Virus record (IMG/VR): IMGVR_UViG_3300040047_000001
Span: 1 to 57,084 of that record
Strand: one strand, 5' to 3'
Source: a virus
Taxonomy: Duplodnaviria > Caudoviricetes
DNA: 57,084 nt
Shown: one piece after another, positions 1 through 57,084 of the stretch
Position numbering within the stretch: position 1 is the stretch's first letter
How the letters are laid out: each line of letters starts with the position of its first letter
Made by a program: the position numbers and the translations under genes
The notes under the pieces: generated by a model
Databases searched by the model: none
Told to the model about the DNA's origin: nothing
The model's input: only the letters and a program-made list of their open reading frames with translations

Positions 1-134
1 CACTCGGGGAGTATGGTGGCTTCCGCTACAACGAGATCAATGGTGTGCTTCGCGGCACCCGAACGGCCCTGCGACCGGAGCCGGGTGATGCGTCGGTACC
101 GTCGATTGTGCGACGGATAGATGCGGCGATGAAG
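1..134. repeat. Terminal direct overlap, copy 1 (circular assembly overlap)
   Basis: 1-134 is identical to 56951-57084 except G/T at position 8/56958; a reading frame runs through the junction. Confidence 0.95.
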
Positions 135-479
135 ACCTCAGCCCTGACTGACGACGCTGTGGTTTGGCGGGCTGGGCGGATCACTCCAGAGTTCTTCGGT
201 GCACGGGCAGACGGAAACCTTGCCGGGTACTCCTGGCGCGAGAAGACCTACACGTCCACATCGGCCCGCCAGAAGCAGGCTGAACTGTTCGGCGGGCGAT
301 CATCGGGTGGTGTGTTGATGCGAATCCTAGTTCCAAAGGGAACGCACGGCATCGAGTTGAGCGGTATGGATAGCGAAGCAGAGTTGCTCCTGGAACGCAA
401 GCTGAAGTTCCGAGTGGTGCGCGATCGAGGGCTAAACGAAAATGGCGCGAGGCTTTTGGATGTGGAGGTATACGAATGA
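1..479 (+). CDS. C-terminal VIP2/C3-like ADP-ribosyltransferase domain of the MuF fusion protein (continues from 55789)
   Basis: R-S-E clan motifs: VVWRAG, YTSTS, SEAELLL; upstream YNEINGVLRG helix; in frame with the 55789 ORF across the overlap. Confidence 0.88.
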   Translation, partial: LGEYGGFRYNEINGVLRGTRTALRPEPGDASVPSIVRRIDAAMKTSALTDDAVVWRAGRITPEFFGARADGNLAGYSWREKTYTSTSARQKQAELFGGRSSGGVLMRILVPKGTHGIELSGMDSEAELLLERKLKFRVVRDRGLNENGARLLDVEVYE

Positions 480-574
480 CGGATGACGAGCAGAAAACCA
501 AGCAGCGTCAGGACTTCGACTATGAGCCTGAGGTGCTGTCTGAGCCTGTCGGTGGTCCGATCCCGCAACCGTAA
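476..574 (+). CDS. 32-aa acidic micro-ORF (MTDDEQKTKQRQDFDYEPEVLSEPVGGPIPQP)
   Basis: ATGA overlap with the ART stop codon; GGAGG 7 nt upstream; too short for the ORF track. Confidence 0.55.
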   Translation: MTDDEQKTKQRQDFDYEPEVLSEPVGGPIPQP

Positions 575-624
575 GAACCATCGCGCTAAGCTCCTCCTGA
601 CCATCCATTAGGCTAGGAGCCATC

Positions 625-1296
625 ATGACTATGCCAACGGGCGACGGCGCACAGAGTGGCGCTGACGGCGGACAGGGTGCCGCTGCGACCGAAGCGACAG
701 TCAGCAACACCGGGACGACCGCACAGGGTGGCGGAGAAGCCCAGACGACTACCGCTCCACAGACCCCTGCCGCGAAGACGGCGGAGCAGCTTCAGGCAGA
801 GCTTGATGCGGCCCTCCGGCGGATGCAGGCAGCTGATCAGAACAACGCCAAATCCCAGGCGGAGCTGAAGAAGCTCCAGGACGCCCAACTCTCCGAACAG
901 GAGAAGATGAAGCGGGATCTGGCGGAGGCACAGCAGAAACTCGCCGAGCGTGAAGCGGCGATCCAGCAAGAGCGTATCAAGAACGCTTTCGTTACCGACA
1001 ACACATACGACTGGCACAACCCGACAGCAGCTCTCAAGTTGGCAGATCTCTCCGGCGTCGAGATCAAGGACGATGGATCGGTCACAGGCTTGAAGGATGC
1101 ACTGAAAGCCATCGCCGACGCCAACCCCTGGATGATCAAGCCGAAGACGGGCAGCACGCCGCCGCCCGGTGACGCAGCGGCAGCAGGGAGTGGTGGCGCG
1201 ACCGGTGTTGGGGGGCGCGGTAACGGTTCCGCTTCCGGGGCCGACAAAGCAGGGATCGAGAAGCGCTTCCCACAGTTGAAGGGTCGCATCTCCTGA
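625..1296 (+). CDS. Capsid scaffolding protein
   Basis: Low-complexity N-terminus, central coiled coil, position just before capsid genes; AGGAG SD. Confidence 0.85.
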   Translation: MTMPTGDGAQSGADGGQGAAATEATVSNTGTTAQGGGEAQTTTAPQTPAAKTAEQLQAELDAALRRMQAADQNNAKSQAELKKLQDAQLSEQEKMKRDLAEAQQKLAEREAAIQQERIKNAFVTDNTYDWHNPTAALKLADLSGVEIKDDGSVTGLKDALKAIADANPWMIKPKTGSTPPPGDAAAAGSGGATGVGGRGNGSASGADKAGIEKRFPQLKGRIS

Positions 1297-1343
1297 TCTC
1301 GTTGAATAGCAACAACTAGCGCCCAGAGGGGGTGTAGGAACAA

Positions 1344-1784
1344 GTGGCACAAACCCAGTATGGCCGTTTCGACAAGTACGACGGCATGGTTGGTGGCTTC
1401 CGAGCCCCTTTGAACGCAGCCATGAGTGCGACAGGCGACGACATCGGGAAGGTCCAGGCCGTTTCGATTAACAGCTCCGGCCGTGTCGTGATCGGTGGTC
1501 CTGCTGAGACCGCGATTATCGGCGTGATCTGTCCTGTGAAGATCATGAACGCCGGGGACATCATCGACGTCGCGCAGCACTGCGAGATTGTCGACTGCGT
1601 CAAGACCGGTGGTACCGCGTGGGCTGCCGGCGACATCGTCTACGCACACGGTACGACCGGTGGCGCTGGCGTGGTGGACGCAGTTTCGACAGCTGGCAAG
1701 GTCATCGGCAAGATCACCGACGCACCGGCGGCATCGGGCCTCAAGGCCCGCATGATCGTCCGTTGCCCGATCGCGACGACGTAG
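1344..1784 (+). CDS. Head decoration / capsid cement-like protein
   Basis: 146 aa, Gly/Ala/Val-rich beta protein between scaffold and major capsid genes. Confidence 0.6.
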   Translation: MAQTQYGRFDKYDGMVGGFRAPLNAAMSATGDDIGKVQAVSINSSGRVVIGGPAETAIIGVICPVKIMNAGDIIDVAQHCEIVDCVKTGGTAWAAGDIVYAHGTTGGAGVVDAVSTAGKVIGKITDAPAASGLKARMIVRCPIATT

Positions 1785-1797
1785 GGAGGGTTGACCC

Positions 1798-2913
1798 ATG
1801 GCAGGTGGTATTCACGCCAGTGGTGATGTCCTCACCACTACCCGCGACGGCCAGGATCTCAACGCGATCTGGAACCAGTACCAGGCACTCTTGGATGCCT
1901 GGAACGCGACGCGGCAGCCGCTGATCGATCTGCTGACCTTCGCGGTCGGCGACACGATCGTGGACGACGTCGCCCAGGGCGTTGAGGAGGACTTCGAAGA
2001 GGCTTCGGAGTTCGGCCAGGCCCGCTCGATCCGGCCGATCACGGTCATCCAGCAGCGCGCCTACGACTTCAAGTGGTACGACGTCGCGGCTCGCTTCACG
2101 TTCCAGTTTCTCGCGGACGCGACGGCACGGCAGGTCGACTTCGTCCAGCAGCAGGTGCTGGAAGCCGATAACCGCCTGATCTTCAAGAAGGTCATGCGTC
2201 GGCTTTTCAACAACACCAACAACAACACCATCATCAACGGTGTCACGTACCCGGCCAAGCCGCTGTACAACGCCGATGGCGAGTTCATTCCGGACTACGC
2301 CGGTACCTCCTTCACCGCCGCATCCCACACGCACTACGTGACCTCGGGCGCGGCAACGATCGACTCCGGCGATGTCGAAGGCGTGGCCTCGCTCCTGGAG
2401 GAGCACGGCTACAAGCGGTCACAGGGCTTCCAGATCGTGGTGATGATCAACCCGGCGCAGGCTCCGGCCGTTCGACTCTGGCGCGCGGGCCAGACGAACG
2501 CGAACGGCGCTGTGGCGTCCTGGGACTCTGTGCCGCCCACCGGCACGAACCTGCTTCTGCCGTTCGGCACCCAGCTGTTCGGCACCCAGCCGGCACAGCA
2601 GTTCGCGGGGTTCGACGTCGTGGCGCTCTATGGCAACTACCTGATCATTCAGGACAACAACATCCCGGCCGGTTATATCTTCGCCTTTGCGACGGCAGGC
2701 TCCCAGCAGGGGGCCAACCTGATCGGTGTCCGCGAGCACGCTAACGCGTCGCTTCGCGGACTCGTCCTGAAGGGTGGCGATCGGACGCAGTACCCGATCG
2801 TCAACAGCACCTACGTCCACGGCTTCGGCACTGGCGTTCGTACCCGAGGCGCAGGTGCGATTATGCAGATCACCGCATCCGGCTCCTACACCATCCCGAC
2901 CGCCTACCTGTAA
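1798..2913 (+). CDS. Major capsid protein
   Basis: 371 aa; gene order; FEEASEFG segment typical of actinophage capsids; strong codon bias. Confidence 0.85.
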   Translation: MAGGIHASGDVLTTTRDGQDLNAIWNQYQALLDAWNATRQPLIDLLTFAVGDTIVDDVAQGVEEDFEEASEFGQARSIRPITVIQQRAYDFKWYDVAARFTFQFLADATARQVDFVQQQVLEADNRLIFKKVMRRLFNNTNNNTIINGVTYPAKPLYNADGEFIPDYAGTSFTAASHTHYVTSGAATIDSGDVEGVASLLEEHGYKRSQGFQIVVMINPAQAPAVRLWRAGQTNANGAVASWDSVPPTGTNLLLPFGTQLFGTQPAQQFAGFDVVALYGNYLIIQDNNIPAGYIFAFATAGSQQGANLIGVREHANASLRGLVLKGGDRTQYPIVNSTYVHGFGTGVRTRGAGAIMQITASGSYTIPTAYL

Positions 2914-2922
2914 GGAGGCAGC

Positions 2923-3225
2923 ATGTCACGCCAGATCGATTTCACGCAGCCTCTCGCGCCGGAAGACGTCGAGTACGCGAAGCAGTTCCCCGGTCTTCAT
3001 GGCCAGATGCTTCAGATGAACATGGAGACGCACGGCGTCCAGGCCGATACCACTCTCGATGGCCGCGACGACGAAGAGGTGCCGTACAGCGAGTGGACGG
3101 TGGAGGACCTGAAGGCCGAAACTCTCCGCCGGAACAAGGATGAGGGCACTAGCCTTCCAACCTCTGGCAAGAAGGCCGATCTAGTGGCCGTTCTGGAGAA
3201 GGACGACGCAGACCGTCCTGCCTGA
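2923..3225 (+). CDS. Small protein with C-terminal SAP/HeH-like helical motif
   Basis: YSEWTVEDLKAE...LPTSGKKADLVAVLE; AAGGAGG SD. Confidence 0.65.
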   Translation: MSRQIDFTQPLAPEDVEYAKQFPGLHGQMLQMNMETHGVQADTTLDGRDDEEVPYSEWTVEDLKAETLRRNKDEGTSLPTSGKKADLVAVLEKDDADRPA

Positions 3226-3241
3226 CACACCGGCTCCGAGC

Positions 3242-3283
3242 GAGGGGGACCGCAACCGAGCCAACCCGGTTGCGGTCCTCTTC
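3242..3283 (+). terminator. Stem-loop terminator after the capsid operon
   Basis: GAGGGGGACCGCAACCG / CGGTTGCGGTCCTCTTC, 17-bp stem with two G-U pairs and an 8-nt loop. Confidence 0.7.
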
Positions 3284-3305
3284 TCGAATCTAGGGGGACA
3301 CACTT

Positions 3306-3617
3306 ATGGCTACAGCGGATGAAGTCGCTGCCCTCCGGCTGTTCGTGTCGGAGCCGGACGACTCGACGTACACAGACATCATGCTGAGCACGATTCTCGA
3401 TGCTGCAGTTTCGACAAACGCTGCAGCGTATGAGATCTGGCTGCAGAAGGCTGCCGGCTACTCTGATGTGGTAGACATCTCAGAGGGGGGATCGCAGCGC
3501 AAGAACAGCGATCTCTACAAGAACGCAGTAACGATGGCAGGTCTGTTTAAGGCGCGCGTCGAACTGGATGCGCTTGGCGACGGCCGGACGCGCATCACGA
3601 AGCTGGTGCGGACCTGA
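3306..3617 (+). CDS. Head-to-tail adaptor
   Basis: Size, gene order; helical LRLFVSE...AAAYEIWLQKAA pattern. Confidence 0.7.
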   Translation: MATADEVAALRLFVSEPDDSTYTDIMLSTILDAAVSTNAAAYEIWLQKAAGYSDVVDISEGGSQRKNSDLYKNAVTMAGLFKARVELDALGDGRTRITKLVRT

Positions 3618-3970
3618 TGGCTGATGTCTATGATCTGTTGATCGACCAGGGATCCCGCTTCATGGCTGTCATCGAGCCAAAGGTGGAGTGGTTGACGACC
3701 CTGACCGGGTACGACGCTCGCGGCCAGGTCCGGGCGAGCCGGACACTGCCGAGTGCGGATGCGCCGGTGCTCTTCGACTTCGAGCCGTACCTGACCTTGG
3801 ATGCAGCGAATGGCGTTGTGATGGTTGATATTCCGGCCAATGTCACAGCAACACTCGCCTGGGTTGGGGCGGCACAGTACGACATGGAGCTGTTCGACTC
3901 CAACCCGGCGCACGATGTCCGGTTCGTCCAAGGCGAGATCCTAGTTAGCAGGGAAGTGACACGGCAATGA
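3617..3970 (+). CDS. Virion structural protein (Ig/LtfC-like beta sandwich)
   Basis: DLLIDQGS...YDARGQVR...YDMEL...VQGEI pattern seen in phage neck/tail accessory proteins. Confidence 0.55.
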   Translation: MADVYDLLIDQGSRFMAVIEPKVEWLTTLTGYDARGQVRASRTLPSADAPVLFDFEPYLTLDAANGVVMVDIPANVTATLAWVGAAQYDMELFDSNPAHDVRFVQGEILVSREVTRQ

Positions 3971-4608
3971 AGGTCTACCGCAGTGCTCCGTTGCGCATGA
4001 TGAATAAGCAGATCGACTGGGATAGCGACACCCTAGTCTGGACGCTGCATACCTCGACGTATACGCCAAATCTGGATACGCATGCCTTCGCGTCCGACCT
4101 GACCAACGAGCTTGGGGCGGGTGGAGGCTACACCGCAGGCACGGCCTCTGGCGGTGGCCTGGCTATCGCCTCGCCCACGTCGGCATACACAGCTGCCAAC
4201 TCCTTTGCCGTCTCGCGAGCCAACTCCACGGCTTACGCGCTGGAGGACGTTTTCCGGCCTGCTTCGGCTAACGGTTTCCTCTACCGCGTGGCTGTCGCCG
4301 GTACCTCGGGCGGAACGCTTCCGACATTCCCAACCGTCCTGGGGACGACGGTCGCGGACGGTACGGCGACGATCGAGTGCGTGGGATCAGGCATCATCAT
4401 CTTCGCCTGCTCCGACCCGACTTGGACGCCCACATTCACTGCTGGACCCTTCCGCTATGCCGTCCTGAGCGACCGATCGTCAGCCAGCCTCGCGACTGAC
4501 CCGCTCATCGGATACGTCGACCTGGTTACTGACAAGACGGGCGGCGGAGGGCCGTTCACGATCAACCTGCACGCGACGCTTCGCGCGTTCCACGTCTTCA
4601 CGCCGTAG
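3967..4608 (+). CDS. Virion structural protein
   Basis: IDWDSDT...TYTPNLDTH...GYTAG; Thr/Ala/Gly-rich; ATGA coupling. Confidence 0.6.
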   Translation: MKVYRSAPLRMMNKQIDWDSDTLVWTLHTSTYTPNLDTHAFASDLTNELGAGGGYTAGTASGGGLAIASPTSAYTAANSFAVSRANSTAYALEDVFRPASANGFLYRVAVAGTSGGTLPTFPTVLGTTVADGTATIECVGSGIIIFACSDPTWTPTFTAGPFRYAVLSDRSSASLATDPLIGYVDLVTDKTGGGGPFTINLHATLRAFHVFTP

Positions 4609-4617
4609 GAGGCAGAG

Positions 4618-4791
4618 ATGACGAACCCAACTCCCGACGTCCTGAACATCGAAGACAACAAGACCGTTCGGCGAGCCCGATCGCAGGGCTGCAAGTGCAC
4701 ATGGATCTGGGTCGACGGTTCGGAAGCGGGCGATACCGAGCCTGCGATCGATCTCCCGTACGCGGCAGCCTGTACGGTCCACATCAACTGA
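4618..4791 (+). CDS. 57-aa hypothetical protein with CxC...CxxH
   Basis: AGGAGG SD and ATG; exactly fills the gap; not in the ORF track. Confidence 0.65.
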   Translation: MTNPTPDVLNIEDNKTVRRARSQGCKCTWIWVDGSEAGDTEPAIDLPYAAACTVHIN

Positions 4792-4792
4792 C

Positions 4793-6730
4793 ATGGCGAC
4801 CCCTCCGGTATTTGGAGCAGAGTCTGAATCCTCGTTTACGGTCAACACAACGCCGAAGACGCAGGGTCTCTCTGTCACAGCCGGAGACTCCATCACGGTG
4901 GTGGGGTTGGCAGCCAACAACCTCACCACCCTTGGGACGCCAAGCGACAGCGTAAACACATACACCCTCACCAACTCCGTCGTTATCACCGACTTCTGTA
5001 CGGCGTACATCTGGAAGGCGACGGCCGCGACGACGGCGAGCCTGACCATCTCGATTACGCGTGGCGGCACCGGTGGCGACCACTGGGGCTTCAACGCCTT
5101 CAATGACTCGGGCTCAGCAGGATTCGGTAACGGTACTGTAGCCAACTCGACTGGCGCACCGTCGCTTGGGATTACGACAGCAGCCGATAACTCCGCGATC
5201 TATGTTCTGGTTGGCGACTGGAACGCTCTATCGACCTCGCGTACCTGGCTTACGGTCAACTCGATCACCCCGACTTCGGTTAACGGACACGAGAAGACAT
5301 ACGTCCAGGATGGCGCAAGCTACACGATCTATGTTGCCCGGTATCCGGACGCCGGTACGGCCGGAGCGAAGACGGTTGGGCTTTCGGCTCCGGGTGGCCA
5401 GAAGTACAGCATCATCGCGCTGGAGGTCAAGGGCTCCGCAGCCGTAGCCGTTACCGGAACCGATACACCCTCCGGGCTCCGACTCGGCGGAGACTCTCGA
5501 ACAACAGTCACGGCTACGGTCCTGGGGTCCGATACGCCGTCCGGTCTTCGCCTGGGAGCTAACTCCACAACCGCCACAACATCCACAGTACTTGGTTCCG
5601 ACACACCTTCGGGACTTCGCCTGGGTGCCGCCTCTACGGTGACGTCTGGCTCTGCTACGATTGCGGCCGATACTGCGCTCTCCGGCCTCCGCCTGGGGGC
5701 TGACTCGGGGGCCGGAACCACATTCACCGTTGTTGGCTCCGACTCGCCTAGTGGCTTCCGGTTGGGGGCCGACTCAGGCGCTACCGCTGCGATCGGCATC
5801 ACAACGCCAGGAGATGCCCCCTACGGCCTTCGAATGGGCGGGGACACAGGCGCGACTGTAACATACACCGTCGTTGGTGTAGACAGCCCTACAGGGCTTC
5901 GGCCGGGCACATCTACCGCGACGGTGACCTACGCGGTTGTGGCTGCCGACGCCCCGGGTGGACTTCGGATCGGCGCTGACTCGGGCGCCTCCGTCACATT
6001 CACGCTGAACGCTGCTGATGCTCCGAGCGGAGTCCGGCTCGGCGGAGACCCTGGAGCTTCTGCCGGCTCAGCGACTCTGGTTCCAGATACACTGTTCACC
6101 GGCCTGCGTCTGGGCGGAGACTCCGGGGCATCCACAACCTCCGCGCTGATTGCGCTCGACACGCCGAGTTGGCTCCGACTCGCCGACTCAGCCGTCACAA
6201 CGACTTGGACTGTGCTTGCAGGCGACACGCCGACCGGAGTTCGGCTGGGTGGAGATTCCGGTGCCTCTGCTGGTTCGGCAACGCTGGTCCCAGACACGAC
6301 CATCACCGGGCTCCGACTCGGCGGCAGCTCCGCCAGCTCGACAACCGGGGCGGTGCTCGGTTCGGACGCTCCGAGCGGACTCCGGATCGGCTCCTCTCCG
6401 GCGAGCGTCACCTATGCTGTTGTTGCCGGAGATACGCCGAGTGGACTCCGTTTTGGCGGCGCTTCGGCTGTCTCGACCTCCTCAGGTGTGCCGACTCCGG
6501 TTACGGCTGCTGATACGCCCGGGTGGATCCGGCTTGGATTCTCTCCAGCGAGCGTCTCGATCGGTCTGCCGCCGCCACCTACTGTCGACATCATCACCTA
6601 TAACCGCATATCTCGGCTGACACCGAGTGTTTCGATGGGGCATGCCGGTACGGTACTGCAGTCGACCACCGTCGAGACGTCGGTTGTGTCGCCCGACATC
6701 ATCACGACAGTGGAGGTCATACGGATATGA
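4793..6730 (+). CDS. Fibre/whisker-like virion protein with 16 tandem ~23-aa repeats
   Basis: Beta-rich N-domain followed by D-[TSA]-P-x-G-L-R-L-G repeats; located among neck genes. Confidence 0.65.
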   Translation: MATPPVFGAESESSFTVNTTPKTQGLSVTAGDSITVVGLAANNLTTLGTPSDSVNTYTLTNSVVITDFCTAYIWKATAATTASLTISITRGGTGGDHWGFNAFNDSGSAGFGNGTVANSTGAPSLGITTAADNSAIYVLVGDWNALSTSRTWLTVNSITPTSVNGHEKTYVQDGASYTIYVARYPDAGTAGAKTVGLSAPGGQKYSIIALEVKGSAAVAVTGTDTPSGLRLGGDSRTTVTATVLGSDTPSGLRLGANSTTATTSTVLGSDTPSGLRLGAASTVTSGSATIAADTALSGLRLGADSGAGTTFTVVGSDSPSGFRLGADSGATAAIGITTPGDAPYGLRMGGDTGATVTYTVVGVDSPTGLRPGTSTATVTYAVVAADAPGGLRIGADSGASVTFTLNAADAPSGVRLGGDPGASAGSATLVPDTLFTGLRLGGDSGASTTSALIALDTPSWLRLADSAVTTTWTVLAGDTPTGVRLGGDSGASAGSATLVPDTTITGLRLGGSSASSTTGAVLGSDAPSGLRIGSSPASVTYAVVAGDTPSGLRFGGASAVSTSSGVPTPVTAADTPGWIRLGFSPASVSIGLPPPPTVDIITYNRISRLTPSVSMGHAGTVLQSTTVETSVVSPDIITTVEVIRI

Positions 6731-7104
6731 GTGTTGCATCCGAGCTGGCAGTCAATCGCCGCAATACACTTCGGTTCATCGCTGCCCGTCCGATCGTGCT
6801 CCGGCTGACGACCACCGTTACCAATCGAACCGAGACAGGTGGCGTAGCCCTCTCAGACGGCCCTCTACGGACTGCGCAGACGCTCCGGCTAATCGAGCAG
6901 GCTAGCGCCTATGGCAACTCGCCTGGGCTCCTTCCGGCCCAGGACGGAAAGCAGCGACGCGTTCGCTTCCAACTGCTCGGAGCGTACGACTCAGAGATCG
7001 CCGTAGGTGACCACTGGATTGATGCTGGCGTACGGTTCGAGGTGGTAGAGCTGTTGCCGTTCAACGGCTATGAGCGAAGGGGGCAGGTAGTTCAATATGG
7101 CTGA
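6727..7104 (+). CDS. Head-to-tail stopper
   Basis: Gene order, size, C-terminal IAVGDHW...RFEVVEL motif. Confidence 0.7.
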   Translation: MSVASELAVNRRNTLRFIAARPIVLRLTTTVTNRTETGGVALSDGPLRTAQTLRLIEQASAYGNSPGLLPAQDGKQRRVRFQLLGAYDSEIAVGDHWIDAGVRFEVVELLPFNGYERRGQVVQYG

Positions 7105-7462
7105 GGCAACCTTCGAATTCAAGCCGGGCAGCCTTAAGCGCAACCTGAAGGCATTCGATGGCGACATCAACAGGCTCGTGGCAGGAGTAGTCGACTACTC
7201 TGGTGATAAGTCTGTGACGTACATGAAGACGCAAGCACCCTGGACTGACCGGACTGGGAACGCGCGAGCGACGCTTGCGGCATATGGAGTTCACACGGAT
7301 ACCTATCACGAGCTGCACCTGCACGGTGGTATGCCGTATCAGATCTGGCTCGAAACCCGTTGGGCCGCCCGCTTCGCCATCATCGGCCCGGCCGTCAAGT
7401 ATCAAGGGCTGGCGCTCATGAATCGTCTCAGAGGTCTGGTCACTAAGCTGGGGAGGATCTGA
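7097..7462 (+). CDS. HK97 gp10-like neck/tail completion protein
   Basis: APWTDRTGNARATL and Y-x-I-W-L-E motifs. Confidence 0.75.
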   Translation: MAEATFEFKPGSLKRNLKAFDGDINRLVAGVVDYSGDKSVTYMKTQAPWTDRTGNARATLAAYGVHTDTYHELHLHGGMPYQIWLETRWAARFAIIGPAVKYQGLALMNRLRGLVTKLGRI

Positions 7463-7893
7463 TGTCTGTTCGCGCGCTTGTGTACCAAGTCGTAGCGCAT
7501 GACGCCCAGCTCATCACGCTCGGACTCGGCGAAAGCAATACATTCGCGAATGGCGCTCCCGACTCACCGCCCGATCGGGTGTGGGGCGTGCTGCGGTGGG
7601 GTCCGGAGGTGCCCGGGCTCGCGGGTCAGCGTGGGCGTGCAGGACGGGTAACCGATCGCGAGGTAACCCTGTGGGTGTATGACAAGCAGCACGACTACGG
7701 CCGGATCAACGACATCATCAAGCGTTGGTGCGAGGTGATGGAGGGAATCGACGCCCAGCGTACGGGAATTGATCCGACCGATGGGTGGGTCGTGCAGTGC
7801 GATTGGCAGGGCGACGGCGACGACACGTACGACGACGTGTATGAAGCCTGGGCCAAGCCTAGCACCTATAGGATCATTGCCAGCGGAGACTGA
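7462..7893 (+). CDS. Tail terminator
   Basis: Gene order, 143 aa, LWVYD motif. Confidence 0.65.
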   Translation: MSVRALVYQVVAHDAQLITLGLGESNTFANGAPDSPPDRVWGVLRWGPEVPGLAGQRGRAGRVTDREVTLWVYDKQHDYGRINDIIKRWCEVMEGIDAQRTGIDPTDGWVVQCDWQGDGDDTYDDVYEAWAKPSTYRIIASGD

Positions 7894-7905
7894 GAGGAGG
7901 GAACC

Positions 7906-8235
7906 ATGGACAAGGGACAGGCGGCCAAGGTGGAGGCCAACCCGAACGCTGCCGAAGAGAAGGTGTTGGTTGCGGACTCGGTGGATGCCGAGCAGGCGGA
8001 GCCTCGCGAGAGCGTGACTGTGGTGCGCTTCCGTGACATGCCCGGTATCCGCCTCATCACGAGGCAGAACTGGGCGGACGCCGGAGTGCCAGACCACGCC
8101 GACACCTATTGGAACTTCGCGAACGACTGGACCGTCAAGAAGGATGATCTGGGCCTGAACGATGAGCAGTTCGCTCGGATCATCCTTATGGACCAAGGCT
8201 TCCGCGTGGAGTCGACCGATGAGGTTGTGCTCTAA
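7906..8235 (+). CDS. Hypothetical protein
   Basis: GAGGAGG SD; fills the operon. Confidence 0.7.
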   Translation: MDKGQAAKVEANPNAAEEKVLVADSVDAEQAEPRESVTVVRFRDMPGIRLITRQNWADAGVPDHADTYWNFANDWTVKKDDLGLNDEQFARIILMDQGFRVESTDEVVL

Positions 8236-8438
8236 TGTCGGAAGAACTCAGGTGCAACAACAACATTAAGTTCGGCGAGCTGGACCGGGAAGACCACGTT
8301 CTGGAAGTCAAGTGCCGCTCGCGGCGGTGCGGTGCCGAGGCTGGCGTTGTTGTTGTGCATGGGTTCGATTTGGAATCAGGGAAGCTGCTGGGTACCAAAC
8401 GCTATCGGGACCCGGCAGCACAAGTAGGAGGAGTGTAG
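8235..8438 (+). CDS. Small zinc-ribbon protein, Mu Com-like
   Basis: ELRC...KFGE...LEVKCRSRRCG resembles the Com-family RC..KLL..IEIKC pattern. Confidence 0.5.
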   Translation: MSEELRCNNNIKFGELDREDHVLEVKCRSRRCGAEAGVVVVHGFDLESGKLLGTKRYRDPAAQVGGV

Positions 8439-8440
8439 GG

Positions 8441-8992
8441 ATGGCCCTAGGGACAACCCTGCCGTTCGGGATGCGTCAGGTCCGGCTCACGCCGTACACT
8501 GATGTGTCGGCGACAGTTCTTTCCTCCAGCTCCGTCTCGCTTCCGAATTCCCAGGTCTTCTCTTTCACAGAGACAGAGGACTTTGAGGAGCTTCGAGGCG
8601 ACGACAGGCTGCAGACGTCGCACGGCAAGGGACCACAGATTGACTGGGAGCTAACGGCTGGCGGCATCTCGCTGGACGCATATTTCGTCCTCGCGGGCGG
8701 GCAGGCTCCGATCACTACCGGCACTACGCCGAACCAGGTTAAGACGTACCGCAAGCTGGTTACCGACCAGCGTGTGCCGTTCAAGGCTGAGGGTCGCGCG
8801 ATCTCCGACAACGGTGGTGACCTTCACACAATCATCTACCGGGCGAAGACGACTGGCGATATCGCTGGGAGCTTCGAGGATGGAAAGTTCTTCCTCACCA
8901 ACGCGAAGGGTACTGGCTACTATTCGCTCATATCGCCGGTGGATGCCGTTTACGACTTCGTTCAGAACGAAACTCCGGCGGTGATCTCGTGA
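8441..8992 (+). CDS. Major tail protein
   Basis: Start reassigned to ATG 8441 (SD AGGAGGAG); LPFGMRQV...FEELRGDD motif of tail tube proteins. Confidence 0.8.
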   Translation: MALGTTLPFGMRQVRLTPYTDVSATVLSSSSVSLPNSQVFSFTETEDFEELRGDDRLQTSHGKGPQIDWELTAGGISLDAYFVLAGGQAPITTGTTPNQVKTYRKLVTDQRVPFKAEGRAISDNGGDLHTIIYRAKTTGDIAGSFEDGKFFLTNAKGTGYYSLISPVDAVYDFVQNETPAVIS

Positions 8993-9345
8993 CAACGTTC
9001 GCGGCACAGAAGGCGAGCCTGGCGGCCGTCGCTCCGACTTACAACGTCTGCACGACAGCAGACAAGTTCCCTGCAGCGCCCGGCGCCAAGTATCTGCTGC
9101 ACTACAAGAACGGCGCTACTCCGACCGGCATCCTCAAGGTCACCGACACGACGTCTGTCGTTCCAGCAGGCTCCACCGCTACTGCTGGGTTCGCTGACCT
9201 TCAGGTCACGACCTCGATGCTGGCCACTACCGAGTCGATCGTTGAGATCGACAACGCCAGTCGATTCCTGGACGGCCAGGGTTTTGTCAACCTGGTCAAC
9301 GTTACGCCGACGACGCTCAGCGTAGCGATTATCGGTCCCCTGTAA
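8989..9345 (+). CDS. Small beta-rich virion accessory protein
   Basis: GTGA overlap with the major tail gene; Thr/Ala/Val-rich. Confidence 0.55.
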   Translation: MTTFAAQKASLAAVAPTYNVCTTADKFPAAPGAKYLLHYKNGATPTGILKVTDTTSVVPAGSTATAGFADLQVTTSMLATTESIVEIDNASRFLDGQGFVNLVNVTPTTLSVAIIGPL

Positions 9346-9369
9346 CAAACGAGGCGAAGGAGCACAAGG

Positions 9370-9927
9370 ATGCCAGCCACTCAACGTAAGAAGGCGCAAT
9401 CCGTTAAGTACGGCCAGGGGTGGGGTGGCGATCTCGTTATCGATCTGCCCGTTCCTTCGGGAGCGCTCTGCCAGGTACGCCGTCCGGGTATCCCCGGCCT
9501 GATTAAGGCTGGCGTACTCGATAGCCTCGACTCGCTCACCGGCATCGTGCAGACGGACCACCTTGAGCGCGTCAAGGAGGGGAAAGACCCGCATGTGACG
9601 GCTAAGCAGATGCAGGAGCTCAGCCAGAACAAAGAGGGTCTGCTGCGCGCACTAACGCTCACGGACAAAGTCGTTGAGTATGTGGTATTGCAGCCTACAG
9701 TCCGTCGACCGATCGACCGGAATCCCGATGGATCGCCGATACTGGACGAGCAGGGCGAAGAGATTGACCTCTTGCCGGGATTGCGCGTTTCTGATGTGGT
9801 CTACACCGACTCGATCAGCCTGGAGGACAAGATGTACATCTTCCAGTTCGTAGTTGGCGGGGTGACGGATCTGGAGACCTTTCGCAAGGAGTTCTCGCAG
9901 ACTCTGGGAGGTATGGAGGCTCTCTAA
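9370..9927 (+). CDS. Tail assembly chaperone (gpG-like)
   Basis: Between major tail and tape measure genes; AAGGAG SD. Confidence 0.8.
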   Translation: MPATQRKKAQSVKYGQGWGGDLVIDLPVPSGALCQVRRPGIPGLIKAGVLDSLDSLTGIVQTDHLERVKEGKDPHVTAKQMQELSQNKEGLLRALTLTDKVVEYVVLQPTVRRPIDRNPDGSPILDEQGEEIDLLPGLRVSDVVYTDSISLEDKMYIFQFVVGGVTDLETFRKEFSQTLGGMEAL

Positions 9928-10153
9928 GACGCACCGTGTTCTCCCGGCAGAGGTTATGGGGGTCGAAGACCCGCTGGCGTTCTACTGCTTGAATCGTGCG
10001 GTCACTGCCTTTGGCCAGGCTGTTGATAGCGATATCGATGATGCCGTCGAGGGGAAAAAGAAACCGGCAGCAGAGGCGTCGGCGAGTGCGGTGCTGAACA
10101 AGTGGATCGGTACGCCGATGAAGTTTGCAAATCCAGCTCCTACAAGGAGGTGA
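9881..10153 (+). CDS. Tail assembly chaperone frameshift extension (gpGT-like, +1 frame)
   Basis: +1 frame open from 9866 to 10153, reading FARSSRRLWEVWRLSKTHRVLPAEVMG...; ACC TTT CGC at 9877-9885. Confidence 0.65.
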   Translation, partial: FARSSRRLWEVWRLSKTHRVLPAEVMGVEDPLAFYCLNRAVTAFGQAVDSDIDDAVEGKKKPAAEASASAVLNKWIGTPMKFANPAPTRR

Positions 10154-10156
10154 ACG

Positions 10157-12814
10157 ATGGCTGGCAGCTACAACCTTGGATCGGCTGAGGGCACAATCCG
10201 GATCAACTATGACGGAAAGGGCTCGAAGCAGGCCCAGACTGACCTCGGCAAGACGGAAGCGACTGCGAAGAAGTCCGGCGCGTCGATGCAGGAGGTTGGA
10301 ACCAAGTCACTGTTGGCGGGTGCTGCAATCGCCGCAGGGTTTGGCTATGCTGCCAACAAGGCCATCGACTTCGAGAAGCAGATCAGCTCTATCGGTGCCG
10401 TATCGGGGGCCACCGGTAGCGAGATCGAGCTGATGCGGAAAAAGGCTCTACAGCTCGGTGCAGATACCTCATTCAGTGCTTCAGAAGCCGCTAGCGCCAT
10501 GGAGGAGCTCGCGAAGGCGGGTGTCTCAACTACCGCGATCCTCAACGGCGCTGCGGACGCTACTGTGGCGCTCGCGGCTGCGGGTGGGGTAGACCTCCCC
10601 ACGGCCGCGACGATTGCTGCCAACGCGATGAATCAGTTCGGCCTGACCGCGCAGCAGCTGCCAAAGATCGTAGACAATATCGCCGGAGCGGCGAACGCTT
10701 CTGCGATCGACGTCAAGGACCTGGGCCTATCGATGTCCCAGGTGGGCGCCGTCGCGCACCTCGCTGGCCTGTCATTCCAGGATACCGCGACGGCGATTGC
10801 CGAACTGGGCAACGCAGGCATCAAGGGTTCCGACGCTGGTACGTCGCTGAAGACCTTCCTGCAGAACCTGATTCCGACGACGAAGCAGCAGATCAAGCTG
10901 TTCGATCAGCTTGGCATTACCACAAATGGCGCGGGCAACAAGTTCTTCGACGCATCCGGAAAGGCCAGAGGGCTAGCCGATATATCGCAGGTCCTCCAGA
11001 CAGCGCTCAAGGGCATGAGCAAGGAGCAGCAGCTGGCTACGCTCCAGACGCTGTTTGGGTCCGACGCGATCCGAGCTGCTGCTGTGTTGGCAAACAACGG
11101 CGCGAAGGGCTTTAACGACCTCGCCGCAGCGATGGGGAAGACGTCGGCGGCTGACGTCGCGGCGAAGCGCCTCGATAACACAGCCGGGCGGATCGAGCAG
11201 CTGAAAGGCTCGATCGAGACGCTGGCTATCGCACTCGGCGAAATCCTACTGCCATTCATCGATAGACTGGCGAAGTCGCTGACTGGTCTTGCGAACTGGT
11301 TCACGGGTCTGTCGAAGGGCCAGCAGCAGGCTATCATCACGACGCTCGCGATAGCGGCGGGGGTCTTGCTACTCGTCGGCATAATCAGCAAGATCATCGC
11401 CATTGTCCGCGTATTCCAGACTGTCTGGATTGCGCTGAATGCGGCGTTCGCTTTCTCGCCAATCGGCGCAATTATCACAATCATTGTTCTACTTATTGCT
11501 GTTATCTATCTTCTCTGGACGCGATCCTCTACGTTCCGGAACTTCTTCATCGGTATCTGGAATAGTATCTGGAGCCTGCTAAAGACGATTGGTGCCTGGT
11601 TCGCAGGGCCATTCGCCAACTTCTTTGTCGGCATCTGGAATAAGATCTGGCCGGTATTCAAGGCCATCGGAGATGCGGCTGTCGGTGTCTGGAACTTCAT
11701 TGTCGGAGGCGTGAAGTTCTATTGGGCCATCATTCAGGCAATCCTCGGATTCCTGGCGCCGCTATTCTCCGCCGTCTTTGGGCTTATCGTTTCGGTCGTG
11801 AAGACGGCTTGGGCGATTATATCGGCCATCTTCGCAGTCGCCTCGACCATCTGGCAGGCGACTATTGGGACCGCGCTGCGCGCGCTCTGGGCTATCATCT
11901 CCGTCGTCATCGGCGCAATCGTTGCGTACTGGCGGTTCGGCTGGGGATTGATGCTTTCGGTGATTCGCGCGGTCTGGGGTTTCATCGGTCCCTACGTAAC
12001 CGTCGCAATCGGCATCATTAGTCGGGTTATCAGTGCTACGCTCAGCTTTATATCGGCAATCTGGCGCGCTGCCTGGAACGCTATTAAGATAGCCGCCTCG
12101 ACGTCTTGGTCATTCATTACATCGGTCATTAGCCGAGCTGTTTCAATCATCATCGGAATCATCGACAGGGTAAAGGCCGTAGTCGATAAGATCCGTTCAT
12201 TCTTCAACCAGCTTAAGACTGCCGCGTCCGGCGGAGTCGGGTCGTTGATATCGTTCGTCGGCGGAATCCCCGGGCGGATCATCGGCGCGCTCGGCAACCT
12301 CGCGGGAATGCTTTACAACTCCGGCGTAAAGATCATTCAGGGCCTCATCAATGGCATCAAGGCTATGGCAGGACGAGTAGCGGATGCCGTGAAAGGCGTC
12401 CTGCAGAAAGCGCGAGATCTTCTCCCTTTCTCGCCGGCAAAAGAGGGCCCATTCTCGGGTAAGGGCTGGACGCTCTACTCGGGTCAGGCAATCGCTGACG
12501 CGCTCGCGACCGGCATCACGGATCACGCCGACCGCGCTATTAAGGCGACCCTGAATATGACGCAGCAGGTCAACGCGATCGCGACGACATCTAGCCCGCT
12601 CACCAACCAGTTCAACGTCAACGGCTCGCCTGTGCTCGCGGCAGCTCCCCGGATCGACGTCCGGCCCAACGTCACAGTTATAGCCGACCTTGGGAACGGC
12701 GTTCGCCAAGTCGTCCGGCACACAATCGCGGATGAGCCGGACTTGGTGGCAGCGTCGAACGCGAAGGGTGCGCAGTATCGCGGTTACCTTGCGCCCGGGA
12801 GAGGAACACGCTAA
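10157..12814 (+). CDS. Tape measure protein (TP901-type core)
   Basis: 885 aa Ala-rich; FSASEAASAMEELAKAG and GIKGSDAGTSLK motifs; Trp/Phe-periodic repeats. Confidence 0.95.
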   Translation: MAGSYNLGSAEGTIRINYDGKGSKQAQTDLGKTEATAKKSGASMQEVGTKSLLAGAAIAAGFGYAANKAIDFEKQISSIGAVSGATGSEIELMRKKALQLGADTSFSASEAASAMEELAKAGVSTTAILNGAADATVALAAAGGVDLPTAATIAANAMNQFGLTAQQLPKIVDNIAGAANASAIDVKDLGLSMSQVGAVAHLAGLSFQDTATAIAELGNAGIKGSDAGTSLKTFLQNLIPTTKQQIKLFDQLGITTNGAGNKFFDASGKARGLADISQVLQTALKGMSKEQQLATLQTLFGSDAIRAAAVLANNGAKGFNDLAAAMGKTSAADVAAKRLDNTAGRIEQLKGSIETLAIALGEILLPFIDRLAKSLTGLANWFTGLSKGQQQAIITTLAIAAGVLLLVGIISKIIAIVRVFQTVWIALNAAFAFSPIGAIITIIVLLIAVIYLLWTRSSTFRNFFIGIWNSIWSLLKTIGAWFAGPFANFFVGIWNKIWPVFKAIGDAAVGVWNFIVGGVKFYWAIIQAILGFLAPLFSAVFGLIVSVVKTAWAIISAIFAVASTIWQATIGTALRALWAIISVVIGAIVAYWRFGWGLMLSVIRAVWGFIGPYVTVAIGIISRVISATLSFISAIWRAAWNAIKIAASTSWSFITSVISRAVSIIIGIIDRVKAVVDKIRSFFNQLKTAASGGVGSLISFVGGIPGRIIGALGNLAGMLYNSGVKIIQGLINGIKAMAGRVADAVKGVLQKARDLLPFSPAKEGPFSGKGWTLYSGQAIADALATGITDHADRAIKATLNMTQQVNAIATTSSPLTNQFNVNGSPVLAAAPRIDVRPNVTVIADLGNGVRQVVRHTIADEPDLVAASNAKGAQYRGYLAPGRGTR

Positions 12815-13698
12815 TGGAAAGCACAGTCTACTTCGGACGGCCCGGTCTCCTGCGGAAGCTTTATGACCCGACCGGCGGCATCCTCGCGACCCGCGAGCTG
12901 GCCTCATCCGTATTCCAGACAGGGTCTGGAGGCGCACGGGTGCAGCGAGCGCTGAACGGTGTCCGGCAGTACAGCCTGAACTATGGGGCGCTAGGCCGGA
13001 CGAACTTTGACTGGCTCAACAACTTCCAGCAAGGCCACATGGGGCCAGGCCCGTTCGTTCTGTTGGATCCGGGGCGGCGCAACCTGTTGACGGTGAACCA
13101 GTCTTCGGCGACGTCGGCGATTGGTGGCATCAACGACTTCACGGTCTCCGGAGCGGGCGGGGCAATCGCTTCGGATGCGACACAGACTGTGCTGCTGCCA
13201 AACACACTCAAGTGGTCCTTCGCGACGACCACGCCGGCAACCGCGCTCCTGACACTTGCGAAGCCTTCGACAGTCTGGCCGGGCATCCCTGTGCTCTCGC
13301 CGCGCACATACACGTTCTGGTTTTCCTGCCTGGGCGGACCCATCAATGTCGTCGCGCAGATTGTCTGGTACAACCTCGCGGGCGGAGTCGTCAGCACGAC
13401 ATCGAGCTCTGCCGTTACCTCTTCAGTAACGGATTGGACTCGGGTTTCCGTCTCCGCTAGCCCGCCCAGTACTGCGCTTTGGGCGACAGTCCAGGTAGCG
13501 CCTGTGGTTGCGACGATTACCTCTGGGGAGTCGTTGTACTTCAACAACTTCTCATTCGGCGAGGCCACTGCTCCGGAGCCCTGGGCCGGGGGGACTGGCG
13601 TCTACCCTGTGATGCTGCTGGGGATGCCAGAGAAATACGGCTTCGCTGAGCCTGGGATGCTCGTCTCGCCGACGCTTGTGCTGCAGGAGGTGCGGTAA
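12814..13698 (+). CDS. Minor tail protein (distal tail-like, with probable carbohydrate-binding insertion)
   Basis: Directly after tape measure; WTRVSVSASPP-type CBM strands. Confidence 0.7.
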   Translation: MESTVYFGRPGLLRKLYDPTGGILATRELASSVFQTGSGGARVQRALNGVRQYSLNYGALGRTNFDWLNNFQQGHMGPGPFVLLDPGRRNLLTVNQSSATSAIGGINDFTVSGAGGAIASDATQTVLLPNTLKWSFATTTPATALLTLAKPSTVWPGIPVLSPRTYTFWFSCLGGPINVVAQIVWYNLAGGVVSTTSSSAVTSSVTDWTRVSVSASPPSTALWATVQVAPVVATITSGESLYFNNFSFGEATAPEPWAGGTGVYPVMLLGMPEKYGFAEPGMLVSPTLVLQEVR

Positions 13699-16600
13699 AT
13701 GGCGACGACATATGACGACATGAACGGTGTTTCGTCGGATCGGTTCTACACATACGACGATCCAATGCTCCATGCTCGCTTGGATGCTGCATACGCGAGT
13801 GGGGTAATCGTCCGCGATGGGCCTGTCCTGACGCTGGACCAGTCCGCCTCTGGCTCGGTTACGGACGGCTTCGATACCGATGTGGTGCGGGATGACTTCA
13901 TGCGGACGGCGGTTGTGTCCGGCTGGGGCTCGCCGACGCTCGCGCTTCCTGGGCAGTCCTGGATCGCGCAGACGACTGGTCTGTCAACGGATGGCGGGTA
14001 TGGCTATATCACACCAGCGGCAGTCAACGTCATCTACTACGCGACGGTTGGCGGCTACGCAAAGACTGACTTCGACTTCATGGTCCTTGTCACCCCGCTG
14101 GTGTTCTTTACCGGGGCAAGAGGTTCGGTCTACCTCTTCGCCCGGTATCAGGACGCCAACAACTGTGTGCGGTTCCGCCTCGACTTCAACACCAGCCAGA
14201 TCATGGGATTCGCGATTGATTATGTGCTGGCCGGAGTCGTAACCAGCATAATGCCAGGCGGGCTATTCCAATACACGAACCAGGAGGCCAATACAGCGTA
14301 CTGGTTCCGGGTACAGGGGAATGGCACAAACCTCCGGCTGAAGTCCTGGGCCTACGGCTCGCCGCAGCCCGACGAGTGGGCGAGCGACAACAACCCAGAT
14401 CCGCAATGGGCAACAACGCCGGGCTCCATCGGTGTGGGCATGATTCTGTTGACGGGCAACACGAATACCATCCCTGCGGCGATGTTCCGTTTCAGTCTAG
14501 TGTGGGCGGGTCTGCAGAAAGTACTCGACAATGCCGGTGTTGCGGCGACTTTGACGCTGGACGACGGGATGCCCGAAGGTGCTACGAACGTGGATACGAC
14601 TGGAGGTGGGCAGGCGAGCGCGAAGCTGATCGCGCCAATCGGCGAGAACGCTCTGCTGTACTTCAGCCCGTTCCGTACAGACAAACCCTTCGGGGCATTC
14701 CAGGATCGCGACGTATCTACGGTTGCTATGGCGAGCGGAGCCGTTACGAGCGACGGCGTGAAGTCGTTCAGGCTCTTCACGGGACAGATGACGGATATCC
14801 CGCTCGATGGTGATGCGGCGAGCCTGACCGCGATCTCGCGGAATCGACTGAAGCTGTCGACGCTGATTCAGCCTCCGGCCGTTCACGGGACGTTCGAAGG
14901 CTGCGAGCTGAGTTGGTTGATTGGCTACGCCCTTTATAAGAGCAACGTTCTCAACGTTCCGCCCATTCTGCCAGGGCTACGCCACTACACGCCAATGAAC
15001 GGCAGCACGCACCCGTACTACCCGGACGATAACGTTGGCCCCTTTGGCTTCTCCCAAGTCGCTCGCTACCAGCCTGGAATTACTCAGTGGTCGCGGCCGC
15101 AGTTCATCGATGGTCCATACCCAGGCACAGCAGCGCTCGATGGTGAGATCAGCAGGAACCGCACGCTCAGGTGGCAGAGTCAGGGTTCCAACATCCGGCT
15201 CGGAGCAGGCGAAGACATCCTCTCGCAGACCCAGGCTAAGGGCCGAATCGAGTACTGGGTCAAGGGCAACGCCTACGATCTCGCGGGATCGGTTGACTCT
15301 GGGGCAGGATCCCTCGCCTGGATCAAGCTGACCAACCCCTCCGGCTCGCGCTTCGCCCTGCTTACCGTGCCGATCGATACCCGTATCCCGAACCTGCTGA
15401 TGAGCGACGGAACGACAACGATCGTCTTTGACGCGGGCGGACCTGTGCCGATCGATAACCAGTGGCACTTCGTCGGCTGTAGCTGGGATTACGAACTTAA
15501 CAAGATCCGTGTCGTTATGGATGGCCTGCAGCAGAACTGGGTGCTATCTGGGCTATCTTCGACTGCGTTGGCTGCGACTGATGACGTCAACCAGATCTGG
15601 GCGCTCGGCTATTGGCCGCTCGCGGAGCTCCGGATTACTTCCGGTGTCCTAGCACCACAGTCTCAGTCCGATTGGGTGCGGAATGCTGTGTGGACGCGAG
15701 ACGCGGTTGTCCGGCGTTCGGTGATTTCGGTTGACGGGCTCGGGCAGACGGCTCCGCGCGAGGCATACGAGTTGATATCGGCCGTAGCCCAGTCGGAGTT
15801 GGCTAAGACTGGCTTTGACGCGAATGACAACTTCTTGTACCTCTCGCTGCCGTACTGGGCGGAGAACGCACAGCAGACGCCTCTGGAAACGCTCTCGACA
15901 AGCACCAACCTCGGCACGGACTTCAAGCCCTATCGCGACGTCACAAAGATCTACACACAGATCCGGCTGACCTACGATGAGACTGCCGTCCAGGAAAACT
16001 GGATTCCGGCCTATGGGGCGTCGAACCTCATTGCCATACCGATCGGATTCTCGACGCTCTCTGTGCCCCTTAGCGCTGCCGCTATCGAGATGCGCGACGT
16101 TACCTCGGGGCTTTCCGTGCTGAGCGGTACCGCACTGGCAGCGGCACCGCCGTCCGACTCAAACGCTATCAACTACATCACGGTCAACTCTGCCACAGAC
16201 GGCTCTGGAACCTATGGAACGGCAGCGAACTTCGTAGCTGCTGTGATGTCCTGGGATCCAGGGCAGGCAACGCTCGCGTTTACCAACAACACCGGCGCCA
16301 TTATGTATGTGGCCAACAACGTAAACCTTGCGCCCATGGGGCTCGCCGCAAAGGTGCTGTCTGCGGCTTCGCGCTCCATCATCTCCTCCGGCCCCCAGAG
16401 CCAGACGGCGCTGCGCGGCACTCGAATGCTCCCGATCGACCGGATCGAGTTCATCCAGAATGAGCATGACGCTCGGGCGATCGGCGCCGAGATCGCTGCT
16501 CGGCTCGGTTTCCCGCGTACACTCGTGAGAACGTCGGCTTGGGGCGATCCACGGAGAGCTCCGGGACAGGTCGTGACGCTGGCAGATCCAGACCAGAGCA

Positions 16601-16743
16601 TGATCTCGGGCACGTTCCGCATCACGTCTGTGCAGAATGAGCAAGACGGCGAAGACCTGAGGCAGACGCTGACATTGGAGCAAGCAATTCCAGTTGCCGT
16701 ATGGGACTCAGGCGTCTGGGACAACATGATTTGGGGGCCTTAA
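13699..16743 (+). CDS. Large minor tail protein with lectin/LamG-like domains
   Basis: 1014 aa; DNQWHFVGCSWD (LamG-like); C-terminal GDPRRAPGQVV tail-hub motif. Confidence 0.8.
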   Translation: MATTYDDMNGVSSDRFYTYDDPMLHARLDAAYASGVIVRDGPVLTLDQSASGSVTDGFDTDVVRDDFMRTAVVSGWGSPTLALPGQSWIAQTTGLSTDGGYGYITPAAVNVIYYATVGGYAKTDFDFMVLVTPLVFFTGARGSVYLFARYQDANNCVRFRLDFNTSQIMGFAIDYVLAGVVTSIMPGGLFQYTNQEANTAYWFRVQGNGTNLRLKSWAYGSPQPDEWASDNNPDPQWATTPGSIGVGMILLTGNTNTIPAAMFRFSLVWAGLQKVLDNAGVAATLTLDDGMPEGATNVDTTGGGQASAKLIAPIGENALLYFSPFRTDKPFGAFQDRDVSTVAMASGAVTSDGVKSFRLFTGQMTDIPLDGDAASLTAISRNRLKLSTLIQPPAVHGTFEGCELSWLIGYALYKSNVLNVPPILPGLRHYTPMNGSTHPYYPDDNVGPFGFSQVARYQPGITQWSRPQFIDGPYPGTAALDGEISRNRTLRWQSQGSNIRLGAGEDILSQTQAKGRIEYWVKGNAYDLAGSVDSGAGSLAWIKLTNPSGSRFALLTVPIDTRIPNLLMSDGTTTIVFDAGGPVPIDNQWHFVGCSWDYELNKIRVVMDGLQQNWVLSGLSSTALAATDDVNQIWALGYWPLAELRITSGVLAPQSQSDWVRNAVWTRDAVVRRSVISVDGLGQTAPREAYELISAVAQSELAKTGFDANDNFLYLSLPYWAENAQQTPLETLSTSTNLGTDFKPYRDVTKIYTQIRLTYDETAVQENWIPAYGASNLIAIPIGFSTLSVPLSAAAIEMRDVTSGLSVLSGTALAAAPPSDSNAINYITVNSATDGSGTYGTAANFVAAVMSWDPGQATLAFTNNTGAIMYVANNVNLAPMGLAAKVLSAASRSIISSGPQSQTALRGTRMLPIDRIEFIQNEHDARAIGAEIAARLGFPRTLVRTSAWGDPRRAPGQVVTLADPDQSMISGTFRITSVQNEQDGEDLRQTLTLEQAIPVAVWDSGVWDNMIWGP

Positions 16744-17220
16744 ATGGCAATTGCAACGACCGATCCGCTAGCAGGGATCGTGTCTATTGCGTGGGGGCAC
16801 GCAGTCTATTCCGACCTCTCCGCGCTGAGTAACATCACTTCTGTGTTCAATGTGTCGGTTACCTCGCCGCCATATACCAACAGCACCACAAGCTATACAT
16901 CGGTAGCCGGGTGGTCTATTGGCGTCACCAAGCAGTCCAACACCTCGAAGTTGTTGGTGCTGGCGTTCGTAACGGCCTTCACGACTTCATTCCAGCTGAT
17001 TAACTTCGCGACGTTGGTAGATGGAACGGCGTATCCAACGCTGTCATACTTCTTTAATGTGTCGAACGATCACCGGCAGATAGCGGGCGGCGTGGTTATT
17101 CCAAACCTCGCGGCTGGACCTAAGACGCTGCAGTTGCAGGGAAGACTGACGAACGTCTCTGGAGCTCTTACGGCCGACTCCAACGACCGCATGACATTGA
17201 TCGTTCTGGAAAGTCCGTAG
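16744..17220 (+). CDS. Minor tail protein
   Basis: Gene order; Ser/Thr-rich beta protein. Confidence 0.6.
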   Translation: MAIATTDPLAGIVSIAWGHAVYSDLSALSNITSVFNVSVTSPPYTNSTTSYTSVAGWSIGVTKQSNTSKLLVLAFVTAFTTSFQLINFATLVDGTAYPTLSYFFNVSNDHRQIAGGVVIPNLAAGPKTLQLQGRLTNVSGALTADSNDRMTLIVLESP

Positions 17221-17228
17221 GAGGACCT

Positions 17229-17837
17229 GTGGCTACCACTACCAGCACCAACCTGAGCCTGATCAAGGCTACCACAGGCACCAACGAGCCGTGGAGTAAC
17301 GACAACCTCAATGGCAACTGGGACAAGCTGGATGCCGCACAAGGGTTTCGGACTCCGAAGGTCACTACCACTACAATCTCGGCAAGCACCACAGAGACTC
17401 GCGTGCACTCGTGCACGGTGCCCGCGATTACGGTTCAGGGCGCGACGTTCAGTCTTCGCGTCTGGGGCAACTATGACAACTCGGCGACGGCTTCCAGCTT
17501 CACGGTTCGTGCGAAGATTGGCTCCATCCAGTTGACGGCGTTCACCATTACCACGCCCGCATCGTTGCAGACCAACAACAACTGGTGGGCGGACTGCCAA
17601 ATCGTGGCTGTCGTGCTAGGGGGTGCCGCTACCGGAGCCTGGAGGACATCGCTTCGCGGTATCAAATCCGATAGCGGCTCGGGCACGTCAACCATTGTCG
17701 CAATTCCCGGCGCGACAACGATCGTGAACAACACAATCGCCTCTACCTTCGAGATTACCATGCAGTGGGCCAATAACACTGCCGGTAACGTCATCCGCGT
17801 GGACGCTGGTCTAGCGCGGGTGGACTACAACGGATAG
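17229..17837 (+). CDS. Minor tail / tail fibre protein
   Basis: N-terminal TNLSLIK...LNGNWDKLD fibre-attachment motif. Confidence 0.65.
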   Translation: MATTTSTNLSLIKATTGTNEPWSNDNLNGNWDKLDAAQGFRTPKVTTTTISASTTETRVHSCTVPAITVQGATFSLRVWGNYDNSATASSFTVRAKIGSIQLTAFTITTPASLQTNNNWWADCQIVAVVLGGAATGAWRTSLRGIKSDSGSGTSTIVAIPGATTIVNNTIASTFEITMQWANNTAGNVIRVDAGLARVDYNG

Positions 17838-17861
17838 TTCACAGGATGGATGGGACATTGA

Positions 17862-18176
17862 GTGAAGCGCGATACGGGGCTGCCGAAGGGCATCCGAGAC
17901 GGCGTGCTGCTAGCGGTCGGGTGCTTCATGCTGCTGTTTATGATGTATACGGGTCGGGTATACCCCATTCTCGTCGGAGCGGCATTGGGGATCCTGGGCA
18001 TACCCACAGGCGTACGCGCAGCGGAAATCATCAGAGGCGCACGCACCGGTGGGCGTGGTTCGTCGTCATCACGGGCTCGCTCCTCATCCTCGCCACGATC
18101 ACTGTCGCGATCCGGCACTACGCGATTTGAGGGGGAGACTGATGACCAGCGTCCGCGACTCGACTCCGCACCCTGA
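17862..18176 (+). CDS. Membrane protein of the lysis region
   Basis: Two hydrophobic segments followed by a Ser/Arg tail. Confidence 0.6.
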   Translation: MKRDTGLPKGIRDGVLLAVGCFMLLFMMYTGRVYPILVGAALGILGIPTGVRAAEIIRGARTGGRGSSSSRARSSSSPRSLSRSGTTRFEGETDDQRPRLDSAP

Positions 18177-18513
18177 GGACATGGAGCCTCAGCAGACGCG
18201 CGTAGCAGCGCTGAGAGCTCGGCGGCAGATCGCGTACCTGATGCTGCTAACCGTCCTGACCGGACTTCTGGCAGCCGGCATCAGCATATGCTACGCGCGG
18301 TCGGCCGCCGAGAAGACGGAGCACAAAGCTCGTGAAGACATCCAGCGATGGTGCACGCTTCTGCTGAACCTGGATGACAGGTACCAGAAGTTTGAATCCC
18401 CACCGGCTGGCGCTGCGCCCGAGGCCAAGAAGCAGTACGCCGACGCCGTGGTGTTCCAGAAGCAGATCCATGACCTTGTGGAGGCATACGATTGCCAGAG
18501 GGTCGTACGCTAA
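18142..18513 (+). CDS. Membrane protein of the lysis region
   Basis: Start reassigned to ATG 18142 (GGGGGAG SD); one TM helix; WC...C pair. Confidence 0.65.
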   Translation: MTSVRDSTPHPEDMEPQQTRVAALRARRQIAYLMLLTVLTGLLAAGISICYARSAAEKTEHKAREDIQRWCTLLLNLDDRYQKFESPPAGAAPEAKKQYADAVVFQKQIHDLVEAYDCQRVVR

Positions 18514-18530
18514 AGGCGATTGGAGGGGAT

Positions 18531-19514
18531 ATGACAGACTCACCACCGGCGAGCGATCTCCCCTGGTTCCGGCAGCAGTCTGCTGCTAGGGCAGGGGTAC
18601 CGCTGAGCGACGTCGGGATGCTCCCGGATCAGAGCCACCTGGATGGCGGTGGATATCACTGTGGGTCGGCGGACGTCAAGGCGATCGGCAAGTACCACGG
18701 TCCGGCGAGCGCGAACGTTGGTTCGTCTACCGAGGACTACTCGGTGCGGCAACTGAAGGATCGGCAGTACGTTGATTTCGAGCTGTCGCACGGGTCGAAC
18801 TTCGCGAGCGCGGTCGACTTCCCGGATGGCTGGGGTAACGGAGGTAACGCAGCCTGGATCCGGTGGAACAACTACGTTGTGGCCGATCTCCGGGCGGATC
18901 CCGACCGCATTCCGGGCCTACGCGGCATCAACTTCACGCCAGACGGCGCAACAAAGAAGCGCTACGACACCAACAACCCGTCCCAGGGGATCATCCCGTC
19001 TACCGACACGGTCCTCTGGCACACGCACCTCGAATGGTGGCGTTGGTCGGTCATGAGCAGGATGGCGGGATTCCTCCGTCTCCTGAGCCTGATGGATGAC
19101 GCTATCGCCAACCGCCCGGCTCGCGCGCCGTCTGGCGCGATCTCAGCCGCAAGCACAAGTGGAGGTTCTTCTATGTTCCGAGTCATGGTCCAGGGCGGAG
19201 ATGGTGCAGTGTGGTTGGCTGGCCCCAACCCGATGCACATTGGTCCGGATCTCAACGCCGATCTCGCGGCGGGTGGCGTGCCGCTGGTTCAGGTCAACGA
19301 CCTCGCAACGCTCAACGGCGTTCTGAACTGTGCCAGGGTAACCACGGCACAGCCGCTCGATCCGGCACTCTTCGCGGCAGCCCTCGCACCGCTCCTGCCG
19401 CCGTCATCGGACGTCTCCGTGGAGCATCTCGTGGCGGCCATCAACAACCCTGCCGTCCAGGCCACCCTCACTACCGCGTCGTTCGAAGGCGCGCAGCGCG
19501 CCGAAAAGGAGTAA
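18531..19514 (+). CDS. Probable endolysin (atypical Zn peptidase-like)
   Basis: Directly upstream of the holin; GGYH, ASAVD and WHTHL as candidate H/D/H metal ligands; GGAGGGG SD. Confidence 0.6.
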   Translation: MTDSPPASDLPWFRQQSAARAGVPLSDVGMLPDQSHLDGGGYHCGSADVKAIGKYHGPASANVGSSTEDYSVRQLKDRQYVDFELSHGSNFASAVDFPDGWGNGGNAAWIRWNNYVVADLRADPDRIPGLRGINFTPDGATKKRYDTNNPSQGIIPSTDTVLWHTHLEWWRWSVMSRMAGFLRLLSLMDDAIANRPARAPSGAISAASTSGGSSMFRVMVQGGDGAVWLAGPNPMHIGPDLNADLAAGGVPLVQVNDLATLNGVLNCARVTTAQPLDPALFAAALAPLLPPSSDVSVEHLVAAINNPAVQATLTTASFEGAQRAEKE

Positions 19515-19518
19515 CCCT

Positions 19519-19914
19519 ATGTTCCGTCTCGCTCGTGATCCCGTGATCTACACGAACCTCGTGGCCGCCGTTGTGGTGGTAGTCTCGACGTTCGTCCTGC
19601 CGCTGTCGGCGGACCAGCAGGGCGTGCTGAATGCGCTCGCACTCGCTGCGGCCGGTCTGTGGTCGGGCTGGAAGGTCAGTGACGGCCAGCTGCCGCTCGC
19701 GCTTGGCTTCTTCAAGGCGCTGCTGGCTGTCGCGGTTTCCTTCGGTCTCCACTGGACGCCGGAGCAGCAGATGATCATCGTGGGGCTCGCCGCAGCGATC
19801 GGCGCGGCGTTTTCCCGGACCCAGGTGGGCGCTCCCGTGCCGCCGCCGGCCAGTACTGCTCAGCTGACGGCTGTTGTTTCTCCCGTGGCTGTCATGCGGG
19901 AGAAGCGCCCGTAA
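19519..19914 (+). CDS. Holin
   Basis: Four hydrophobic helices; RDPV start and RTQV-x-P ending typical of actinophage holins. Confidence 0.75.
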   Translation: MFRLARDPVIYTNLVAAVVVVVSTFVLPLSADQQGVLNALALAAAGLWSGWKVSDGQLPLALGFFKALLAVAVSFGLHWTPEQQMIIVGLAAAIGAAFSRTQVGAPVPPPASTAQLTAVVSPVAVMREKRP

Positions 19915-19937
19915 AGCATTACTCACCATTGGGAAAG

Positions 19938-19975
19938 GGAATGGCCCCGGTCGCCTCCACCGGGGCCATTCCTTT
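19938..19975 (+). terminator. Terminator ending the late operon
   Basis: GGAATGGCCCCGGT / ACCGGGGCCATTCC perfect 14-bp stem plus TTT. Confidence 0.85.
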
Positions 19976-19991
19976 GCCCTGATTGAATAGG

Positions 19992-20022
19992 CATCCTAGG
20001 AAGCTAGGTAGGTTTGCAGAAA
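19992..20022. repeat. CATCCTAGG-box upstream element, copy 1
   Basis: 31-nt match (2 mismatches) to 22618-22648. Confidence 0.8.
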
Positions 20023-20068
20023 TAATTGCAGAAAACTCCCATCTAGGGCTAGACGCGCCACTGCTGAA

Positions 20069-20117
20069 TGGCGTAGCTTTGTTGTTGTAAGGGGAACAAC
20101 AAAACTAGACAAGGGGA
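20069..20117 (+). promoter_or_regulatory. Early-type promoter and conserved leader P1
   Basis: TGGCG-TAGCTT-N5-TTGTAAGG...GACAAGGGGA (20108-20117). Confidence 0.8.
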
Positions 20118-20124
20118 TATCGAA

Positions 20125-20598
20125 ATGACCGCCAACAAGAACCTCGCCGCTCGGATCGCTCTTACCGCCACCGTCGCAGCAGGAACGTTCTTCATCTCCG
20201 CCTCTCACATCATCAGCGTTGCAGAAGAGGCCGGCAACCACGGCGCAGCAGCCTTCGTCTACCCGGTAGCAATCGACGCAGTCATCCTGGTCTCGGTGCT
20301 GACGCTGGTGGCGAAGACCGGAGTCAACAGGATGGCGAAGTGGTACGCGACGCTTGGGCGGACGTTCGGCTTTGCCGCCACGATCTACGCGAACGTAGCG
20401 GCAAGCGGATTCGAGAGCGTCAACAACGCGGTCATCAACCTCATCCCCGCGCTCGCCTTGATCATCACGATGGAGCTCCTGGTCCACGCCGCCCAGGCGA
20501 CCCCCGCGACCCGCGCACGGAAGGCCACTAAGAAGGCGACCGTCACGCCGATCCGGGGCCGTCGCGGCGCCACCACGAAGCACTCGCGGACCGCGTAA
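20125..20598 (+). CDS. DUF2637/SpdA-like membrane protein
   Basis: Four TM helices, YPVAID motif, basic tail. Confidence 0.7.
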   Translation: MTANKNLAARIALTATVAAGTFFISASHIISVAEEAGNHGAAAFVYPVAIDAVILVSVLTLVAKTGVNRMAKWYATLGRTFGFAATIYANVAASGFESVNNAVINLIPALALIITMELLVHAAQATPATRARKATKKATVTPIRGRRGATTKHSRTA

Positions 20599-20607
20599 CG
20601 GCAGGCC

Positions 20608-20644
20608 GGAGGCCCTTCTGCAGAAAACTGCAGAGGGGCCTTCC
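20608..20644 (+). terminator. Hairpin overlapping the next promoter
   Basis: GGAGGCCCTTCTGCAG-AAAA-CTGCAGAGGGGCCTTCC. Confidence 0.7.
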
Positions 20645-20658
20645 GTTTGGTGAGCAAC

Positions 20659-20704
20659 TGGCGTAGGATGACCTTGAACAACAAACTAGATACCGACAAG
20701 GGGA
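20659..20704 (+). promoter_or_regulatory. Promoter and conserved leader P2
   Basis: TGGCG-TAGGAT...GACAAGGGGA (20695-20704). Confidence 0.78.
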
Positions 20705-20711
20705 GATCGAG

Positions 20712-21452
20712 ATGTTCAAGCACCCGATGTGCGGCGGCAAGCACGAGACCACTTCCGAGGCTCGCGCTTGTGAGCAGATGGCTCGTGAGCAGATGGCCCG
20801 TTCCGATGCTCGTGCAGAGGGCAGCGCGGACCCTGGGATGGAGAGCAACTGGAGCAGCGCGGACCGCGAGCGCGCCCAAGAGCAGCACGAGTACGACTTC
20901 CAGGATCGTGTTATCGGCACCCCGGATGCAGACCGCTGGAGCAGCGCGGACCGCGAGCGCGCCCAGTTCATGGCCGACCGTGACCGGCGTCCGGTCGACC
21001 GTAGCCAGAACCTTCCGTCGGACGTTCAGGCGCAGGCTCGCCGTGACGCGTACGGCCGTCCGGCCCGTACGGCGACCCTTCCGGCCGTCGTCACCGAGGA
21101 TGGGATATACCTCTCCCCGCTCGGCGAAATCTTCAAGGTCGTCTTCAACAAGGCATCCGGCTCCGGCCGTCGCCTCTACGCCAAGAAGCTCGTGATCTGG
21201 GACGACAACGTCCCCTACTCCGCAGACCTCCTCACCCTGCCTGCCCAGACGGCCACCGGCTCGCGCATGGAGTGGGCCTACACGCCCGGAGCGATGCGCG
21301 AGATCCGCCCGGACTGGAAGATGAACGCTGCCGATGCCGAGCGCTTCGGGAAGCTGTACGGCCGGTGCTTCAAGTGCCACCGGGTGCTGACGAAGGAAGA
21401 GAGCATCGCTCGCTCGATGGGCGACACCTGTGCCGGCAAGCAGGGCTTCTAG
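20712..21452 (+). CDS. DUF6011-like zinc-finger protein
   Basis: C-terminal GRCFKCHRVLT..ESIARSMGDTCA. Confidence 0.75.
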   Translation: MFKHPMCGGKHETTSEARACEQMAREQMARSDARAEGSADPGMESNWSSADRERAQEQHEYDFQDRVIGTPDADRWSSADRERAQFMADRDRRPVDRSQNLPSDVQAQARRDAYGRPARTATLPAVVTEDGIYLSPLGEIFKVVFNKASGSGRRLYAKKLVIWDDNVPYSADLLTLPAQTATGSRMEWAYTPGAMREIRPDWKMNAADAERFGKLYGRCFKCHRVLTKEESIARSMGDTCAGKQGF

Positions 21453-21458
21453 CCCACG

Positions 21459-21493
21459 AGGGGCTGCTGCAGAAAAGTTGCAGCAGCCTCTTC
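21459..21493 (+). terminator. Hairpin overlapping the next promoter
   Basis: AGGGGCTGCTGCAG-AAAAG-TTGCAGCAGCCTCT. Confidence 0.65.
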
Positions 21494-21509
21494 CGTTCGG
21501 GACTGGTGC

Positions 21510-21559
21510 TGGCGTAGGGTAACTGGTGTAAGGCTTCTCCAAAAAACTAGACAAGGGGA
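21510..21559 (+). promoter_or_regulatory. Promoter and conserved leader P3
   Basis: TGGCG-TAGGGT-N6-TGTAAGG...GACAAGGGGA (21550-21559). Confidence 0.8.
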
Positions 21560-21564
21560 TCATC

Positions 21565-22554
21565 ATGAACGACCTCGCAGGCACCATGCGCCGGATCTCG
21601 GGCCTGATCGCAAAGGCGGAGAGCACCGAGTTTCCGGAGGAGGCAACCAGCCTCCGCGCGAAGGCTGAAGAGCTGATGGCGCGCTACCGGATCGAAGAGG
21701 AGGAGCTGATCAGCAGCTCCACCGCCGTCACCATCGCGCCGGTTACTCGCAATGTCCCGCTCACGACTCACCAGTCGCAGTTCCGCAACGAGCACGTTTG
21801 GCTCTGGGCCGCTATCGCTCGGCACTGCGGAATCCGGTATCACGCAACCTACCTCGTTGAGGACAATGAGTATGTATACGTGGCAATGGCAGTCGGCTAC
21901 GACATCGATATCCGGCTCGCCGAGATGCTCTACTCCTCCGCTCGCCTAGTCTTTGGCGCGAACCTGGAGCCCGAAGTCAACCCAAATGAGACGGACGCCC
22001 AGAACATCTACCGGCTCCGCTCGGCAGGGATCGACCGCCAGACGATCGCTGAGCGCGTCTTTGGGCGGAAGGGACATGCGGAGGGCCTGAAGGTTGGCCA
22101 GCTCTACCGTGAGGAGTGCGCGCGGCGCGGCGAAGCGCCGAAGGTTACTGGGCGGAACGTCAACGCGAAGACCTACCGTGAGGCATACGCGCAGGAGTTC
22201 GTCACGGCCTTCAGTAGTCGCCTCCGGGTCGCTCGCGACGCAGCCGATGCTGCGGTGGGTGCCCTGGTGTCCGTAGGGCGGGCTGAGCGTGTTGAGGAGG
22301 CGTTCTATACGCTGTTCCCGGCATACCGACCCCTGCCGCAGCCCGAGGTCGCAGAAGACAAGACAGCCAAGCCTCGCAAAGAGCGTGGCATGACGAAAGC
22401 GGATCTGGCCCGGGTGAACCGTATGTACTTCGGCCCGGCTGCCCAGCTCGCTCGCGGCGCTGCCCGGCAGGCTGCCGAGCACGTGGAGCTTGGGCGCCCG
22501 ACTCCTGCGAAGCGCACCGGCTCGGCGCCCCGGGCGGGTGAGCTGGAGAGGTAG
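21565..22554 (+). CDS. DUF2786-domain protein
   Basis: RRISGLIAKAEST-FPEEA...KAEELMARYRI is the DUF2786 signature. Confidence 0.85.
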   Translation: MNDLAGTMRRISGLIAKAESTEFPEEATSLRAKAEELMARYRIEEEELISSSTAVTIAPVTRNVPLTTHQSQFRNEHVWLWAAIARHCGIRYHATYLVEDNEYVYVAMAVGYDIDIRLAEMLYSSARLVFGANLEPEVNPNETDAQNIYRLRSAGIDRQTIAERVFGRKGHAEGLKVGQLYREECARRGEAPKVTGRNVNAKTYREAYAQEFVTAFSSRLRVARDAADAAVGALVSVGRAERVEEAFYTLFPAYRPLPQPEVAEDKTAKPRKERGMTKADLARVNRMYFGPAAQLARGAARQAAEHVELGRPTPAKRTGSAPRAGELER

Positions 22555-22568
22555 GATAGAGCTGCAGG

Positions 22569-22602
22569 AGGGCCCACCAGGTCAACCCCGGTGGGCCTTT
22601 TT
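22569..22602 (+). terminator. Intrinsic terminator
   Basis: GGCCCACC / GGTGGGCC plus TTTTT. Confidence 0.8.
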
Positions 22603-22617
22603 GCTGGTCATAACAAC

Positions 22618-22648
22618 CATCCTAGGAGGCTAGGTAGGTTTGCAAAAA
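22618..22648. repeat. CATCCTAGG-box upstream element, copy 2
   Basis: CATCCTAGGAGGCTAGGTAGGTTTGCAAAAA. Confidence 0.8.
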
Positions 22649-22692
22649 ATCTTGAAACTTTTTCTGCAGAAAGTCCCCGAAAGGCCCCATCC

Positions 22693-22739
22693 TGGCGTAG
22701 GATGGTTCTTGTAAGGCGATAGCGAAAACGACAAGGGGA
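22693..22739 (+). promoter_or_regulatory. Promoter and conserved leader P4
   Basis: TGGCG-TAGGAT-N5-TTGTAAGG...GACAAGGGGA (22730-22739). Confidence 0.8.
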
Positions 22740-22740
22740 G

Positions 22741-23328
22741 ATGGTTAAGATGGCGAAGTCGACACGGTGCTCGATCTGCGAGAAGCGCCCGGTTGGTAAC
22801 GAGGCGAAGATGGGCGGGCACGCGGACTACTGCAACGCCTGCTTCGAAGAGGCGAGCTGGGAGAACACCCACACCGACCAGGGCCACGAGACCTGCCCGA
22901 CGCTCGAAGAGATCAACGACCCGAGTGCGGAGTGGACGAGCGAGAACGACAAGCAGGACGCTCTCGACGTTCGCGCCGAGATGGCCGACTGCTGGATCTG
23001 CAACCCGGAGCTCAACGAAGCGCAGAAGGAGTACCGCGAGCGTCAGGGTTCCAGCCGGGTCGGGATGACGATCCACGTATCGATCCGCGCGGCTGGCGTC
23101 ACGAAGGCCGAAGAGACCGCAGCGCAGCTGGACGAGAGCTACGAAGCCAAGATCTCGAAGCCGACCAAGCGCAACGGCCAGACCACGAAGCTGACCTTCG
23201 TCTCCACCATCCAGACCTTCATCCTCTCCTGGGACGCTCGGGGCCGTTTCGTTACCGGCTCGGTGACGGAGAACGGCAAGACCCGCAAGGTCCGGAACGT
23301 CTCCGAGGCGCTTCGCCTCGCGCGGTAG
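22741..23328 (+). CDS. Cys-rich hypothetical protein (start may be ATG 22750)
   Basis: CSIC, CNAC, CWIC motifs; follows the conserved leader. Confidence 0.8.
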   Translation: MVKMAKSTRCSICEKRPVGNEAKMGGHADYCNACFEEASWENTHTDQGHETCPTLEEINDPSAEWTSENDKQDALDVRAEMADCWICNPELNEAQKEYRERQGSSRVGMTIHVSIRAAGVTKAEETAAQLDESYEAKISKPTKRNGQTTKLTFVSTIQTFILSWDARGRFVTGSVTENGKTRKVRNVSEALRLAR

Positions 23329-23343
23329 GACCCACGATCTCCA

Positions 23344-23377
23344 GGCCCGCTCTCCGGAGCGGGCCAAGATCGTTTTT
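23344..23377 (+). terminator. Stem-loop terminator
   Basis: GGCCCGCTC-TCCG-GAGCGGGCC followed by a T-run. Confidence 0.65.
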
Positions 23378-23390
23378 CGATCTTCTGCAG

Positions 23391-23431
23391 CATCCTAGCC
23401 TCCTAGGATGCTTTGCAAAAATGTCAAGATT
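23391..23431. repeat. CATCCTAG inverted-repeat box plus TGCAAAAATGTCAAGATT
   Basis: CATCCTAG-CCTC-CTAGGATG; inverted copy of the 22618 box. Confidence 0.75.
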
Positions 23432-23480
23432 GTTGCGGGTTTTCAGCAGAAAACTGCGCATATGGAGGTAGGGTTGTGGT

Positions 23481-24101
23481 GTGACGAAATACGAGATCCG
23501 ATGCCCCGGCTCCTTCCGCTCTGGAGTAGCCTTCCTGGATCTGGAGACCGTGAAAGTTCCGGCTCCTGAGGATTACCGGATGCCCTCCGGCGAGGCGCTG
23601 CGGAACCGTTGGTCTGTCGCGCTAGCAGGCGTGGCCCGCGACGGCTCGATCTCGATTGTGGACCCTGCTGGGGATGAAGCGCTGGGGCTGGAGGAGCTGG
23701 CTGAACTGCTCGCGGGAGCAGAGTCCGTCGCCTACGGTGCGACGCGCGAGTTTGACGAGATGATCTGCCGGGGCCGCTTTACGAACGCCCGGCGCGCTCA
23801 CCTTCCAGTTCCGACCTTCCCCGCAGTTCCGGGAGCAGAGGCGCTGTCCTGGAGGAACGTCGGTGTGGCGAAGTCTTATGGCGACGAGATCCGTGGTGAC
23901 GACATCCTCTCGCGAGAGGTGCCGCGCGGACTCTACGATGGCCGTAGGGACGCCGTTATGGTTCATCTGCTCCGCGACGTTGCGGAGCTGATACTGCGCG
24001 ACGGCGAGCCAGACGAAGCTTGCCGCGATTGGTGCGAGTGGGTCCTGGTGAACTTCGACTTCGCGCTCCTGGCGCTCCAACGGGTCGGCGCAGCATCCTA
24101 G
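23481..24101 (+). CDS. Putative RNase H-fold 3'-5' exonuclease-like protein
   Basis: AFLDLET (Exo I-like), REFD and HLLRDV (Exo III-like); GTG 6 nt after a TAGGGT -10. Confidence 0.5.
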   Translation: MTKYEIRCPGSFRSGVAFLDLETVKVPAPEDYRMPSGEALRNRWSVALAGVARDGSISIVDPAGDEALGLEELAELLAGAESVAYGATREFDEMICRGRFTNARRAHLPVPTFPAVPGAEALSWRNVGVAKSYGDEIRGDDILSREVPRGLYDGRRDAVMVHLLRDVAELILRDGEPDEACRDWCEWVLVNFDFALLALQRVGAAS

Positions 24102-24127
24102 GATGATCTGTAAAAAGTGTCAAGATT
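24094..24127. repeat. CATCCTAGGATG palindrome plus TGTAAAAAGTGTCAAGATT
   Basis: Perfect 12-bp palindrome; downstream segment shared with 23414-23431. Confidence 0.75.
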
Positions 24128-24159
24128 TATGCGCACTAGCGCCCCGAAACACCAGTTGG

Positions 24160-24202
24160 TGGCGTAGAGTAATTGTTGTAAGGCGAGGCGACGACAAGGG
24201 GA
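24160..24202 (+). promoter_or_regulatory. Promoter and conserved leader P6
   Basis: TGGCG-TAGAGT-N5-TTGTAAGG...GACAAGGGGA (24193-24202). Confidence 0.8.
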
Positions 24203-24209
24203 GCGCGAG

Positions 24210-24452
24210 ATGCCGAAGATCGAGATGCTGAACGACGAAGGCAACGTGACCGAAGTTGTGTTGGATGTTCATCGTTGCGTCGGCGATTCGACCGAATGCG
24301 AGCCGGACGGCGCGATGTGCGAAGATTGCGGCCGTTATGCGACGGCTGAAACTCCAGTCTATGTTTGGACCACGCGCCTGCTTGCCAGACTGACCTACTT
24401 CGCCTGCAGTCGCTGCCTCGCGGCCGACGCCTATGCCCGCCTGATCAACTAG
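24210..24452 (+). CDS. Small zinc-finger protein
   Basis: CEDC...CSRC; conserved leader. Confidence 0.75.
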   Translation: MPKIEMLNDEGNVTEVVLDVHRCVGDSTECEPDGAMCEDCGRYATAETPVYVWTTRLLARLTYFACSRCLAADAYARLIN

Positions 24453-24468
24453 ACAAGGGGAGCGCGAG

Positions 24469-25593
24469 ATGACCACCACCGTTCGCAAGGGGGCCGGACG
24501 TCCGGCTGCGACCGAAAAATCCAACCGGCACGCGCAGCGCACCCCGCTTCCGCCGAAGGCCGGAGCCGTTCAGGATGCGAAAGACGTCATCACCGAAGTC
24601 GTCGAAAAGAACCAGACGATCGGCGCCGAGATGGCGAGCCGGAAGCCTCAGGCGAAGCGCAACGCGCAGGATCGGCGCCTGGCGGCTGGTGCGATTCGCG
24701 AGGCGCCCGTGGAGGAGCTGCCGAGCGCGAAATACGGGATGATGACGGTCGTGGAGCTTCGGAAGATCGCGGGCGGGCTGCTGGTGAAGGGCGCTCGCTC
24801 GATGAAGAAGGGTGATCTGCTCACCGCCATCTTAGAGGCAGAGACTGCAGCCGCCAAGGCGCAGACGCCGGAACGCGTAGTGCGGGCAGAGGCGAAGGTG
24901 ACCCAGGCACTCACGAAGGACACGAAGGCTGCTGCGATCGATGCCGCGTTCGACGCCTTCCACGCGTTCGGCTCACCGCAGGACGCGGAAGTGACGAAGG
25001 AGCTGGCACAGGACACCACCTCGAAGAGCGGCGCGAAGGCGCAGACTTTCCTCGCCGAGGCGGCCCGGCTCGGCTGGGACTCCAGCGGCTACGACATCCG
25101 TCCCGGGGACCGCGCCAGCTTGACCGTGAAGCGGGGAAGCGAGTCGATCGATATCGAGTGGCTCGCCGGAGTCTTCCAGGGGGACACGTGCTACTACCAC
25201 CACGTCGGGCGGACCGCCATCAAGCTCCGGAACGCCAGCGCAGCGAAGATGCGGATGGCCATCCCGCCCGCTCAAGCTGACCAGGAGGCCCAGAAAGTGA
25301 CTGCACACAAGTCGGTCCGCCCAAAAGCAGGAAAGGCGCCTAGCACCATGCGTAGCCTGCCGTTCACCGAAGCCTCGCTGGACCAGGAGGTGCTGGACGC
25401 ACTCTACGGGAAGGAGATCACCTGGACCAACCGCATCTCGGGTGAGCCGCAGACTGAGCGCGTGCCTGGGCTCGCCCGGAAGCCGAGCCATGCACCCCGC
25501 ATCAGCGATGGGCCGGACGGCCGCGTGATCAACTTCGTAGGCTCTGCTGGCTTCACCACCGTACTGCTGTCCCAGATCACACGAGTTCGCTAG
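24469..25593 (+). CDS. Hypothetical protein with Rho-N/HeH-like nucleic-acid-binding motif
   Basis: MTVVELRKIA...ARSMKKGDLLTAIL; leader GACAAGGGGAGCGCGAGATG identical to that of the previous gene. Confidence 0.75.
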   Translation: MTTTVRKGAGRPAATEKSNRHAQRTPLPPKAGAVQDAKDVITEVVEKNQTIGAEMASRKPQAKRNAQDRRLAAGAIREAPVEELPSAKYGMMTVVELRKIAGGLLVKGARSMKKGDLLTAILEAETAAAKAQTPERVVRAEAKVTQALTKDTKAAAIDAAFDAFHAFGSPQDAEVTKELAQDTTSKSGAKAQTFLAEAARLGWDSSGYDIRPGDRASLTVKRGSESIDIEWLAGVFQGDTCYYHHVGRTAIKLRNASAAKMRMAIPPAQADQEAQKVTAHKSVRPKAGKAPSTMRSLPFTEASLDQEVLDALYGKEITWTNRISGEPQTERVPGLARKPSHAPRISDGPDGRVINFVGSAGFTTVLLSQITRVR

Positions 25594-25605
25594 GGAGAGG
25601 CGAAA

Positions 25606-26115
25606 GTGAAACGTGTAATAGCCATCATTGCAGCTCTCATCCTGCTGCCTATGGCTGCAGCGGCAGACTGCAAGAAGGACGGGCCGGGTACCCCCAGCTA
25701 CAACGCACGGCACCACATCGACCCGTCGCAGCACGCCATGCCAAACCCGGACCCGAGGCCGGAGCGGCGCAAATTGGGCCGTCCGCCGACCGGGAAGTCA
25801 GTTACGTTCTGGGTAACGGCAGACAAGTCTATGGGCAGCCTGATCGTGACCTCGAAGGTCGGCGACGGTGAGTACCAGACGCGCCACGTGACGGGCCACG
25901 ACGCCTGGGGGACGTTCGCTACTGTAGGAACGCCAGTCTCCCTGTTGGCAGCCCCCGACGAGAAGCCGAAGGCAGATGGGACCTTCAAGCACGGTCGGAT
26001 AACCATCCGCATCACGCGCGAGCCTGCCAGCCAGGCAGAAGGCGGAGCCATCATCTGCCAGGACGACAACGCCGCATCCCTTACCGGCGGAGCGGAGTGC
26101 GCCGGTACGGTCTAG
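25606..26115 (+). CDS. Secreted or lipoprotein-like protein
   Basis: Signal peptide MKRVIAIIAALILLPMAAAADC; C-terminal Cys pair. Confidence 0.7.
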   Translation: MKRVIAIIAALILLPMAAAADCKKDGPGTPSYNARHHIDPSQHAMPNPDPRPERRKLGRPPTGKSVTFWVTADKSMGSLIVTSKVGDGEYQTRHVTGHDAWGTFATVGTPVSLLAAPDEKPKADGTFKHGRITIRITREPASQAEGGAIICQDDNAASLTGGAECAGTV

Positions 26116-26164
26116 CAAATTGCTGAAGATTGTGGTGCTCCGGGGTAGCGCCCGGAGCACCACC

Positions 26165-26209
26165 TGGAGTAACGTCTTTGTTGTAAGGCAAATTCAGACG
26201 ACAAGGGGA
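26165..26209 (+). promoter_or_regulatory. Promoter and conserved leader P7
   Basis: TGGAG-TAACGT-N5-TTGTAAGG...GACAAGGGGA (26200-26209). Confidence 0.75.
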
Positions 26210-26216
26210 GCTCAAG

Positions 26217-26549
26217 ATGATCGCCAAGGTCTCACGTCGCACCGCCTCCGGTGAAGACAAGCGCGGCAACTCGAAGGATCGCGCAGCCCGGAAGAACTGG
26301 ATGCTGAAGACGTGGGGCGACGGCGAGAAGTGCGACTGCGTTCACTGCGGCGAGCTCCTCAGCTATGAGACTGTGCAGGCCGATCGCATCGCTCCCGGTG
26401 GCACCTACCGCCGATCGAACGTTCAGCCCTCGTGCGCTCGCTGCAACCGCCGTCGCTCCAACAACACCGCATGGATCAGCCCGTTGATGGCCCGCCTCGC
26501 GAAGTCGGCGAACGCGACGGCCGCAGATCTCAAGGAGCAGGGGAAGTAA
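26217..26549 (+). CDS. HNH endonuclease
   Basis: CVHC...ADRIAPGGTY..SNVQPSCARCN. Confidence 0.85.
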   Translation: MIAKVSRRTASGEDKRGNSKDRAARKNWMLKTWGDGEKCDCVHCGELLSYETVQADRIAPGGTYRRSNVQPSCARCNRRRSNNTAWISPLMARLAKSANATAADLKEQGK

Positions 26550-26773
26550 TGGCTGGAGAATGGCACGACATGCGGACCGACGCTGAGCGACTGAAGGAGC
26601 TGTACGAACGTCTCGACACCGTCTGGGGCGGGCTTAACGACGGCATCCCGACGACGGACTCGCAGGACCACCTCTCGCAGGAGTTCCTGGCGCTGCTGGA
26701 TGACCTTGCGCGCGGCGCGCAGTCGAGTGATATGTGGGCTGTCGTGGCTCATTGGGCCGGAGAAAGGGCGTAG
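26549..26773 (+). CDS. Hypothetical protein
   Basis: TAATG coupling; 3' part of ORF 26432-26773. Confidence 0.6.
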   Translation: MAGEWHDMRTDAERLKELYERLDTVWGGLNDGIPTTDSQDHLSQEFLALLDDLARGAQSSDMWAVVAHWAGERA

Positions 26774-26775
26774 CC

Positions 26776-28833
26776 ATGGAAGCGCTCGCGGAGAAGGTGG
26801 GGAACCGTATCCACATCAAGTCGCGCACGCCGATCCGCGCGCTCGCGAAGCACGTACCGGGAGCCAATTTCTCCGATCGGGCGCAAGCGTGGACAGCACC
26901 GCTTTCGATGGACGTCTGCCGGAACCTGCGGCAGCACTTCGGTGCTGGACTTCGCGTGGGTACGCAGCTCAGCTCGTGGGCGCGACGTGAGATCGCCAAG
27001 GAGCAGTCACAGGCTTTGCTTGGGCGGACTATGACGGGGGTGTCACTCCCTCGCGTCTCTGCCGTCGCACCCGCTCTCTGGGGAGTGCTGTCTAGCCGCC
27101 CTTACCAAGCCTCTGCAGCCCGCTTTATCGCTGAGGGTAGGCAAGTACTGGTTGCGGATACTCCTGGGCTAGGGAAGACTACAGAGGCGATTGCAGGGAT
27201 CGTAGAGTCCGGCGTACCCGGCCCATACCTCATCGTGGCGCCGAAGACGGCCCTCCCGACATGGGAGCGCGAGATCCGGATGCGGCTCGGAGCAGATGCT
27301 AACCCGGTAGTCGTCACCGGCTCGCGCCCGGAGCGGAACGCCATCCTGAGCCGCGTGCTCCATAGCTACAGCCTGGAGAACGTCTGGGTCATCATCAATA
27401 TCGAGATGGTGCGGACGAAGTCCTTCTGGGTCTGTCCCGAGTGCAACGAAGAGTGGAGAGCCAGCGATCATCCGAAGTCCAATATTGTGGACTGCGGCCA
27501 TGACGCGCGACGCGTCCGGACGCGGCACGATCACGAGTACCCAGAGCTGTTCGACTTCGGCTGGGGCGCGCTGATCGCCGACGAGTGCCAGCGCTCGCTC
27601 ATCCGCACCTCGGGGACACCGACCCAGACCCGAGCGGGCATGAAGATGCTCCAGAGCGCGGCAAACGGGCTGCGGATCGCCTTGTCTGGCACGCCGATGC
27701 GAGGGAAGCCGCAGCGCCTCTGGGGCGTGCTGAACTGGCTGGACGAGACGCGTAACAAGGGCTTCTGGAGCTGGCTGGAGCGGTACTGGATCGTCACGCA
27801 GGAGGGCTACGCCGGAGCACGCACCATCGGGGACTTCCGCGAGGATCGGGCGGACGCCTTCCACCGCTCGCTGGATCGGATGATGATTCGGCGGACGAAG
27901 GCTGAAGTCTCGCCCGACCTTCCGCCCAAGGCGTACATGGGTTCCGCGCTCGATCCGGCCGACCCGAAGTCACCTGTGGCTGTCTGGCTGCCGCTGACGC
28001 CGGAGCAGGAGCGCGCATATGCCCAGATGATCGCAAGCGGATCGGCGGAGATTGAGGGTGGAGACGTCAACGCGGTCGGCATCCTCGCTGAGCTGACCCG
28101 CATGAAGCAGTTTGCCTCGTGCTATATGAAGGTGGAGGAGAAGACCCAGCGCATCACGGGCGCTCGCGAAGCAGTACGACGGCAGAACGCTGCGAGGCAA
28201 GGGCAGTCGCTGCCGGCTGTGTTGGAAGAGCAGGTCAAACTAGCCGTTCCAGGGCTGCCCTCCAACAAGCTGGACTGGATCGAGCAGTTCCTGTTGGACC
28301 GCAACATATTGGACAGCGATGAGCTACCGACTACGAAAGTCGTTATCGTTTCGCAGTTCACCGAGATCCTAGGTCTCTTCGCGAACGCGTTGCAGGGCAA
28401 GTACTCCGGGTTTCGTTACGCAGCAGTGACCGGCAAGGTCACCGGGCGGAAGCGCCAGGAGAACATCGACAGCTTCAACGATATGGACTCAGGCGTCCAT
28501 GTCATGTTCCTCAATACGATTGCGGGTGGCGTCGCGGTAACGCTCGATGCTGCGGACGACATGATCATCATTGACGAGACCCATATCCCAGACGATCAGG
28601 AGCAGGTAGAGGACCGTATCAACAACAGACGTCCAGAGGAAAAGGTGCTGCAGCGTTGCTACTGGTACCTCAAATCCCTTGGGACGATTGACGAAGGGAT
28701 TGCCCGGACGAACTACGAACGCGACAGAGACCAGAAGCGCCACTTGGATGACCGACGTGGCGTACCGTACCTGCGAGCCGTCTACGCCACACTAGAAGAT
28801 GTTCACAACCGCAAGAAGAAGGGAAGAGAATGA
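26776..28833 (+). CDS. SNF2-family (SF2) DNA helicase
   Basis: RPYQ, DTPGLGKT, IADECQ, LSGTP, MIRRTK, QVEDRI motifs. Confidence 0.92.
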   Translation: MEALAEKVGNRIHIKSRTPIRALAKHVPGANFSDRAQAWTAPLSMDVCRNLRQHFGAGLRVGTQLSSWARREIAKEQSQALLGRTMTGVSLPRVSAVAPALWGVLSSRPYQASAARFIAEGRQVLVADTPGLGKTTEAIAGIVESGVPGPYLIVAPKTALPTWEREIRMRLGADANPVVVTGSRPERNAILSRVLHSYSLENVWVIINIEMVRTKSFWVCPECNEEWRASDHPKSNIVDCGHDARRVRTRHDHEYPELFDFGWGALIADECQRSLIRTSGTPTQTRAGMKMLQSAANGLRIALSGTPMRGKPQRLWGVLNWLDETRNKGFWSWLERYWIVTQEGYAGARTIGDFREDRADAFHRSLDRMMIRRTKAEVSPDLPPKAYMGSALDPADPKSPVAVWLPLTPEQERAYAQMIASGSAEIEGGDVNAVGILAELTRMKQFASCYMKVEEKTQRITGAREAVRRQNAARQGQSLPAVLEEQVKLAVPGLPSNKLDWIEQFLLDRNILDSDELPTTKVVIVSQFTEILGLFANALQGKYSGFRYAAVTGKVTGRKRQENIDSFNDMDSGVHVMFLNTIAGGVAVTLDAADDMIIIDETHIPDDQEQVEDRINNRRPEEKVLQRCYWYLKSLGTIDEGIARTNYERDRDQKRHLDDRRGVPYLRAVYATLEDVHNRKKKGRE

Positions 28834-29285
28834 CGAACGTGCATGACTGGACGCGACCCCCAGTCCAGAGGCGCAAGAAGAGCAAGCTGTTCGCCGTCGT
28901 ACTAATATCGCTCGGAGTGTTCGTGCTTCTCGTGTGCGGGGCAGGCGGCTACCTGATCCTGTCTGCCCCGACCCGTGTCACAGCCAGCAACCCCAACTCC
29001 CCCATGGAAACGCCGCTGTCGCGGTCCCCGCTGGCTCCGGCTCCTGCGCAGAAGGTGAAGGGCTCCATCAGCGACGGCGAGTGGACTGCTGGCGCAGACT
29101 TCTCGCCAGGCCCGTACGAAACCACCACACAGAGCAGCACATGCGTCTGGCAGGTAACGACAGGCGAAGGGGATAGCGTTCAGTACATCGATCCCGGGCA
29201 TGTCGGCCCTGGGCACTACAAGTTCACATTCAAGGCAGGCCAGACACTCCACACACTCGGCTGCGGCACATGGGTGAAGCGGTAG
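28830..29285 (+). CDS. Membrane-anchored extracytoplasmic protein
   Basis: One TM helix, then DGEWTAGADFSPGPY...CVW...GCGTW (actinobacterial lipoprotein-like domain). Confidence 0.7.
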   Translation: MTNVHDWTRPPVQRRKKSKLFAVVLISLGVFVLLVCGAGGYLILSAPTRVTASNPNSPMETPLSRSPLAPAPAQKVKGSISDGEWTAGADFSPGPYETTTQSSTCVWQVTTGEGDSVQYIDPGHVGPGHYKFTFKAGQTLHTLGCGTWVKR

Positions 29286-29509
29286 CGCTGCTAGCCTTCG
29301 CGCTCGCGCTCTCCCTTGCGTTTGTGGTCGGCGGATATGCGGGGCGATCAGGCGAGCGGAGGCTAGTTGCCGAAGGACGGAGCTCGCTCCGGGGCATTAC
29401 GCCGATCGCAAATTACGAGGCGCAACTACGCAGGTCTGTTGGCGCACCAAGGATGCACCCCGATCCAGAGAATGCACCGAGGCAAAGACGACTTAGGTTC
29501 CACAGATAA
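29270..29509 (+). CDS. Small membrane protein
   Basis: N-terminal TM helix; fills the operon. Confidence 0.5.
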   Translation: MGEAVALLAFALALSLAFVVGGYAGRSGERRLVAEGRSSLRGITPIANYEAQLRRSVGAPRMHPDPENAPRQRRLRFHR

Positions 29510-29547
29510 AAGTTTGAACTTTCCTCAGACTTTATCGACCCATCTCA

Positions 29548-29558
29548 TGGCATAGGGT
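29548..29558 (+). promoter_or_regulatory. Probable promoter for the replication region
   Basis: TGGCA-TAGGGT variant of the TGGCG-TANNNT motif in an AT-rich gap; canonical AGGAGG SD follows. Confidence 0.6.
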
Positions 29559-29600
29559 AAGGTTGCCCTGACGCCAAGGAATTCAACAGGAGGCACAGAA

Positions 29601-30152
29601 ATGGCACGTCCAATCAGCCGGGCCGCGCAGCGTGCGCTGGAAATCCCAGAGGACTACGCACCCTACGCGACCAAGGCACCGACCGATCTCCAGAGGCGGT
29701 TGGGTGACTGGATCATGGAGAAGACCGGCGTCACCTTCGTCACCAAGAAGGAAGAGGCAGCATACCGCGAGGGTGTTCGACTCGCCGTCGCGCTCCGCAT
29801 GAAGTTCCAGGCATCCCCGGAGAACCAGGATGCCATCGCCGAGCGGGCGGAGAACAAGACGGCAGAGGACCTGGAAGCCGCCAAGACCATGCCGGCTCCG
29901 GGAAAGAAGTCTTCATCGCGCCGTACTCCTCCCCGCGACCCGGAGGCTGCTCCGGCGAAGGCCACCAAGGCCACGGCCCGGAAGACGGCACCCGCCAAGG
30001 CTGCGAAGACGGCTCCGGCGAAGGTTGCTGTTGTGGAGCCGGAGACGGACGACGACACCGAGGCCGTTACCGAACCTGTGAAGGCGACTGGGCGCCGTCC
30101 GGCCCGTCGTCCAGCACGCAACGCCAGTGCTGACGCGGAAGTTCCTTTCTAG
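29601..30152 (+). CDS. Hypothetical protein with Lys/Ala-rich (histone-like) tail
   Basis: APAKATKATARKTAPAKAAKTAPAK; ends EVPF. Confidence 0.8.
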   Translation: MARPISRAAQRALEIPEDYAPYATKAPTDLQRRLGDWIMEKTGVTFVTKKEEAAYREGVRLAVALRMKFQASPENQDAIAERAENKTAEDLEAAKTMPAPGKKSSSRRTPPRDPEAAPAKATKATARKTAPAKAAKTAPAKVAVVEPETDDDTEAVTEPVKATGRRPARRPARNASADAEVPF

Positions 30153-30207
30153 GCGTTCTGGATGCGCGCGCCGATGTGATTGGTCGATCGCTTCGAGCAG
30201 ACGCGCA

Positions 30208-30243
30208 GGGTGGGGAGTCGGACGGACGACCGACTCCCCACCC
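30208..30243 (+). terminator. Perfect 14-bp stem-loop (terminator or RNA-stabilising hairpin)
   Basis: GGGTGGGGAGTCGG / CCGACTCCCCACCC; no U-tract. Confidence 0.6.
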
Positions 30244-30253
30244 ATCCCCTCGC

Positions 30254-30322
30254 GCAGAGCAGAGGTTGCCGGTGGCTAATTCAACTTCCCCTTGTCGACG
30301 CTACCGGCAGCCCCTACCCTGC
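30254..30322 (+). ncRNA. Candidate antisense hairpin RNA 1 (loop complementary to the GACAAGGGGA leaders)
   Basis: Stem 30261-30276 / 30300-30315 with two G-U pairs, 23-nt loop TAATTCAACTTCCCCTTGTCGAC. Confidence 0.55.
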
Positions 30323-30347
30323 ACGAAGGAACCCAAGGAGGTCAGTT

Positions 30348-30725
30348 GTGGGAGCTGCTGGATCAAAAGTCAAGTACAGAGGCGTTAGTGCTGCCGTCCG
30401 TCAGTACTTCGCCGAACGCCCGGGTATGGAAGTGCCTCTGAGTGAGCTGAAAGCCTACCTGAAAAGAGACGCGAACAAAGAGGTTCCGAGCGCTGTGGTC
30501 CACAACTCTATCAGCTACCTCAAGAACCAGCAGAGCTTCCAGATCGAGACGATAGCGCTCGGGCGGATCTGGCGCTACCGGCCGGCTGCTGTTGTTGCCC
30601 CGCCCCAGAACCCAGACGCCGTCCTGTGCCACAAGCGGATGTTCGAAGAGTTGGCGACTACCAAGAACGGCGATCTCCTGATCCAGGACGAGAATGGCAA
30701 GGTATACCGAGCGGAGGAGTTGTGA
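30348..30725 (+). CDS. Probable winged-HTH DNA-binding protein
   Basis: Start reassigned to GTG 30348 (AAGGAGG SD); helical core then GRIWRY wing. Confidence 0.6.
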   Translation: MGAAGSKVKYRGVSAAVRQYFAERPGMEVPLSELKAYLKRDANKEVPSAVVHNSISYLKNQQSFQIETIALGRIWRYRPAAVVAPPQNPDAVLCHKRMFEELATTKNGDLLIQDENGKVYRAEEL

Positions 30726-30777
30726 TCCTGGCCAATCTGATCAACATAGAACTGGTCGGCGCCACAGAGATCCACCG

Positions 30778-30909
30778 ATGATGCCTACACCAAGGAGCCA
30801 ACCGATAATGCGAGACTTCTTCGGGCGGGTGCTGATGTGCCTTGTCGCGCTCTCCGCCGGTATCTGCTTCGGCATCGGCATCGAGCAGCACTTCAAGGGG
30901 TGCCCGTGA
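30778..30909 (+). CDS. Small membrane protein
   Basis: Single hydrophobic helix; start uncertain. Confidence 0.4.
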   Translation: MMPTPRSQPIMRDFFGRVLMCLVALSAGICFGIGIEQHFKGCP

Positions 30910-31226
30910 ACCGCAACGACGCGCTATCGCTAGTTCGGAAGTATGGCTCGGCGATCCTGGAGCGTCGCTCGGCGGACTCGGCCGAGCACGGCATGACGCT
31001 CGTGGAAGCCCTCGCGGCGCCTCTGACGAATCCGATGCGAATCTACTTCCGTACCAACCCGTCTACGGTTGCCTTCCGGCACTTCGACGGTGTAGCCATC
31101 GTACCGCGCGTCGGCGACCAGATCGCTCTCGGTGGATTCCGGTGGAAGGCCACCGAAGTCGTCTGGGACTTCGAGAGCGAAAGTCCTGTCGAGGTCGACG
31201 TATTCCTGGAACTGGTGGTTCGGTAG
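30906..31226 (+). CDS. Hypothetical protein
   Basis: GTGA coupling; VPRVGDQI motif. Confidence 0.6.
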   Translation: MNRNDALSLVRKYGSAILERRSADSAEHGMTLVEALAAPLTNPMRIYFRTNPSTVAFRHFDGVAIVPRVGDQIALGGFRWKATEVVWDFESESPVEVDVFLELVVR

Positions 31227-31227
31227 C

Positions 31228-32352
31228 ATGGCTAGGGTTCCCATCATCCGGACGTCGGAGCGCCGTGCGTTCAAGCGCTGTCCGCAGATGTGGTGGTGGT
31301 CCTGGAGGCAGGGTCTCGTTCCGCTCGGGCGGATAGCTCCCGCGTTGTGGCTCGGGACTGGAGTTCACATCGGGCTCGCGGGTTGGTACTGCGGGCCTGG
31401 TCTGAAGCGCGGACCGCATCCAGCCGAGACGTTCGATCAGTGGGCTGCGGATGAAATCCAGTACATCAAGACGTCCGACAGGTTCGGCAATGGCAAAGAG
31501 GCTGTCATAGAGGAGAAGCTCATCCCCGGACGAGAGCTCGGGATTGCGATGCTCGAAGGCTATGTCAAGCAGTACGGCCGCGACGACTCCTGGAGCGTGA
31601 TCGAGCCGGAGCGTTCGGGCCAGGTGGATATCCTGGACCCCGACGACCCAGGCAAGCTACTCGCCATCTATGGCTTCACCTATGACCTCGTATATCGTGA
31701 CCTCGCGACTGGTCGGGTTATGTTGGGGGAGCACAAAACGGCCGCCAGCATCAAGGTGACGCACCTGCCGCTGGACCCGCAGGCAGGTAGCTACTTTCTC
31801 GTTGCCCAACCGCACCTTCGGCAAGAAGGTCTCATCGGCCCAAAGGAACGGCTCTATGGGATCACATACAATTTCCTCCGTAAGGCGCTCCCGGATCCTC
31901 GCCCGATCGGACCGACCGGCCACCGGCACAACAATCCCCTCAAGGCAGACTACATAAAAGCGCTCGCCGATGTTGACCACAGAAGCGAAGCAGAGCTGGG
32001 AAAGATGAAGCTGGAAGCCCTGGAGACCGTGGCGAACGCCCGAGGTATCCAGGTCTGGGGCGAGGTGTCCAAGAAGCAGCAATCGCCGCTCTTCCATCGC
32101 GAAGAGGTGCACCGGACACAAGCGGAGCGCGCGACGCAGTACGGGCGGATCCAGACAGACGCCGTGCTGATGGACCAGTACCGATCGGGCGCGCTCCTCC
32201 TCACCAAGAACGAAACGCCTGACTGCACGTTCTGCCAGTTCTTCGATATGTGCATCCTGGATGAGGGCACAGGAGATGCGCAGGAGTACCGCGAGTCCAT
32301 GTATGAAGTCCGTGATCCGTATGCGGATCACCGCAAGAGCACGGAGGAGTAG
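31228..32352 (+). CDS. RecB/Cas4-like PD-(D/E)xK exonuclease
   Basis: TSERRAFKRCP, GTGVH, DLV...EHKT, C-x2-C-x5-C tail. Confidence 0.88.
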   Translation: MARVPIIRTSERRAFKRCPQMWWWSWRQGLVPLGRIAPALWLGTGVHIGLAGWYCGPGLKRGPHPAETFDQWAADEIQYIKTSDRFGNGKEAVIEEKLIPGRELGIAMLEGYVKQYGRDDSWSVIEPERSGQVDILDPDDPGKLLAIYGFTYDLVYRDLATGRVMLGEHKTAASIKVTHLPLDPQAGSYFLVAQPHLRQEGLIGPKERLYGITYNFLRKALPDPRPIGPTGHRHNNPLKADYIKALADVDHRSEAELGKMKLEALETVANARGIQVWGEVSKKQQSPLFHREEVHRTQAERATQYGRIQTDAVLMDQYRSGALLLTKNETPDCTFCQFFDMCILDEGTGDAQEYRESMYEVRDPYADHRKSTEE

Positions 32353-32353
32353 C

Positions 32354-32770
32354 ATGGTAAGCAACAGCTTCAAGCAGGTGATCTTCGGCGCACTCGCGAA
32401 GAAGGGCCTTCGCTCGCAGGGCGCATCGGCATTCGTCAGGCACGACAGCCACAAGCCTCGGGCGGAGCGCGAGCACTGCGGCTGCTGGAAGGTCATTCAC
32501 GAGAAGGTACCGCACCCGAAGTACGGCGATCGGGTCGCGCACTTCGAGGCGAAGACGGTCCGCGATCCGGACTGCGAGCACGCTCGGGCGGAGGCGGAGC
32601 GCCTTCTCAGTCTTGCCCCGGTCGCGGCACCGGCAGCTCCAGTGCCCTTCGAGATGGAGGACGAAGACGCTACGCCGGAGTACGACGGCCGGTGCCAAGA
32701 GGAAACCAAGTCCGGTACCCGTTGCAAGAATGGGACTCCGGGTCGCTTCTGCCGGGTGCACGGCGGTTGA
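32354..32770 (+). CDS. Hypothetical Cys/His-rich protein
   Basis: GGAGGAG SD; C-terminal CQEETKSGTRCKN...FCRVH knuckle. Confidence 0.65.
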   Translation: MVSNSFKQVIFGALAKKGLRSQGASAFVRHDSHKPRAEREHCGCWKVIHEKVPHPKYGDRVAHFEAKTVRDPDCEHARAEAERLLSLAPVAAPAAPVPFEMEDEDATPEYDGRCQEETKSGTRCKNGTPGRFCRVHGG

Positions 32771-32771
32771 G

Positions 32772-32954
32772 ATGCGGTCAATGAAGACGCTCGGGCGTGA
32801 GGAGGTGGCCACGGCTCTGTCTCGAATCCGGCGCCTCCGCGCGCTCGGGCGGGTGAGCGGGGTTGATGCGGGCTATATCGAAGAGCGCCTGCTTGAGGTC
32901 GATGCTCGCATCATCTCCATGAACGAGACCAACGAGGCAGGAGAGGAGGTGTGA
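32772..32954 (+). CDS. Hypothetical protein
   Basis: Fills the gap; coupled to the next gene. Confidence 0.5.
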   Translation: MRSMKTLGREEVATALSRIRRLRALGRVSGVDAGYIEERLLEVDARIISMNETNEAGEEV

Positions 32955-33778
32955 TGGCTAGAGCCGTTGCAGAGGTTCCGCTGGAGGACTTTGAGGAGTC
33001 CATCAACATACTGGTCCATGCTTGGCCTGGGCAAGGCAAGACCGTCTGGGCTACTGGCGCTCCGGAACCACAGCTTGTCAGCGCTGAGCCGGGTGCGATC
33101 TCGGCGAAGCGCCAAGGTCGTCGAGGTGTCGGGCTGATCCGCATCAAGAGTTGGTCGGATGCGAATGACTGGCTCATCCAGCTGGAGGCCGGAAAGTTCG
33201 ACCACCGCAAGTGGGCGATCATCGACACCATATCCAACATTCAGCAGAAGAACCAGAATTCGGTTCTGGACAAGGCTGTCGCGGACAACCCGCGTCGAGA
33301 CCCTGATATCCCTGCGATTCAGGATTACCAGAAGCAACAGAACAGCCTGAAGCGTTGGGTGGAGCGGGTAGTCGACTATCCAATCAACACCATCTTCATC
33401 GCTCACACCATGGACGTTGAGGATAAAGACGGCGGACGGCGGCTTATGCCGACAATCCTTGGAGGAGCTGACAAGGGCTTCCCGATCGCCAACTACGTCA
33501 TGGGGTTGATGAATGCCGTCGGCTACATGGAGATGCGGTCGGTCAAGACAGAAGAAGGCCAGAAGATGGTTCGCAGGATCCTCTGGCAGCCGTACCATGA
33601 CAACAAACGCGATATCCGGTACATCGCCAAGGACCAGTTCGACTGCTTCGGGACCTTTACTGACGATCTCGATTTCGCGGGGCATCTCGCGCTGATCGAA
33701 GGTTCGGGTGTCGGTGAAGAATCCGAGGCAACGCAAGAGGAAACGCCTAAGCCCGTGCGTCGTAAGCGTGCGGCATAA
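32954..33778 (+). CDS. AAA ATPase (AAA_24/Sak4-like)
   Basis: Walker A WPGQGKT, Walker B AIIDTI, IFIAH; located between RecB-like and SSB genes. Confidence 0.85.
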   Translation: MARAVAEVPLEDFEESINILVHAWPGQGKTVWATGAPEPQLVSAEPGAISAKRQGRRGVGLIRIKSWSDANDWLIQLEAGKFDHRKWAIIDTISNIQQKNQNSVLDKAVADNPRRDPDIPAIQDYQKQQNSLKRWVERVVDYPINTIFIAHTMDVEDKDGGRRLMPTILGGADKGFPIANYVMGLMNAVGYMEMRSVKTEEGQKMVRRILWQPYHDNKRDIRYIAKDQFDCFGTFTDDLDFAGHLALIEGSGVGEESEATQEETPKPVRRKRAA

Positions 33779-33784
33779 GGAGGA

Positions 33785-34315
33785 GTGACAGTGCCCAAGG
33801 TTACATGGTCAGTCAAAGGGACCGACGTCGACGGCATGGAATCGGATGAGGAGTATGCGCCATATGAGGGGCCGATCCCCTCGCGTGGTGTCTTCCGGCT
33901 GAAGGTCCAGTCTGTCGAGTACGTCAAGTTCAGCACCGGCTCGAAGGGCCTGAAGGTCTTCGCTCGGATCGATGACCCGCGCTCGGACAAGAAGCAGTAC
34001 AACGGTTGCCCCTACTGGGAAAACATCGTTGACGGTGAGTCGACGGACTTCAAGATCAAGCAGTGGCTTGACGCGCTCGGTGCGACCGGCAAGGACTGGG
34101 ATGGAACCGTCGTAGACAAAGAGAACATGGTCACGAAGATCGGCCGGGTCGACTTCACTCGCGACGTCTACGTGCGTGCTACCGTCAAGAAGGGCAAGGA
34201 CAACAGCGAAAACGAGCGCGGGGAGATCAGTCGATTCCTCCGGCCGGTCGCTGAAGACGCCTCCGGCAGCGACGACAGCAACGACTCCGACGACGACGGC
34301 GAGACTCCCTTCTAG
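33785..34315 (+). CDS. Single-stranded DNA-binding protein (DUF669-like)
   Basis: OB-like strands; acidic tail ending DDGETPF. Confidence 0.75.
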   Translation: MTVPKVTWSVKGTDVDGMESDEEYAPYEGPIPSRGVFRLKVQSVEYVKFSTGSKGLKVFARIDDPRSDKKQYNGCPYWENIVDGESTDFKIKQWLDALGATGKDWDGTVVDKENMVTKIGRVDFTRDVYVRATVKKGKDNSENERGEISRFLRPVAEDASGSDDSNDSDDDGETPF

Positions 34316-34334
34316 GGATCGTCCGAAGTAGACT

Positions 34335-34373
34335 GAGGGGCCGTTCTCGGGTCGGCGGGGACGGTCCCTCTTT
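34335..34373 (+). terminator. Intrinsic terminator
   Basis: GAGGGGCCGTTCTCG / CGGGGACGGTCCCTC plus TTT. Confidence 0.75.
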
Positions 34374-34394
34374 GCTCCGCCGGATTGGAGAGAT

Positions 34395-34616
34395 ATGGGG
34401 AAGTACGAAGAGATCATCAAAGTCCGCCCAGAGTACGACATGGACGACGAGACATTCCACAAGCACCTAGAGCACAGGCACTTGCGTGAGAATGACTGGG
34501 GCGGGTTGCAGACGCTCCGGGGCGGTGCGCAGTTTTCCGGGAACCGCAAGGTGTACAGCACCTGGCACGAATTCTGTCACAAGAACTGGCCGGGGAGCTA
34601 CGACCATGAGCATTGA
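34395..34616 (+). CDS. Small His-rich protein
   Basis: FHKHLEHRH...WHEFCH...DHEH; GGAG SD. Confidence 0.7.
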   Translation: MGKYEEIIKVRPEYDMDDETFHKHLEHRHLRENDWGGLQTLRGGAQFSGNRKVYSTWHEFCHKNWPGSYDHEH

Positions 34617-34875
34617 AGAAGGCGAGACCTACCAGGCATGGCGCCGAGCGAGGCGGCCAATGCCGGAGCAGACGCTAGTCGATGAGGCGCTAACCGGAGA
34701 CCACGGCCGGCAGTCCTTCGTCGCCGGGCAGGATGTCCGGGAGCCACCAGAGTTCCAGGAGCACGAGTGCTGGAGAATGATGTGCATATGGCCGCCGAAC
34801 GACGACGGCCCAGAACGGGTCGAATGCTCCGGCTGCGGCGCGGTCGGGCGGATCGAATGGGAGTACAAACCATGA
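34606..34875 (+). CDS. Small zinc-ribbon-like protein
   Basis: HEC...CSGC; overlaps both neighbours. Confidence 0.55.
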   Translation: MSIEEGETYQAWRRARRPMPEQTLVDEALTGDHGRQSFVAGQDVREPPEFQEHECWRMMCIWPPNDDGPERVECSGCGAVGRIEWEYKP

Positions 34876-35675
34876 AGCGAGTCGTGGTGCTCGGGTGTGG
34901 GCCTGCCGGACTCTTTGCCGCCCACGCGGCGAGGCGGCAGGGTGCCGAGGTTGTGATCATCAGCAAGAAGCGGCGTAGCGAGATGTACGGCGCGCAGTAC
35001 CTGCACTCTGAGATTCCGGGCCTGACAACGGGATCGAACCCATTCACAGTCGAGTACCGGTTGGACGGCGAGCTGGACGACTACCTTGTGAAGGTCTATG
35101 GGCCGACCGTGCCGAATCGGAAGGGCATCAGCAAAGACTCGCTAGTGGGTGTTTACCCGGCATGGGATATCCGCAAGGCATACCACAGGGCCTGGGACAT
35201 GTACCACCCCTCCATCGTTCCCATGGCGCTTTCGGCAAAGGACATCCCGGACATCATCAAGTATTACCAGCCGAACGTGCTGATCTCGACGGTACCGGCA
35301 CCAGACATCTGCCTCGGGACGGAGGTCGGGCACGCGTTCGACGTCCGGCGGATCTGGGCGATCGGGGATGCGCCGGAGCGCGGCGTGTTCGCGCCGCGAC
35401 CGTCCGTCGAACCGAACGTCATCCACTACAACGCCAACCCTGCGCCTGCATGGTACCGTGCTTCGCTGATCTCTGGGTACGCTGCTGTGGAGTGGCCGGA
35501 GCACTCGCGGCCCCCTGTGGACGACGTAGCGGAGGTGCTGAAGCCTGTCGCGACGACGTGTGACTGCTGGCTCGGCAACCGCAAGGTGAAGACGGTACGG
35601 CTCGGGCGGTATGGCGCCTGGAACCGACTCGGACACTCGCATCAGGCGTACTGGGAAACGCTGAAAGCCGTCTGA
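34872..35675 (+). CDS. FAD/NAD(P)-binding oxidoreductase
   Basis: N-terminal VVVLGCGPAGLFAA Rossmann motif, GAQYLH, LGRYGAW. Confidence 0.85.
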   Translation: MKRVVVLGCGPAGLFAAHAARRQGAEVVIISKKRRSEMYGAQYLHSEIPGLTTGSNPFTVEYRLDGELDDYLVKVYGPTVPNRKGISKDSLVGVYPAWDIRKAYHRAWDMYHPSIVPMALSAKDIPDIIKYYQPNVLISTVPAPDICLGTEVGHAFDVRRIWAIGDAPERGVFAPRPSVEPNVIHYNANPAPAWYRASLISGYAAVEWPEHSRPPVDDVAEVLKPVATTCDCWLGNRKVKTVRLGRYGAWNRLGHSHQAYWETLKAV

Positions 35676-35771
35676 GTCAACCCCTAGACCCATCCCGGAG
35701 AAGGCGGTAGTCTGAGATCCTTTCATCCGGATGTTTTACAGAAGGCAACATAATGACAGGGGATCGGCGCG

Positions 35772-36302
35772 ATGAGCGTAACCGAGCAGACTGGCGCGGC
35801 TACACCACAAGGACCACACGAGGATGGGTACAACTGGATGAGCGCACCACAGTCGACCTCTGGCACGGAGCCGCAACTGCAACAGCTCTCGATGATCGTC
35901 CGCGAGTGGTGGAAGCAGTTCCTGGTCGCCTACACAGAGTACGGGCCTGGCGCAGCCGACGAAACGGGCCTGGCCGGTCAGTGGGGCGATCTGCACCGAA
36001 AGGTCAAGAAACTCAAGCCCTTCATGTGGGAGGGGGACGAGACGCGTCTGAAGCGGGAGAATCCGCGAGAGGTCTTGATGGACTTGATTGGGCACTGCTT
36101 CCTGGCGATCGAGATGCTGGACCGGGAGATGCCCTCTGGACGTTCGTCGGTGTATTCGGCGCCACCCTCCTCATCTGCGACGGACTACTCAGCCTCTTTG
36201 CAGGACTGGTTTCGACGTTGTTGCGATGATGAGTGCGTGGACTATCGCAGGATGTTGACACCCGGCCAGCGACACGTACATCGCTATCGGCCGATCCAAT
36301 GA
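35772..36302 (+). CDS. DUF1599 / nucleotide-modification-associated (all-alpha) protein
   Basis: EYG...GLAGQWGDLHRKVKKLK...ENPREVLMDLIGHCFL. Confidence 0.6.
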   Translation: MSVTEQTGAATPQGPHEDGYNWMSAPQSTSGTEPQLQQLSMIVREWWKQFLVAYTEYGPGAADETGLAGQWGDLHRKVKKLKPFMWEGDETRLKRENPREVLMDLIGHCFLAIEMLDREMPSGRSSVYSAPPSSSATDYSASLQDWFRRCCDDECVDYRRMLTPGQRHVHRYRPIQ

Positions 36303-36511
36303 GCAAGTGGGAGCTTGCCGGCCCGTACGGGCTGCTTATGATGGAAACGCGCGACGTCCGATGGTACTGGAGTCTCGGGTGGATGCACGTCACAGGGATC
36401 GCTCGGGGCAAGCAAACCCCCGTCGACAGCCGAACCCTCAAGCCGAGCGAGAACAACTATGGGGGAGCGCTCCATGTCATCCTGACACTGGAACGGAGCC
36501 GTGGACTATGA
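36299..36511 (+). CDS. Hypothetical protein
   Basis: ATGA overlaps at both ends. Confidence 0.55.
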   Translation: MSKWELAGPYGLLMMETRDVRWYWSLGWMHVTGIARGKQTPVDSRTLKPSENNYGGALHVILTLERSRGL

Positions 36512-37155
36512 GCAAATGGATGCGGCTCCTGGACGTCTATGACGATATCGAGACGGACGACTTCTGGGATCACCTCCGGCAGCCGGGAATCCATCTCGTG
36601 AGAGGCGACAGCAGTGACTCAGCAGAGGTTGCTCGCGTTATGGTCGTCGGCGAGGCTCCTGGCGCTCAGGAGAACGGTGCGGGAAGACCTTTTGTGGGGC
36701 CTTCAGGGGCTGTTATTGACCAGCTTCTTGGAATGGCGGGCCTCGCGCGTCGGACGGTATTCGTCACCAACGTCGTCAAGTACCGACCGGAAGGCAACCG
36801 TACGCCGTCGCTCTTGGAGACGTATCACGCCCAAAAGGCACTTCGGCAGGAATGGAAGATCATCAAACCCGACCTGACCATCCTCATCGGAGCGACGGCG
36901 TTTAACGCGATGCATCCTAACCGGGGGTTGATGGGTCTCGGCGCCAGCCTCAATCGGGGCTGCCCGTATGAGTATGCCACGAAGGTCGGCGAGCTGCGCC
37001 GGTACGTCATCGGCATGTATCACCCGGCCTGGGCGATGCGCGGGAGCAAGGAGACGAAGACGTTCAAGCAGGAGCGCATCGAGCGCGACTGGGAAGAGCT
37101 CAGCGAGTGGATAACCGAAGCCCTACCGGAGGTACGCAATGTGGCCCTTCCGTAA
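36508..37155 (+). CDS. udg: Uracil-DNA glycosylase, family 4-like
   Basis: VVGEAPGAQE, GRPFVGPSG, TNVVKYRP..NRTP, YHPA. Confidence 0.92.
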   Translation: MSKWMRLLDVYDDIETDDFWDHLRQPGIHLVRGDSSDSAEVARVMVVGEAPGAQENGAGRPFVGPSGAVIDQLLGMAGLARRTVFVTNVVKYRPEGNRTPSLLETYHAQKALRQEWKIIKPDLTILIGATAFNAMHPNRGLMGLGASLNRGCPYEYATKVGELRRYVIGMYHPAWAMRGSKETKTFKQERIERDWEELSEWITEALPEVRNVALP

Positions 37156-37507
37156 GCGACAGAAGCAGGATCTGCAAGCGCGGGCATATACCTGGAGCCC
37201 GAACCGTGGCCAGGTTCTGGACTCGCTACCTGACGACGATGCGAGATATGACCAGTGCCTCGCGTGGGCCGAAGAGGAGCGCAACAAGTTCTACCAAGGG
37301 CTGCACGAGACAGTCCAGGACGTTGTGACGTCTACCTCGGATCGGTACCGGCCGTACAGCCCAGAGACACGGAAGCATATCGGCCAGCTCCGGTGGGGCT
37401 CCTCTTCCAAGAGCAAAGAGCTCGCCGGAGCCGAACAGATGTACATGCGTTGGGCGACTGGGTACAAGAACAGTCCGCGCCAGGGCCTAGGAAGGCGGAG
37501 CGCGTGA
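37139..37507 (+). CDS. Hypothetical protein
   Basis: GGAGG SD; MWPF start. Confidence 0.65.
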   Translation: MWPFRKRQKQDLQARAYTWSPNRGQVLDSLPDDDARYDQCLAWAEEERNKFYQGLHETVQDVVTSTSDRYRPYSPETRKHIGQLRWGSSSKSKELAGAEQMYMRWATGYKNSPRQGLGRRSA

Positions 37508-37815
37508 CTGCGCCTTCTGCTGCATGGGTTGCTGAGTTCAGCAGCGGAGACTGTCCGAGGTGCTTGACGAGAATCGTTAAGGGCGACATGATCCAGCACG
37601 GCGCGACGTCGCGCCCAGAGCATGTAGACTGCGTGCCCGATCTCACCAACGTCGATGCGAAGGATACTGTTCTGTGGAACGTGACTGGGGAAAGTCTGGA
37701 GCGGTACGAACGACAGGACGCGGAGGAGCAGAGGATAGCTCCGCTCCAGCGTCCGACATGCAAAACCTGCTGGATGGAGTTGCCGAAGTCGATGGTATGC
37801 GGTACATGCGTCTGA
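37504..37815 (+). CDS. Zinc-finger protein
   Basis: CPRC...HVDC...CKTC...CGTC. Confidence 0.65.
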   Translation: MTAPSAAWVAEFSSGDCPRCLTRIVKGDMIQHGATSRPEHVDCVPDLTNVDAKDTVLWNVTGESLERYERQDAEEQRIAPLQRPTCKTCWMELPKSMVCGTCV

Positions 37816-38048
37816 GCGGTACCTATAACCGCTACGTACCGATTACCGGCCCCAGGCAGTGGCACCGGATACCGTTCGATGAGTGGCTCTGGATCAAGCA
37901 GGACCCCGACGAACGATACAACTTCCTGATGGACTTCACTGAACGGCTCGTGGCGTCCGGCATGAAGCTGCTATGGCTAACGCCTCGCTTCGTCACCGAT
38001 AATGACGGAAAGAAGTGGGCATACTGGAAAGCGGTACGTGCGGGATGA
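37806..38048 (+). CDS. Hypothetical protein
   Basis: Overlap-coupled small ORF. Confidence 0.55.
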   Translation: MRLSGTYNRYVPITGPRQWHRIPFDEWLWIKQDPDERYNFLMDFTERLVASGMKLLWLTPRFVTDNDGKKWAYWKAVRAG

Positions 38049-38233
38049 ACATCAAGCGCTTCCCGAAGGATCGTCCGTACCTCATGATGCGCAAGGGCAT
38101 CACGCCGCTCTACTCTGGTCCGGGCGGGCAGCTTCTGATGCGATGGGATGTCTCTTGGCGGAACTTCTCGGGTATCGCGATCAACACTCCCCGTGGCTGC
38201 TGGTGGATCTACTTCCGGAGGCCAGCGGCATGA
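38045..38233 (+). CDS. Hypothetical protein
   Basis: ATGA overlaps. Confidence 0.5.
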   Translation: MNIKRFPKDRPYLMMRKGITPLYSGPGGQLLMRWDVSWRNFSGIAINTPRGCWWIYFRRPAA

Positions 38234-38451
38234 GCAGATTCAATGCCTACTGGGTGCCCTGCACGCCTGATTGGGTAGCCACGCACAACGCCTGTGGCAC
38301 AACAGTTCGCCGTCCGGTCCTGGAGCCCTGCTCGATAGGAGATGACGCCTGTGGAGAAGAGGGCCACTTCCACACGGTCGGGCACGAGCACCTGATGGCT
38401 ATGCCGGGAATCTCACCATTCACCGTTCCAGTAGACGAGCAGAAGCAGTGA
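38230..38451 (+). CDS. Small Cys/His-rich protein
   Basis: GGAGG SD; coupled to dnaE. Confidence 0.55.
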   Translation: MSRFNAYWVPCTPDWVATHNACGTTVRRPVLEPCSIGDDACGEEGHFHTVGHEHLMAMPGISPFTVPVDEQKQ

Positions 38452-41400
38452 AGTTTGTCAGCCTCCACCACCACTCCACCTACTCCTTCATGGATGGGTT
38501 CGGCTCTCCGGCTGCGCATGTGGAGCGCGCGGCGGAGCTAGGAATGGGAGCGCTCGCGCTCACCGAGCACGGCAACGTATCGTCGCACGTCCAGCTGGAG
38601 AAGGCCGCAAACAAGGCCGGCATCAAACCCATCTTTGGCCTGGAGGCATACACAGCGCTTGGCCCGGCCGAACGCCGCAAGTTCCACATGACGATCCTCG
38701 CCATGAATGAGACGGGATACCAGAACCTTATGGCGATCGTCGGCCGCAGCTACGCGGAAGGGTTCTACCAATGGCCAACGGTGAGCGGACGGATGCTCGC
38801 GGATCACCACGAAGGTCTTATCGTGACTTCGGGTTGTTCAGACTCGCTCCTTGCGTGCTCTCTGCTGGGCGGGAAGAGTATTGCGGTCGAGGATGCATCC
38901 TACGACCGAGCGAAGCGCACGGCGCTAGGGTTCAAGCGTCTACTGGGGGATCGGTACTACCTGGAGACGCAGATGTTTCCGGAATTGGAACGGACCCGAA
39001 CGATCAACGAGGCATACGAGAGGCTGAGCGGTGAGACTGGAATCCCCCTGGTTTCGACTGCTGATGTTCACTACCCACAAGCCGACGACAACGAGATGCA
39101 GGTCATCTTGCATGCGGCAGGTCGTGGTGCGGGGAGCGTGGCGGCTCAGGAGGCTGGATGGGAGTACAGCATCCGTCTCACTCACCCTATCTCTGACCGC
39201 GTGGCGCTCGATCGAGCGATGGGCACTGGTCTCAGCAAAAAGGCTGCAATCCAATCACTCCGAACAACCGACGACATTTCGGCTCGCTGCTCGGTGGTCC
39301 TACCGAAGGCCGAACGCCTCCGGTATCCGCTTGATGAAGGGGTCGCGACGGGGCTCGATCTAATCTGGAAGTGGCTGCGCGAGGGTTGGGCCTATCGAGT
39401 CCGTCAGGGCAACCGGCACATGGTAGCGCGGCAGGCAGAGTATGTCCGGCAGCTGAAGCATGAGATGGATCTCATTGCGTCCAAGGACTTCATCGACTAC
39501 TTCCTCATGACCTCGGACATCATCACCTACGCAAAGGAGCACGGCTGCGCGGTCGGGCCGGGCCGTGGATCGTCGGCTGCCTCGCTCGTGTGCTACCTAC
39601 TCCGCATCACAGAGGTCGATCCGCTCCAGCATCCGCTGATGCTCTTCGAGCGCTTCATCGCACCCGACCGCGACGACATCCCAGACATTGACACAGACTT
39701 CGATGACGAACGACGGCCGATCGTCCGGGAGTATGCCGTCCGGAAGTACGGCGAGAACCGTGTTGGCAATATCGCCAACTACACGAAGTACCGGGGAAAG
39801 TCGGCCCTTAAGGACGTCGGTCGTGTGTTCCCGCGAATCCCCAAGTACGCCATTGATACTGCTGCGGCGATGGTGATCGAGCGCTCGGGCGGAGACTCCC
39901 GGGCGGATGCCGGACTGATGGACACCGTCGAGATGTTCCCAGCGGTGAAGGCCATCTTCGACAAGTACCCTGACCTTTGGAAGGCGACCCGTCTGGAGGG
40001 GAACTACCGGGGCATGTCAGTCCATGCTGCCGGCCTGGTGATCGCGAATACCCCGATCCACGAGATCTGCGCGCTCTACACGCGCGAGCGGATCGATAAG
40101 GATACCAAGGAAAAGACTGCCGTAACGGTGGTCTCTGTTAACAAGAAAGATGCCGCCTATCTCGGGCTGATGAAAGCGGACTTCCTTGGACTCTCCACGA
40201 TGGGGTTGATCCGGATAGCGCTTGAGCTTGCGGGCCTGACCTTGGAGCAGTTGTACGCGCTCCCACTAGACCTTCCGGAAGTCGTTGAAGCCTTTACCCG
40301 CAACGATGTTATCGGCATCTTCCAGTTCGAAGGCCGCGCGACCCGCATCATCAACCGCGAGGTGAAGCCAACCAACTTCGGCGAGATCGTTGATATCAAT
40401 GGACTCTCGCGACCCGGCCCGCTCTTCTCCGGAACGACGGCAGACTACATCGACATCAAGCACGGCAAGAAGCAGCCCGAACTACTCCACCCGCTCTGGG
40501 ACCGCATCACGCAGTCGACCAAGGGGCAGGTGATCTATCAGGAGCAAGTTCTGGCTGCCCTCAAGGAGATCGGCAAGATCCCGGTTACCAGAGTCGGCGA
40601 GATCCGCCGCATCATATCCCAGAAACTCGGCGAGGCGCAGTTCAACGAGAGCGCAGGCGACTTCGTGCTAGGCGCAGCAGAGCACGGTATCTCCAAAGAA
40701 GACGCGATGCACATGTGGGGCCGTCTGGTGACGTCTGCCACGTACTCATTCGTGTATGCCCACGCAGCCTCATACGCCATCATCGGCTACTGGTCGATGT
40801 GGCTGAAGACGCACCACCCGGTCGCGTTCTACACGGCCGCGCTGCGGAAGTCGGAGAAGGAGCATTGGCCAGCGCTCATCAAAGATGCCTCGCGGCACGG
40901 CGTGGAGGTGCGCGGGATCGACCCGCCGGTCTCAGGGAGGGACTGGGAGCCGGACGGCCGGGGCGGCATCGTTGCCGGTTGGCTCCAGGTGCCGGGGATC
41001 GGCGGAGCGAAGGCAAAGGCTGTGATGGAGTACCGCGACACCGTCCATGGTTTGGGCACAGACTATGAAATGGAGCTGGAAGACCTGATCAACGTCAACG
41101 GCATCGGTCCGAAGATCATGGCCGAGATCGCTGCCGTAGACCAGACCGACCCGTTCGGTCTGCTGAAGATCGAGCAGACTCTCCGTCTGGTGAAGAATGC
41201 GCTCCGTGACGGCGAGATTCCCCTGCCTCCCCCTACCCACAACAGTGAAGAGATCCTAGACGCAAGACCTGCAGCACGCGTAGTCTTCATAGGCTTGGTG
41301 CGGCTGAAGGAGTACAAAGACTTCATCGAGGATGAGCGAGCCCGAACGGGCGATGATCTGGAGGCAATCAAAGCACGGATGAAGGACCCGCACCTGCCGA

Positions 41401-41615
41401 CCGGCTGTGTGCTGCACTGCTACGATGATGCCGACGAAGACGTCTACGTACGGGTACACCGAAAGTTCTACCCAAGGTTCAAGCGGGATCTGGAGGCAAT
41501 CATCCCGCACGAGTCTGTGATCGTCGCGGTCGGCAAGAAGTCTCGCAACAGCTTCGGTGCGAGCGTCTACGTTGACAAACTGTACTACCTGAGTCAGGAG
41601 ACGAGTGATGAATGA
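38448..41615 (+). CDS. dnaE: DNA polymerase III alpha subunit (family C)
   Basis: PHP domain (LHHHSTYS..DG, TEHG, DVHY), GPGRGS, PDIDTDF, HAAG, KADFLGL, YQEQ. Confidence 0.97.
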   Translation: MKFVSLHHHSTYSFMDGFGSPAAHVERAAELGMGALALTEHGNVSSHVQLEKAANKAGIKPIFGLEAYTALGPAERRKFHMTILAMNETGYQNLMAIVGRSYAEGFYQWPTVSGRMLADHHEGLIVTSGCSDSLLACSLLGGKSIAVEDASYDRAKRTALGFKRLLGDRYYLETQMFPELERTRTINEAYERLSGETGIPLVSTADVHYPQADDNEMQVILHAAGRGAGSVAAQEAGWEYSIRLTHPISDRVALDRAMGTGLSKKAAIQSLRTTDDISARCSVVLPKAERLRYPLDEGVATGLDLIWKWLREGWAYRVRQGNRHMVARQAEYVRQLKHEMDLIASKDFIDYFLMTSDIITYAKEHGCAVGPGRGSSAASLVCYLLRITEVDPLQHPLMLFERFIAPDRDDIPDIDTDFDDERRPIVREYAVRKYGENRVGNIANYTKYRGKSALKDVGRVFPRIPKYAIDTAAAMVIERSGGDSRADAGLMDTVEMFPAVKAIFDKYPDLWKATRLEGNYRGMSVHAAGLVIANTPIHEICALYTRERIDKDTKEKTAVTVVSVNKKDAAYLGLMKADFLGLSTMGLIRIALELAGLTLEQLYALPLDLPEVVEAFTRNDVIGIFQFEGRATRIINREVKPTNFGEIVDINGLSRPGPLFSGTTADYIDIKHGKKQPELLHPLWDRITQSTKGQVIYQEQVLAALKEIGKIPVTRVGEIRRIISQKLGEAQFNESAGDFVLGAAEHGISKEDAMHMWGRLVTSATYSFVYAHAASYAIIGYWSMWLKTHHPVAFYTAALRKSEKEHWPALIKDASRHGVEVRGIDPPVSGRDWEPDGRGGIVAGWLQVPGIGGAKAKAVMEYRDTVHGLGTDYEMELEDLINVNGIGPKIMAEIAAVDQTDPFGLLKIEQTLRLVKNALRDGEIPLPPPTHNSEEILDARPAARVVFIGLVRLKEYKDFIEDERARTGDDLEAIKARMKDPHLPTGCVLHCYDDADEDVYVRVHRKFYPRFKRDLEAIIPHESVIVAVGKKSRNSFGASVYVDKLYYLSQETSDE

Positions 41616-42351
41616 CCTTAGCGAAGTCCAGCGCGATCTTCTGTTGGTCGGCTCGCTGATGCTTGGCATCGGCCTAATCCTGGGCGGACCGCTCCTTGGC
41701 AAGTTCATGATCCTCCGACAGCAGAAGGCCAACCGGACGGTCCGACCCGAGCGCGAGATGCGAGCGATGCGCGGGATCGGCGAGACTGCCGAGTGGCTGC
41801 TGACCGGAGATCAGCGCGCACGGATGCTGCGGGATGCGCCGACGCGACGGCTCGCGCTCGTGCGAGCGCCGAGCGCGACCGACCGCTACGCGCAGATCCT
41901 CGCGAGCCCTGTGGTGGCGATGGAGGCAGGCTTACCGGCGCGCGTACTCGATGCCCCGACCCAGGACGTGCCGTTGCAGGCCCCTAGCATTGGCCAGGAG
42001 ACTTCGGCACCCGAATCGCAACCCGAACCAAGCACCGACCTCGCAGCGATCCTGCAGGAGCCTACAGCGGGCTATGGCATCATCGACACGTACGTTGATG
42101 ACGCGCAGCTCGGCGAGCTCGTGGTTGAGGCTGAGCCTGTTGAACTGACGGTAGCCGAGATCGCGTTCTGGCGTGATCCATTGGCGTCCGTCGTCTACCC
42201 GCCCGAAGAGGTTGAGGAGCATGCCATTCCCATGGCAGCACTCGCCTTCGACAACCTGAAGTCCGCAGGGGCACTCACGGGCATCGGGGCCGACCTCGAT
42301 GTCGAATGGGAATCCTGGAACCTGTACGAGCAAGAAGAGGTGTCGGTATGA
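41608..42351 (+). CDS. Membrane-anchored acidic protein
   Basis: N-terminal TM helix. Confidence 0.65.
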   Translation: MNDLSEVQRDLLLVGSLMLGIGLILGGPLLGKFMILRQQKANRTVRPEREMRAMRGIGETAEWLLTGDQRARMLRDAPTRRLALVRAPSATDRYAQILASPVVAMEAGLPARVLDAPTQDVPLQAPSIGQETSAPESQPEPSTDLAAILQEPTAGYGIIDTYVDDAQLGELVVEAEPVELTVAEIAFWRDPLASVVYPPEEVEEHAIPMAALAFDNLKSAGALTGIGADLDVEWESWNLYEQEEVSV

Positions 42352-42740
42352 AGAAGTTCCGCTATGAACTGTCTGAGTTAGACGAGACTACAGGCGAGTG
42401 GGCGAAGGTGAGCGCTGCTGAGGCGGAGCCAAACATCATCGCAATCGGTTTGCGGACGATGGCAGACCTGATCGACCCTCCGACGACGATCGGTGAGCGA
42501 GCGGTGGCGGATCTGATGGCCCCTCCGCCGCCGACTATTGGCGACTTCTTCAGGGACGTCAAGAACTGGTTTAGCGAGCGCGAGGGTGCCCTAACAAGCG
42601 CATTCAACGAGGGGGCCAAGTTCCGCGATCCAACACACGTCCCGATGCCGCCTGCGTGTGCCGACTGTGACGGTCCGTTCTTCTGCCGACGACACGGCAC
42701 AGCCGGTGAAGCCGTACCTACCCCGAAGCTCAAGCCGTGA
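42348..42740 (+). CDS. Hypothetical protein
   Basis: ATGA coupling; C-terminal CADC...C..H. Confidence 0.6.
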   Translation: MKKFRYELSELDETTGEWAKVSAAEAEPNIIAIGLRTMADLIDPPTTIGERAVADLMAPPPPTIGDFFRDVKNWFSEREGALTSAFNEGAKFRDPTHVPMPPACADCDGPFFCRRHGTAGEAVPTPKLKP

Positions 42741-42976
42741 GGGTGACGGCGGTCGGTATGGAGGAGTTCGGCAAGACCGACACGCAGATCATCATGTTGG
42801 TGCTCAACAAATCCGAGGCGAACGCCATCATAGATAACATCTGCGACGCGGAGGAAGCCCATGAGCTCTACCAGGCGACGCGCCAGCTCCGCGCGATCCT
42901 CGCGCCAGTCGCCGGCATCACTACCCGACTCGCTCGCCCGGGGCTATCCGGTGAAGCCAGGTCCGTCGATCAATGA
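42737..42976 (+). CDS. Hypothetical protein
   Basis: GTGA coupling. Confidence 0.55.
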   Translation: MRVTAVGMEEFGKTDTQIIMLVLNKSEANAIIDNICDAEEAHELYQATRQLRAILAPVAGITTRLARPGLSGEARSVDQ

Positions 42977-43163
42977 GATGTACTGGAGTCGACTGAGCGA
43001 GCTAACCGCCGGACTGATGACGGCCAGGACCCAACGGCCAGAAGTCGTCGGCGAGGCGCGCGGGATCGCCTGGTGCCTTGCGGTGATGGCCAACCCCTAC
43101 AACCCCGACCATGACGAGATTCGACGGGAAGTAATGCGGAGGTACCATGCAGAACGAGGCTGA
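42951..43163 (+). CDS. Hypothetical protein
   Basis: GEARGIAWCLAVMANPY; start uncertain. Confidence 0.55.
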   Translation: MKPGPSINEMYWSRLSELTAGLMTARTQRPEVVGEARGIAWCLAVMANPYNPDHDEIRREVMRRYHAERG

Positions 43164-44529
43164 GACGTACGCCCAGCACAACGAGGCCATGCGGATTGAC
43201 GGGCTTGCGGTCCACCTCATCCGAGACCACCGGCTCGCGGAATCGGAGGTTTGGGGCACCCATCACCAGCCCGGAGGGCTTCAGGGTCTCCAGGAGTTCC
43301 ACGGAAAGCTCCACCGCCGGAGCCTTCCCACAACCAAGGAGGAGACCATGCAGAACAAGACGGATCATGATCACGGCGACGGGATGCGCGACGTTGAGCA
43401 TTGGCAGGATTCTTACCTGCGGCTCCACATCTCCAACCATCACCGCGAGAATCTGTTGGAAGCAATGAATCTGCCAGAGGACAGGAAGCTGAGCGATCTC
43501 CACAAGGCGATACATGATGGCAGATTGATCAAGGAGGAGAAGGCCAAGGGCACCGAGGTTCAGCGTTGGGCGGACGCTGCGATGTTCCGGAGCGAGCCGC
43601 TGAAGGCGAGCGAAGGTCCGCGCGTCACGCTCCTCAATGCCACGCCGGATCCGCTGGGGTCGCTCGCAGCCCTCTACGCGATGTATACCGGCAAGGTCGT
43701 GCGGAGCCTCGCCGACGTCACCGACGACGAACGGCGGGGCGCCTTTGCCGACATGTTCGTGACGGAGCTGCAGGGGCCGCTCGAGGTGGCTCAGTTCCAC
43801 TTCCTGGTGGAAGGTGTTACGCGCTCCTTCACGCACCAGATGGTGCGCGAGCGGCAGGCGTTCTTCGCGCAGGAGTCCATGCGGTTCGCGGTACCGGACG
43901 GCGAAGAGTGGCCCGACCGCGTGGCGCTACCGCCGTCGCTCTCCGAACCGAAGCCGACCGTCACGGGCTACACGACAGGGGCGGATTGGGATGTCTACGG
44001 GCGGCAGCGTGACGCTTGGGACGACGCGGTTATCACAGCACAGCGGTCGTACCAGATTCTGATCGACTCTGGCATGCCGGCGGAGGATGCGCGCGGACTC
44101 ATGCCGCACGCGATGACTACACGGCTGCACTGGGTGCTCGATCTCCGGGGCCTGCTGCACGTTGCCGGACTCCGCTTGTGTACGCAAGCGCAGTTCGAAT
44201 GGCGCCATGTCATGGCGGGAGTCGTCAAGGCACTCCGGTCGTACGCCGACGACCTCAAGGGCTCGCACCACCCGACAGGCGACGCTACATGGTGGCAGTT
44301 CGGCCACATCGCGGATCACCTTCGGCCGGTCTGCTACCAGAAGGGGCAGTGCGGCTTCATGGCGAAGTTCGACCGGGGCTGCACGATCCGCGAGCGCGTG
44401 GAGGCGAACGCGAAGGCCGGACGGCCCTCATCTCTTTGGGACCAGGATGCTTACGTGAGCCTGGGTATTCGAGCCATCAACAACAGCGAGTGGGCCGCTG
44501 ACCCGACAGCAGCGAGAAGGGGTAACTGA
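43147..44529 (+). CDS. thyX: Flavin-dependent thymidylate synthase-like protein with N-terminal extension
   Basis: PLE...GVTRSFTHQMVRER-x7-SMR, EDARGLMP, RLC..AQFEW. Confidence 0.88.
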   Translation: MQNEAETYAQHNEAMRIDGLAVHLIRDHRLAESEVWGTHHQPGGLQGLQEFHGKLHRRSLPTTKEETMQNKTDHDHGDGMRDVEHWQDSYLRLHISNHHRENLLEAMNLPEDRKLSDLHKAIHDGRLIKEEKAKGTEVQRWADAAMFRSEPLKASEGPRVTLLNATPDPLGSLAALYAMYTGKVVRSLADVTDDERRGAFADMFVTELQGPLEVAQFHFLVEGVTRSFTHQMVRERQAFFAQESMRFAVPDGEEWPDRVALPPSLSEPKPTVTGYTTGADWDVYGRQRDAWDDAVITAQRSYQILIDSGMPAEDARGLMPHAMTTRLHWVLDLRGLLHVAGLRLCTQAQFEWRHVMAGVVKALRSYADDLKGSHHPTGDATWWQFGHIADHLRPVCYQKGQCGFMAKFDRGCTIRERVEANAKAGRPSSLWDQDAYVSLGIRAINNSEWAADPTAARRGN

Positions 44530-44744
44530 TGCCCAAGCGCCCCGGGGATTCGATAGCGCTCGGAGACATCATCGGACATCCGCTGGAGCCGTATCAACGA
44601 TATGCGCGGATTGTCGCGATCCGGAAGGACGACTGCCGTCGGATGGACGCCGTGATATTCCGGCTCTTCAAGGATAACACCGAGCGCTGGCCAAGCGGAG
44701 AGTATTGCAGCAGCGCATTCATATGTCCATGGGAGGACGAGTAA
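44529..44744 (+). CDS. Hypothetical protein
   Basis: TGATG and TAATG coupling. Confidence 0.55.
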   Translation: MPKRPGDSIALGDIIGHPLEPYQRYARIVAIRKDDCRRMDAVIFRLFKDNTERWPSGEYCSSAFICPWEDE

Positions 44745-45073
44745 TGGATAAAGTAGAGCACCCTAAGGGGTGGGGCCTGATGCCGGGCGAGTCCATCAAT
44801 GCGGAGACGTTGGAGGCTGTTCAGGCGGAGTCGATTCGAGCAACCCTGAAGCACGGCTTCGAGAACACCAACCTGAATCCTGCGCTGCCATACCTCCAGA
44901 AGCTCGCCAACCTCGGCGAAGAGGTCGGCGAAGTCTCGCAGATCTTCACATACGACAAGTTTGGCCCGGGTCACCACTCCCTCCTCTACACAGAGCTGAT
45001 TCAGGTAGCCAACCTCGCACTCGGCTGGGCGCAGGCTGAGCGACAGATCATGCGATCACGCGGAGAGGACTAG
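44744..45073 (+). CDS. MazG-like all-alpha NTP pyrophosphohydrolase
   Basis: LGEEVGEV...ELIQVANLA. Confidence 0.8.
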   Translation: MDKVEHPKGWGLMPGESINAETLEAVQAESIRATLKHGFENTNLNPALPYLQKLANLGEEVGEVSQIFTYDKFGPGHHSLLYTELIQVANLALGWAQAERQIMRSRGED

Positions 45074-45280
45074 CGGGGGTGGGAGTGGACTGGAGCGCCT
45101 ACGAACGGTGTCCAGTCTGCTTCAGGGCTTGGGATTGTCGCCGAGTTGTGAAGCTAGGTAGGTCTCGGCGGACGCTCCTGATGGATTGGGGACGTCCGAA
45201 GTTCGTAGCAATGGGACTGATCCGCACATGGGTAGGGACGTCGCTCCGAAGGCCGCATAGAGGGAGGAGACGTCGTGCCG

Positions 45281-45463
45281 GTGAACCGTCTAGTATCGCG
45301 AGACCACGAAGAGATCGAGTTCCGGCCGATCCCGGGAAGTGAGGAGGAGTGGGCAATGCATCAGTATGTTGGCCGCGATCCTCTGTGGGATTGGCTCGGG
45401 CTCTATCCAGTCGCGATCTGCCTGATTCTCAACTTGGTACTCATAGGGTTGGTGTGCAAATGA
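45281..45463 (+). CDS. Small membrane protein
   Basis: GGAGGAG upstream; C-terminal TM helix. Confidence 0.45.
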   Translation: MNRLVSRDHEEIEFRPIPGSEEEWAMHQYVGRDPLWDWLGLYPVAICLILNLVLIGLVCK

Positions 45464-45783
45464 GACTTCGCGTAACAGTCGATAGAAACAACCGCTGGAT
45501 GCAGATCCTGGACGGCGACGGCAAACCCAAGTCGACCCGTCCGGCGACGAACGAAGAGGCATGGATGTTCCGCGAGCTGGACTCGCGGATTGTAGAGCAG
45601 AACCTTTTGGAGAACCAGATTGTGATCCTGGAGGCGGAGCTGGAGGAGGCGCGTAACAGATTAGGCGCGGCGGAGGAGGCGCTGTCGTATTCGCTGAAAG
45701 CGAACCACGAACTAACGGCCGCCAACCGACTCTACAAAGACTTCATCATCGCACGCGGTAAGGGGAATACCAATGACGTCTAG
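45460..45783 (+). CDS. Coiled-coil hypothetical protein
   Basis: ATGA coupling; heptad pattern. Confidence 0.6.
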   Translation: MRLRVTVDRNNRWMQILDGDGKPKSTRPATNEEAWMFRELDSRIVEQNLLENQIVILEAELEEARNRLGAAEEALSYSLKANHELTAANRLYKDFIIARGKGNTNDV

Positions 45784-46207
45784 TCCGCTCGCTGACCCGC
45801 CGTCGCCGAAGTACCGCAGGGCTGCTATCACCCTCCAACTCGGCGTGCCCGAGACCTGGGCGGTGGACGGCTCGGAGGCCCAGATCGTCCGGGCGATTGA
45901 GGATCTGTTCAACTCCAACGAGTCCGGCGTCGGTCCTGGCGGGTCGATCCTTCACACTATGTTCGTGCTGTCGTGGAAGCCAGGCGACATCGCGAGGCTG
46001 CCGAGCGGTGAACCGATCGAGCCCCTTCTCAAGAAATGGCGGCTGGAGTACCGGCTCGTGCCGCGTTCGCCGCACCCGGCAGGCCATGAGTGCGAGGCGG
46101 ACTGCGTGCCCCACTCGGATCGGAAGCCGATCGCTGAGCCGGTCGTCCGCGAACCGATCCGTATGGCCGGGCGAGACTTCGACATTGACGGAAACGACTG
46201 GGCATGA
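45773..46207 (+). CDS. Hypothetical protein
   Basis: AAGGGG SD; coupled to the next gene. Confidence 0.6.
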   Translation: MTSSPLADPPSPKYRRAAITLQLGVPETWAVDGSEAQIVRAIEDLFNSNESGVGPGGSILHTMFVLSWKPGDIARLPSGEPIEPLLKKWRLEYRLVPRSPHPAGHECEADCVPHSDRKPIAEPVVREPIRMAGRDFDIDGNDWA

Positions 46208-46743
46208 AAGAAGAGGACGTTCTGTACAATGGGACGTCGGGAGATCCAACGGTCGTCTGGTACGACCCAGGTGGCACCTCCGGGTGGGCGGTTATCTCCG
46301 TCCACCCGGATGCTCTTGTGGACCCCGCAGTTCGCGTCCTAGACAACATCGAGCATCTCGCCTTTGGCGAGTTCACCGGCTCCGAGTTCGACCATGTGGA
46401 TGCGATGCTCGATCTTGCCGACTCATGGCCTGGAGCGGCAGTCGGCACGGAACACTTTATCCTGCAACACTTTCGGCAAGATGAGGAGCTGCTATCGCTT
46501 GTCCGCCTGAATGCTGCGTTCCGGTATGAGATGGTGCGTCATGGGAGGGCACGCAGAGTCCATCGGCAGAACGCTCAGTTGGCTATGACGACGGTGACGG
46601 ATTTCCGGCTGAAGGCTTGGGGCTTCTGGGATCGAACGGCCGGACTCCCGCATGCGAGGGATGCGCTGCGACACAACATCACGTTCCTGAAGCGCCTGAA
46701 GACTCAGCCCAAACTCCGTGCCGAAGTCTTCCCGAACCTTTGA
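46204..46743 (+). CDS. RuvC-like Holliday junction resolvase
   Basis: YDPGGTSGW, TEHF, HARDALRH. Confidence 0.8.
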   Translation: MKEEDVLYNGTSGDPTVVWYDPGGTSGWAVISVHPDALVDPAVRVLDNIEHLAFGEFTGSEFDHVDAMLDLADSWPGAAVGTEHFILQHFRQDEELLSLVRLNAAFRYEMVRHGRARRVHRQNAQLAMTTVTDFRLKAWGFWDRTAGLPHARDALRHNITFLKRLKTQPKLRAEVFPNL

Positions 46744-46753
46744 GCGGGGATAG

Positions 46754-49210
46754 ATGACAACTCCATACCAGGCGTCTGCAATCGGGTACCTCGAAGCTGG
46801 TTGGTCCCCGATCCCATTGCCCTACAAGCAGAAGTTTCCGGTACCGGATGGTACCACCGGCGAGGCCGGTCGGTATATGGACCGGGAGACTGTGGCTGCC
46901 TGGATCCGGCCGAAGGCACGCGCCAACGCAGGCAAGCTCAACTACCCGCCCGGAAACGTCGCAGTCCGATTGCCCCGCACCATTCTCGGCATCGATGTGG
47001 ATGCGTACGGCGAGAAGAAGGGTGATGAGACGCTCGCACGGGCGGAGATGGAGTGGGGTGCACTGCCGCCTACCTGGGTGACGACGTCGAAGACGGACGG
47101 CATATCGGGGATCCGGCTGTTTGCGATTCCCGAGGGCCTGTCGTGGCCGGGTGAGCTTCCGCAGGGTAAGGGCGTCGAGTTGATCCGCTGGGATCATCGA
47201 TTCGCCATCGTAGCGCCATCCATCCATGATAAGACCGGAGATGTCTACGGGTGGCGGAAGGAGGTGGAGGTAGACGGCGAGGTTCAGATGGTGGACTCGC
47301 CGGAGGAGTTCCCCGGGCCGGAGGAAATTGTTGCGCTGCCTGCTGAGTGGGTCGAAGGACTCACCTCCGGTATCAAGTGGCGCGAGCGGGCGGTGTCCGA
47401 AGACCTGACGCCGGACGACATCCAGGAGTGGCTAGAGTGCCGGCCAGATCCCCGGAAGATCTGCACCTCGATGCGGGCGACGGTTACGAAGTACACCCGC
47501 GAGATCCGGCAGGCATCCGACGACGGTGGCGCGCACGACGAAGGCCGGAACGCTGTGTGGGCCGTGCTCGGGGACGCGAAGGCGGGGCATACCGGCGTCA
47601 TTAAGGCCCTAACCGAGTTGCGCAACGTCTTTCTCGCGGCGGTAGCTGACAGGCGCCCAGATGTGGGTACGGCACGCAAGGAGTGGGCGCGAGCCGTTGC
47701 CCGGGGCATTAAGAAGGTCGACGCTGACGAAAACCCGGATGTTGATGATGACCCGTGTGTCTCGATCCGCTCGCTCCGCCCAAAGCGCGAGGCAGGTGGC
47801 GGCCGACTGACCTCGGCTGACATTAACTGGCGGTTCGACGACATCGGCAACGCTGACCGGCTGATCCGGGTAGCGGATAGCCGGGCGCGCTGGGTGCCGG
47901 GGTATCGCTCGTGGTACGTGTGGGACGGGCTGAGCTGGTTGCAGGATACCGATGGGCAGCTCGCGCGTTGGGCCGTCAAGGCAGTCAACCAGATGGAGGA
48001 GGAGCTGGCGTTTCTCGAAGGCGAGGGCAACGAGGGGGTGGTGAAAGCCTTCAAGGCGCACAAGAAGGCATCCGGCTCCGAGGGGAAGCTGGGGGCTATG
48101 GTGAATGTAGCCCGTGCGCGACGGGGCATCACCAAGTCGGCTGGCGATTTCGATGCCCGCCCGCAACTGCTGGCTTGCACGAACGGGACGCTGGAGCTGA
48201 CCGACGAAGGGGCGAAGCTCCGGCCCGTGTCGGCCGACGACTACCTCACCCTCAACACCGGGATCCCGTACCGGCCGGACGCGAAGCACAAGCTGTGGGA
48301 CGACTACCTATTGCGGTTCCTGCCCGATGAGGCTGTGCGTACATGGTTGCAGATGCTCGTGGGCTACTCGCTCCTGGGTGATAACTCTGAGCAGCTGCTC
48401 GTGGTCGGGCTCGGGAAGACCTCGACAGGGAAGACCACCATCACAGAAGGCATCCTGGCGGCGCTCGGCGGGTATGCGGGGCCTATGGAAGCCTCGTTGC
48501 TCCGCGCGTCGTCCGACGATAAGGCCCGACCCGACATCCTGAAGGCGCTCCCGCGTCGCATCATCATCGCTGAGGAGTTGTCCGAGTTCCAGCACCTTCA
48601 CGTCGATCAGGTCAAGCGCATCACCGGAGCGGGCACGCTGTCGGCCCGGGGTATGGCGAGTAATGTGTTCACCGAGCGGCAGCCTGCCTTTACCCCGTGG
48701 ATCATGACCAACGAGACGCCAACGATTGAGGGGGCGGACGCTGCGCTGAAGAATCGGGTCCTGGTGGTGCCGTTCGACGTCTATGTGCCGCGTAACAACA
48801 ACGCGGGCAAGATCCGGAAAAGAATCGTCGCGGAAGCGCGCGAGGCGATCCTGGCCTGGGCGGTGGACGGCTGGAACCGGTACGCCGAGGACAAGGTTGA
48901 CCTTCGCGCGGTACCGGCTGGAGCGCTCGCTGCGTCGTTGCAGTTCAGCGCTGAGATGTCGGACTTTCACCGGTTCATTGCTGATTGCTGCGATATCGGC
49001 GAGGGCTATTCCGCTCCGCCGTCCGCGCTCTACGCGGAGTATGAGAACTGGTGCGACGAGAACGGAATCAAGGAAAAGAACCAGCTTTCCAAGATCCTGT
49101 TTGGGAAGCGACTGAACGCGCTCGGGACGACAGTCGACAAAGAATGGACCGGTGAGCGGCAGGTTCGGATGCGTCGCGGAGTTGCAATTATTGGTAGACC
49201 TATTGGGTAG
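46754..49210 (+). CDS. Bifunctional primase-polymerase fused to D5/P4-type SF3 helicase
   Basis: GWSPIPL, GIDVD, DIGNADRL, NGTLEL, Walker A GKTSTGKTT, MTNETP. Confidence 0.92.
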   Translation: MTTPYQASAIGYLEAGWSPIPLPYKQKFPVPDGTTGEAGRYMDRETVAAWIRPKARANAGKLNYPPGNVAVRLPRTILGIDVDAYGEKKGDETLARAEMEWGALPPTWVTTSKTDGISGIRLFAIPEGLSWPGELPQGKGVELIRWDHRFAIVAPSIHDKTGDVYGWRKEVEVDGEVQMVDSPEEFPGPEEIVALPAEWVEGLTSGIKWRERAVSEDLTPDDIQEWLECRPDPRKICTSMRATVTKYTREIRQASDDGGAHDEGRNAVWAVLGDAKAGHTGVIKALTELRNVFLAAVADRRPDVGTARKEWARAVARGIKKVDADENPDVDDDPCVSIRSLRPKREAGGGRLTSADINWRFDDIGNADRLIRVADSRARWVPGYRSWYVWDGLSWLQDTDGQLARWAVKAVNQMEEELAFLEGEGNEGVVKAFKAHKKASGSEGKLGAMVNVARARRGITKSAGDFDARPQLLACTNGTLELTDEGAKLRPVSADDYLTLNTGIPYRPDAKHKLWDDYLLRFLPDEAVRTWLQMLVGYSLLGDNSEQLLVVGLGKTSTGKTTITEGILAALGGYAGPMEASLLRASSDDKARPDILKALPRRIIIAEELSEFQHLHVDQVKRITGAGTLSARGMASNVFTERQPAFTPWIMTNETPTIEGADAALKNRVLVVPFDVYVPRNNNAGKIRKRIVAEAREAILAWAVDGWNRYAEDKVDLRAVPAGALAASLQFSAEMSDFHRFIADCCDIGEGYSAPPSALYAEYENWCDENGIKEKNQLSKILFGKRLNALGTTVDKEWTGERQVRMRRGVAIIGRPIG

Positions 49211-49559
49211 TCCGAATACGTCTAAAATGCGTCTAGATCTTCGTTGCTGCAATTTTCTGAACTGCTGTTGTAGGCGCCATTTGGGGGTGTCTAGGCGCCA
49301 TACAGACGCTTTCATTTTCAAATACGTCTGCTGCATTTTCCCTGGTAGAAGTAGAAGTTAATCTTATAGTAGACGTATATCTCTATTTTATTAAACATCT
49401 CTACGTTACGAGAATACGCCGTAAAATTCGGACGTTTCGCCTCTCGCGTTCGTAGGACGCGAGTGAGAGAAGAAATACGTCTAGAAGATCGACTAGCGAT
49501 GTTGGAGTAGAATTGTTGGTGTTCGAGCAGCAGCAGAGTTTAGTGAATGGAGTGCAGCA
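49211..49559. other. AT-rich non-coding region with iterons; candidate replication origin and/or late promoter
   Basis: Largest gap, sharply lower GC, repeated AATACGTCT, directly after the primase-helicase. Confidence 0.6.
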
Positions 49560-49757
49560 ATGGCGAGCAGCAGCAAGAGCGAATTTGGTGGGGGTCCGGG
49601 TTTGGTGCAGGAGGAGCAGTGGGGGACTGAGGATCACAAGCAGCAGCTGATGGAACTGTATGCGACGAACCCCGATGGTACAGACGGCAGCGAGACGCTC
49701 GACGTCGCCCGTGGGCGGGTCGGCTATCCGGCACAGAGCTACACACCGGGGAAGTAG
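49560..49757 (+). CDS. Hypothetical protein
   Basis: GGAG SD; first ORF after the gap. Confidence 0.55.
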   Translation: MASSSKSEFGGGPGLVQEEQWGTEDHKQQLMELYATNPDGTDGSETLDVARGRVGYPAQSYTPGK

Positions 49758-49761
49758 CGGC

Positions 49762-49974
49762 ATGAACAGGTGCGAGCGGTGTGGTACGGTGATCTGCTTC
49801 CGTGTCTCGTCGGCGGAGACTGCTCTGGCGTGTAGGCCGAAGCGCTGGAGCCTCGCGCGGCGGATCGGTTGGGAGCTACGACAGTTTCGCTTCTCAGGCC
49901 GCGCGCTCTTCGGGGGTATCGCCATCGGTCTCCTTTCGCCTATCATTGGCGGAGTATTCTGGTTCACAAGCTAA
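49762..49974 (+). CDS. Small membrane protein
   Basis: CERC N-terminus; C-terminal TM helix. Confidence 0.5.
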   Translation: MNRCERCGTVICFRVSSAETALACRPKRWSLARRIGWELRQFRFSGRALFGGIAIGLLSPIIGGVFWFTS

Positions 49975-49985
49975 GGAGGCCACTT

Positions 49986-50228
49986 ATGGAGCCCATTGGT
50001 AAGATCGCATACGAGGCGTACCGCGAGCGCTTCGCCGAGGAGCACCCGGCGTATCGCGAGTGGTTCTCCAACCACGAGTGGGACGCTATGGATCAGCCAA
50101 ATCGCGAAGCCTGGCAGCAGGCGGCTGCCGCCGTTCTCCGGCTCAACGACGAACAGCACAAGTCAGCAGCCCCTAGCGTCGGCGAGCGGGCTATGGGTGA
50201 AGGTTCTGTCTTCCGGAGGCGGCTGTGA
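49986..50228 (+). CDS. Hypothetical protein
   Basis: AAGGAGG SD; GKIAYEAY...W..M....REAW..AA motif common in phages. Confidence 0.7.
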   Translation: MEPIGKIAYEAYRERFAEEHPAYREWFSNHEWDAMDQPNREAWQQAAAAVLRLNDEQHKSAAPSVGERAMGEGSVFRRRL

Positions 50229-50413
50229 GCGACTTCTACATGAACAAGAGCGAGTGGAACGACACGGTTCGTGCCGAGAACCTGGCATACGCGAAGGAGA
50301 ACAACCCGGGGCTCGAAGTCGAATCGGAGACCGTTACGTGCCCGGTGCCCGGGATCGAGAACGAAGACGTGCTGCTGTTCCGCGTCACGTTCGAGACGAA
50401 GGAGCCTGCATGA
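50225..50413 (+). CDS. Hypothetical protein
   Basis: GTGA and ATGA coupling. Confidence 0.6.
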   Translation: MSDFYMNKSEWNDTVRAENLAYAKENNPGLEVESETVTCPVPGIENEDVLLFRVTFETKEPA

Positions 50414-50970
50414 CTGTGCTGTCCGACCACTCGCTCGAAGCTGCGATCCGATCGGGCAGAATCCTGACGATCGAGCCGCTCCCCACCAAGATCGAGCCAG
50501 CCTCGATCGACCTCCATCTGTCTAACGTGTTCCTCACGCTTCGAGCGATGGATGAAGGGACGTTCCTGGATCCGCTCGAAACCCCGGATTACGACCGGTG
50601 GGAGATCCCGCTGGATCCGGTTGGCTACTACACGTTGGACCCGGGCACGTTCGCGCTCGGTTCCACGATCGAGCGGATTGGTCTCTCCCGTGAAGTCGCG
50701 GCCCAGGTCGACGGCAAGTCGTCCCTTGGGCGGATGGGATTGCTGATCCACTGTACGGCAGGGTGGATCGATCCAGGGTTCCAGGGCGCGCTGACGCTGG
50801 AGTTCTTCAACGCGACGTCGCGCCCTATCCGCCTTCGACCCGCTATGCCTATCGCACAGCTCGTTGTTCATCGGTTGTCCGGTACGGCGTCGATGCCGTA
50901 TGGTGGTCGCTACGCGCGGTCCGACGAACCGATCGGCTCGAAGGGAGTCAAGCCCCATGCCTCCGCGTAA
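50410..50970 (+). CDS. dcd: dCTP deaminase
   Basis: VLSD, PASIDLHL, GKSSLGRMGL, TAGWIDPGFQGALTLE. Confidence 0.93.
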   Translation: MTVLSDHSLEAAIRSGRILTIEPLPTKIEPASIDLHLSNVFLTLRAMDEGTFLDPLETPDYDRWEIPLDPVGYYTLDPGTFALGSTIERIGLSREVAAQVDGKSSLGRMGLLIHCTAGWIDPGFQGALTLEFFNATSRPIRLRPAMPIAQLVVHRLSGTASMPYGGRYARSDEPIGSKGVKPHASA

Positions 50971-51583
50971 GCGCGCATTGACTGCTGTTCCGGATCCCGT
51001 TCCAGAGACAGGCCCGAACGGAGCCACCGGCTATCGGAAACGCTCCGACAACAACGGCTCGCCGCAGTCGTATGAAGAAGAGGCATGGTACTACCCGAAT
51101 TACGAGAGTGGCGATCTGGAGACGCGAGAGCGGCGGTGGCGCTCGGTACCGCGCGATGAGGCGCGGTGTCGTGCCCTCATCAAGTCGAGAAACAACCCTT
51201 GGTACGGTTCGCAGTGTGCTCGGTTGCACTCGAAGGGCATGAGCATCTGTCTGACGCACGGTGGCTCGCTTCCGTCCGTCCGGAAGGCAGCAGAGCGACG
51301 TCTGGTCCTGGCGTCCGATCCAGCCGCCGAGAAGCTAATCCATATGGCGCTCTTCCAAAGGGACATTGGCGATACCGATCGCCTTCGCGCTCTCGTCCAG
51401 ATCCTGGACCGTGCGGGGGTCGCCGGTAAGAAGACCATCGAGGTTGAAGTCAAGACGTGGCAGAAGGTGCTACAGCGCGTCTACGGCAACATGAACGAAG
51501 ACGGCGATGGGGTCGACCTCGAATTGGAGGAGGGTGTGGACTTCGAAGTCCTTCCAGCGGGCGAAGTGTTCACAGAGGACTGA
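50957..51583 (+). CDS. Probable terminase small subunit
   Basis: RC...C...CLTHGGSLPSVRKAA...ILDRAG; upstream of the large subunit. Confidence 0.7.
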   Translation: MPPRKRALTAVPDPVPETGPNGATGYRKRSDNNGSPQSYEEEAWYYPNYESGDLETRERRWRSVPRDEARCRALIKSRNNPWYGSQCARLHSKGMSICLTHGGSLPSVRKAAERRLVLASDPAAEKLIHMALFQRDIGDTDRLRALVQILDRAGVAGKKTIEVEVKTWQKVLQRVYGNMNEDGDGVDLELEEGVDFEVLPAGEVFTED

Positions 51584-51620
51584 TGGAGCACCAGCTAATC
51601 AAGACCGACAAGGGGATCGA

Positions 51621-51905
51621 ATGCCGGATGCCGTGCTGCCCGATGATGGTGATTCGCCCGCTCGGGCAGAAGTCGATGCCGAGGTGGCAGAGTCGATCCG
51701 CGTGGAGATCACCACTCCGCTCGCTTCGATCGTTCTGGAGGGGTCTGGTGTCACTGCTGATTCGGCTTACTGGCTATGGCGTCGAGTCGCTCGTGAGGCG
51801 ATCGCGCTAGCTCCACAGCCGGACAGTCTGCCGCGTATGGAAGCCAACGCGGCAGGCTTCATCATCGAGCATGCCGACCAGCTACCCGGAGGCTTCGCAA
51901 CATGA
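51621..51905 (+). CDS. Hypothetical protein preceded by the conserved leader
   Basis: CCGACAAGGGGATCGA-ATG; stop overlaps the next ATG. Confidence 0.55.
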   Translation: MPDAVLPDDGDSPARAEVDAEVAESIRVEITTPLASIVLEGSGVTADSAYWLWRRVAREAIALAPQPDSLPRMEANAAGFIIEHADQLPGGFAT

Positions 51906-52072
51906 GCAGGAAGCAGCACGGCGTTCCGAACCATAAGCGCTGCAAGCTATGCGGTCGTACTCGTGGTCTCGTGATCTACTCCAACAGCCCGAAGACGCTC
52001 GGTGTCATGTTCGCGCCTGGCATCGCGCTCTGTCCGCATTGCGACTTCGTGGGGACAGGTATTCGGTCATGA
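51902..52072 (+). CDS. 56-aa zinc-ribbon protein
   Basis: CKLC...CPHC; GGAGG SD; ATGA overlaps at both ends; not in the ORF track. Confidence 0.65.
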   Translation: MSRKQHGVPNHKRCKLCGRTRGLVIYSNSPKTLGVMFAPGIALCPHCDFVGTGIRS

Positions 52073-53667
52073 CTCTGACGGCCGTCACCGAGCTGGAGTT
52101 GGAGCGCGAGTGGCGAGACGCGCTTGGCTGGCGGCCGCATGCGATCCAACGCGAGATCCTGGAAGACCGGACGCGCTTCCAGGTACTGGCCGCCGGACGG
52201 CGCTTCGGGAAGTCGCAGACGGGCGGGCACAAGCTGCTCCCGAAAGCGTTCTCTGCCTATGCCGAGAAGCCGACACTGGACGCGAACGGACAGCAGCGCC
52301 GGTACTGGATCGTCGGCCCGGAGTACTCCGATGCTGAGAAGGAGTTCCGGGTACTGTACAACGGCCTGAAGCGTCTGGACGTTCCGTTCGATCGCCCAGG
52401 GACCTACAACAACCCCAACAATGGCGATATGCACATCTCGCTGTGGGATGGCGCGTTCATGGTGGATGCGCTTTCCGCGAAGTACCCGGAGACGCTGGTT
52501 GGTGAAGGACTCTCGGGTGTGGTGCTTTCTGAGGCTGCCAAGCTCAAGGAGTCGGCGTGGACGAAGTACATTCGCCCGACGCTCGCCGACTTCAAGGGGT
52601 GGATGTATGCGGGCTCCACACCCGAAGGCCGGAACTGGTTCTACCGGGCTTGGGAGGCGGGGCAGGATCCACTTCGCCGGGAGTGGAAGAGCTGGCGCGC
52701 TCCCGCGTGGGCCAACCCGTACGTGTACCGCGAGATGGGTGTAGCCGGTGCGGAAGCCGACGCAGCAGTCCGACTGCTCCAGACACTCGTCCGGAAGCGG
52801 ATGCTGCCAGAGCGGTTGCCGATCGACTCCGGCGCTCGCTGGCTCATTACCGATGAGCAATGGGCCAAAGCGACCGACAAGACCTGGGAGAAGGTCGGCA
52901 GGGCGCTCGGACTGGACCCCGAGATCGTGGCGCTCGCGCTCGATCTGTCGGAAGAAGTCTTCAACCAAGAAGAGGCAGCCCTCTTCAATGAGTTCGTGGG
53001 TCGCGTCTTCAAGGAGTTCGATGAAGAGATCCATGTAGCCGACCTGAAGTACGATCCAGCTTGGAAGACGTACGCCGCGCTGGACTATGGATTCACCAAC
53101 CCATTCGTCTGGCTGCTGATCCAGGTCGATCCGTTCAACACCAACATCCGGATCCTGGATGAGTACTATGAGCGGGGGCGGACGACTCGCGAGGCAGCAG
53201 CCGAGATTCAGAGTCGCGGACTCGCACCAACCAGCATCTTGGAGTTCTACCCGGATCCCGCTGAGCCAGACCGCTCCCGCGAGCTGTCGGGCCTGCTTCA
53301 GCTTCGGCCTGCCGGCGGAACGGGCGGATTGATCGCGGATCGGCTAGAGTGGATCCGGCGAAAGCTGAAGCCCGACCCCAAGATAGCACACCTCAACACG
53401 AGTCATGAGGAATGGGTCCCACAGCTACAGATCAACAGACGTTGCAAGGAGACCATTCGTGAGTTCAACGTCTACCGCTACCCGAAGACGGCGGAAGAGG
53501 CAGCAGCCCGGAACCAGGAAGCGCCAGAAGCTCCGCTCAAGAAGGACGACCACACTCCGGAAGCGCTCGGGCGATTCATGATCGGACACTTTGGCTCGCC
53601 GTGGGTGGATCTGTCTCCGCCGCGCCAGAGCCGGGCACGGGTCGGTCGGCGAGGGGCTGCAAGGTAG
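52069..53667 (+). CDS. terL: Terminase large subunit
   Basis: PHAIQ, AGRRFGKS, VVLSEAA, STPEG, LDYG, KDDHTPEAL. Confidence 0.95.
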   Translation: MTLTAVTELELEREWRDALGWRPHAIQREILEDRTRFQVLAAGRRFGKSQTGGHKLLPKAFSAYAEKPTLDANGQQRRYWIVGPEYSDAEKEFRVLYNGLKRLDVPFDRPGTYNNPNNGDMHISLWDGAFMVDALSAKYPETLVGEGLSGVVLSEAAKLKESAWTKYIRPTLADFKGWMYAGSTPEGRNWFYRAWEAGQDPLRREWKSWRAPAWANPYVYREMGVAGAEADAAVRLLQTLVRKRMLPERLPIDSGARWLITDEQWAKATDKTWEKVGRALGLDPEIVALALDLSEEVFNQEEAALFNEFVGRVFKEFDEEIHVADLKYDPAWKTYAALDYGFTNPFVWLLIQVDPFNTNIRILDEYYERGRTTREAAAEIQSRGLAPTSILEFYPDPAEPDRSRELSGLLQLRPAGGTGGLIADRLEWIRRKLKPDPKIAHLNTSHEEWVPQLQINRRCKETIREFNVYRYPKTAEEAAARNQEAPEAPLKKDDHTPEALGRFMIGHFGSPWVDLSPPRQSRARVGRRGAAR

Positions 53668-53708
53668 GCTTACCCCTGCGATCGCGAACCATCTTCGAAG
53701 GAGCCTCT

Positions 53709-54059
53709 ATGTCCGTTCAGGCAACAACCGTTCTGGCGAGCTCTGCCCGGACGACTTCGGGTAACTCCACCACCGTGACTGTGCCCGACTGGTCGCCAGC
53801 CGATCCGCGCTCGGTTTCCGTCTACCAGAACGTCACCGCCCAGTCCGGCACCACGCCGACACTCGACATGCAGGTGCAGTGGTCGCCGGACGGCACCACG
53901 TGGTACTCCGCGTCCGATACCTTCACACAGGTGGCTGCCGCGACGGGCACGGCCGTCAAGCAGTTCGCCGTCAAGGCGCCGTACTGGCGGCTGAGCTACA
54001 CGATCGCCGGTACCACCCCCAGCTACACCTTCGACGTCAAGGCCGTGTACCAGGCTTAG
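53709..54059 (+). CDS. Small beta-rich protein, probably virion-associated
   Basis: AAGGAG SD; QWSPDGTTWY...APYWRLSY; between terL and portal. Confidence 0.7.
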   Translation: MSVQATTVLASSARTTSGNSTTVTVPDWSPADPRSVSVYQNVTAQSGTTPTLDMQVQWSPDGTTWYSASDTFTQVAAATGTAVKQFAVKAPYWRLSYTIAGTTPSYTFDVKAVYQA

Positions 54060-54070
54060 ACTCCAAAGAC

Positions 54071-54146
54071 GACTCCCTCGCCCACGGTTGACCACCGCAC
54101 TTCATCCCCTTGTCGGCGGGCAGGTCCTGGGGCGAGGGAGTCTTTT
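54071..54146 (+). ncRNA. Candidate antisense hairpin RNA 2 / terminator with anti-leader loop
   Basis: 13-bp outer stem GACTCCCTCGCCC / GGGCGAGGGAGTC plus TTTT; inner GACC/GGTC and CCGC/GCGG; apical loop ACTTCATCCCCTTGTCG. Confidence 0.55.
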
Positions 54147-54171
54147 GCGCTAGCGACTACCGGGAGAGGCT

Positions 54172-55785
54172 ATGCCCACCACCAATAAGTACAACAGCGT
54201 CGTGGTCGCGCTCGGGCGTGGGCTTCCATCCTGGGTGACTGATACCGATGACCAGATCCGTGTTGGGGCCTATGACGCCTATGACGACATGTACAAGAAC
54301 GTTCCTGACACCTTCAAGGTGGTTATGCGGGGGACTGACGATCGACCCGTCTATGTGCCGTCTGCCGCAAAGATCATCGAGGCCACCAACCGATACCTCG
54401 GCAAGGACTGGAACTGGAGCGTCGCGGCTGTCGGCCCAGAGGCCCAGGTTGCTGAAGCTGGGCGGGCTGAAGTCGAGTTGGCTATCGGGAACCTCGCCGT
54501 CCGCGAAGAGCTGCTGAGCAAGTTCTATTCGCTCAAGCGCAATATGCTGAAGCGGGGTGATGCGTTTCTCCACATCACAGCGAACCTCGGGCGAGCTCCG
54601 GGGAAGCGCCTCGCCATTACCGAGCTGTCGGCCCGTTCGGTATTCTGGATCACCAGCGCGCTCTCCGACGAAGAGAAGCTGGGCGTCTACATTGTGGACC
54701 TGATCTACGCGGACGACGGCACGACTCAGATCGCGCGACGTATGGAGTACCGCTATAACGAGTCGGGCGGAGTCGACGCGCGGCTGACGTTCTGGGAGAC
54801 CAACGCCTGGGACGATCGTTGGACTGGGCACCCCGCGCTCAAGCCTGTCGCGGTACCGACGTCCTACAAGGTGCCGGAGCTGACATCGTTGCTGAGTGGC
54901 TATACGCTGCCACCGAGCGTCGTCACGCTTCCGGTGTACCACTTCCGGAACCGCCGTGAAGGCGGAGAGCCATACGGCACCTCGCAACTCGCCGGAGTCG
55001 AGACCCTCATCGCCGCCATCAACCAGACGGTCTCCGATGAAGACATCACGCTTGCGCTGCAGGGGCTTGGTGTCTATATGACGGACTCTGCTCGTCCCGT
55101 CAACGACGCAGGCGAAGAGGTGGACTGGGAGATCTCGCCTGGCGTGGTGCTAGAGATGAAGCTGGGAAGCAAGCTTGCCCGGGTCGAAGGTGTGTCGAGT
55201 GTTGTCCCGTTCCAGGCCCACCTCAAGTACCTCGAAGACTCGATGGACCGCTCGGTGGGGCTCTCCTCCACAGCGATCGGCGAGGTAGACGTCTCGGTGG
55301 CAGCGAGCGGTGTAGCGCTTCGGCTCGATATGGCGCCGATCCTCGCCCAGAACGAGGAGAAAGAAGCCGAACTGCTGGATCGGCTGGACCAGTTGATGTT
55401 TGATCTCCTGACGCAGTGGCTGCCGCTGGAGCAGATCGTTCAGGTTCAGCCAGGAATCAAGATCACCAATAGCTTCTCCGATCCGCTCCCGATCGACAGG
55501 GCCGGCATCATCGCCGAAGTCGTCCAGCTCGTGACGGCCAGCTTGATGTCGCGAGAGTTCGCCATCGCCTACCTGACGGCGAAGCTCGGTTACCAATTCC
55601 CGAGCGATATGCTGGCGCGGATCCTGAATGAGGAGGACACGGTGGCGTCGCGGCTCGCGGCGGAGGCGACCGGTGGTGCGATCCCCACCGACGACGGAGC
55701 CGGGAACATCGCCGTCACCCCGCCCGGAGTTGAGGCGGCTGCGACTGTGCCTGGTCCGGCTCCGGTGGCGTCGGCGACGGCGTAA
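54172..55785 (+). CDS. Portal protein
   Basis: 537 aa after terL; PVYHFRN...YGTSQL and ASGVALRL motifs of SPP1 gp6-like portals. Confidence 0.92.
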   Translation: MPTTNKYNSVVVALGRGLPSWVTDTDDQIRVGAYDAYDDMYKNVPDTFKVVMRGTDDRPVYVPSAAKIIEATNRYLGKDWNWSVAAVGPEAQVAEAGRAEVELAIGNLAVREELLSKFYSLKRNMLKRGDAFLHITANLGRAPGKRLAITELSARSVFWITSALSDEEKLGVYIVDLIYADDGTTQIARRMEYRYNESGGVDARLTFWETNAWDDRWTGHPALKPVAVPTSYKVPELTSLLSGYTLPPSVVTLPVYHFRNRREGGEPYGTSQLAGVETLIAAINQTVSDEDITLALQGLGVYMTDSARPVNDAGEEVDWEISPGVVLEMKLGSKLARVEGVSSVVPFQAHLKYLEDSMDRSVGLSSTAIGEVDVSVAASGVALRLDMAPILAQNEEKEAELLDRLDQLMFDLLTQWLPLEQIVQVQPGIKITNSFSDPLPIDRAGIIAEVVQLVTASLMSREFAIAYLTAKLGYQFPSDMLARILNEEDTVASRLAAEATGGAIPTDDGAGNIAVTPPGVEAAATVPGPAPVASATA

Positions 55786-55788
55786 GCC

Positions 55789-57084
55789 ATGCCGGCTGTG
55801 GCGCCTGCTCCACAGGAGTGGAGGATCCAACAGGCTATCGCTATGCAGCGAGCCGACAAGCAGGTCCTGGCACAGCTTAAAGCGAGCCAGACCGCGCTGA
55901 ACGCTCAGCTGAAGGCGCTTGTCGCGCGGCCTGGTTTCTCCAACTCGATCCGGGAAGCACAGCTCCGGCTCGCGAAGCGCGAGATCCAGACCGAGATGGC
56001 GAACCTGTTCCGGAAACTCGGCGACATTACCTCGGCGATGCGGCTGGAAGCGGCTGCCCGTGTCCTAAAGGTCAATGAGCAGCTCGACGCCTTCAAGTTG
56101 CTCGGTGCTGGGCTCGCCGACGGGGCGGACGTCGCCCGGGCAATTGCTGATGCTGAGTTGGATGCCGCCAGGAGTGGCCTAGACCGGATGATTGCGCGTG
56201 TTCAGGGGGCTAGCTACAATTCCCTGTCGCAGCGCGTCTACACATCCGCTAGCGGCCTGAACGGGCCGATCTCGACGCTCGTGAACAACGCGCTCGCGGC
56301 TGGGGTGTCGGCTCGGGAGTTTGCGAGCCTTGCGAAGGACTTCATCAACCCGCTCACGCCGGGTGGTGTCCGGTATGCGTCGTATCGGCTCGCCAGGACT
56401 GAGATCAACAACGCCGCGCACGCGGTAGCAGTCGACTCGGTTCAGGACAAGCCTTGGGTGAGCGGGATGCGGTGGCACCTCTCCGGCTCGCACCCGCGCG
56501 TCGACATCTGCAACTCGCTGGCCGGGGGCGGACCGAAGCGCGACGGCGTGTATCCAAAGACGGAGGTCCCTGCCAAGCCGCACCCGCATTGCTTCTGTTA
56601 TGTGACGCCGGAGACGGACGACGAAGAGGAATTCCTCAACAACTTGGTAGCCGGGCACTATGACGACTACTTGGAGAAGTACCGCAACATCAAGCCGGGC
56701 GAGATCATCACCAGCCGTCGCTTCGGAGGGGCCACGCAGCCCTCTCAGAAGGCCCCTACGCCTGTGCGCACGCTCAAGTCGGTACCCGCGACGTCTAGAG
56801 CTAGCGCAGAGCCTGTACGTCAAGTACAGAGGCCGTTCGATGATCGCGTGGCAGCTGCCGCGAAGGAAGCTGAAGCGCTCGCGAAGGCTCCAGTCTCCAA
56901 GTCGATCCGACAGGGAGTGCCCTACCACCTTCCGCTGGACCAGGCCCGTGCACTCGGTGAGTATGGTGGCTTCCGCTACAACGAGATCAATGGTGTGCTT
57001 CGCGGCACCCGAACGGCCCTGCGACCGGAGCCGGGTGATGCGTCGGTACCGTCGATTGTGCGACGGATAGATGCGGCGATGAAG
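55789..57084 (+). CDS. MuF-like minor head protein fused to an ADP-ribosyltransferase (546 aa once joined to 135-479)
   Basis: Translated by hand (missing from the ORF track because there is no stop before the window end): RLARTEINNA, WHLSGSH...DIC, PHPHCFCY, Pro/Ala linker, then the ART domain. Confidence 0.9.
   Translation, partial: MPAVAPAPQEWRIQQAIAMQRADKQVLAQLKASQTALNAQLKALVARPGFSNSIREAQLRLAKREIQTEMANLFRKLGDITSAMRLEAAARVLKVNEQLDAFKLLGAGLADGADVARAIADAELDAARSGLDRMIARVQGASYNSLSQRVYTSASGLNGPISTLVNNALAAGVSAREFASLAKDFINPLTPGGVRYASYRLARTEINNAAHAVAVDSVQDKPWVSGMRWHLSGSHPRVDICNSLAGGGPKRDGVYPKTEVPAKPHPHCFCYVTPETDDEEEFLNNLVAGHYDDYLEKYRNIKPGEIITSRRFGGATQPSQKAPTPVRTLKSVPATSRASAEPVRQVQRPFDDRVAAAAKEAEALAKAPVSKSIRQGVPYHLPLDQARALGEYGGFRYNEINGVLRGTRTALRPEPGDASVPSIVRRIDAAMK
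56951..57084. repeat. Terminal direct overlap, copy 2
   Basis: Matches 1-134 with one mismatch. Confidence 0.95.

What the first reader, a model, noticed from the sequence alone, without database searches (positions are those of the whole stretch)
20108..54146. Candidate phage-encoded antisense system: one shared RBS motif on an early regulon and two hairpin RNAs displaying its complement
Seen: GACAAGGGGA lies just upstream of starts at 20108, 20695, 21550, 22730, 24193, 24452, 26200 and 51607. I found its exact reverse complement TCCCCTTGTC only twice by eye (30287-30296 and 54105-54114). Both copies are intergenic, on the transcribed strand, and in the unpaired apical loop of a long hairpin. 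The two stems are unrelated in sequence, while the loops share ACTTC and TCCCCTTGTCG. A given 10-mer is expected about 0.05 times per 57 kb strand at equal base frequencies. Established: loop-displayed anti-SD seeds are how many bacterial sRNAs block translation initiation. Inference: middle and late transcripts carry or release RNAs that shut down translation of the whole early gene set, which would give an RNA-based temporal switch in a phage with no visible repressor or sigma factor. I know of no description of this arrangement.
Basis: partly seen in the sequence, partly recalled or inferred. Interest (0 to 1): 0.92.

Follow-up and report, generated by a model that had tools for sequence, protein, structure and literature searches.

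The report
Phage start-site tag with mirror-image hairpins
An uncultured actinobacterial phage puts the same ten-letter ribosome-landing tag in front of eight genes and shows the tag's exact mirror in the open tips of two RNA hairpins; tag and mirror change together in related phages, so they probably pair as RNA.

Summary
GACAAGGGGA occurs 8 times on the gene strand, each 4-10 nt before an ATG. Its reverse complement occurs twice, both times intergenic and in the apical loop of a strong hairpin (shuffles expect 0.1 copies in all).

The tag is not new. It is a Start-Associated Sequence (SAS), described in 2011 for Cluster K mycobacteriophages and in 2020 for Cluster EF Microbacterium phages, and its role was still called unknown in 2024-25. 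The 2011 paper noted, without interpreting it, one opposite-orientation copy.

New here:
- Hairpin 1 is syntenic in 8 of 8 sub-clade relatives.
- Its loop co-varies with the SAS through three variants: GACAAGGGGA/TCCCCTTGTC, GAGAAGGGGA/TCCCCTTCTC and GAGATGGGGA/TCCCCATCTC. The stems are unrelated in sequence.
- More distant lineages carry other tags with their own mirror loops.

This argues strongly for RNA-RNA pairing. Repression of SAS-gene translation is the likeliest outcome but is unproven, because no RNA data exist.

Counter-examples:
- Several SAS phages have no mirror copy (Karate, five IMG/VR records).
- In Cluster K5/K6-type phages the loop drifted without the SAS changing.

Earlier AI notes of this scan report the same layout on other DNA. 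Verdict: first reading partly supported; a new variant of a known kind; interest 0.8.

The parts
20108..20117 (+). SAS copy 1 (GACAAGGGGA), 7 nt before the ATG of ORF 20125-20598 (DUF2637)
20695..20704 (+). SAS copy 2, 7 nt before the ATG of ORF 20712-21452 (DUF6011)
21550..21559 (+). SAS copy 3, 5 nt before the ATG of ORF 21565-22554 (DUF2786)
22730..22739 (+). SAS copy 4. ATGs follow at 22741 (1 nt spacing) and 22750 (10 nt spacing, the likelier start). The ORF runs to 23328.
24193..24202 (+). SAS copy 5, 7 nt before the ATG of ORF 24210-24452
24452..24461 (+). SAS copy 6, 7 nt before the ATG of ORF 24469-25593 (Rho_N domain). It has no ESAS-like element upstream.
26200..26209 (+). SAS copy 7, 7 nt before the ATG of ORF 26217-26549 (weak HNH match)
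51607..51616 (+). SAS copy 8, 4 nt before the ATG of the 94-aa ORF 51621-51905, directly upstream of the large terminase gene 51949-53667. It is the best predicted partner of hairpin 2.
35755..35763 (+). Near-cognate SAS (GACAGGGGA, one base deleted), 8 nt before the ATG of ORF 35772-36302
20069..20079 (+). ESAS-like, promoter-like element TGG[CA]GTA[GA]NNT (a -10-type TANNNT). Further copies at 20659, 21510, 22693, 24160 and 26165 lie 27-40 nt upstream of SAS copies 1, 2, 3, 4, 5 and 7. Extra copies at 23522 and 49503 have no exact SAS.
   Evidence: (family D5)
30208..30243 (+). Perfect 14-bp GC-rich hairpin with no U-tract, directly upstream of hairpin 1 (terminator-like or processing structure)
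30251..30325 (+). Hairpin 1. The main 13-bp stem is 30264-30276 paired with 30300-30312. The 23-nt apical region carries the anti-SAS TCCCCTTGTC at 30287-30296. The hairpin ends about 22 nt before the AAGGAGG SD of the GTG at 30348. Its position between the orf29601 homologue and the exonuclease operon is conserved in 6 of 6 relatives examined.
54064..54147 (+). Hairpin 2. It has a long stem (54071-54083 with its partner arm), an apical anti-SAS TCCCCTTGTC at 54105-54114, and a UUUU tract at 54143-54146, giving the shape of an intrinsic terminator. It lies between ORF 53601-54059 and the portal gene 54172-55785.

Best explanation
GACAAGGGGA is this phage's Start-Associated Sequence: a private, extended Shine-Dalgarno tag on a set of mostly early, individually promoted genes. 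The two hairpins are transcribed on the same strand as the genes. Each presents the tag's exact complement (anti-SAS) in an accessible apical loop. Hairpin 1 sits at the head of the exonuclease/recombination-replication operon. Hairpin 2 is a terminator-shaped structure after the terminase region.

Shown: the sequence anatomy, the folds, and the co-variation.

Inferred: the loops pair in trans with SAS leaders (10-13 bp, covering the SD). This pairing occludes ribosome binding and/or triggers cleavage, so that SAS-tagged mRNAs are damped once hairpin-bearing transcripts or their stable processing products accumulate. The result would be an RNA-level brake or timer on the tagged gene set. I put the pairing itself at about 0.85. 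The repressive sign and the timing are much less certain; the confidence given here (0.55) is for the whole statement including repression.
For: 1. Exact counts: 8 forward and 2 reverse copies against 0.1 expected.

2. Both reverse copies lie at hairpin apices (z about -5). Opening the hairpin 1 loop costs only about 2 kcal/mol.

3. Co-variation at a syntenic hairpin 1.0-1.45 kb past the helicase, found in 8 of 8 sub-clade members that cover the spot:
- WIN, L110, L112 and L113/L114 carry TCCCCTTGTC with SAS GACAAGGGGA (x8, x4, leaders not held for L112, x12/x5).
- L111 carries CCCCCTTGTC (9 of 10).
- L009 carries TCCCCTTCTC with SAS GAGAAGGGGA x5.
- L116 carries TCCCCATCTC with SAS GAGATGGGGA x9.
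The stems are unrelated in sequence.

4. More distant lineages have other tags with their own mirror in a hairpin apex. GAAGGGACC gives whole-record forward/reverse counts of 7/1, 7/1, 13/2, 13/1, 9/2 and 10/1. GAGAGGAAC (L085/L092) and GAAACGGAC (L096) do the same.

5. Objective apex test: own-RC hits sit at a hairpin apex in 9 of 16 cases, against 11 of 111 swapped-motif hits and 144 of 1500 random positions.

6. Predicted net interaction energies:

| Partner | Hairpin 1 | Hairpin 2 |
|---|---|---|
| 8 SAS sites | -5 to -16 kcal/mol | -2 to -15.5 kcal/mol |
| 107 control start regions, median | +4.0 | +5.7 |
| Best control | -11.8 | -7.4 |

7. The two loop variants match the two SAS sub-classes: GGGGAG x5 with CUUCCCC, and GGGGAU x3 with AUCCCC.

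8. An independent system shows the same layout. In Cluster K1 mycobacteriophages Anaya, Adephagia and Shaobing the lone opposite-orientation SAS lies in a hairpin loop in the gap where published RNA-seq text places the start of late transcription.
Against: - No RNA evidence exists: no RNA run was listed, and transcript ends, abundance and timing are unknown.
- Neither hairpin has a recognisable promoter of its own.
- SAS occurs without any mirror copy in Microbacterium phage Karate (10 forward, 0 reverse over the whole genome) and in five IMG/VR records (8/0, 9/0, 9/0, 10/0, 8/0). So the hairpin is not required for SAS function.
- In Cluster K phages Ekdilam, Krueger and Bryler the syntenic loop has drifted to 9/13 complementarity while the SAS stayed GGGATAGGAGCCC (x16-17).
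- The crude 9-mer swap control shows only about 4-fold enrichment (13 of 29 loci against 77 of 670 pairs).
- Some distant hairpins do not beat shuffles: L038 z -0.7, L058 -1.2, L020 +0.7, Anaya +0.1.
- Related genomes are not independent. About 3 tag variants in the sub-clade and about 4-5 further lineages carry the signal.
- Conservation of hairpin 2 could not be tested in close relatives.
Confidence: 0.55

Rival explanations
1. The pairing is real but the logic runs the other way, or is not repression. Abundant SAS-bearing early mRNAs would act on the hairpins, for example by remodelling a leader or terminator structure so that the downstream operons (exonuclease/replication; portal/head) are read through, processed or stabilised. 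Alternatively, hairpin 2 could pair in cis with SAS copy 8 of its own transcript.
For: - The hairpins sit at operon boundaries. Hairpin 1 is always between the orf29601 homologue and the exonuclease operon (6 of 6).
- Hairpin 2 has the shape of an intrinsic terminator with a U-tract.
- The many-to-one stoichiometry is 8-13 tags to 1-2 loops.
- Hairpin 2 pairs best with SAS copy 8, 2.5 kb upstream in the same unit (13 contiguous bp, net -15.5 kcal/mol).
- In Adephagia the element lies where late transcription is reported to begin.
Against: - Loop-only complementarity of 10-13 nt does not reach into the 13-bp or longer GC-rich stems, so melting a terminator is not obviously possible.
- Hairpin 1 and its orthologues lack U-tracts.
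- In the GAAGGGACC group the hairpin sits upstream of the early block instead.
Confidence: 0.2
2. The loops are generic anti-SD sequences acting in cis on the RBS of the next gene (AAGGAGG at 30335; GGGAGAGG near 54160), or on SDs in general. Exact complementarity to the SAS would be a by-product.
For: - In the sub-clade the hairpins end 20-45 nt before the next gene's RBS.
- Cluster K5/K6-type loops keep only the CUCC...CCC core.
Against: - The co-varying positions (the third and fifth bases of the tag) lie outside the SD core and track the SAS, not the downstream SD. That SD stays AAGGAGG in both WIN and L110.
- The next genes carry no SAS.
- In the GAAGGGACC group the next start lies 160-320 nt away.
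Confidence: 0.08
3. The 10-mer is a double-stranded DNA site for a phage DNA-binding protein, used in both orientations. It would act as a roadblock or operator at early genes and in inverted orientation at later promoters. In that case the co-variation reflects protein specificity, not RNA pairing.
For: - Co-variation alone cannot separate RNA pairing from a dsDNA site read in either orientation.
- Pope et al. favoured DNA-binding proteins for the ESAS inverted repeats.
Against: - The forward copies are fixed relative to start codons (4-10 nt) but vary by 22-29 nt relative to the promoter-like element.
- The reverse copies lie at the apex of hairpins whose stems differ in sequence but are kept as structure, in 9-11 of 16 cases against a background of about 10%. 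That has no meaning for dsDNA.
Confidence: 0.05
4. Coincidence: the two reverse copies are chance or leftovers of inverted duplications and have no function.
For: - Only two copies exist.
- Some distant 'own-RC' hits are clearly trivial. L054 and L076 are SDs of minus-strand genes, and two L020 hits look coding.
Against: - Shuffles expect 0.1 copies in all.
- Both copies are intergenic and apical.
- The position is conserved, with exact compensatory changes, in 8 of 8 sub-clade members.
Confidence: 0.02

Closest known systems
[quoted passage not shown] 2011, PMC3203893; passages read) and Cluster EF Microbacterium phages (Jacobs-Sera et al. 2020, PMC7302621; passages read)
   Same: - A 10-13-nt asymmetric motif at the RBS position, a few nt before mostly ATG starts, in one orientation.
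- It marks mainly non-structural genes.
- Its conservation reaches beyond the SD core.
- A subset is preceded by a conserved promoter-containing element. The EF ESAS is centred on GTAGAG; here the element is GCGTAGnnT.
- K1 phages have one opposite-orientation copy. I find that copy in a hairpin loop.
   Different: - The motif sequence differs, and there are fewer copies (8 exact here, against 10-19).
- The published work leaves the role unknown (also PMC11373665 of 2024 and PMC12699233 of 2025; passages read). In the passages I read it does not connect the opposite copy to a hairpin or to RNA pairing.
- Here there are two mirror copies, and the mirror co-varies with the tag across relatives.
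- Karate (which I take to be EF-type from its size and layout; the cluster label comes from no call) has no mirror copy.
Trans-acting bacterial sRNAs with C-rich or anti-SD loops that block ribosome binding sites (Staphylococcus RNAIII and RsaE UCCC loops; actinobacterial 6C sRNA). These are recalled from general knowledge and come from no call.
   Same: An unpaired C/U-rich loop (UCCCCU) on a stable hairpin, complementary to the G-rich SD regions of several mRNAs. One hairpin doubles as a terminator, as in 3'UTR-derived sRNAs.
   Different: - No Rfam family matches at gathering threshold.
- The RNA is phage-encoded and aimed at the phage's own, privately tagged genes.
- The complementarity is longer (10-13 nt) and co-evolves as a lock-and-key pair.
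- A discrete small transcript has not been shown.
Phage T4 RegA (translational repressor of early mRNAs) and RegB (endoribonuclease cutting GGAG in early SDs). The review PMC3014915 was seen only in a search listing; the mechanism is recalled.
   Same: Functional analogy: post-transcriptional shut-off of a set of early phage mRNAs through their ribosome-binding sites.
   Different: T4 uses proteins. Here the proposed effector is an RNA loop, and specificity comes from base pairing. There is no homology.
Stoperators of Cluster A mycobacteriophages (13-bp asymmetric repressor sites). They are mentioned in PMC3203893; details are recalled.
   Same: Many copies of a short asymmetric motif, in one orientation relative to transcription.
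   Different: Stoperators are dsDNA repressor sites and are not tied to start-codon spacing. The motif here is locked to start codons, and its mirror copies are in hairpin loops.

Membership tests
Start-Associated Sequence (SAS) as defined by Pope et al. 2011 | Multiple (about 10-19) copies of one conserved asymmetric 13-nt motif per genome | tested here: met
   There are 8 exact copies of a 10-mer plus 1 near-cognate copy, against 0.1 expected by chance. This is fewer and shorter than in Cluster K. Relatives have 4-13 copies.
Start-Associated Sequence (SAS) as defined by Pope et al. 2011 | Located at the RBS position, a few nt (3-9) upstream of the start codon, with ATG preferred | tested here: met
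   Spacings are 7, 7, 5, 10 (or 1), 7, 7, 7 and 4 nt. All 8 starts are ATG.
Start-Associated Sequence (SAS) as defined by Pope et al. 2011 | Contains an SD core, but conservation extends to positions that cannot pair with 16S rRNA | tested here: inconclusive
   The AAGGGGA core is SD-like and the invariant GAC prefix goes beyond it. The host and its 16S 3' end are unknown, so pairing with rRNA could not be evaluated. In a crude ORF set, other genes use GGAG-type SDs.
Start-Associated Sequence (SAS) as defined by Pope et al. 2011 | One orientation, restricted to non-structural genes, with at most a single opposite-orientation copy not at a gene start | tested here: met
   Seven of 8 copies lie in the 20.1-26.5 kb non-structural block and 1 lies before the terminase. 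The two opposite copies are not at gene starts.
Start-Associated Sequence (SAS) as defined by Pope et al. 2011 | A subset is linked to an upstream extended element (ESAS) that contains a promoter | tested here: met
   Six of 8 copies have TGG[CA]GTA[GA]NNT 27-40 nt upstream. Promoter activity was not tested. The simple sigma-70 scan does not call these elements.
Trans-acting base-pairing sRNA that blocks RBSs | Seed lies in an unpaired, accessible region of a stable structure | tested here: met
   The UCCCCU core sits in the apical loop. Fold z-scores are -3.5 to -7.3 with 0 of 200 shuffles as stable across the 8 sub-clade hairpins. Opening the hairpin 1 loop costs about 2 kcal/mol.
Trans-acting base-pairing sRNA that blocks RBSs | Seed and target sites co-vary in related genomes | tested here: met
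   There are three compensated tag/loop variants at one syntenic hairpin, plus other tag/loop pairs in more distant lineages. This is not met in Cluster K5/K6-type phages.
Trans-acting base-pairing sRNA that blocks RBSs | A discrete, expressed small transcript (own promoter and terminator, or processed from a UTR) | not testable with these tools
   No RNA run was listed and no promoter was recognised next to either hairpin.
Trans-acting base-pairing sRNA that blocks RBSs | Belongs to a curated RNA family (for example 6C or RsaE) | tested here: not met
   The Rfam 15 scan of the whole window at gathering thresholds returned 0 matches.
Intrinsic (Rho-independent) terminator | GC-rich hairpin followed directly by a U-tract | tested here: inconclusive
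   Hairpin 2 meets the criterion (UUUU at 54143-54146). Hairpin 1, its orthologues and the upstream hairpin 30208-30243 have no U-tract.

The most novel reading that the evidence does not exclude
Many actinobacterial phages, and from earlier AI notes of this scan perhaps phages of other hosts, run a private RNA lock-and-key system. A phage-specific tag is fused to the Shine-Dalgarno sequence of a chosen gene set. One or two hairpin RNAs carry the tag's mirror in their loop. The hairpin RNA accumulates from operon leaders or 3' ends and switches the tagged genes off together, with no protein regulator involved. Tag and mirror co-evolve, so each phage lineage has its own orthogonal code. This would finally explain what Start-Associated Sequences are for.
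Probability: 0.4. Interest if true: 0.9.

Novelty: new variant of a known kind. Interest (0 to 1): 0.8.

Why it matters
SAS motifs have been an acknowledged puzzle in actinobacteriophage genomics since 2011. Papers from 2024 and 2025 still call their role unknown (passages read). A co-varying complementary hairpin loop gives a concrete, testable candidate for what reads the tag: an RNA, not a protein.

If confirmed, it would be an RNA-only way for a phage to control a whole gene set after transcription, analogous to T4 RegA/RegB but by base pairing. It would also supply naturally orthogonal tag/anti-tag pairs, potentially useful as translational switches in actinobacteria.

The idea can be tested at once in Cluster K1 phages of the laboratory strain M. 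smegmatis mc2 155, for which RNA-seq and phage engineering already exist.

Tried and rejected
Tried, without useful result:
- Megablast of window 20-32 kb against named phages: no match.
- Rfam and tRNA scans of the window: nothing.
- Simple sigma-70 and terminator scan of 19-32 kb: not above shuffles, and it does not call the ESAS-like elements.
- The search for related loci with the helicase alone, or with a 2-sequence alignment: only L009.
- Public RNA runs: 'no RNA holder listed'.
- My first hairpin-apex scoring function was too brittle. It missed known cases and was replaced.
- Unrestricted duplexfold opened whole hairpins and gave meaningless totals. It was replaced by a loop-restricted calculation.
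- The 17-mer leader scan found L315/G014 (8 SAS copies), but that record is a fragment that ends before the helicase, so it says nothing about hairpin 1.
- L111's record is not held, so only its 22-kb locus was examined.
- Conservation of hairpin 2 in close relatives could not be tested. No close relative's held DNA reaches the terminase-portal junction. The second mirror copies in G004 and G006 lie 0.7-2.5 kb after the primase, not at that junction.

Considered and rejected or down-weighted: chance, a dsDNA operator, and cis sequestration of the next SD (see the rivals).

Rows set aside:
- L054 and L076 own-RC hits are SDs of minus-strand genes.
- L020 hits at 10063 and 15171, and L080 at 16002, look coding.
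- L019 at 4800 is not apical.
- Several auto-picked '9-mers' (CGACGACGA, TGGGCGGCA, CGAAGATGA, AAGAAGGCC) are coding repeats rather than SAS. They were kept in the swap control, which makes that control conservative.

Not available or not seen:
- Supplements of papers were closed. Fig S3 of PMC3203893 and Supplementary Table 3 of PMC12699233 may list the opposite-orientation sites. I did not see them.
- The claim 'not in print' rests on searches of the held library only. The ZoeJ paper (Dedrick 2019) was not in the library and was not read.

Full report
**Observation.** Eight are on the + strand and two on the - strand (30287 and 54105, which read TCCCCTTGTC on +). Dinucleotide-preserving shuffles expect 0.10 copies. 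One mismatch adds only two unrelated sites.

The window is a virus record of 57,084 nt with a 134-nt terminal direct repeat, so it is close to a whole genome. Every ORF that matched a protein family lies on the + strand, and nearly all ORFs with coding-like composition do too. Each forward copy lies 4-10 nt before an ATG.

Both reverse copies are intergenic. Each places its UCCCCU core in the apical loop of a hairpin that folds far better than shuffles (z -5.1 and -4.7; 0 of 200 shuffles as stable).

**Gene context**.
- 51621-51905: small ORF carrying SAS copy 8.
- 51949-53667: large terminase.
- Hairpin 2, with a UUUU tail.
- 54172-55785: portal.
- 1798-2913: major head protein.
- 10157-12814: tape measure.
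- 20.1-30.2 kb: a block of about 13 small ORFs (DUF2637, DUF6011, DUF2786, Rho_N, HNH) ending with an SNF2 helicase (26734-28833). Seven of these ORFs carry the tag.
- Hairpin 1.
- Then exonuclease (31132), a Sak4-like protein, DNA polymerase (38448-41615), ThyX, primase and dCTP deaminase.

Six of the eight tags have a conserved TGG[CA]GTA[GA]NNT element 27-40 nt upstream. It contains a -10-like TANNNT.

**What the tag is.** Full-text searches and passages read identify this anatomy as the Start-Associated Sequence.
- It was described for Cluster K mycobacteriophages (GGGATAGGAGCCC; PMC3203893).
- It was described for Cluster EF Microbacterium phages (GGGAAAGGACCCC, with an upstream ESAS centred on GTAGAG; PMC7302621).
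- Its role is still called unknown in PMC11373665 (2024), which shows that ESAS contain SigA-like promoters, and in PMC12699233 (2025).

So the tag is a known kind, and the lone mirror copy was seen before but not interpreted.

**Relatives and co-variation.** I therefore used a 40-sequence helicase alignment to fetch 80 viral loci and 80 metagenome loci.

In the window's sub-clade (52-61% helicase identity) a hairpin sits 1.0-1.45 kb past the helicase. It lies between the orf29601 homologue and the exonuclease operon in 6 of 6 relatives examined. Its loop mirrors that genome's own tag:

| Genome | Hairpin loop | SAS tag (copies) |
|---|---|---|
| WIN | TCCCCTTGTC | GACAAGGGGA (x8) |
| L110 | TCCCCTTGTC | GACAAGGGGA (x4) |
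| L113 / L114 | TCCCCTTGTC | GACAAGGGGA (x12 / x5) |
| L112 | TCCCCTTGTC | leaders not held |
| L111 | CCCCCTTGTC (9 of 10) | gACAAGGGGA (x4) |
| L009 | TCCCCTTCTC | GAGAAGGGGA (x5) |
| L116 | TCCCCATCTC | GAGATGGGGA (x9) |

The stems share no sequence, yet all eight fold with z -3.5 to -7.3. The two changed positions lie outside the SD core.

Further out, other tags have their own mirrors.
- GAAGGGACC(A): whole-record forward/reverse counts are 7/1, 7/1, 13/2, 13/1, 9/2 and 10/1 in G002-G007, with reversed-pattern controls of 0-1. The primary mirror sits at the apex of a hairpin just upstream of the early block.
- GAGAGGAAC (L085/L092) and GAAACGGAC (L096): the mirror is in a hairpin 1-1.5 kb past the helicase.

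**Controls.** Start-associated 9-mers were picked automatically in 29 loci.
- The locus's own mirror is present in 13 of 29 loci, against 77 of 670 swapped motif-locus pairs.
- The sharper criterion is placement. Own mirrors are at a hairpin apex in 9 of 16 cases, and two more miss only the unpaired-base threshold. The comparison values are 11 of 111 swapped hits and 144 of 1500 random positions.
- Trivial own-RC hits were identified: SDs of minus-strand genes in L054 and L076, and coding-like hits in L020 and L080.

**Energetics** (loop-restricted duplex plus opening costs).

| Partner | Hairpin 1 | Hairpin 2 |
|---|---|---|
| 8 SAS leaders | -5.1 to -16.1 kcal/mol | -2.2 to -15.5 kcal/mol |
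| Median of 107 control start regions | +4.0 | +5.7 |
| Best control | -11.8 | -7.4 |

The second-best control for hairpin 1 is the near-cognate tag at 35755. The best partner of hairpin 2 is SAS copy 8, in its own transcription unit. The loops CUUCCCC and AUCCCC fit the GGGGAG (5) and GGGGAU (3) sub-classes of the tag.

**An independent system.**
- In Anaya (JF704106) the single opposite SAS copy (GGCCTCCTATCCC, 59870) is intergenic and in the loop of a hairpin. In a 91-nt context this fold is not better than shuffles (z +0.1).
- The region is conserved in 182 Cluster K records.
- In Adephagia it lies in the gene 92-93 gap. The 2024 paper states that late transcription appears to initiate there.
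- Adephagia and Shaobing keep the 12/13 mirror. Biglebops keeps 11/13.

**Evidence against generality.**
- Ekdilam, Krueger and Bryler keep the same SAS (16-17 copies). Their syntenic loops have drifted (GTCCTCCTTCCCC, GTTCTCCCTTCCC), and no matching forward motif exists.
- Microbacterium phage Karate has 10 SAS copies and no mirror of 9 nt or more anywhere. Its one 8-mer lies in a terminator stem, where chance expects 0.86.
- Five IMG/VR records have 8-10 tags and no mirror.

So the mirror hairpin is an add-on found in some SAS lineages, not a requirement of SAS.

**Interpretation.**
- Apical placement on structure-conserved, sequence-divergent hairpins argues against a dsDNA site.
- Co-variation at non-SD positions, and the absence of the tag on the next gene, argue against simple cis sequestration.
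- I conclude that tag and loop pair as RNA (about 0.85).
- The likeliest consequence is occlusion of the RBS and/or cleavage of tagged mRNAs as hairpin-bearing leaders, or stable 3' fragments, accumulate.
- The reverse logic remains open: early mRNAs acting on boundary hairpins, or 5'-3' pairing within the terminase transcript.
- No RNA run was listed, so expression, transcript ends and timing are unknown.

**Earlier notes of this scan.** After I had formed this reading, a look-up showed that this scan has reported the same layout on other DNA at least eight times. Those are AI notes, and I did not check them beyond my own Cluster K tests. No look-alike stretches of this genome were on record.

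**Verdict.** The tag is a known kind (SAS). The co-evolving mirror hairpin is, as far as my five searches of the held library show, undescribed. It makes an open question directly testable.

Noticed in passing
window 1-134 and 56951-57084: A 134-nt terminal direct repeat (99% identical). The record is probably a complete genome, either with direct terminal repeats or as a circularly permuted assembly.
   Followed up: no
window 5462-6538, inside ORF 4793-6730: At least 8 diverged copies of a 39-44-nt unit, spaced in multiples of 69-72 nt (23-24 aa repeats). They lie in a 645-aa protein with no PHROG match, between the head and tail genes.
   Followed up: no
window 19992-20022, 22618-22648, 23391-23421, 24092-24116: A family of palindromic elements (CATCCTAGG..CTAGG..TTTGCAAAAA) plus a conserved CTGCAGAAAA lie upstream of the ESAS-like elements in the early block. 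They may be terminators or operators between the early cassettes.
   Followed up: partly
window 54105 versus 51607: The hairpin 2 loop is complementary to SAS copy 8 over 13 contiguous bases, extended by further pairs after a one-base interruption. SAS copy 8 lies 2.5 kb upstream in the same terminase unit. This allows possible 5'-3' pairing within one mRNA.
   Followed up: partly
L116 (for example 3041, 5271, 6613, 8604): This relative's tag is embedded in a palindrome, GAGATGGGGATCTC. The leader itself could therefore form a 4-bp mini-hairpin that shows UGGGGA in its loop, giving loop-loop kissing with the UCCCCA hairpin. The GGG...CCC ends of the K and EF SAS would allow the same.
   Followed up: no
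L075 about 9148 (strand opposite to the helicase): The complement of AGAAGGGAAC sits at the apex of a hairpin with about 26 base pairs, in a 65.8-kb record. This may be an anti-SAS in yet another lineage.
   Followed up: no
L190 42040-42200 (Karate record about 56040-56200): Several copies of GATTGTGG-type repeats lie in the non-coding right end of Microbacterium phage Karate.
   Followed up: no
window 26734-28833: The protein collection holds this helicase as a 517-aa product (P0002, 74% of the ORF), while relatives align from residue 13-20 of the 699-aa ORF. The database gene call probably starts too late.
   Followed up: no

What the first reader, a model, noticed from the sequence alone, without database searches (positions are those of the whole stretch)
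30208..30322. Hairpin RNA 1: tandem stem-loops with the anti-leader 10-mer in a 23-nt loop
The ~195-nt gap between two genes holds a perfect 14-bp hairpin (30208-30243) followed by a 16-position stem (30261-30276 / 30300-30315, one mismatch). Two positions pair only as G-U on the + strand, which argues for an RNA structure rather than a DNA operator. The loop TCCCCTTGTCG can pair over 11 nt with the CGACAAGGGGA leaders (20694, 22729, 24192, 26199). It lies downstream of the promoter-like site at 29548, so it would be made after the cassette array. It also sits just before the SD of a probable HTH gene, so it may couple early shut-off to expression of that regulator.
Basis: partly seen in the sequence, partly recalled or inferred. 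Interest (0 to 1): 0.8.

Follow-up and report, generated by a model that had tools for sequence, protein, structure and literature searches.

The report
Phage hairpin mirroring early gene leaders
A folded element between two phage genes shows at its tip the exact mirror image of the short tag placed before eight of the phage's genes. Related phages carry their own matching tag-and-mirror pairs, so it is probably an RNA that controls translation of the tagged genes.

Summary
The 195-nt gap 30153-30347 is non-coding. It holds a perfect 14-bp hairpin (30208-30243) and a second hairpin (30261-30276 / 30300-30315). The 23-nt loop of the second carries TCCCCTTGTCG, the exact reverse complement of the start-associated 11-mer CGACAAGGGGA.

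That tag, allowing one mismatch, precedes eight start codons on the + strand. A second, unrelated hairpin (54071-54142) shows the same anti-tag at its tip.

New here:
- 10 complete or near-complete relatives, found through TerL, each have their own start-associated tag (six sequence classes with the window).
- 9 of these 10, plus the window, carry a reverse complement of 10 nt or more of their own tag inside a strong hairpin.
- Own-genome matches of 11 nt or more occur in 9 of 11 genomes. Cross-class matches of that length occur in 0 of 88 comparisons.
- In Cluster K mycobacteriophages, whose SAS tags have been unexplained since 2011, the single reversed SAS of Anaya sits in the apical loop of a conserved hairpin.

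Best reading (about 0.5): an anti-Shine-Dalgarno RNA loop that pairs with the tagged leaders.

Caveats:
- No expression data exist.
- The timing and coupling claims are untested.

This scan has noted similar phage hairpins on other DNA before.

The parts
30153..30347 (+). 195-nt non-coding spacer between gene 29601-30152 and gene 30348-30725
   Evidence: Homologues P0002 and P0003 begin at the position of GTG 30348. No Rfam family matches.
30208..30243 (+). Hairpin 1: perfect 14-bp G+C-rich stem, 8-nt loop, no T-run after it
   Evidence: I8; -31.2 on + / -32.1 on -; no terminator-like site called
30261..30315 (+). Hairpin 2 core: 16-position stem (1 A.C mismatch, 2 G.U on +) enclosing a 23-nt loop
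   Evidence: -26.4 kcal/mol on +
30287..30297 (+). Anti-tag TCCCCTTGTCG, the exact reverse complement of the start-associated 11-mer, at the tip of hairpin 2
   Evidence: opening energy 1.99 kcal/mol; mean P unpaired 0.75
30244..30332 (.). Extended 33-position inverted repeat around hairpin 2: 24 WC, 2 G.U on + only, 7 G.U on - only
   Evidence: -41.8 on +, -58.6 on -; of 10 hairpins compared, this is the only one that strongly prefers the minus strand.
30335..30341 (+). Canonical Shine-Dalgarno AAGGAGG of the downstream gene (GTG 30348)
30348..30725 (+). 125-aa protein with an N-terminal winged-helix-like fold; no Pfam family
   Evidence: pLDDT 69.6, H-E-H-H-E-E; best Foldseek E 7.8e-3; PadR, Fur, BlaI and LOTUS-type hits, none at E <= 1e-3
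29601..30152 (+). Upstream 183-aa gene (phrog_20596). Syntenic homologues lie between the helicase and Cas4 in relatives.
29548..29558 (+). Promoter-like TGGCATAGGGT, one mismatch from the cassette motif TGGCGTAnnnT
54071..54142 (+). Second anti-tag hairpin: perfect 13-bp outer stem, 46 nt enclosed, followed by TTTT. ATCCCCTTGTCGG at 54104-54116 lies at the tip.
   Evidence: I18; opening 3.0 kcal/mol
20107..20117 (+). Start-associated tag AGACAAGGGGA before ATG 20125 (DUF2637 protein), in a promoter-leader cassette
20694..20704 (+). Tag CGACAAGGGGA before ATG 20712 (DUF6011 protein), in a cassette
21549..21559 (+). Tag AGACAAGGGGA before ATG 21565 (DUF2786 protein), in a cassette
22729..22739 (+). 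Tag CGACAAGGGGA before ATG 22741/22750, in a cassette
24192..24202 (+). Tag CGACAAGGGGA before ATG 24210, in a cassette
24451..24461 (+). Tag AGACAAGGGGA before ATG 24469 (Rho_N-domain protein), internal to an operon
26199..26209 (+). Tag CGACAAGGGGA before ATG 26217 (HNH endonuclease), in a cassette
51606..51616 (+). Tag CGACAAGGGGA before ATG 51621, the gene just upstream of terL. It is 13 nt complementary to the 54104-54116 loop.

Best explanation
Hairpin 2 (30261-30315) is one copy of a phage-encoded anti-tag element. It is transcribed as part of + strand mRNA and displays UCCCCUUGUCG at its tip. That sequence can pair with the extended Shine-Dalgarno tag [C/A]GACAAGGGGA, which precedes eight genes: six early promoter-leader cassettes, one internal gene, and the gene before terL. 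Pairing would cover the ribosome-binding site. It would therefore lower translation of the tagged class, and possibly create a double-stranded target for RNases. The hairpin at 54071-54142 is a second copy at the end of the terL operon; it could act in trans, or in cis on the 51606 leader of its own message.

Shown: the structures, the exact complementarity, the predicted openness of the loop, the co-variation of tag and anti-tag across relatives, and the enrichment at hairpin tips.

Inferred: that the + strand RNA is the active form, that pairing happens in the cell, that the effect is repression, and when it acts.
For: 1. Exact 11-mer complement in two unrelated intergenic hairpins. The core 9-mer complement occurs twice on the gene strand against 0.15 expected; 3 of 300 shuffles reach 2.

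2. The loop is predicted open. Opening the 11-mer costs 2.0 kcal/mol (site 1) and 3.0 (site 2); opening the leaders costs 2.7-8.3. Site-1 loop-leader duplexes are -19.8 to -23.5 kcal/mol, against a genome-wide mean of -10.4, sd 3.3.

3. Relatives. All 10 whole relatives examined have their own start-associated 9-mer (5-14 copies).
- 9 of the 10, plus the window, carry a contiguous reverse complement of 10 nt or more of their own tag consensus inside a hairpin.
- The own-genome match is 11 nt or more in 9 of 11 genomes, against 0 of 88 cross-class comparisons.

4. Hairpin-tip context. 10 of 11 anti-tag sites have at least 12 enclosing pairs and are at least half unpaired, against 249 of 2500 random positions.

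5. Strand preference across the family. The + strand is clearly more stable in 8 of 11 anti-tag hairpins. Excluding the window's site 1, G.U pairs number 29 on + and 11 on -.

6. Independent parallel in Cluster K.
- Anaya's single reversed SAS lies in the 10-nt apical loop of a hairpin, preceded by a second perfect hairpin.
- The region matches 135 phage records.
- Of the 15 I aligned, 10 keep the anti-SAS loop. There are 3 compensatory pairs and many + strand G.U pairs.

7. The mechanism has an experimentally shown precedent: a UCCCCUG motif in the icaR 3'UTR pairs with the SD, blocks initiation and gives an RNase III substrate (PMC3868564, abstract read).
Against: - No transcript data. No sequencing run was listed, and the closest homologue's contig could not be fetched.
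- For this particular hairpin, the extended stem favours the minus strand (-58.6 against -41.8 kcal/mol; 7 positions pair only as G.U on -).
- Co-variation is equally expected if a DNA-binding protein reads the tag on duplex DNA.
- Duplex energy alone is not specific. Two non-leader windows (about 40491-40511 and 53621-53641) score like the leaders for the site-1 loop, and the 46-nt site-2 loop does not single out the leaders at all.
- One relative (G010, 84% complete) has no anti-tag of 10 nt or more.
- Two further 9-mer complements (G001 48339, G003 59355) are not in loops.
- In Cluster K, SirPhilip, Amgine and Yuna keep 15-20 SAS copies but have lost the anti-SAS loop. The loop is therefore not obligatory for a tag system.
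- In most relatives the anti-tag sits just upstream of the first early cassette, not at this hairpin's position. This hairpin is analogous to theirs, not positionally orthologous.
Confidence: 0.5

Rival explanations
1. DNA-level operator. A phage DNA-binding protein recognises the duplex motif GACAAGGGGA in either orientation. The sense copies sit downstream of the early promoters, and the two reversed copies are extra operators. The hairpins are ordinary terminators or stabilisers, and the motif's place in their loops is incidental.
For: - All sites are intergenic, and the conserved part extends 4-5 nt beyond what 16S pairing needs.
- Co-variation of tag and reversed copy across relatives is also what a changed protein specificity would give.
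- A winged-helix-like protein is encoded immediately downstream.
- Stoperator-type asymmetric sites are known in Cluster A phages (named in PMC3203893, passages read).
Against: - The sense copies keep a constant short distance to start codons and supply the only SD there, which argues for an RNA-level role.
- 10 of 11 reversed copies sit at hairpin tips, against 10% of random positions. A duplex-DNA site has no need of this.
- Stems differ between genomes while the loop tracks the tag.
Confidence: 0.17
2. Minus-strand element. The functional form of 30244-30332 is a minus-strand RNA, or single-stranded DNA, hairpin. It would have a 22-pair outer helix and a tip showing the sense tag AAGGGGAA. 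It could act as a decoy for whatever binds the tag (30S subunits, a protein, or the 54105 anti-tag loop), or as a barrier to antisense transcription.
For: - The extended hairpin is -58.6 kcal/mol on the - strand against -41.8 on +.
- All 7 non-Watson-Crick positions of the outer stem are G.U on - and A.C on +.
- It is the only one of 10 hairpins in the window with a large preference for the - strand.
- It is one of 2 of 11 anti-tag hairpins in the family with that preference.
- The z-score is -8.07 on - against -5.86 on +.
Against: - Every recognisable gene in the window is on the + strand.
- No cassette-type promoter motif occurs on the - strand, and no sigma-70-like site was called there (I also read the sequence).
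- The inner 13-bp stem has 2 G.U pairs on + that are mismatches on -.
- The rest of the family leans to the + strand.
- The 7:2 split is a post-hoc observation.
Confidence: 0.12
3. Local cis element only. The tandem hairpins end or stabilise the 29601-30152 message and tune translation of the next gene. The C-rich tracts (30242-30249 and the loop) would pair with the nearby AAGGAGG SD. Complementarity to the distant leaders would be a by-product.
For: - The element lies between a stop codon and the next SD.
- One near-optimal fold pairs CC.UCC (30242-30246) with GGAGG (30337-30341).
- By inspection of the sequence, the loop could form 5+2 pairs with CAAGGAGG.
- Site 2 looks like a terminator with a TTTT tail.
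Against: - Pairing with the local SD is much poorer than the perfect 11-13 nt match to the tagged leaders.
- No T-run follows hairpins 1 and 2, and no terminator was called.
- This reading does not explain why the anti-tag tracks each genome's own tag.
Confidence: 0.1
4. Relic without function. The reversed tags are leftovers of inverted duplications of cassette leaders that happened to land in hairpins.
For: - Loop and leader share nothing beyond the tag.
- The position differs from that in relatives.
- Some Cluster K phages have lost the loop.
Against: - It recurs in 10 of 11 related genomes with class-specific sequences.
- It is enriched at hairpin tips.
- It is conserved across many Cluster K phages.
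Confidence: 0.06

Closest known systems
Start-associated sequences (SAS/ESAS) of Cluster K mycobacteriophages (Pope et al. 2011, PMC3203893; passages read)
   Same: - An asymmetric 10-13-nt motif containing an SD core, placed a few nt before 8-19 start codons of non-structural genes.
- It is conserved beyond what 16S pairing needs, and it is often linked to a promoter-bearing upstream element.
- Nearly all copies are in one orientation. The paper notes a single reversed copy per K1 genome that is not linked to a gene start.
- I find that the reversed copy in Anaya sits in the apical loop of a conserved hairpin, next to a second hairpin.
   Different: - The sequence differs: GGGATAGGAGCCC against GACAAGGGGA.
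- The phages are unrelated; the best DnaE identity to any listed phage record is 51%.
- The papers I read (PMC3203893, PMC11373665 and PMC12699233, passages only) call the role of SAS unknown and do not describe an anti-SAS hairpin.
- Some K phages keep SAS without the loop.
icaR mRNA 3'UTR anti-SD motif of Staphylococcus aureus (PMC3868564, abstract read)
   Same: A C-rich UCCCC motif in a 3' untranslated region pairs with a Shine-Dalgarno region. This blocks the initiation complex and gives an RNase III substrate. The 54105 loop and the 51606 leader may lie on one message, as in icaR.
   Different: - It is bacterial, a single gene, and acts within one mRNA.
- Here a whole class of eight leaders is matched by two loops on other messages.
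- Nothing has been shown experimentally here.
c4 antisense RNA of phages P1 and P7 (Rfam RF01695 recalled; role cited from PMC8198154 passages)
   Same: A phage-encoded structured RNA whose loops pair with the ribosome-binding region of phage genes. From my own recall, it is made from the same transcript as its target.
   Different: - No Rfam match at the gathering or at a lax threshold.
- c4 controls one operon in lysogeny of a temperate enterobacterial phage.
- Here there is no sequence or structural likeness, the targets are many, and I saw no integrase in the ORFs I scanned.
C-rich-loop regulatory RNAs that target SD sequences (S. aureus RNAIII/Rsa RNAs, alphaproteobacterial CcsR/Cuckoo RNAs); recalled, not checked in a call
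   Same: Hairpin loops rich in C and U that pair with G-rich ribosome-binding sites of several mRNAs.
   Different: Those are host-encoded stand-alone sRNAs with their own promoters and terminators. This element sits inside a phage intergenic spacer, and no promoter of its own was found.

Membership tests
Start-associated sequence (SAS) systems of actinophages | Asymmetric short motif repeated many times in one genome, far above chance | tested here: met
   10 sites against 1.64 expected; 0 of 100 shuffles reach 10. Eight exact 9-mers on the + strand.
Start-associated sequence (SAS) systems of actinophages | Copies lie a few nt upstream of start codons, include the SD core, and are conserved beyond it | tested here: met
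   All 8 sense copies have a start codon within about 10 nt. AAGGGG serves as the SD, and the conserved part extends 4-5 nt upstream of it.
Start-associated sequence (SAS) systems of actinophages | Restricted mainly to non-structural genes, with nearly all copies in one orientation and rare reversed copies not at gene starts | tested here: met
   7 of 8 sense copies lie at 20.1-26.2 kb and one lies before the terL-linked gene. The 2 reversed copies are not at starts.
Start-associated sequence (SAS) systems of actinophages | The Cluster K consensus GGGATAGGAGCCC | tested here: not met
   The motif here is [C/A]GACAAGGGGA. This is the same kind of system, not the Cluster K family itself.
Anti-tag hairpins of the TerL-related phage group (defined here) | Reverse complement of 10 nt or more of the genome's own start-associated tag on the gene strand | tested here: met
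   Window: 11 and 13 nt. Own-genome match of 11 nt or more in 9 of 11 genomes, against 0 of 88 cross-class comparisons.
Anti-tag hairpins of the TerL-related phage group (defined here) | The anti-tag lies at the tip of a strong hairpin | tested here: met
   Window sites have 27 and 24 enclosing pairs and are 73% unpaired. The family is 10 of 11, against 249 of 2500 random positions.
Anti-tag hairpins of the TerL-related phage group (defined here) | Position just upstream of the first early cassette | tested here: not met
   Relatives: 130-1400 nt before the next tag-bearing start, which is the first of the early array in G001, G002, G004, G005, G006, G007 and G008; G003 and G009 have tags upstream of the site too. 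The window's sites are at 30.3 and 54.1 kb. The hairpin at the equivalent place (19931-19979) has a CGCCUCC loop.
Anti-tag hairpins of the TerL-related phage group (defined here) | The structure favours the gene (+) strand | tested here: inconclusive
   The inner stem has 2 G.U on +, the extended stem has 7 G.U on -. The family is clearly + in 8 of 11; the window's site 1 is an outlier.
c4 antisense RNA (Rfam RF01695) | Match to the Rfam covariance model | tested here: not met
   No family reaches the gathering score in the window. At E <= 10, only generic hairpin hits far below their cut-offs appear.
Intrinsic (Rho-independent) terminator | G+C-rich hairpin with a short loop followed by a T-run | tested here: not met
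   No terminator-like site was called at 30208-30332, and the tails carry no T-run. The 54071-54142 hairpin does have a TTTT tail, but it encloses 46 nt.
3'UTR/5'UTR anti-SD pairing of the icaR type | UCCCC-type motif downstream of a coding region that is complementary to an SD | tested here: met
   UCCCCUUGUCG lies 135 nt after the stop at 30152. AUCCCCUUGUCGG lies 45 nt after the stop at 54059.
3'UTR/5'UTR anti-SD pairing of the icaR type | Pairing occurs in the cell, blocks 30S binding and gives an RNase III substrate | not testable with these tools
   No RNA data. No sequencing run was listed.

The most novel reading that the evidence does not exclude
Tag and anti-tag form a general, phage-private translation code in actinophages. 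Each phage marks a gene class with its own extended Shine-Dalgarno tag. It also encodes, at the tip of an mRNA hairpin, the matching anti-tag RNA that switches the whole class off, or ties message ends together, at a set time. This would explain the start-associated sequences of Cluster K mycobacteriophages, unexplained since 2011. The different tag classes would be naturally orthogonal regulator-target pairs.
Probability: 0.35. Interest if true: 0.85.

Novelty: new variant of a known kind. Interest (0 to 1): 0.72.

Why it matters
Start-associated sequences have been catalogued in hundreds of mycobacteriophages since 2011 without a known partner or role. A matching anti-tag at a hairpin tip makes that question testable with simple gel-shift, toeprint and reporter experiments in Mycobacterium smegmatis phages. 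The anti-tag is found in this uncultured phage, in 9 of 10 relatives with class-specific sequences, and in Cluster K1.

If the pairing works, it is a compact way for a phage to time the translation of a whole gene class without a protein regulator. The several tag classes would also be ready-made orthogonal RNA switches for actinobacteria.

Tried and rejected
Searches that led nowhere
- Close relatives of the locus. Megablast and blastn of 29400-31300 against phage records gave only short, unrelated hits. tblastn of the two flanking proteins gave nothing, or distant Streptomyces phage hits.
- The search for related loci with the two flanking proteins, with alignment A1 and with Cas4 gave no relative, or relatives at only 31% identity. 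In genome contigs, A1 gave only a weak partial hit in a Flavobacteriales MAG, judged irrelevant.
- DNA patterns for the cassette leader found one coding-region chance match in viral contigs. They found one unrelated metagenome contig with no blastn similarity to the window.
- Sequencing runs: none was listed and no RNA holder was listed.
- Rfam: no family matched.

Considered and set aside
- A minus-strand small ORF after the reversed tags. At 30287 it would be TTG-AAT-TAG only. At 54105 it would be a 22-codon frame with no spacing from the SD. Both are from reading.
- Translation of the spacer as part of ORF 30180-30725 is contradicted by the homologues' starts.
- Duplex energy as a specificity test is not discriminating in this G+C-rich genome.
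- The nearest TerL relatives (L024-L037) are short contigs without the early region. L025 has a long hairpin with a CCUCCC tip between the terL-adjacent gene and portal, but its tags cannot be seen.
- MAFFT alignment of five class-B hairpins was not structure-aware enough for pair counting. I did not run the count of structure pairs and rely on the individual folds.

Literature
- Searches were.
- I saw passages of PMC3203893, PMC12699233, PMC11373665, PMC9262239 and PMC8198154, and the abstract and outline of PMC3868564. None describes an anti-SAS hairpin.
- Supplements were not opened. Figure S3 of PMC3203893 lists the reversed sites of Adephagia, Angelica and CrimD, and I did not see it.
Full report
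WHAT THE WINDOW IS. The window is a whole IMG/VR virus record of 57,084 bases, estimated 88% complete. It is about 61% G+C, and every recognisable gene is on the + strand. Gene content and order are those of a siphovirus-type actinophage: early cassettes, SNF2 helicase, Cas4-type exonuclease, RecA-like protein and DnaE polymerase, then terL, portal and structural genes. The best DnaE identity to any listed phage record is 51%, to Nocardia phage P3.1. No tRNA gene and no Rfam family is present.

THE OBSERVATION.
- The gap between the stop at 30152 and the GTG at 30348 is 195 nt.
- Hairpin 1 (30208-30243) has 14 perfect pairs.
- Hairpin 2 (30261-30276 / 30300-30315) has 16 positions, with one A.C mismatch and two + strand G.U pairs.
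- Its 23-nt loop (30277-30299) holds TCCCCTTGTCG at 30287-30297.
- The 201-nt region folds better than shuffles on both strands: z = -5.86 on + and -8.07 on -.

The gap is not coding. The two homologues of the downstream protein (P0002, 58% identity; P0003, 36%) are 113 aa long and begin where GTG 30348 begins. AAGGAGG lies 6 nt upstream of that GTG.

THE TAG. CGACAAGGGGA, allowing one mismatch, occurs 10 times against 1.64 expected; 0 of 100 shuffles reach 10.
- Eight copies are on the + strand, each with a start codon within about 10 nt. AAGGGG is the only Shine-Dalgarno-like sequence there.
- Six of them lie in repeated cassettes: TGG[C/A]GTAnnnT, then usually TGTAAGG, then the tag.
- The other two copies are on the - strand, so they read TCCCCTTGTCG on the + strand. 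One is the loop of hairpin 2.
- The other is at 54105, at the tip of an unrelated hairpin: a perfect 13-bp outer stem at 54071-54083 / 54130-54142, 46 nt enclosed, and a TTTT tail. It lies after the terL-linked genes and before portal.
- The core 9-mer complement is expected 0.15 times per genome strand and is seen twice; 3 of 300 shuffles reach 2.
- Both loops are predicted open. The 11-mer costs 2.0 and 3.0 kcal/mol to open, and UCCCCU costs 0.26 and 0.0.
- The complementarity stops exactly at the borders of the conserved tag for site 1 (11 nt). For site 2 it reaches 13 nt against the 51606 leader.

The inverted repeat around hairpin 2 is longer than described: 33 positions, 30244-30276 against 30300-30332.
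- 24 positions are Watson-Crick.
- 2 positions, both in the inner stem, pair as G.U on the + strand only.
- 7 positions, all in the outer 20, are A.C on the + strand and G.U on the - strand.
- The extended hairpin is -41.8 kcal/mol on + and -58.6 on -.
- Of 10 hairpins I compared in this window, 8 fold better on +, hairpin 1 is about equal, and only this one strongly prefers -.

I found no minus-strand promoter. So I cannot say that a minus-strand RNA exists, but the asymmetry is real and unexplained.

RELATIVES.

TerL found 170 relatives, of which 80 were kept (47-78% identity). The nearest are short contigs without the early region. I fetched ten long records whole (G001-G010; TerL 53-57% identical). 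The first five, the only ones I compared for this, share the order early genes, helicase, homologue of the 29601 gene, Cas4.

One uniform rule was applied to all 11 genomes: the most frequent purine-rich 9-mer with at least 5 copies, at least 80% of them followed by ATG or GTG. It found a start-associated tag in every genome:
- GACAAGGGG in the window;
- (C)GAAGGGACC in G001, G003, G004, G006 and G007;
- GAAGGGAAC in G002;
- GAGAGGGAA in G005 and G008;
- CCGAAGGAGCC in G009;
- GACGGAAGG in G010.

TAG AND ANTI-TAG CHANGE TOGETHER.
- Each of G001-G009 has, on the gene strand, a contiguous reverse complement of 10 nt or more of its own tag consensus.
- In a matrix of every consensus against every genome, the own-genome match is 11 nt or more in 9 of 11 genomes. 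The exceptions are G008 with 10 and G010 with 9.
- No comparison between different tag classes reaches 11 (0 of 88); a few reach 10.
- At the 9-mer level, shuffles expect 0.15-0.24 copies per genome in the six genomes tested.
- The sites are structured. 10 of 11 anti-tag sites (two in the window, one each in G001-G009) have at least 12 enclosing pairs within 90 nt and are at least half unpaired in the minimum-energy fold. Of random positions in the same genomes, 249 of 2500 meet this. The one miss is G006, where the anti-tag can also form a small palindromic hairpin.
- The stems differ between genomes while the loop tracks the tag.
- The + strand is clearly the more stable in 8 of 11 hairpins, about equal in G008, and less stable in G006 and in the window's site 1.

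Results against the picture:
- G010 (84% complete) has no anti-tag.
- Two extra 9-mer complements (G001 48339, G003 59355) are not in loops.
- In most relatives the anti-tag hairpin lies 130-1400 nt upstream of the first early tag, not where the window's copies are. The hairpin at that place in the window (19931-19979) has a CGCCUCC loop instead.

AN INDEPENDENT PARALLEL. Pope et al. 2011 (PMC3203893, passages read) described 13-nt start-associated sequences before 11-19 genes of Cluster K mycobacteriophages. [quoted passage not shown] They left open whether an RNA or a protein reads the motif. Later papers still call the role unknown (PMC11373665 and PMC12699233, passages).

What I found in Cluster K:
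- I scanned the right 30.8 kb of Anaya. It has 15 forward copies and 1 reversed copy with up to 2 mismatches, against 0.58 expected.
- The reversed copy lies in a gap without annotated genes. It forms the 10-nt apical loop CCUCCUAUCC of a hairpin, 9 nt after another perfect 16-bp hairpin. This is the same tandem layout as in the window.
- The 121-nt region matches 135 phage records, 133 of them over at least 80% of its length.
- I fetched 14 of these, chosen to span the identity range, and aligned them with Anaya.
- 10 of the 15 keep CCTCCTATC in the loop, 2 have CCTCCTTCC, 1 has CTTCCCTTC, 1 has an unrelated loop, and 1 has lost the hairpin top.
- The consensus fold has 24 pairs, 3 of them with compensatory changes, and many + strand G.U pairs.
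- The five phages with altered loops still carry 15-20 forward SAS copies. The loop is therefore dispensable for having a tag system.

HOW IT MOST LIKELY WORKS. The only direct relation between leader and loop is base complementarity (RNA with RNA) or identity as a duplex-DNA site. Three things favour the RNA reading:
- the sense copies sit at ribosome-binding distance from start codons;
- the reversed copies sit at hairpin tips;
- the stems vary while the loops follow the tag.

The anti-tag loop, carried on + strand messages of the replication and packaging regions, would pair with the tagged leaders, cover the SD, and reduce initiation. The 54105 copy might act within its own message on the 51606 leader. 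This is what the icaR 3'UTR does with a UCCCCUG motif (PMC3868564, abstract).

None of this is shown. There are no transcripts. The direction of the effect and its timing are inferred. That regulator's product has a winged-helix-like N-terminal fold at modest confidence, with only weak structural matches.

COMPARISON AND NOVELTY. The element behaves like known anti-SD RNAs: the icaR 3'UTR, c4 of P1/P7, and C-rich-loop sRNAs. It belongs to none of these families; there is no Rfam match and no sequence likeness. The tag side matches every defining feature of a start-associated-sequence system except the Cluster K consensus itself. In my searches and in the passages I read, I found no description of an anti-SAS hairpin.

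Earlier notes of this scan describe similar phage hairpins on other DNA. One of them links such an element to Cluster K tags. Those notes are leads, not evidence. The tests reported here are my own.

I rate this a new variant of a known kind. The chance that the RNA-pairing mechanism is right is about 0.5.

Noticed in passing
window 19931-19979: A strong 20-bp hairpin at the boundary between the late genes and the first early cassette, which is where relatives carry their anti-tag hairpin. Its 7-nt loop is CGCCUCC, containing the canonical anti-SD core CCUCC rather than this phage's anti-tag.
   Followed up: partly
window 29562-29600 and 30262-30285: The leader of gene 29601 (AGGTTGCC ... GGAATTCAAC then AGGAGG) shares AGGTTGCC and AATTCAAC, in the same order, with the 5' arm and loop of hairpin 2. 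Relatives have a second promoter type, TTCGTAGGAATTG, placed directly before their tag, so those leaders must be very short.
   Followed up: partly
window 24192-24212 and 24451-24471: Two tags share 20 nt (GACAAGGGGAGCGCGAGATG) although the genes behind them differ. The second lies inside an operon, without a cassette promoter.
   Followed up: no
L025 2845-2961: In a TerL relative (71% identity, 5.6-kb contig), the gap between the terL-adjacent small gene and portal holds a long hairpin (-81.6 kcal/mol in its 141-nt context) with a CCUCCC-containing tip. It sits at the position of the window's 54071-54142 hairpin. Its tags are not on the contig.
   Followed up: partly
L008 29804-29900 (Mycobacterium phage Anaya, record 59,803-59,899): [quoted passage not shown] The second hairpin displays the reversed SAS. 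Several records annotate a hypothetical protein across the region.
   Followed up: yes
G003 record, bases 2-11 (-) and 27-36 (+): A relative whose own tag is GAAGGGACC carries two exact copies of the window's GACAAGGGGA in inverted orientation at the very end of its record.
   Followed up: no
G003 about 28902-28925; G004, G006 and G007 equivalents: In class-B relatives the anti-tag hairpin is followed at once by a small conserved hairpin, GCCCGUG(n5-6)CCGGGC. This is another tandem arrangement.
   Followed up: no
window 30242-30249: A C-rich tract, CCAUCCCC, just after hairpin 1 can pair with the downstream SD GGAGG (30337-30341) in a near-optimal fold. This is a possible local SD-masking alternative.
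   Followed up: partly

Follow-up and report, generated by a model that had tools for sequence, protein, structure and literature searches.

The hairpin that lies between terL and the portal gene of this phage has the base of a terminator and a loop that repeats, in reverse complement, a ribosome-binding word found in front of several other genes. The question is whether it serves simply as a terminator or other intercistronic element, or whether the RNA that carries it acts on the leaders to which its loop is complementary.

The window, by which we mean the whole stretch of DNA analysed, is an entire IMG/VR virus record of 57,084 bp (61% G+C, estimated completeness 88%), and its source is an uncultivated actinobacterial phage. 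The convincing genes, as judged by codon-position G+C and PHROG matches, are all on the + strand and are arranged as follows:

55.8 kb, across the record ends, to 19.9 kb: head, tail and lysis genes
20.0-30.15 kb: block of short transcription units
30.3-51.6 kb: replication genes (exonuclease, Sak4-like protein, DnaE-like polymerase, ThyX-like protein, primase, dCTP deaminase)
ATG 51621, + strand: 94-aa gene in front of terL
51949-53667, + strand: terL
53709-54059, + strand: small conserved gene (116 aa) between terL and portal, GC3 0.85, with homologues in other contigs
54172-55785, + strand: portal gene, its ATG backed by alignment with seven homologues

We take the 20-30 kb block to be 'early' from its promoters and its position. 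Cultured relatives of the phage are distant: its portal protein is at most 40% identical to those of Patience-like, Gordonia and Microbacterium phages, and its DnaE is about 50% identical to those of Nocardia phage P3.1, its best cultured match, and of Cluster D phages. A megablast search of 51900-56000 against cultured phages gave no match, and no helicase relatives were found in an IMG/VR scan. The 116-aa protein has weak matches to DUF6385 and phrog_9522; homologues are encoded in contigs L009 and L008 (50-53% identity), with further ones in L074/L091 and L083, and a tblastn search with it gave no match.

Structure of the hairpin and its place at the portal junction

The elements of the hairpin, referred to below as Hairpin 2, are these:

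54071-54146, + strand: Hairpin 2, with a 13-bp outer stem, inner helices, a 17-nt apical loop and TTTT (from arm complementarity and RNAfold)
54104-54116, + strand: putative anti-leader segment ATCCCCTTGTCGG of the apical loop, which matches 51605-51617 in reverse complement at every position

Its outer arms, GACTCCCTCGCCC (54071-54083) and GGGCGAGGGAGTC (54130-54142), are complementary at all 13 positions, 10 of them G-C pairs, with 46 nt between them and TTTT directly after (54143-54146). RNAfold gives the + strand a minimum free energy of -47.8 kcal/mol (z -4.68), a stability reached by none of 200 shuffles (mean -32.3, sd 3.3); the minus strand of the same region folds more weakly (z -2.92). 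In the predicted structure the outer stem is kept, the inserted 46 nt form the inner helices GACC/GGUC and CCGC/GCGG, and ACUUCAUCCCCUUGUCG is left essentially unpaired, so that the perfect outer stem followed by TTTT and the further folding of the insert, both claimed by the first-pass annotation, are borne out. No Rfam family is matched at the gathering score, and hence no homology to a described RNA such as 6C, c4, RsaE or cuckoo is found by that measure; relaxing to E<=1 brings only sub-threshold microRNA-precursor-like hairpins. The region holds no tRNA that we could find, and no promoter motif was found upstream of the hairpin. We also considered whether the loop might hide the ribosome site of the portal gene in cis, and rejected this, as only some 4-5 bases are complementary by eye and the minimum-energy fold leaves that site free.

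With an intrinsic terminator the hairpin shares a GC-rich stem directly before a T-run, placed shortly after a stop codon (that of the 116-aa gene lies 11 nt upstream), though the U-tract is short at four. It differs in its 46-nt insert and open 17-nt loop, where a compact hairpin with a short loop would be expected, and in having an essential gene just downstream. A terminator consensus scan (loops of 3-8) does not call it; the other terminators of the genome have 4-8-nt loops, and those of the early region carry 3-5 T. The portal ATG stands 26 nt past the T-run, a distance into which a promoter will not fit, so transcription must pass the hairpin, which can then be at most a leaky terminator or a processing or stabilising point. 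A clean terminator is therefore unlikely, and it is doubtful that the hairpin forms the stable 3' end of a late mRNA, as had been proposed earlier, since much read-through is required.

Conservation of the loop at the same locus, which the first-pass annotation had offered as a check of its reading, is not found among the remote relatives compared, in which the junction hairpins differ in sequence. By its portal, L009 is the nearest relative; it carries an unrelated, longer hairpin there (-80.4 kcal/mol, z -4.61) with CCUCCC in the apical loop, the complement of which was not found in its 5.6-kb contig. In L083 the hairpin is short and its loop unrelated, and the junction is without a hairpin in L008/L087 and L074/L091. 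Five lineages thus have the small gene, of which the window and L009 have long hairpins, L083 a short one and two none. The small gene itself is missing from most portal relatives, and a metagenome scan with an alignment of the small protein gave nine loci, among which only L074 and L075 include the junction with the portal gene, both without a hairpin. The junction hairpin is dispensable in relatives, and its variation there suggests that the position favours a hairpin while its sequence is free.

The start-associated tag and its mirror copies

The word to which the loop is complementary, (C)GACAAGGGGAK, lies 3-9 nt upstream of eight + strand genes (starts at 20125, 20712, 21565, 22741/22750, 24210, 24469, 26217 and 51621). 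Seven copies are in the multi-promoter block at 20-26 kb and one is at the gene preceding terL:

20108-20118, + strand: leader tag GACAAGGGGAT, 6 nt before ATG 20125, downstream of promoter-like TGGCGTAG
20695-20705, + strand: leader tag GACAAGGGGAG, before ATG 20712
21550-21560, + strand: leader tag GACAAGGGGAT, before ATG 21565
22730-22740, + strand: leader tag GACAAGGGGAG, before ATG 22741 (which abuts the tag) or 22750
24193-24203, + strand: leader tag GACAAGGGGAG, before ATG 24210
24452-24462, + strand: leader tag GACAAGGGGAG, before ATG 24469, promoter motif absent upstream
26200-26210, + strand: leader tag GACAAGGGGAG, before ATG 26217
51605-51617, + strand: leader tag CCGACAAGGGGAT, 3 nt before ATG 51621 of the 94-aa gene preceding terL

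GACAAGGGGAK has 12 matches with at most one mismatch on both strands together, vs. 0.82 expected, and GAC or CGAC on the 5' side of AAGGGGA is invariant in all eight tag copies, a conservation that exceeds the Shine-Dalgarno core. Five of the eight copies are preceded by promoter-like TGGCGTAG, which contains a -10-like TANNNT, and the copy at 26200 by a variant of it, TGGAGTAACGT; four of these six promoter-preceded tags also have TTGTAAGG upstream. The motif TGGCRTAG matches 11 times (2.6 expected), seven times on the + strand, and six of these seven are at 20.0-29.6 kb. Being over-represented, placed before starts and found behind promoter-like elements, the tag behaves like the start-associated sequences (SAS) of Cluster K and Cluster EF actinophages; it is an SAS-like word, and by sequence it is not a member of the Cluster K/EF SAS. 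The early region also contains palindromes of the CTGCAGAAAACTGCAG type, operator-like in appearance.

The reverse complement of the tag is itself over-represented. On the + strand CCCCTTGTC is found at 30288 and 54106 only, and the core 11-mer TCCCCTTGTCG has two + strand copies where a first-order Markov model expects 0.011 (probability of two or more about 6e-5). Both copies fall within the roughly 9% of the genome to which no + strand gene call extends, and each occupies the apical loop of a strong intergenic hairpin, one being Hairpin 2 and the other lying at the start of the replication block:

30208-30243, + strand: simple but strong hairpin immediately upstream of Hairpin 1, its 17-nt arms 94% complementary, T-run absent
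30264-30312, + strand: Hairpin 1, with a 12-13-bp stem and a 23-nt loop containing TCCCCTTGTCG at 30287-30297

Hairpin 1 is at the end of the early region, 35 nt upstream of GTG 30348, and its region folds with -77 kcal/mol (z -4.88). When all words of 11 nt are ranked by their same-strand reverse-complement partners, only 22 + strand positions in the 57 kb have three or more, and the loops of Hairpins 1 and 2 lead with five each. Complement-only and reverse-only versions of the motif, used as control words, have no exact copies. The orientation is divided between eight forward copies at starts and two reversed copies in loops. Both the structure of Hairpin 2 and the excess of mirror words are solid. 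That the two hairpins are copies of one element was considered and rejected, their stems being unrelated; they look instead like separate solutions.

Segment ATCCCCTTGTCGG, besides being complementary over 13 nt to the 51605 leader, is complementary over 11-12 nt to seven further sites, with 11 nt at 20108 and 21550; these are the lengths that had been given earlier for the three leaders, and all are exact reverse complements. The complementarity spans the lineage-specific CGAC flank as well as the purine core.

Pairing energies were computed for the apical loops only against start regions, with opening energies added. Opening costs 2-3 kcal/mol for the two loops, about 3 for that of Hairpin 2. 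For seven of the tagged start regions the Hairpin 2 loop reaches net energies of -16.1 (at 51621), -15.2, -15.2, -14.0, -13.7, -11.8 and -11.6 kcal/mol, and for the eighth (24469) -3.3; 58 other start regions have a mean of 0.0 (sd 5.3) and a best value of -10.1 kcal/mol. As this energy ranking follows from the complementarity by construction, it speaks for feasibility only. The best complement of Hairpin 2 is 51605-51617, where a perfect 13-nt duplex of -23.6 kcal/mol is followed by further pairs over the start codon. Hairpin 2 matches all three GGGGAT leaders perfectly, and Hairpin 1, which behaves like it, prefers the GGGGAG leaders, with 11 bp plus one G-U pair, in keeping with the earlier suggestion that the two hairpins divide these leader subtypes between them.

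Between Hairpin 2 and its target at 51605-51617, which is 2.5 kb upstream on its strand, no terminator-like hairpin was called, and leader and hairpin are probably on one transcript. Leaders of the early block are complementary to Hairpin 2, but its best target is not one of them and belongs to its own operon. This best target is a late gene, a poor fit to a pure 'early shut-off'.

A reading of the motif as merely the ribosome-binding site of the minus-strand ORF 53670-54095 had been named as what would overturn the anti-leader interpretation; a 14-codon ORF on that strand was considered here as well. Such a reading has in its favour that the minus strand reads GACAAGGGGAT-GAA-GTG, with the spacing of the 51607 leader, and that the GTG 3 nt past the tag opens the 14-codon frame. 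We consider it extremely improbable. G+C by codon position is 0.81/0.60/0.51 in the minus-strand ORF, opposite to the coding pattern of the genome (0.64/0.48/0.75, mean of 25 genes of at least 200 aa), and 0.51/0.59/0.85 in the + strand gene 53709-54059 that it overlaps, a conserved gene with homologues in four other contigs; the minus-strand ORF has no Pfam match, and with a GC3 of 0.51 vs. 0.85 we regard it as spurious. The convincing genes being all on the + strand, the minus strand showing no promoter motif, and the corresponding minus-strand frame at Hairpin 1 having two codons only also count against this reading.

Comparable layouts in other phages

Exact copies of the window's own tag or mirror are absent from ten records of portal relatives, which have only three single matches with one mismatch, and no repeated tag was found in the first 50 kb of the 66.6-kb genome of Nocardia phage P3.1. 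A search of IMG/VR with the 14-mer leader ACTAGACAAGGGGA brought up 59 loci, with a single match each, which were set aside as chance matches; three of them had only blastn matches of 19-22 nt at the searched word, and there were no tblastx matches.

The layout, as distinct from the word, is found again in two IMG/VR records, G006 (61 kb) and G007 (42 kb), with portal proteins about 40% identical to that of the window. Their tag is (G)AGAGAGGGAAY: GAGAGGGAAC has five and four exact copies, respectively (17 and 16 with at most one mismatch), and in G006 seven of eight AGAGGGAA sites are 2-6 nt upstream of an ATG or GTG. A single exact mirror, GTTCCCTCTC, is present in each genome, the two intergenic sites being homologous, and it occupies the apical loop of a hairpin that a conserved GAACGG/CCGUUC helix closes. 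The hairpin is preceded by an element resembling the other promoter-like motifs of those genomes and followed by a 15-bp terminator hairpin that shows a compensatory change. A third record, L118, is identical to G007, so that this layout is represented by only two independent sequences.

The closest known words of this kind are the SAS of Cluster K mycobacteriophages (Pope et al. 2011, PMC3203893). In common with them, as far as the available text of that paper goes, the window has an asymmetric word of 11-13 nt that precedes starts by a few nt and is conserved over more than the Shine-Dalgarno core, is found mostly at non-structural genes and often stands behind a conserved upstream element containing a promoter. 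Rare reversed copies away from gene starts are also shared, the copy in subcluster K1 being in the apical loop of a conserved hairpin. The sequence of the word differs, and so does the number of reversed copies, which is two in the window, with one located in the packaging operon. In the same available text Pope et al. report the single reversed SAS of subcluster K1 and suggest that the SAS may bind host or phage 'RNA or protein' (PMC3203893). Microbacterium phages of Cluster EF are likewise described as carrying SAS in what is available of PMC7302621, and papers of 2024 and 2025 still term the role of SAS unknown or needing verification in their accessible parts. Among the SAS literature that we located, to the extent of its accessible text, neither SAS in general nor the reversed copy is given a role, and an anti-SAS RNA is nowhere described; PMC12699233 does not once use the words opposite, reverse, hairpin or antisense.

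In the Cluster K1 phage Anaya the reversed SAS lies in the 385-bp gap between gp96 and gp97, where the transcribed strand reads GGCCUCCUAUCCC in the apical loop of a compound hairpin. The region of this hairpin gives 150 BLAST matches, all of them in Cluster K phages at the same right-end position. Twelve Cluster K representatives were aligned for the whole region and the hairpin was folded in 11 sequences (10 representatives and Adephagia), which yields 16 consensus pairs, two with compensatory changes. The loop CCTCCTATCCC is present in 6 of the 12 representatives and in Adephagia, the mirror loop sequence of Adephagia and Anaya being CCUCCUAUCCC. Amohnition has only a degenerate mirror copy, one base shorter, and in Marshawn, Yuna, Keshu, SirPhilip and Pixie (5 of the 12) the loop is unrelated or deleted and the mirror absent. 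Forward SAS number 15-20 in each of the 12 genomes. An ORF is annotated at the element in some records, and indels of one and two bases among close relatives argue against it. The Adephagia element is in the gap between gp92 and gp93, where, in the available portion of PMC11373665, 'late transcription appears to initiate'; the mirror loop would accordingly be about 100 nt into the late transcript, while the SAS mark non-structural genes of the right arm. In the Adephagia record this stretch is at about 58,560-58,720 and includes a conserved TAGACT element; the published RNA-seq of Adephagia covers 30 min and 210 min (PMC11373665). In the Cluster EF phage AnnaSerena ten forward SAS and no reversed copies were found, allowing up to two mismatches. 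A mirror is not obligatory for tag-bearing phages.

Tag and mirror differ together across unrelated lineages, namely the window, G006/G007 and Cluster K1. That an apical loop holds the mirror of the resident tag in three lineages, with a different word in each, speaks for presentation at the RNA level and for a link between tag and mirror. The analogous layouts in the two other phage lineages lend indirect support to the anti-leader reading of the first-pass annotation.

Possible modes of action

As the open loop is the exact mirror of the ribosome-binding tag at eight genes, a late RNA may switch those genes off. Hairpin 2 would be a structured element, a GC-rich compound hairpin plus U4, within the late transcript for packaging and head proteins, acting as a leaky terminator at the most, or else marking a place where the RNA is processed or stabilised, and its apical loop would display the complement of the tag unpaired. 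Either the whole late mRNA or a 3' fragment with the hairpin at its end could be the RNA that bears it; in the eight tagged mRNAs this RNA would pair over 11-13 bp with the Shine-Dalgarno region, stopping ribosome entry and perhaps provoking cleavage; Hairpin 1 would act likewise from the start of the next transcription block. We infer the accumulation of such an RNA, its pairing and its repressive effect from the layout described above. An anti-leader RNA function is plausible on the sequence evidence, and for the more definite proposal, that the loop regulates the tagged mRNAs from the late transcript, our support is tentative, though we take it as the working interpretation.

Structured phage RNAs with loops that pair with the ribosome-site region of a phage mRNA are known from phages P1 and P7, where c4 antisense RNA has a single immunity target. 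Hairpin 2 differs from c4 in having no Rfam match, in matching eight leaders vs. that one target, and in the host group. The base-pairing sRNAs with C-rich loops known from both high-GC and low-GC Gram-positive bacteria, e.g. 6C/B11 (PMC6486639, as far as its available text goes), have in common with it C-rich apical loops, G-rich ribosome-site targets in several mRNAs and no known chaperone; unlike these, Hairpin 2 matches no Rfam family, is part of an mRNA, lacks a separate promoter and would target the phage's own genes. In the icaR mRNA of Staphylococcus aureus, according to the accessible part of PMC3868564, a UCCCC-containing element of the 3'UTR pairs with the Shine-Dalgarno sequence of the 5'UTR, blocks initiation and makes a substrate for RNase III. 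Hairpin 2 and the 51605 leader could act in the same manner within one transcript, though Hairpin 2 is between genes of an operon rather than in a terminal 3'UTR and matches eight leaders vs. one.

Since its best partner is 2.5 kb upstream and probably on the same transcript, such an interaction in cis is a live variant. In its strict form the loop would pair only with the 51605-51617 leader, throttling the 94-aa gene, and the matches to early leaders would be side effects of the shared tag. No leader matches over a greater length or more strongly than that at 51605 (13 nt, duplex -23.6 and net -16.1 kcal/mol), the two sites share a strand and no terminator-like hairpin was called in the interval, and the available text on icaR provides the precedent of a UCCCCUG in the 3'UTR pairing with the mRNA's own Shine-Dalgarno (PMC3868564). 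Hairpin 1, however, shares the core yet is far from the packaging operon, and the mirrors of Cluster K1 and of G006/G007 are outside the operons of their targets, so that we find an exclusively cis action improbable. It is also unlikely, to a lesser degree, that Hairpin 2 is no more than a common intercistronic structure whose loop complementarity has no function. It would then serve as a leaky intrinsic terminator, for RNase processing or to stabilise a 3' end, and might be the terminator belonging to a small-gene cassette that was inserted. A perfect GC-rich stem and T4 shortly after a stop codon would fit this well, the early-region terminators having similarly short T-runs, and relatives with an unrelated hairpin or none at the junction, as well as the absence of the small gene from most of them, make the pattern expected of structure-only elements. 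Against it are the probability of about 6e-5 for two + strand copies of the 11-mer, even before intergenic hairpin loops are demanded, the 46-nt insert with its 17-nt open loop, unlike the 4-8-nt loops of the genome's other terminators, and the recurrence of the layout in two other lineages.

Two further explanations place the action elsewhere than in pairing between RNAs. A phage regulator might bind the 11-bp word as double-stranded DNA, as at the stoperators of Cluster A phages; the two reversed copies would then be additional binding sites and the hairpins incidental. The word is asymmetric, intergenic and repeated, and at six sites just downstream of promoter-like elements; the early region has its operator-like palindromes; and Pope et al., in the available text, leave 'RNA or protein' open for SAS (PMC3203893). 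The fixed distance of 3-9 nt to the starts and the purine-rich core point instead to the mRNA level, and a DNA site gives no reason for the position in apical loops in three lineages, one of them with compensatory stem changes, or for the orientation of eight copies forward at starts vs. two reversed in loops; we consider it quite unlikely. Sites of the nut/boxB type are RNA elements that serve phage antiterminators, and the loops of Hairpins 1 and 2 could be of this sort, for reading through the adjoining stems into middle and late genes. Such a role would suit a pair of hairpins that share a loop core and are placed at two operon junctions, each adjoining or forming a terminator-like stem that needs read-through, but it leaves the exact mirror of a ribosome-site tag unexplained, and no antiterminator homologue is found among the 66 proteins scanned against PHROGs, which makes it a very remote prospect.

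Taken with the anti-leader function proposed here for Hairpin 2, the parallels in other lineages raise the broader idea that private tags together with mirror hairpin loops are, in actinobacteriophages generally, a translation timer encoded by the phage, in which anti-tag loops on middle or late transcripts silence tagged early mRNAs in trans. Hairpins 1 and 2 would exemplify it in the window; in Cluster K1 the loop would belong to the leader of the late transcript, and in G006/G007 to a small unit running from promoter to terminator. We rate this generalisation as rather unlikely on present comparisons. If true, it would supply the 'phage-encoded RNA' partner that is missing from the SAS puzzle of 2011, and would set an RNA-based early shut-off beside the protein-based ones of other phages. 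A mirror loop on a later transcript is in any case a concrete hypothesis, in which one RNA loop may repress a regulon defined by a private ribosome-site tag. The Cluster K1 phages grow on Mycobacterium smegmatis, are engineerable and have been studied by RNA-seq, so that the parallel layout in them can be tested now.

Hairpins and non-coding loci in related phages

At the junction between the small gene and the portal gene, where the window has its hairpin 54071-54146, contig L009, which holds the closest portal relative, also carries a hairpin; the two are unrelated, and the apical loop of the L009 hairpin contains CCUCCC. In the distant relatives G006 and G007 there is a candidate small RNA running from promoter to terminator, and the loop of its first hairpin mirrors these phages' own start tag, (G)AGAGAGGGAAY.

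L009 2845-2945: junction hairpin, ~95 nt, -80 kcal/mol
L117 (G006) 6001-6145 and L116 (G007) 3154-3295: candidate small RNA, ~125 nt
L119 34683-35067 (Anaya 59682-60066) and L131 1448-1879 (Adephagia 58447-58878): non-coding region conserved among Cluster K phages

Within the Cluster K region lie the terminator of the upstream gene and a TTGRCG-N11-TAGACT element that is conserved, together with two covarying hairpins and with the anti-SAS hairpin, whose loop in Anaya and Adephagia holds a reversed copy of the start-associated sequence. GenBank records differ over this region: some have an ORF annotated there (Angelica gp92, Validus gp103, Ageofdapage gp98) and others have none.

Unit layout and palindromes of the early block

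The early block of the window is built of repeated units with a common order of elements, and a 20-mer, GACAAGGGGAGCGCGAGATG, occurs identically at 24193 and 24452.

19915-26219: units reading, 5' to 3', terminator hairpin, promoter-like TGGCGTAG(G/A)NT, often TTGTAAGG, tag, ATG
~20015-20040, 20618-20633, 21467-21483, 22664-22675, 23445-23460: CTGCAG-AAAA-CTGCAG-type palindromes
~19990-20025, 22615-22650, 23385-23425: repeat block CATCCTAGGARGCTAGGTAGGTTTGCARAAA, ~30 bp, in three early intergenic regions

Terminator stems and promoters contain or adjoin the palindromes, which look like operators for an early regulator. The third copy of the repeat block is rearranged.

Head-region genes and record ends

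The window record is an assembly, either permuted or circular, whose ends fall within a MuF-like head gene that spans the end of the record and resumes at its start; the C-terminal end of this gene gives weak matches to ADP-ribosyltransferase domains.

55789-57084 and 3-479: MuF-like head gene
3242-3283: terminator-like hairpin (17-nt arms, 88% complementary), 3' of the gene that comes after the one for the major head protein
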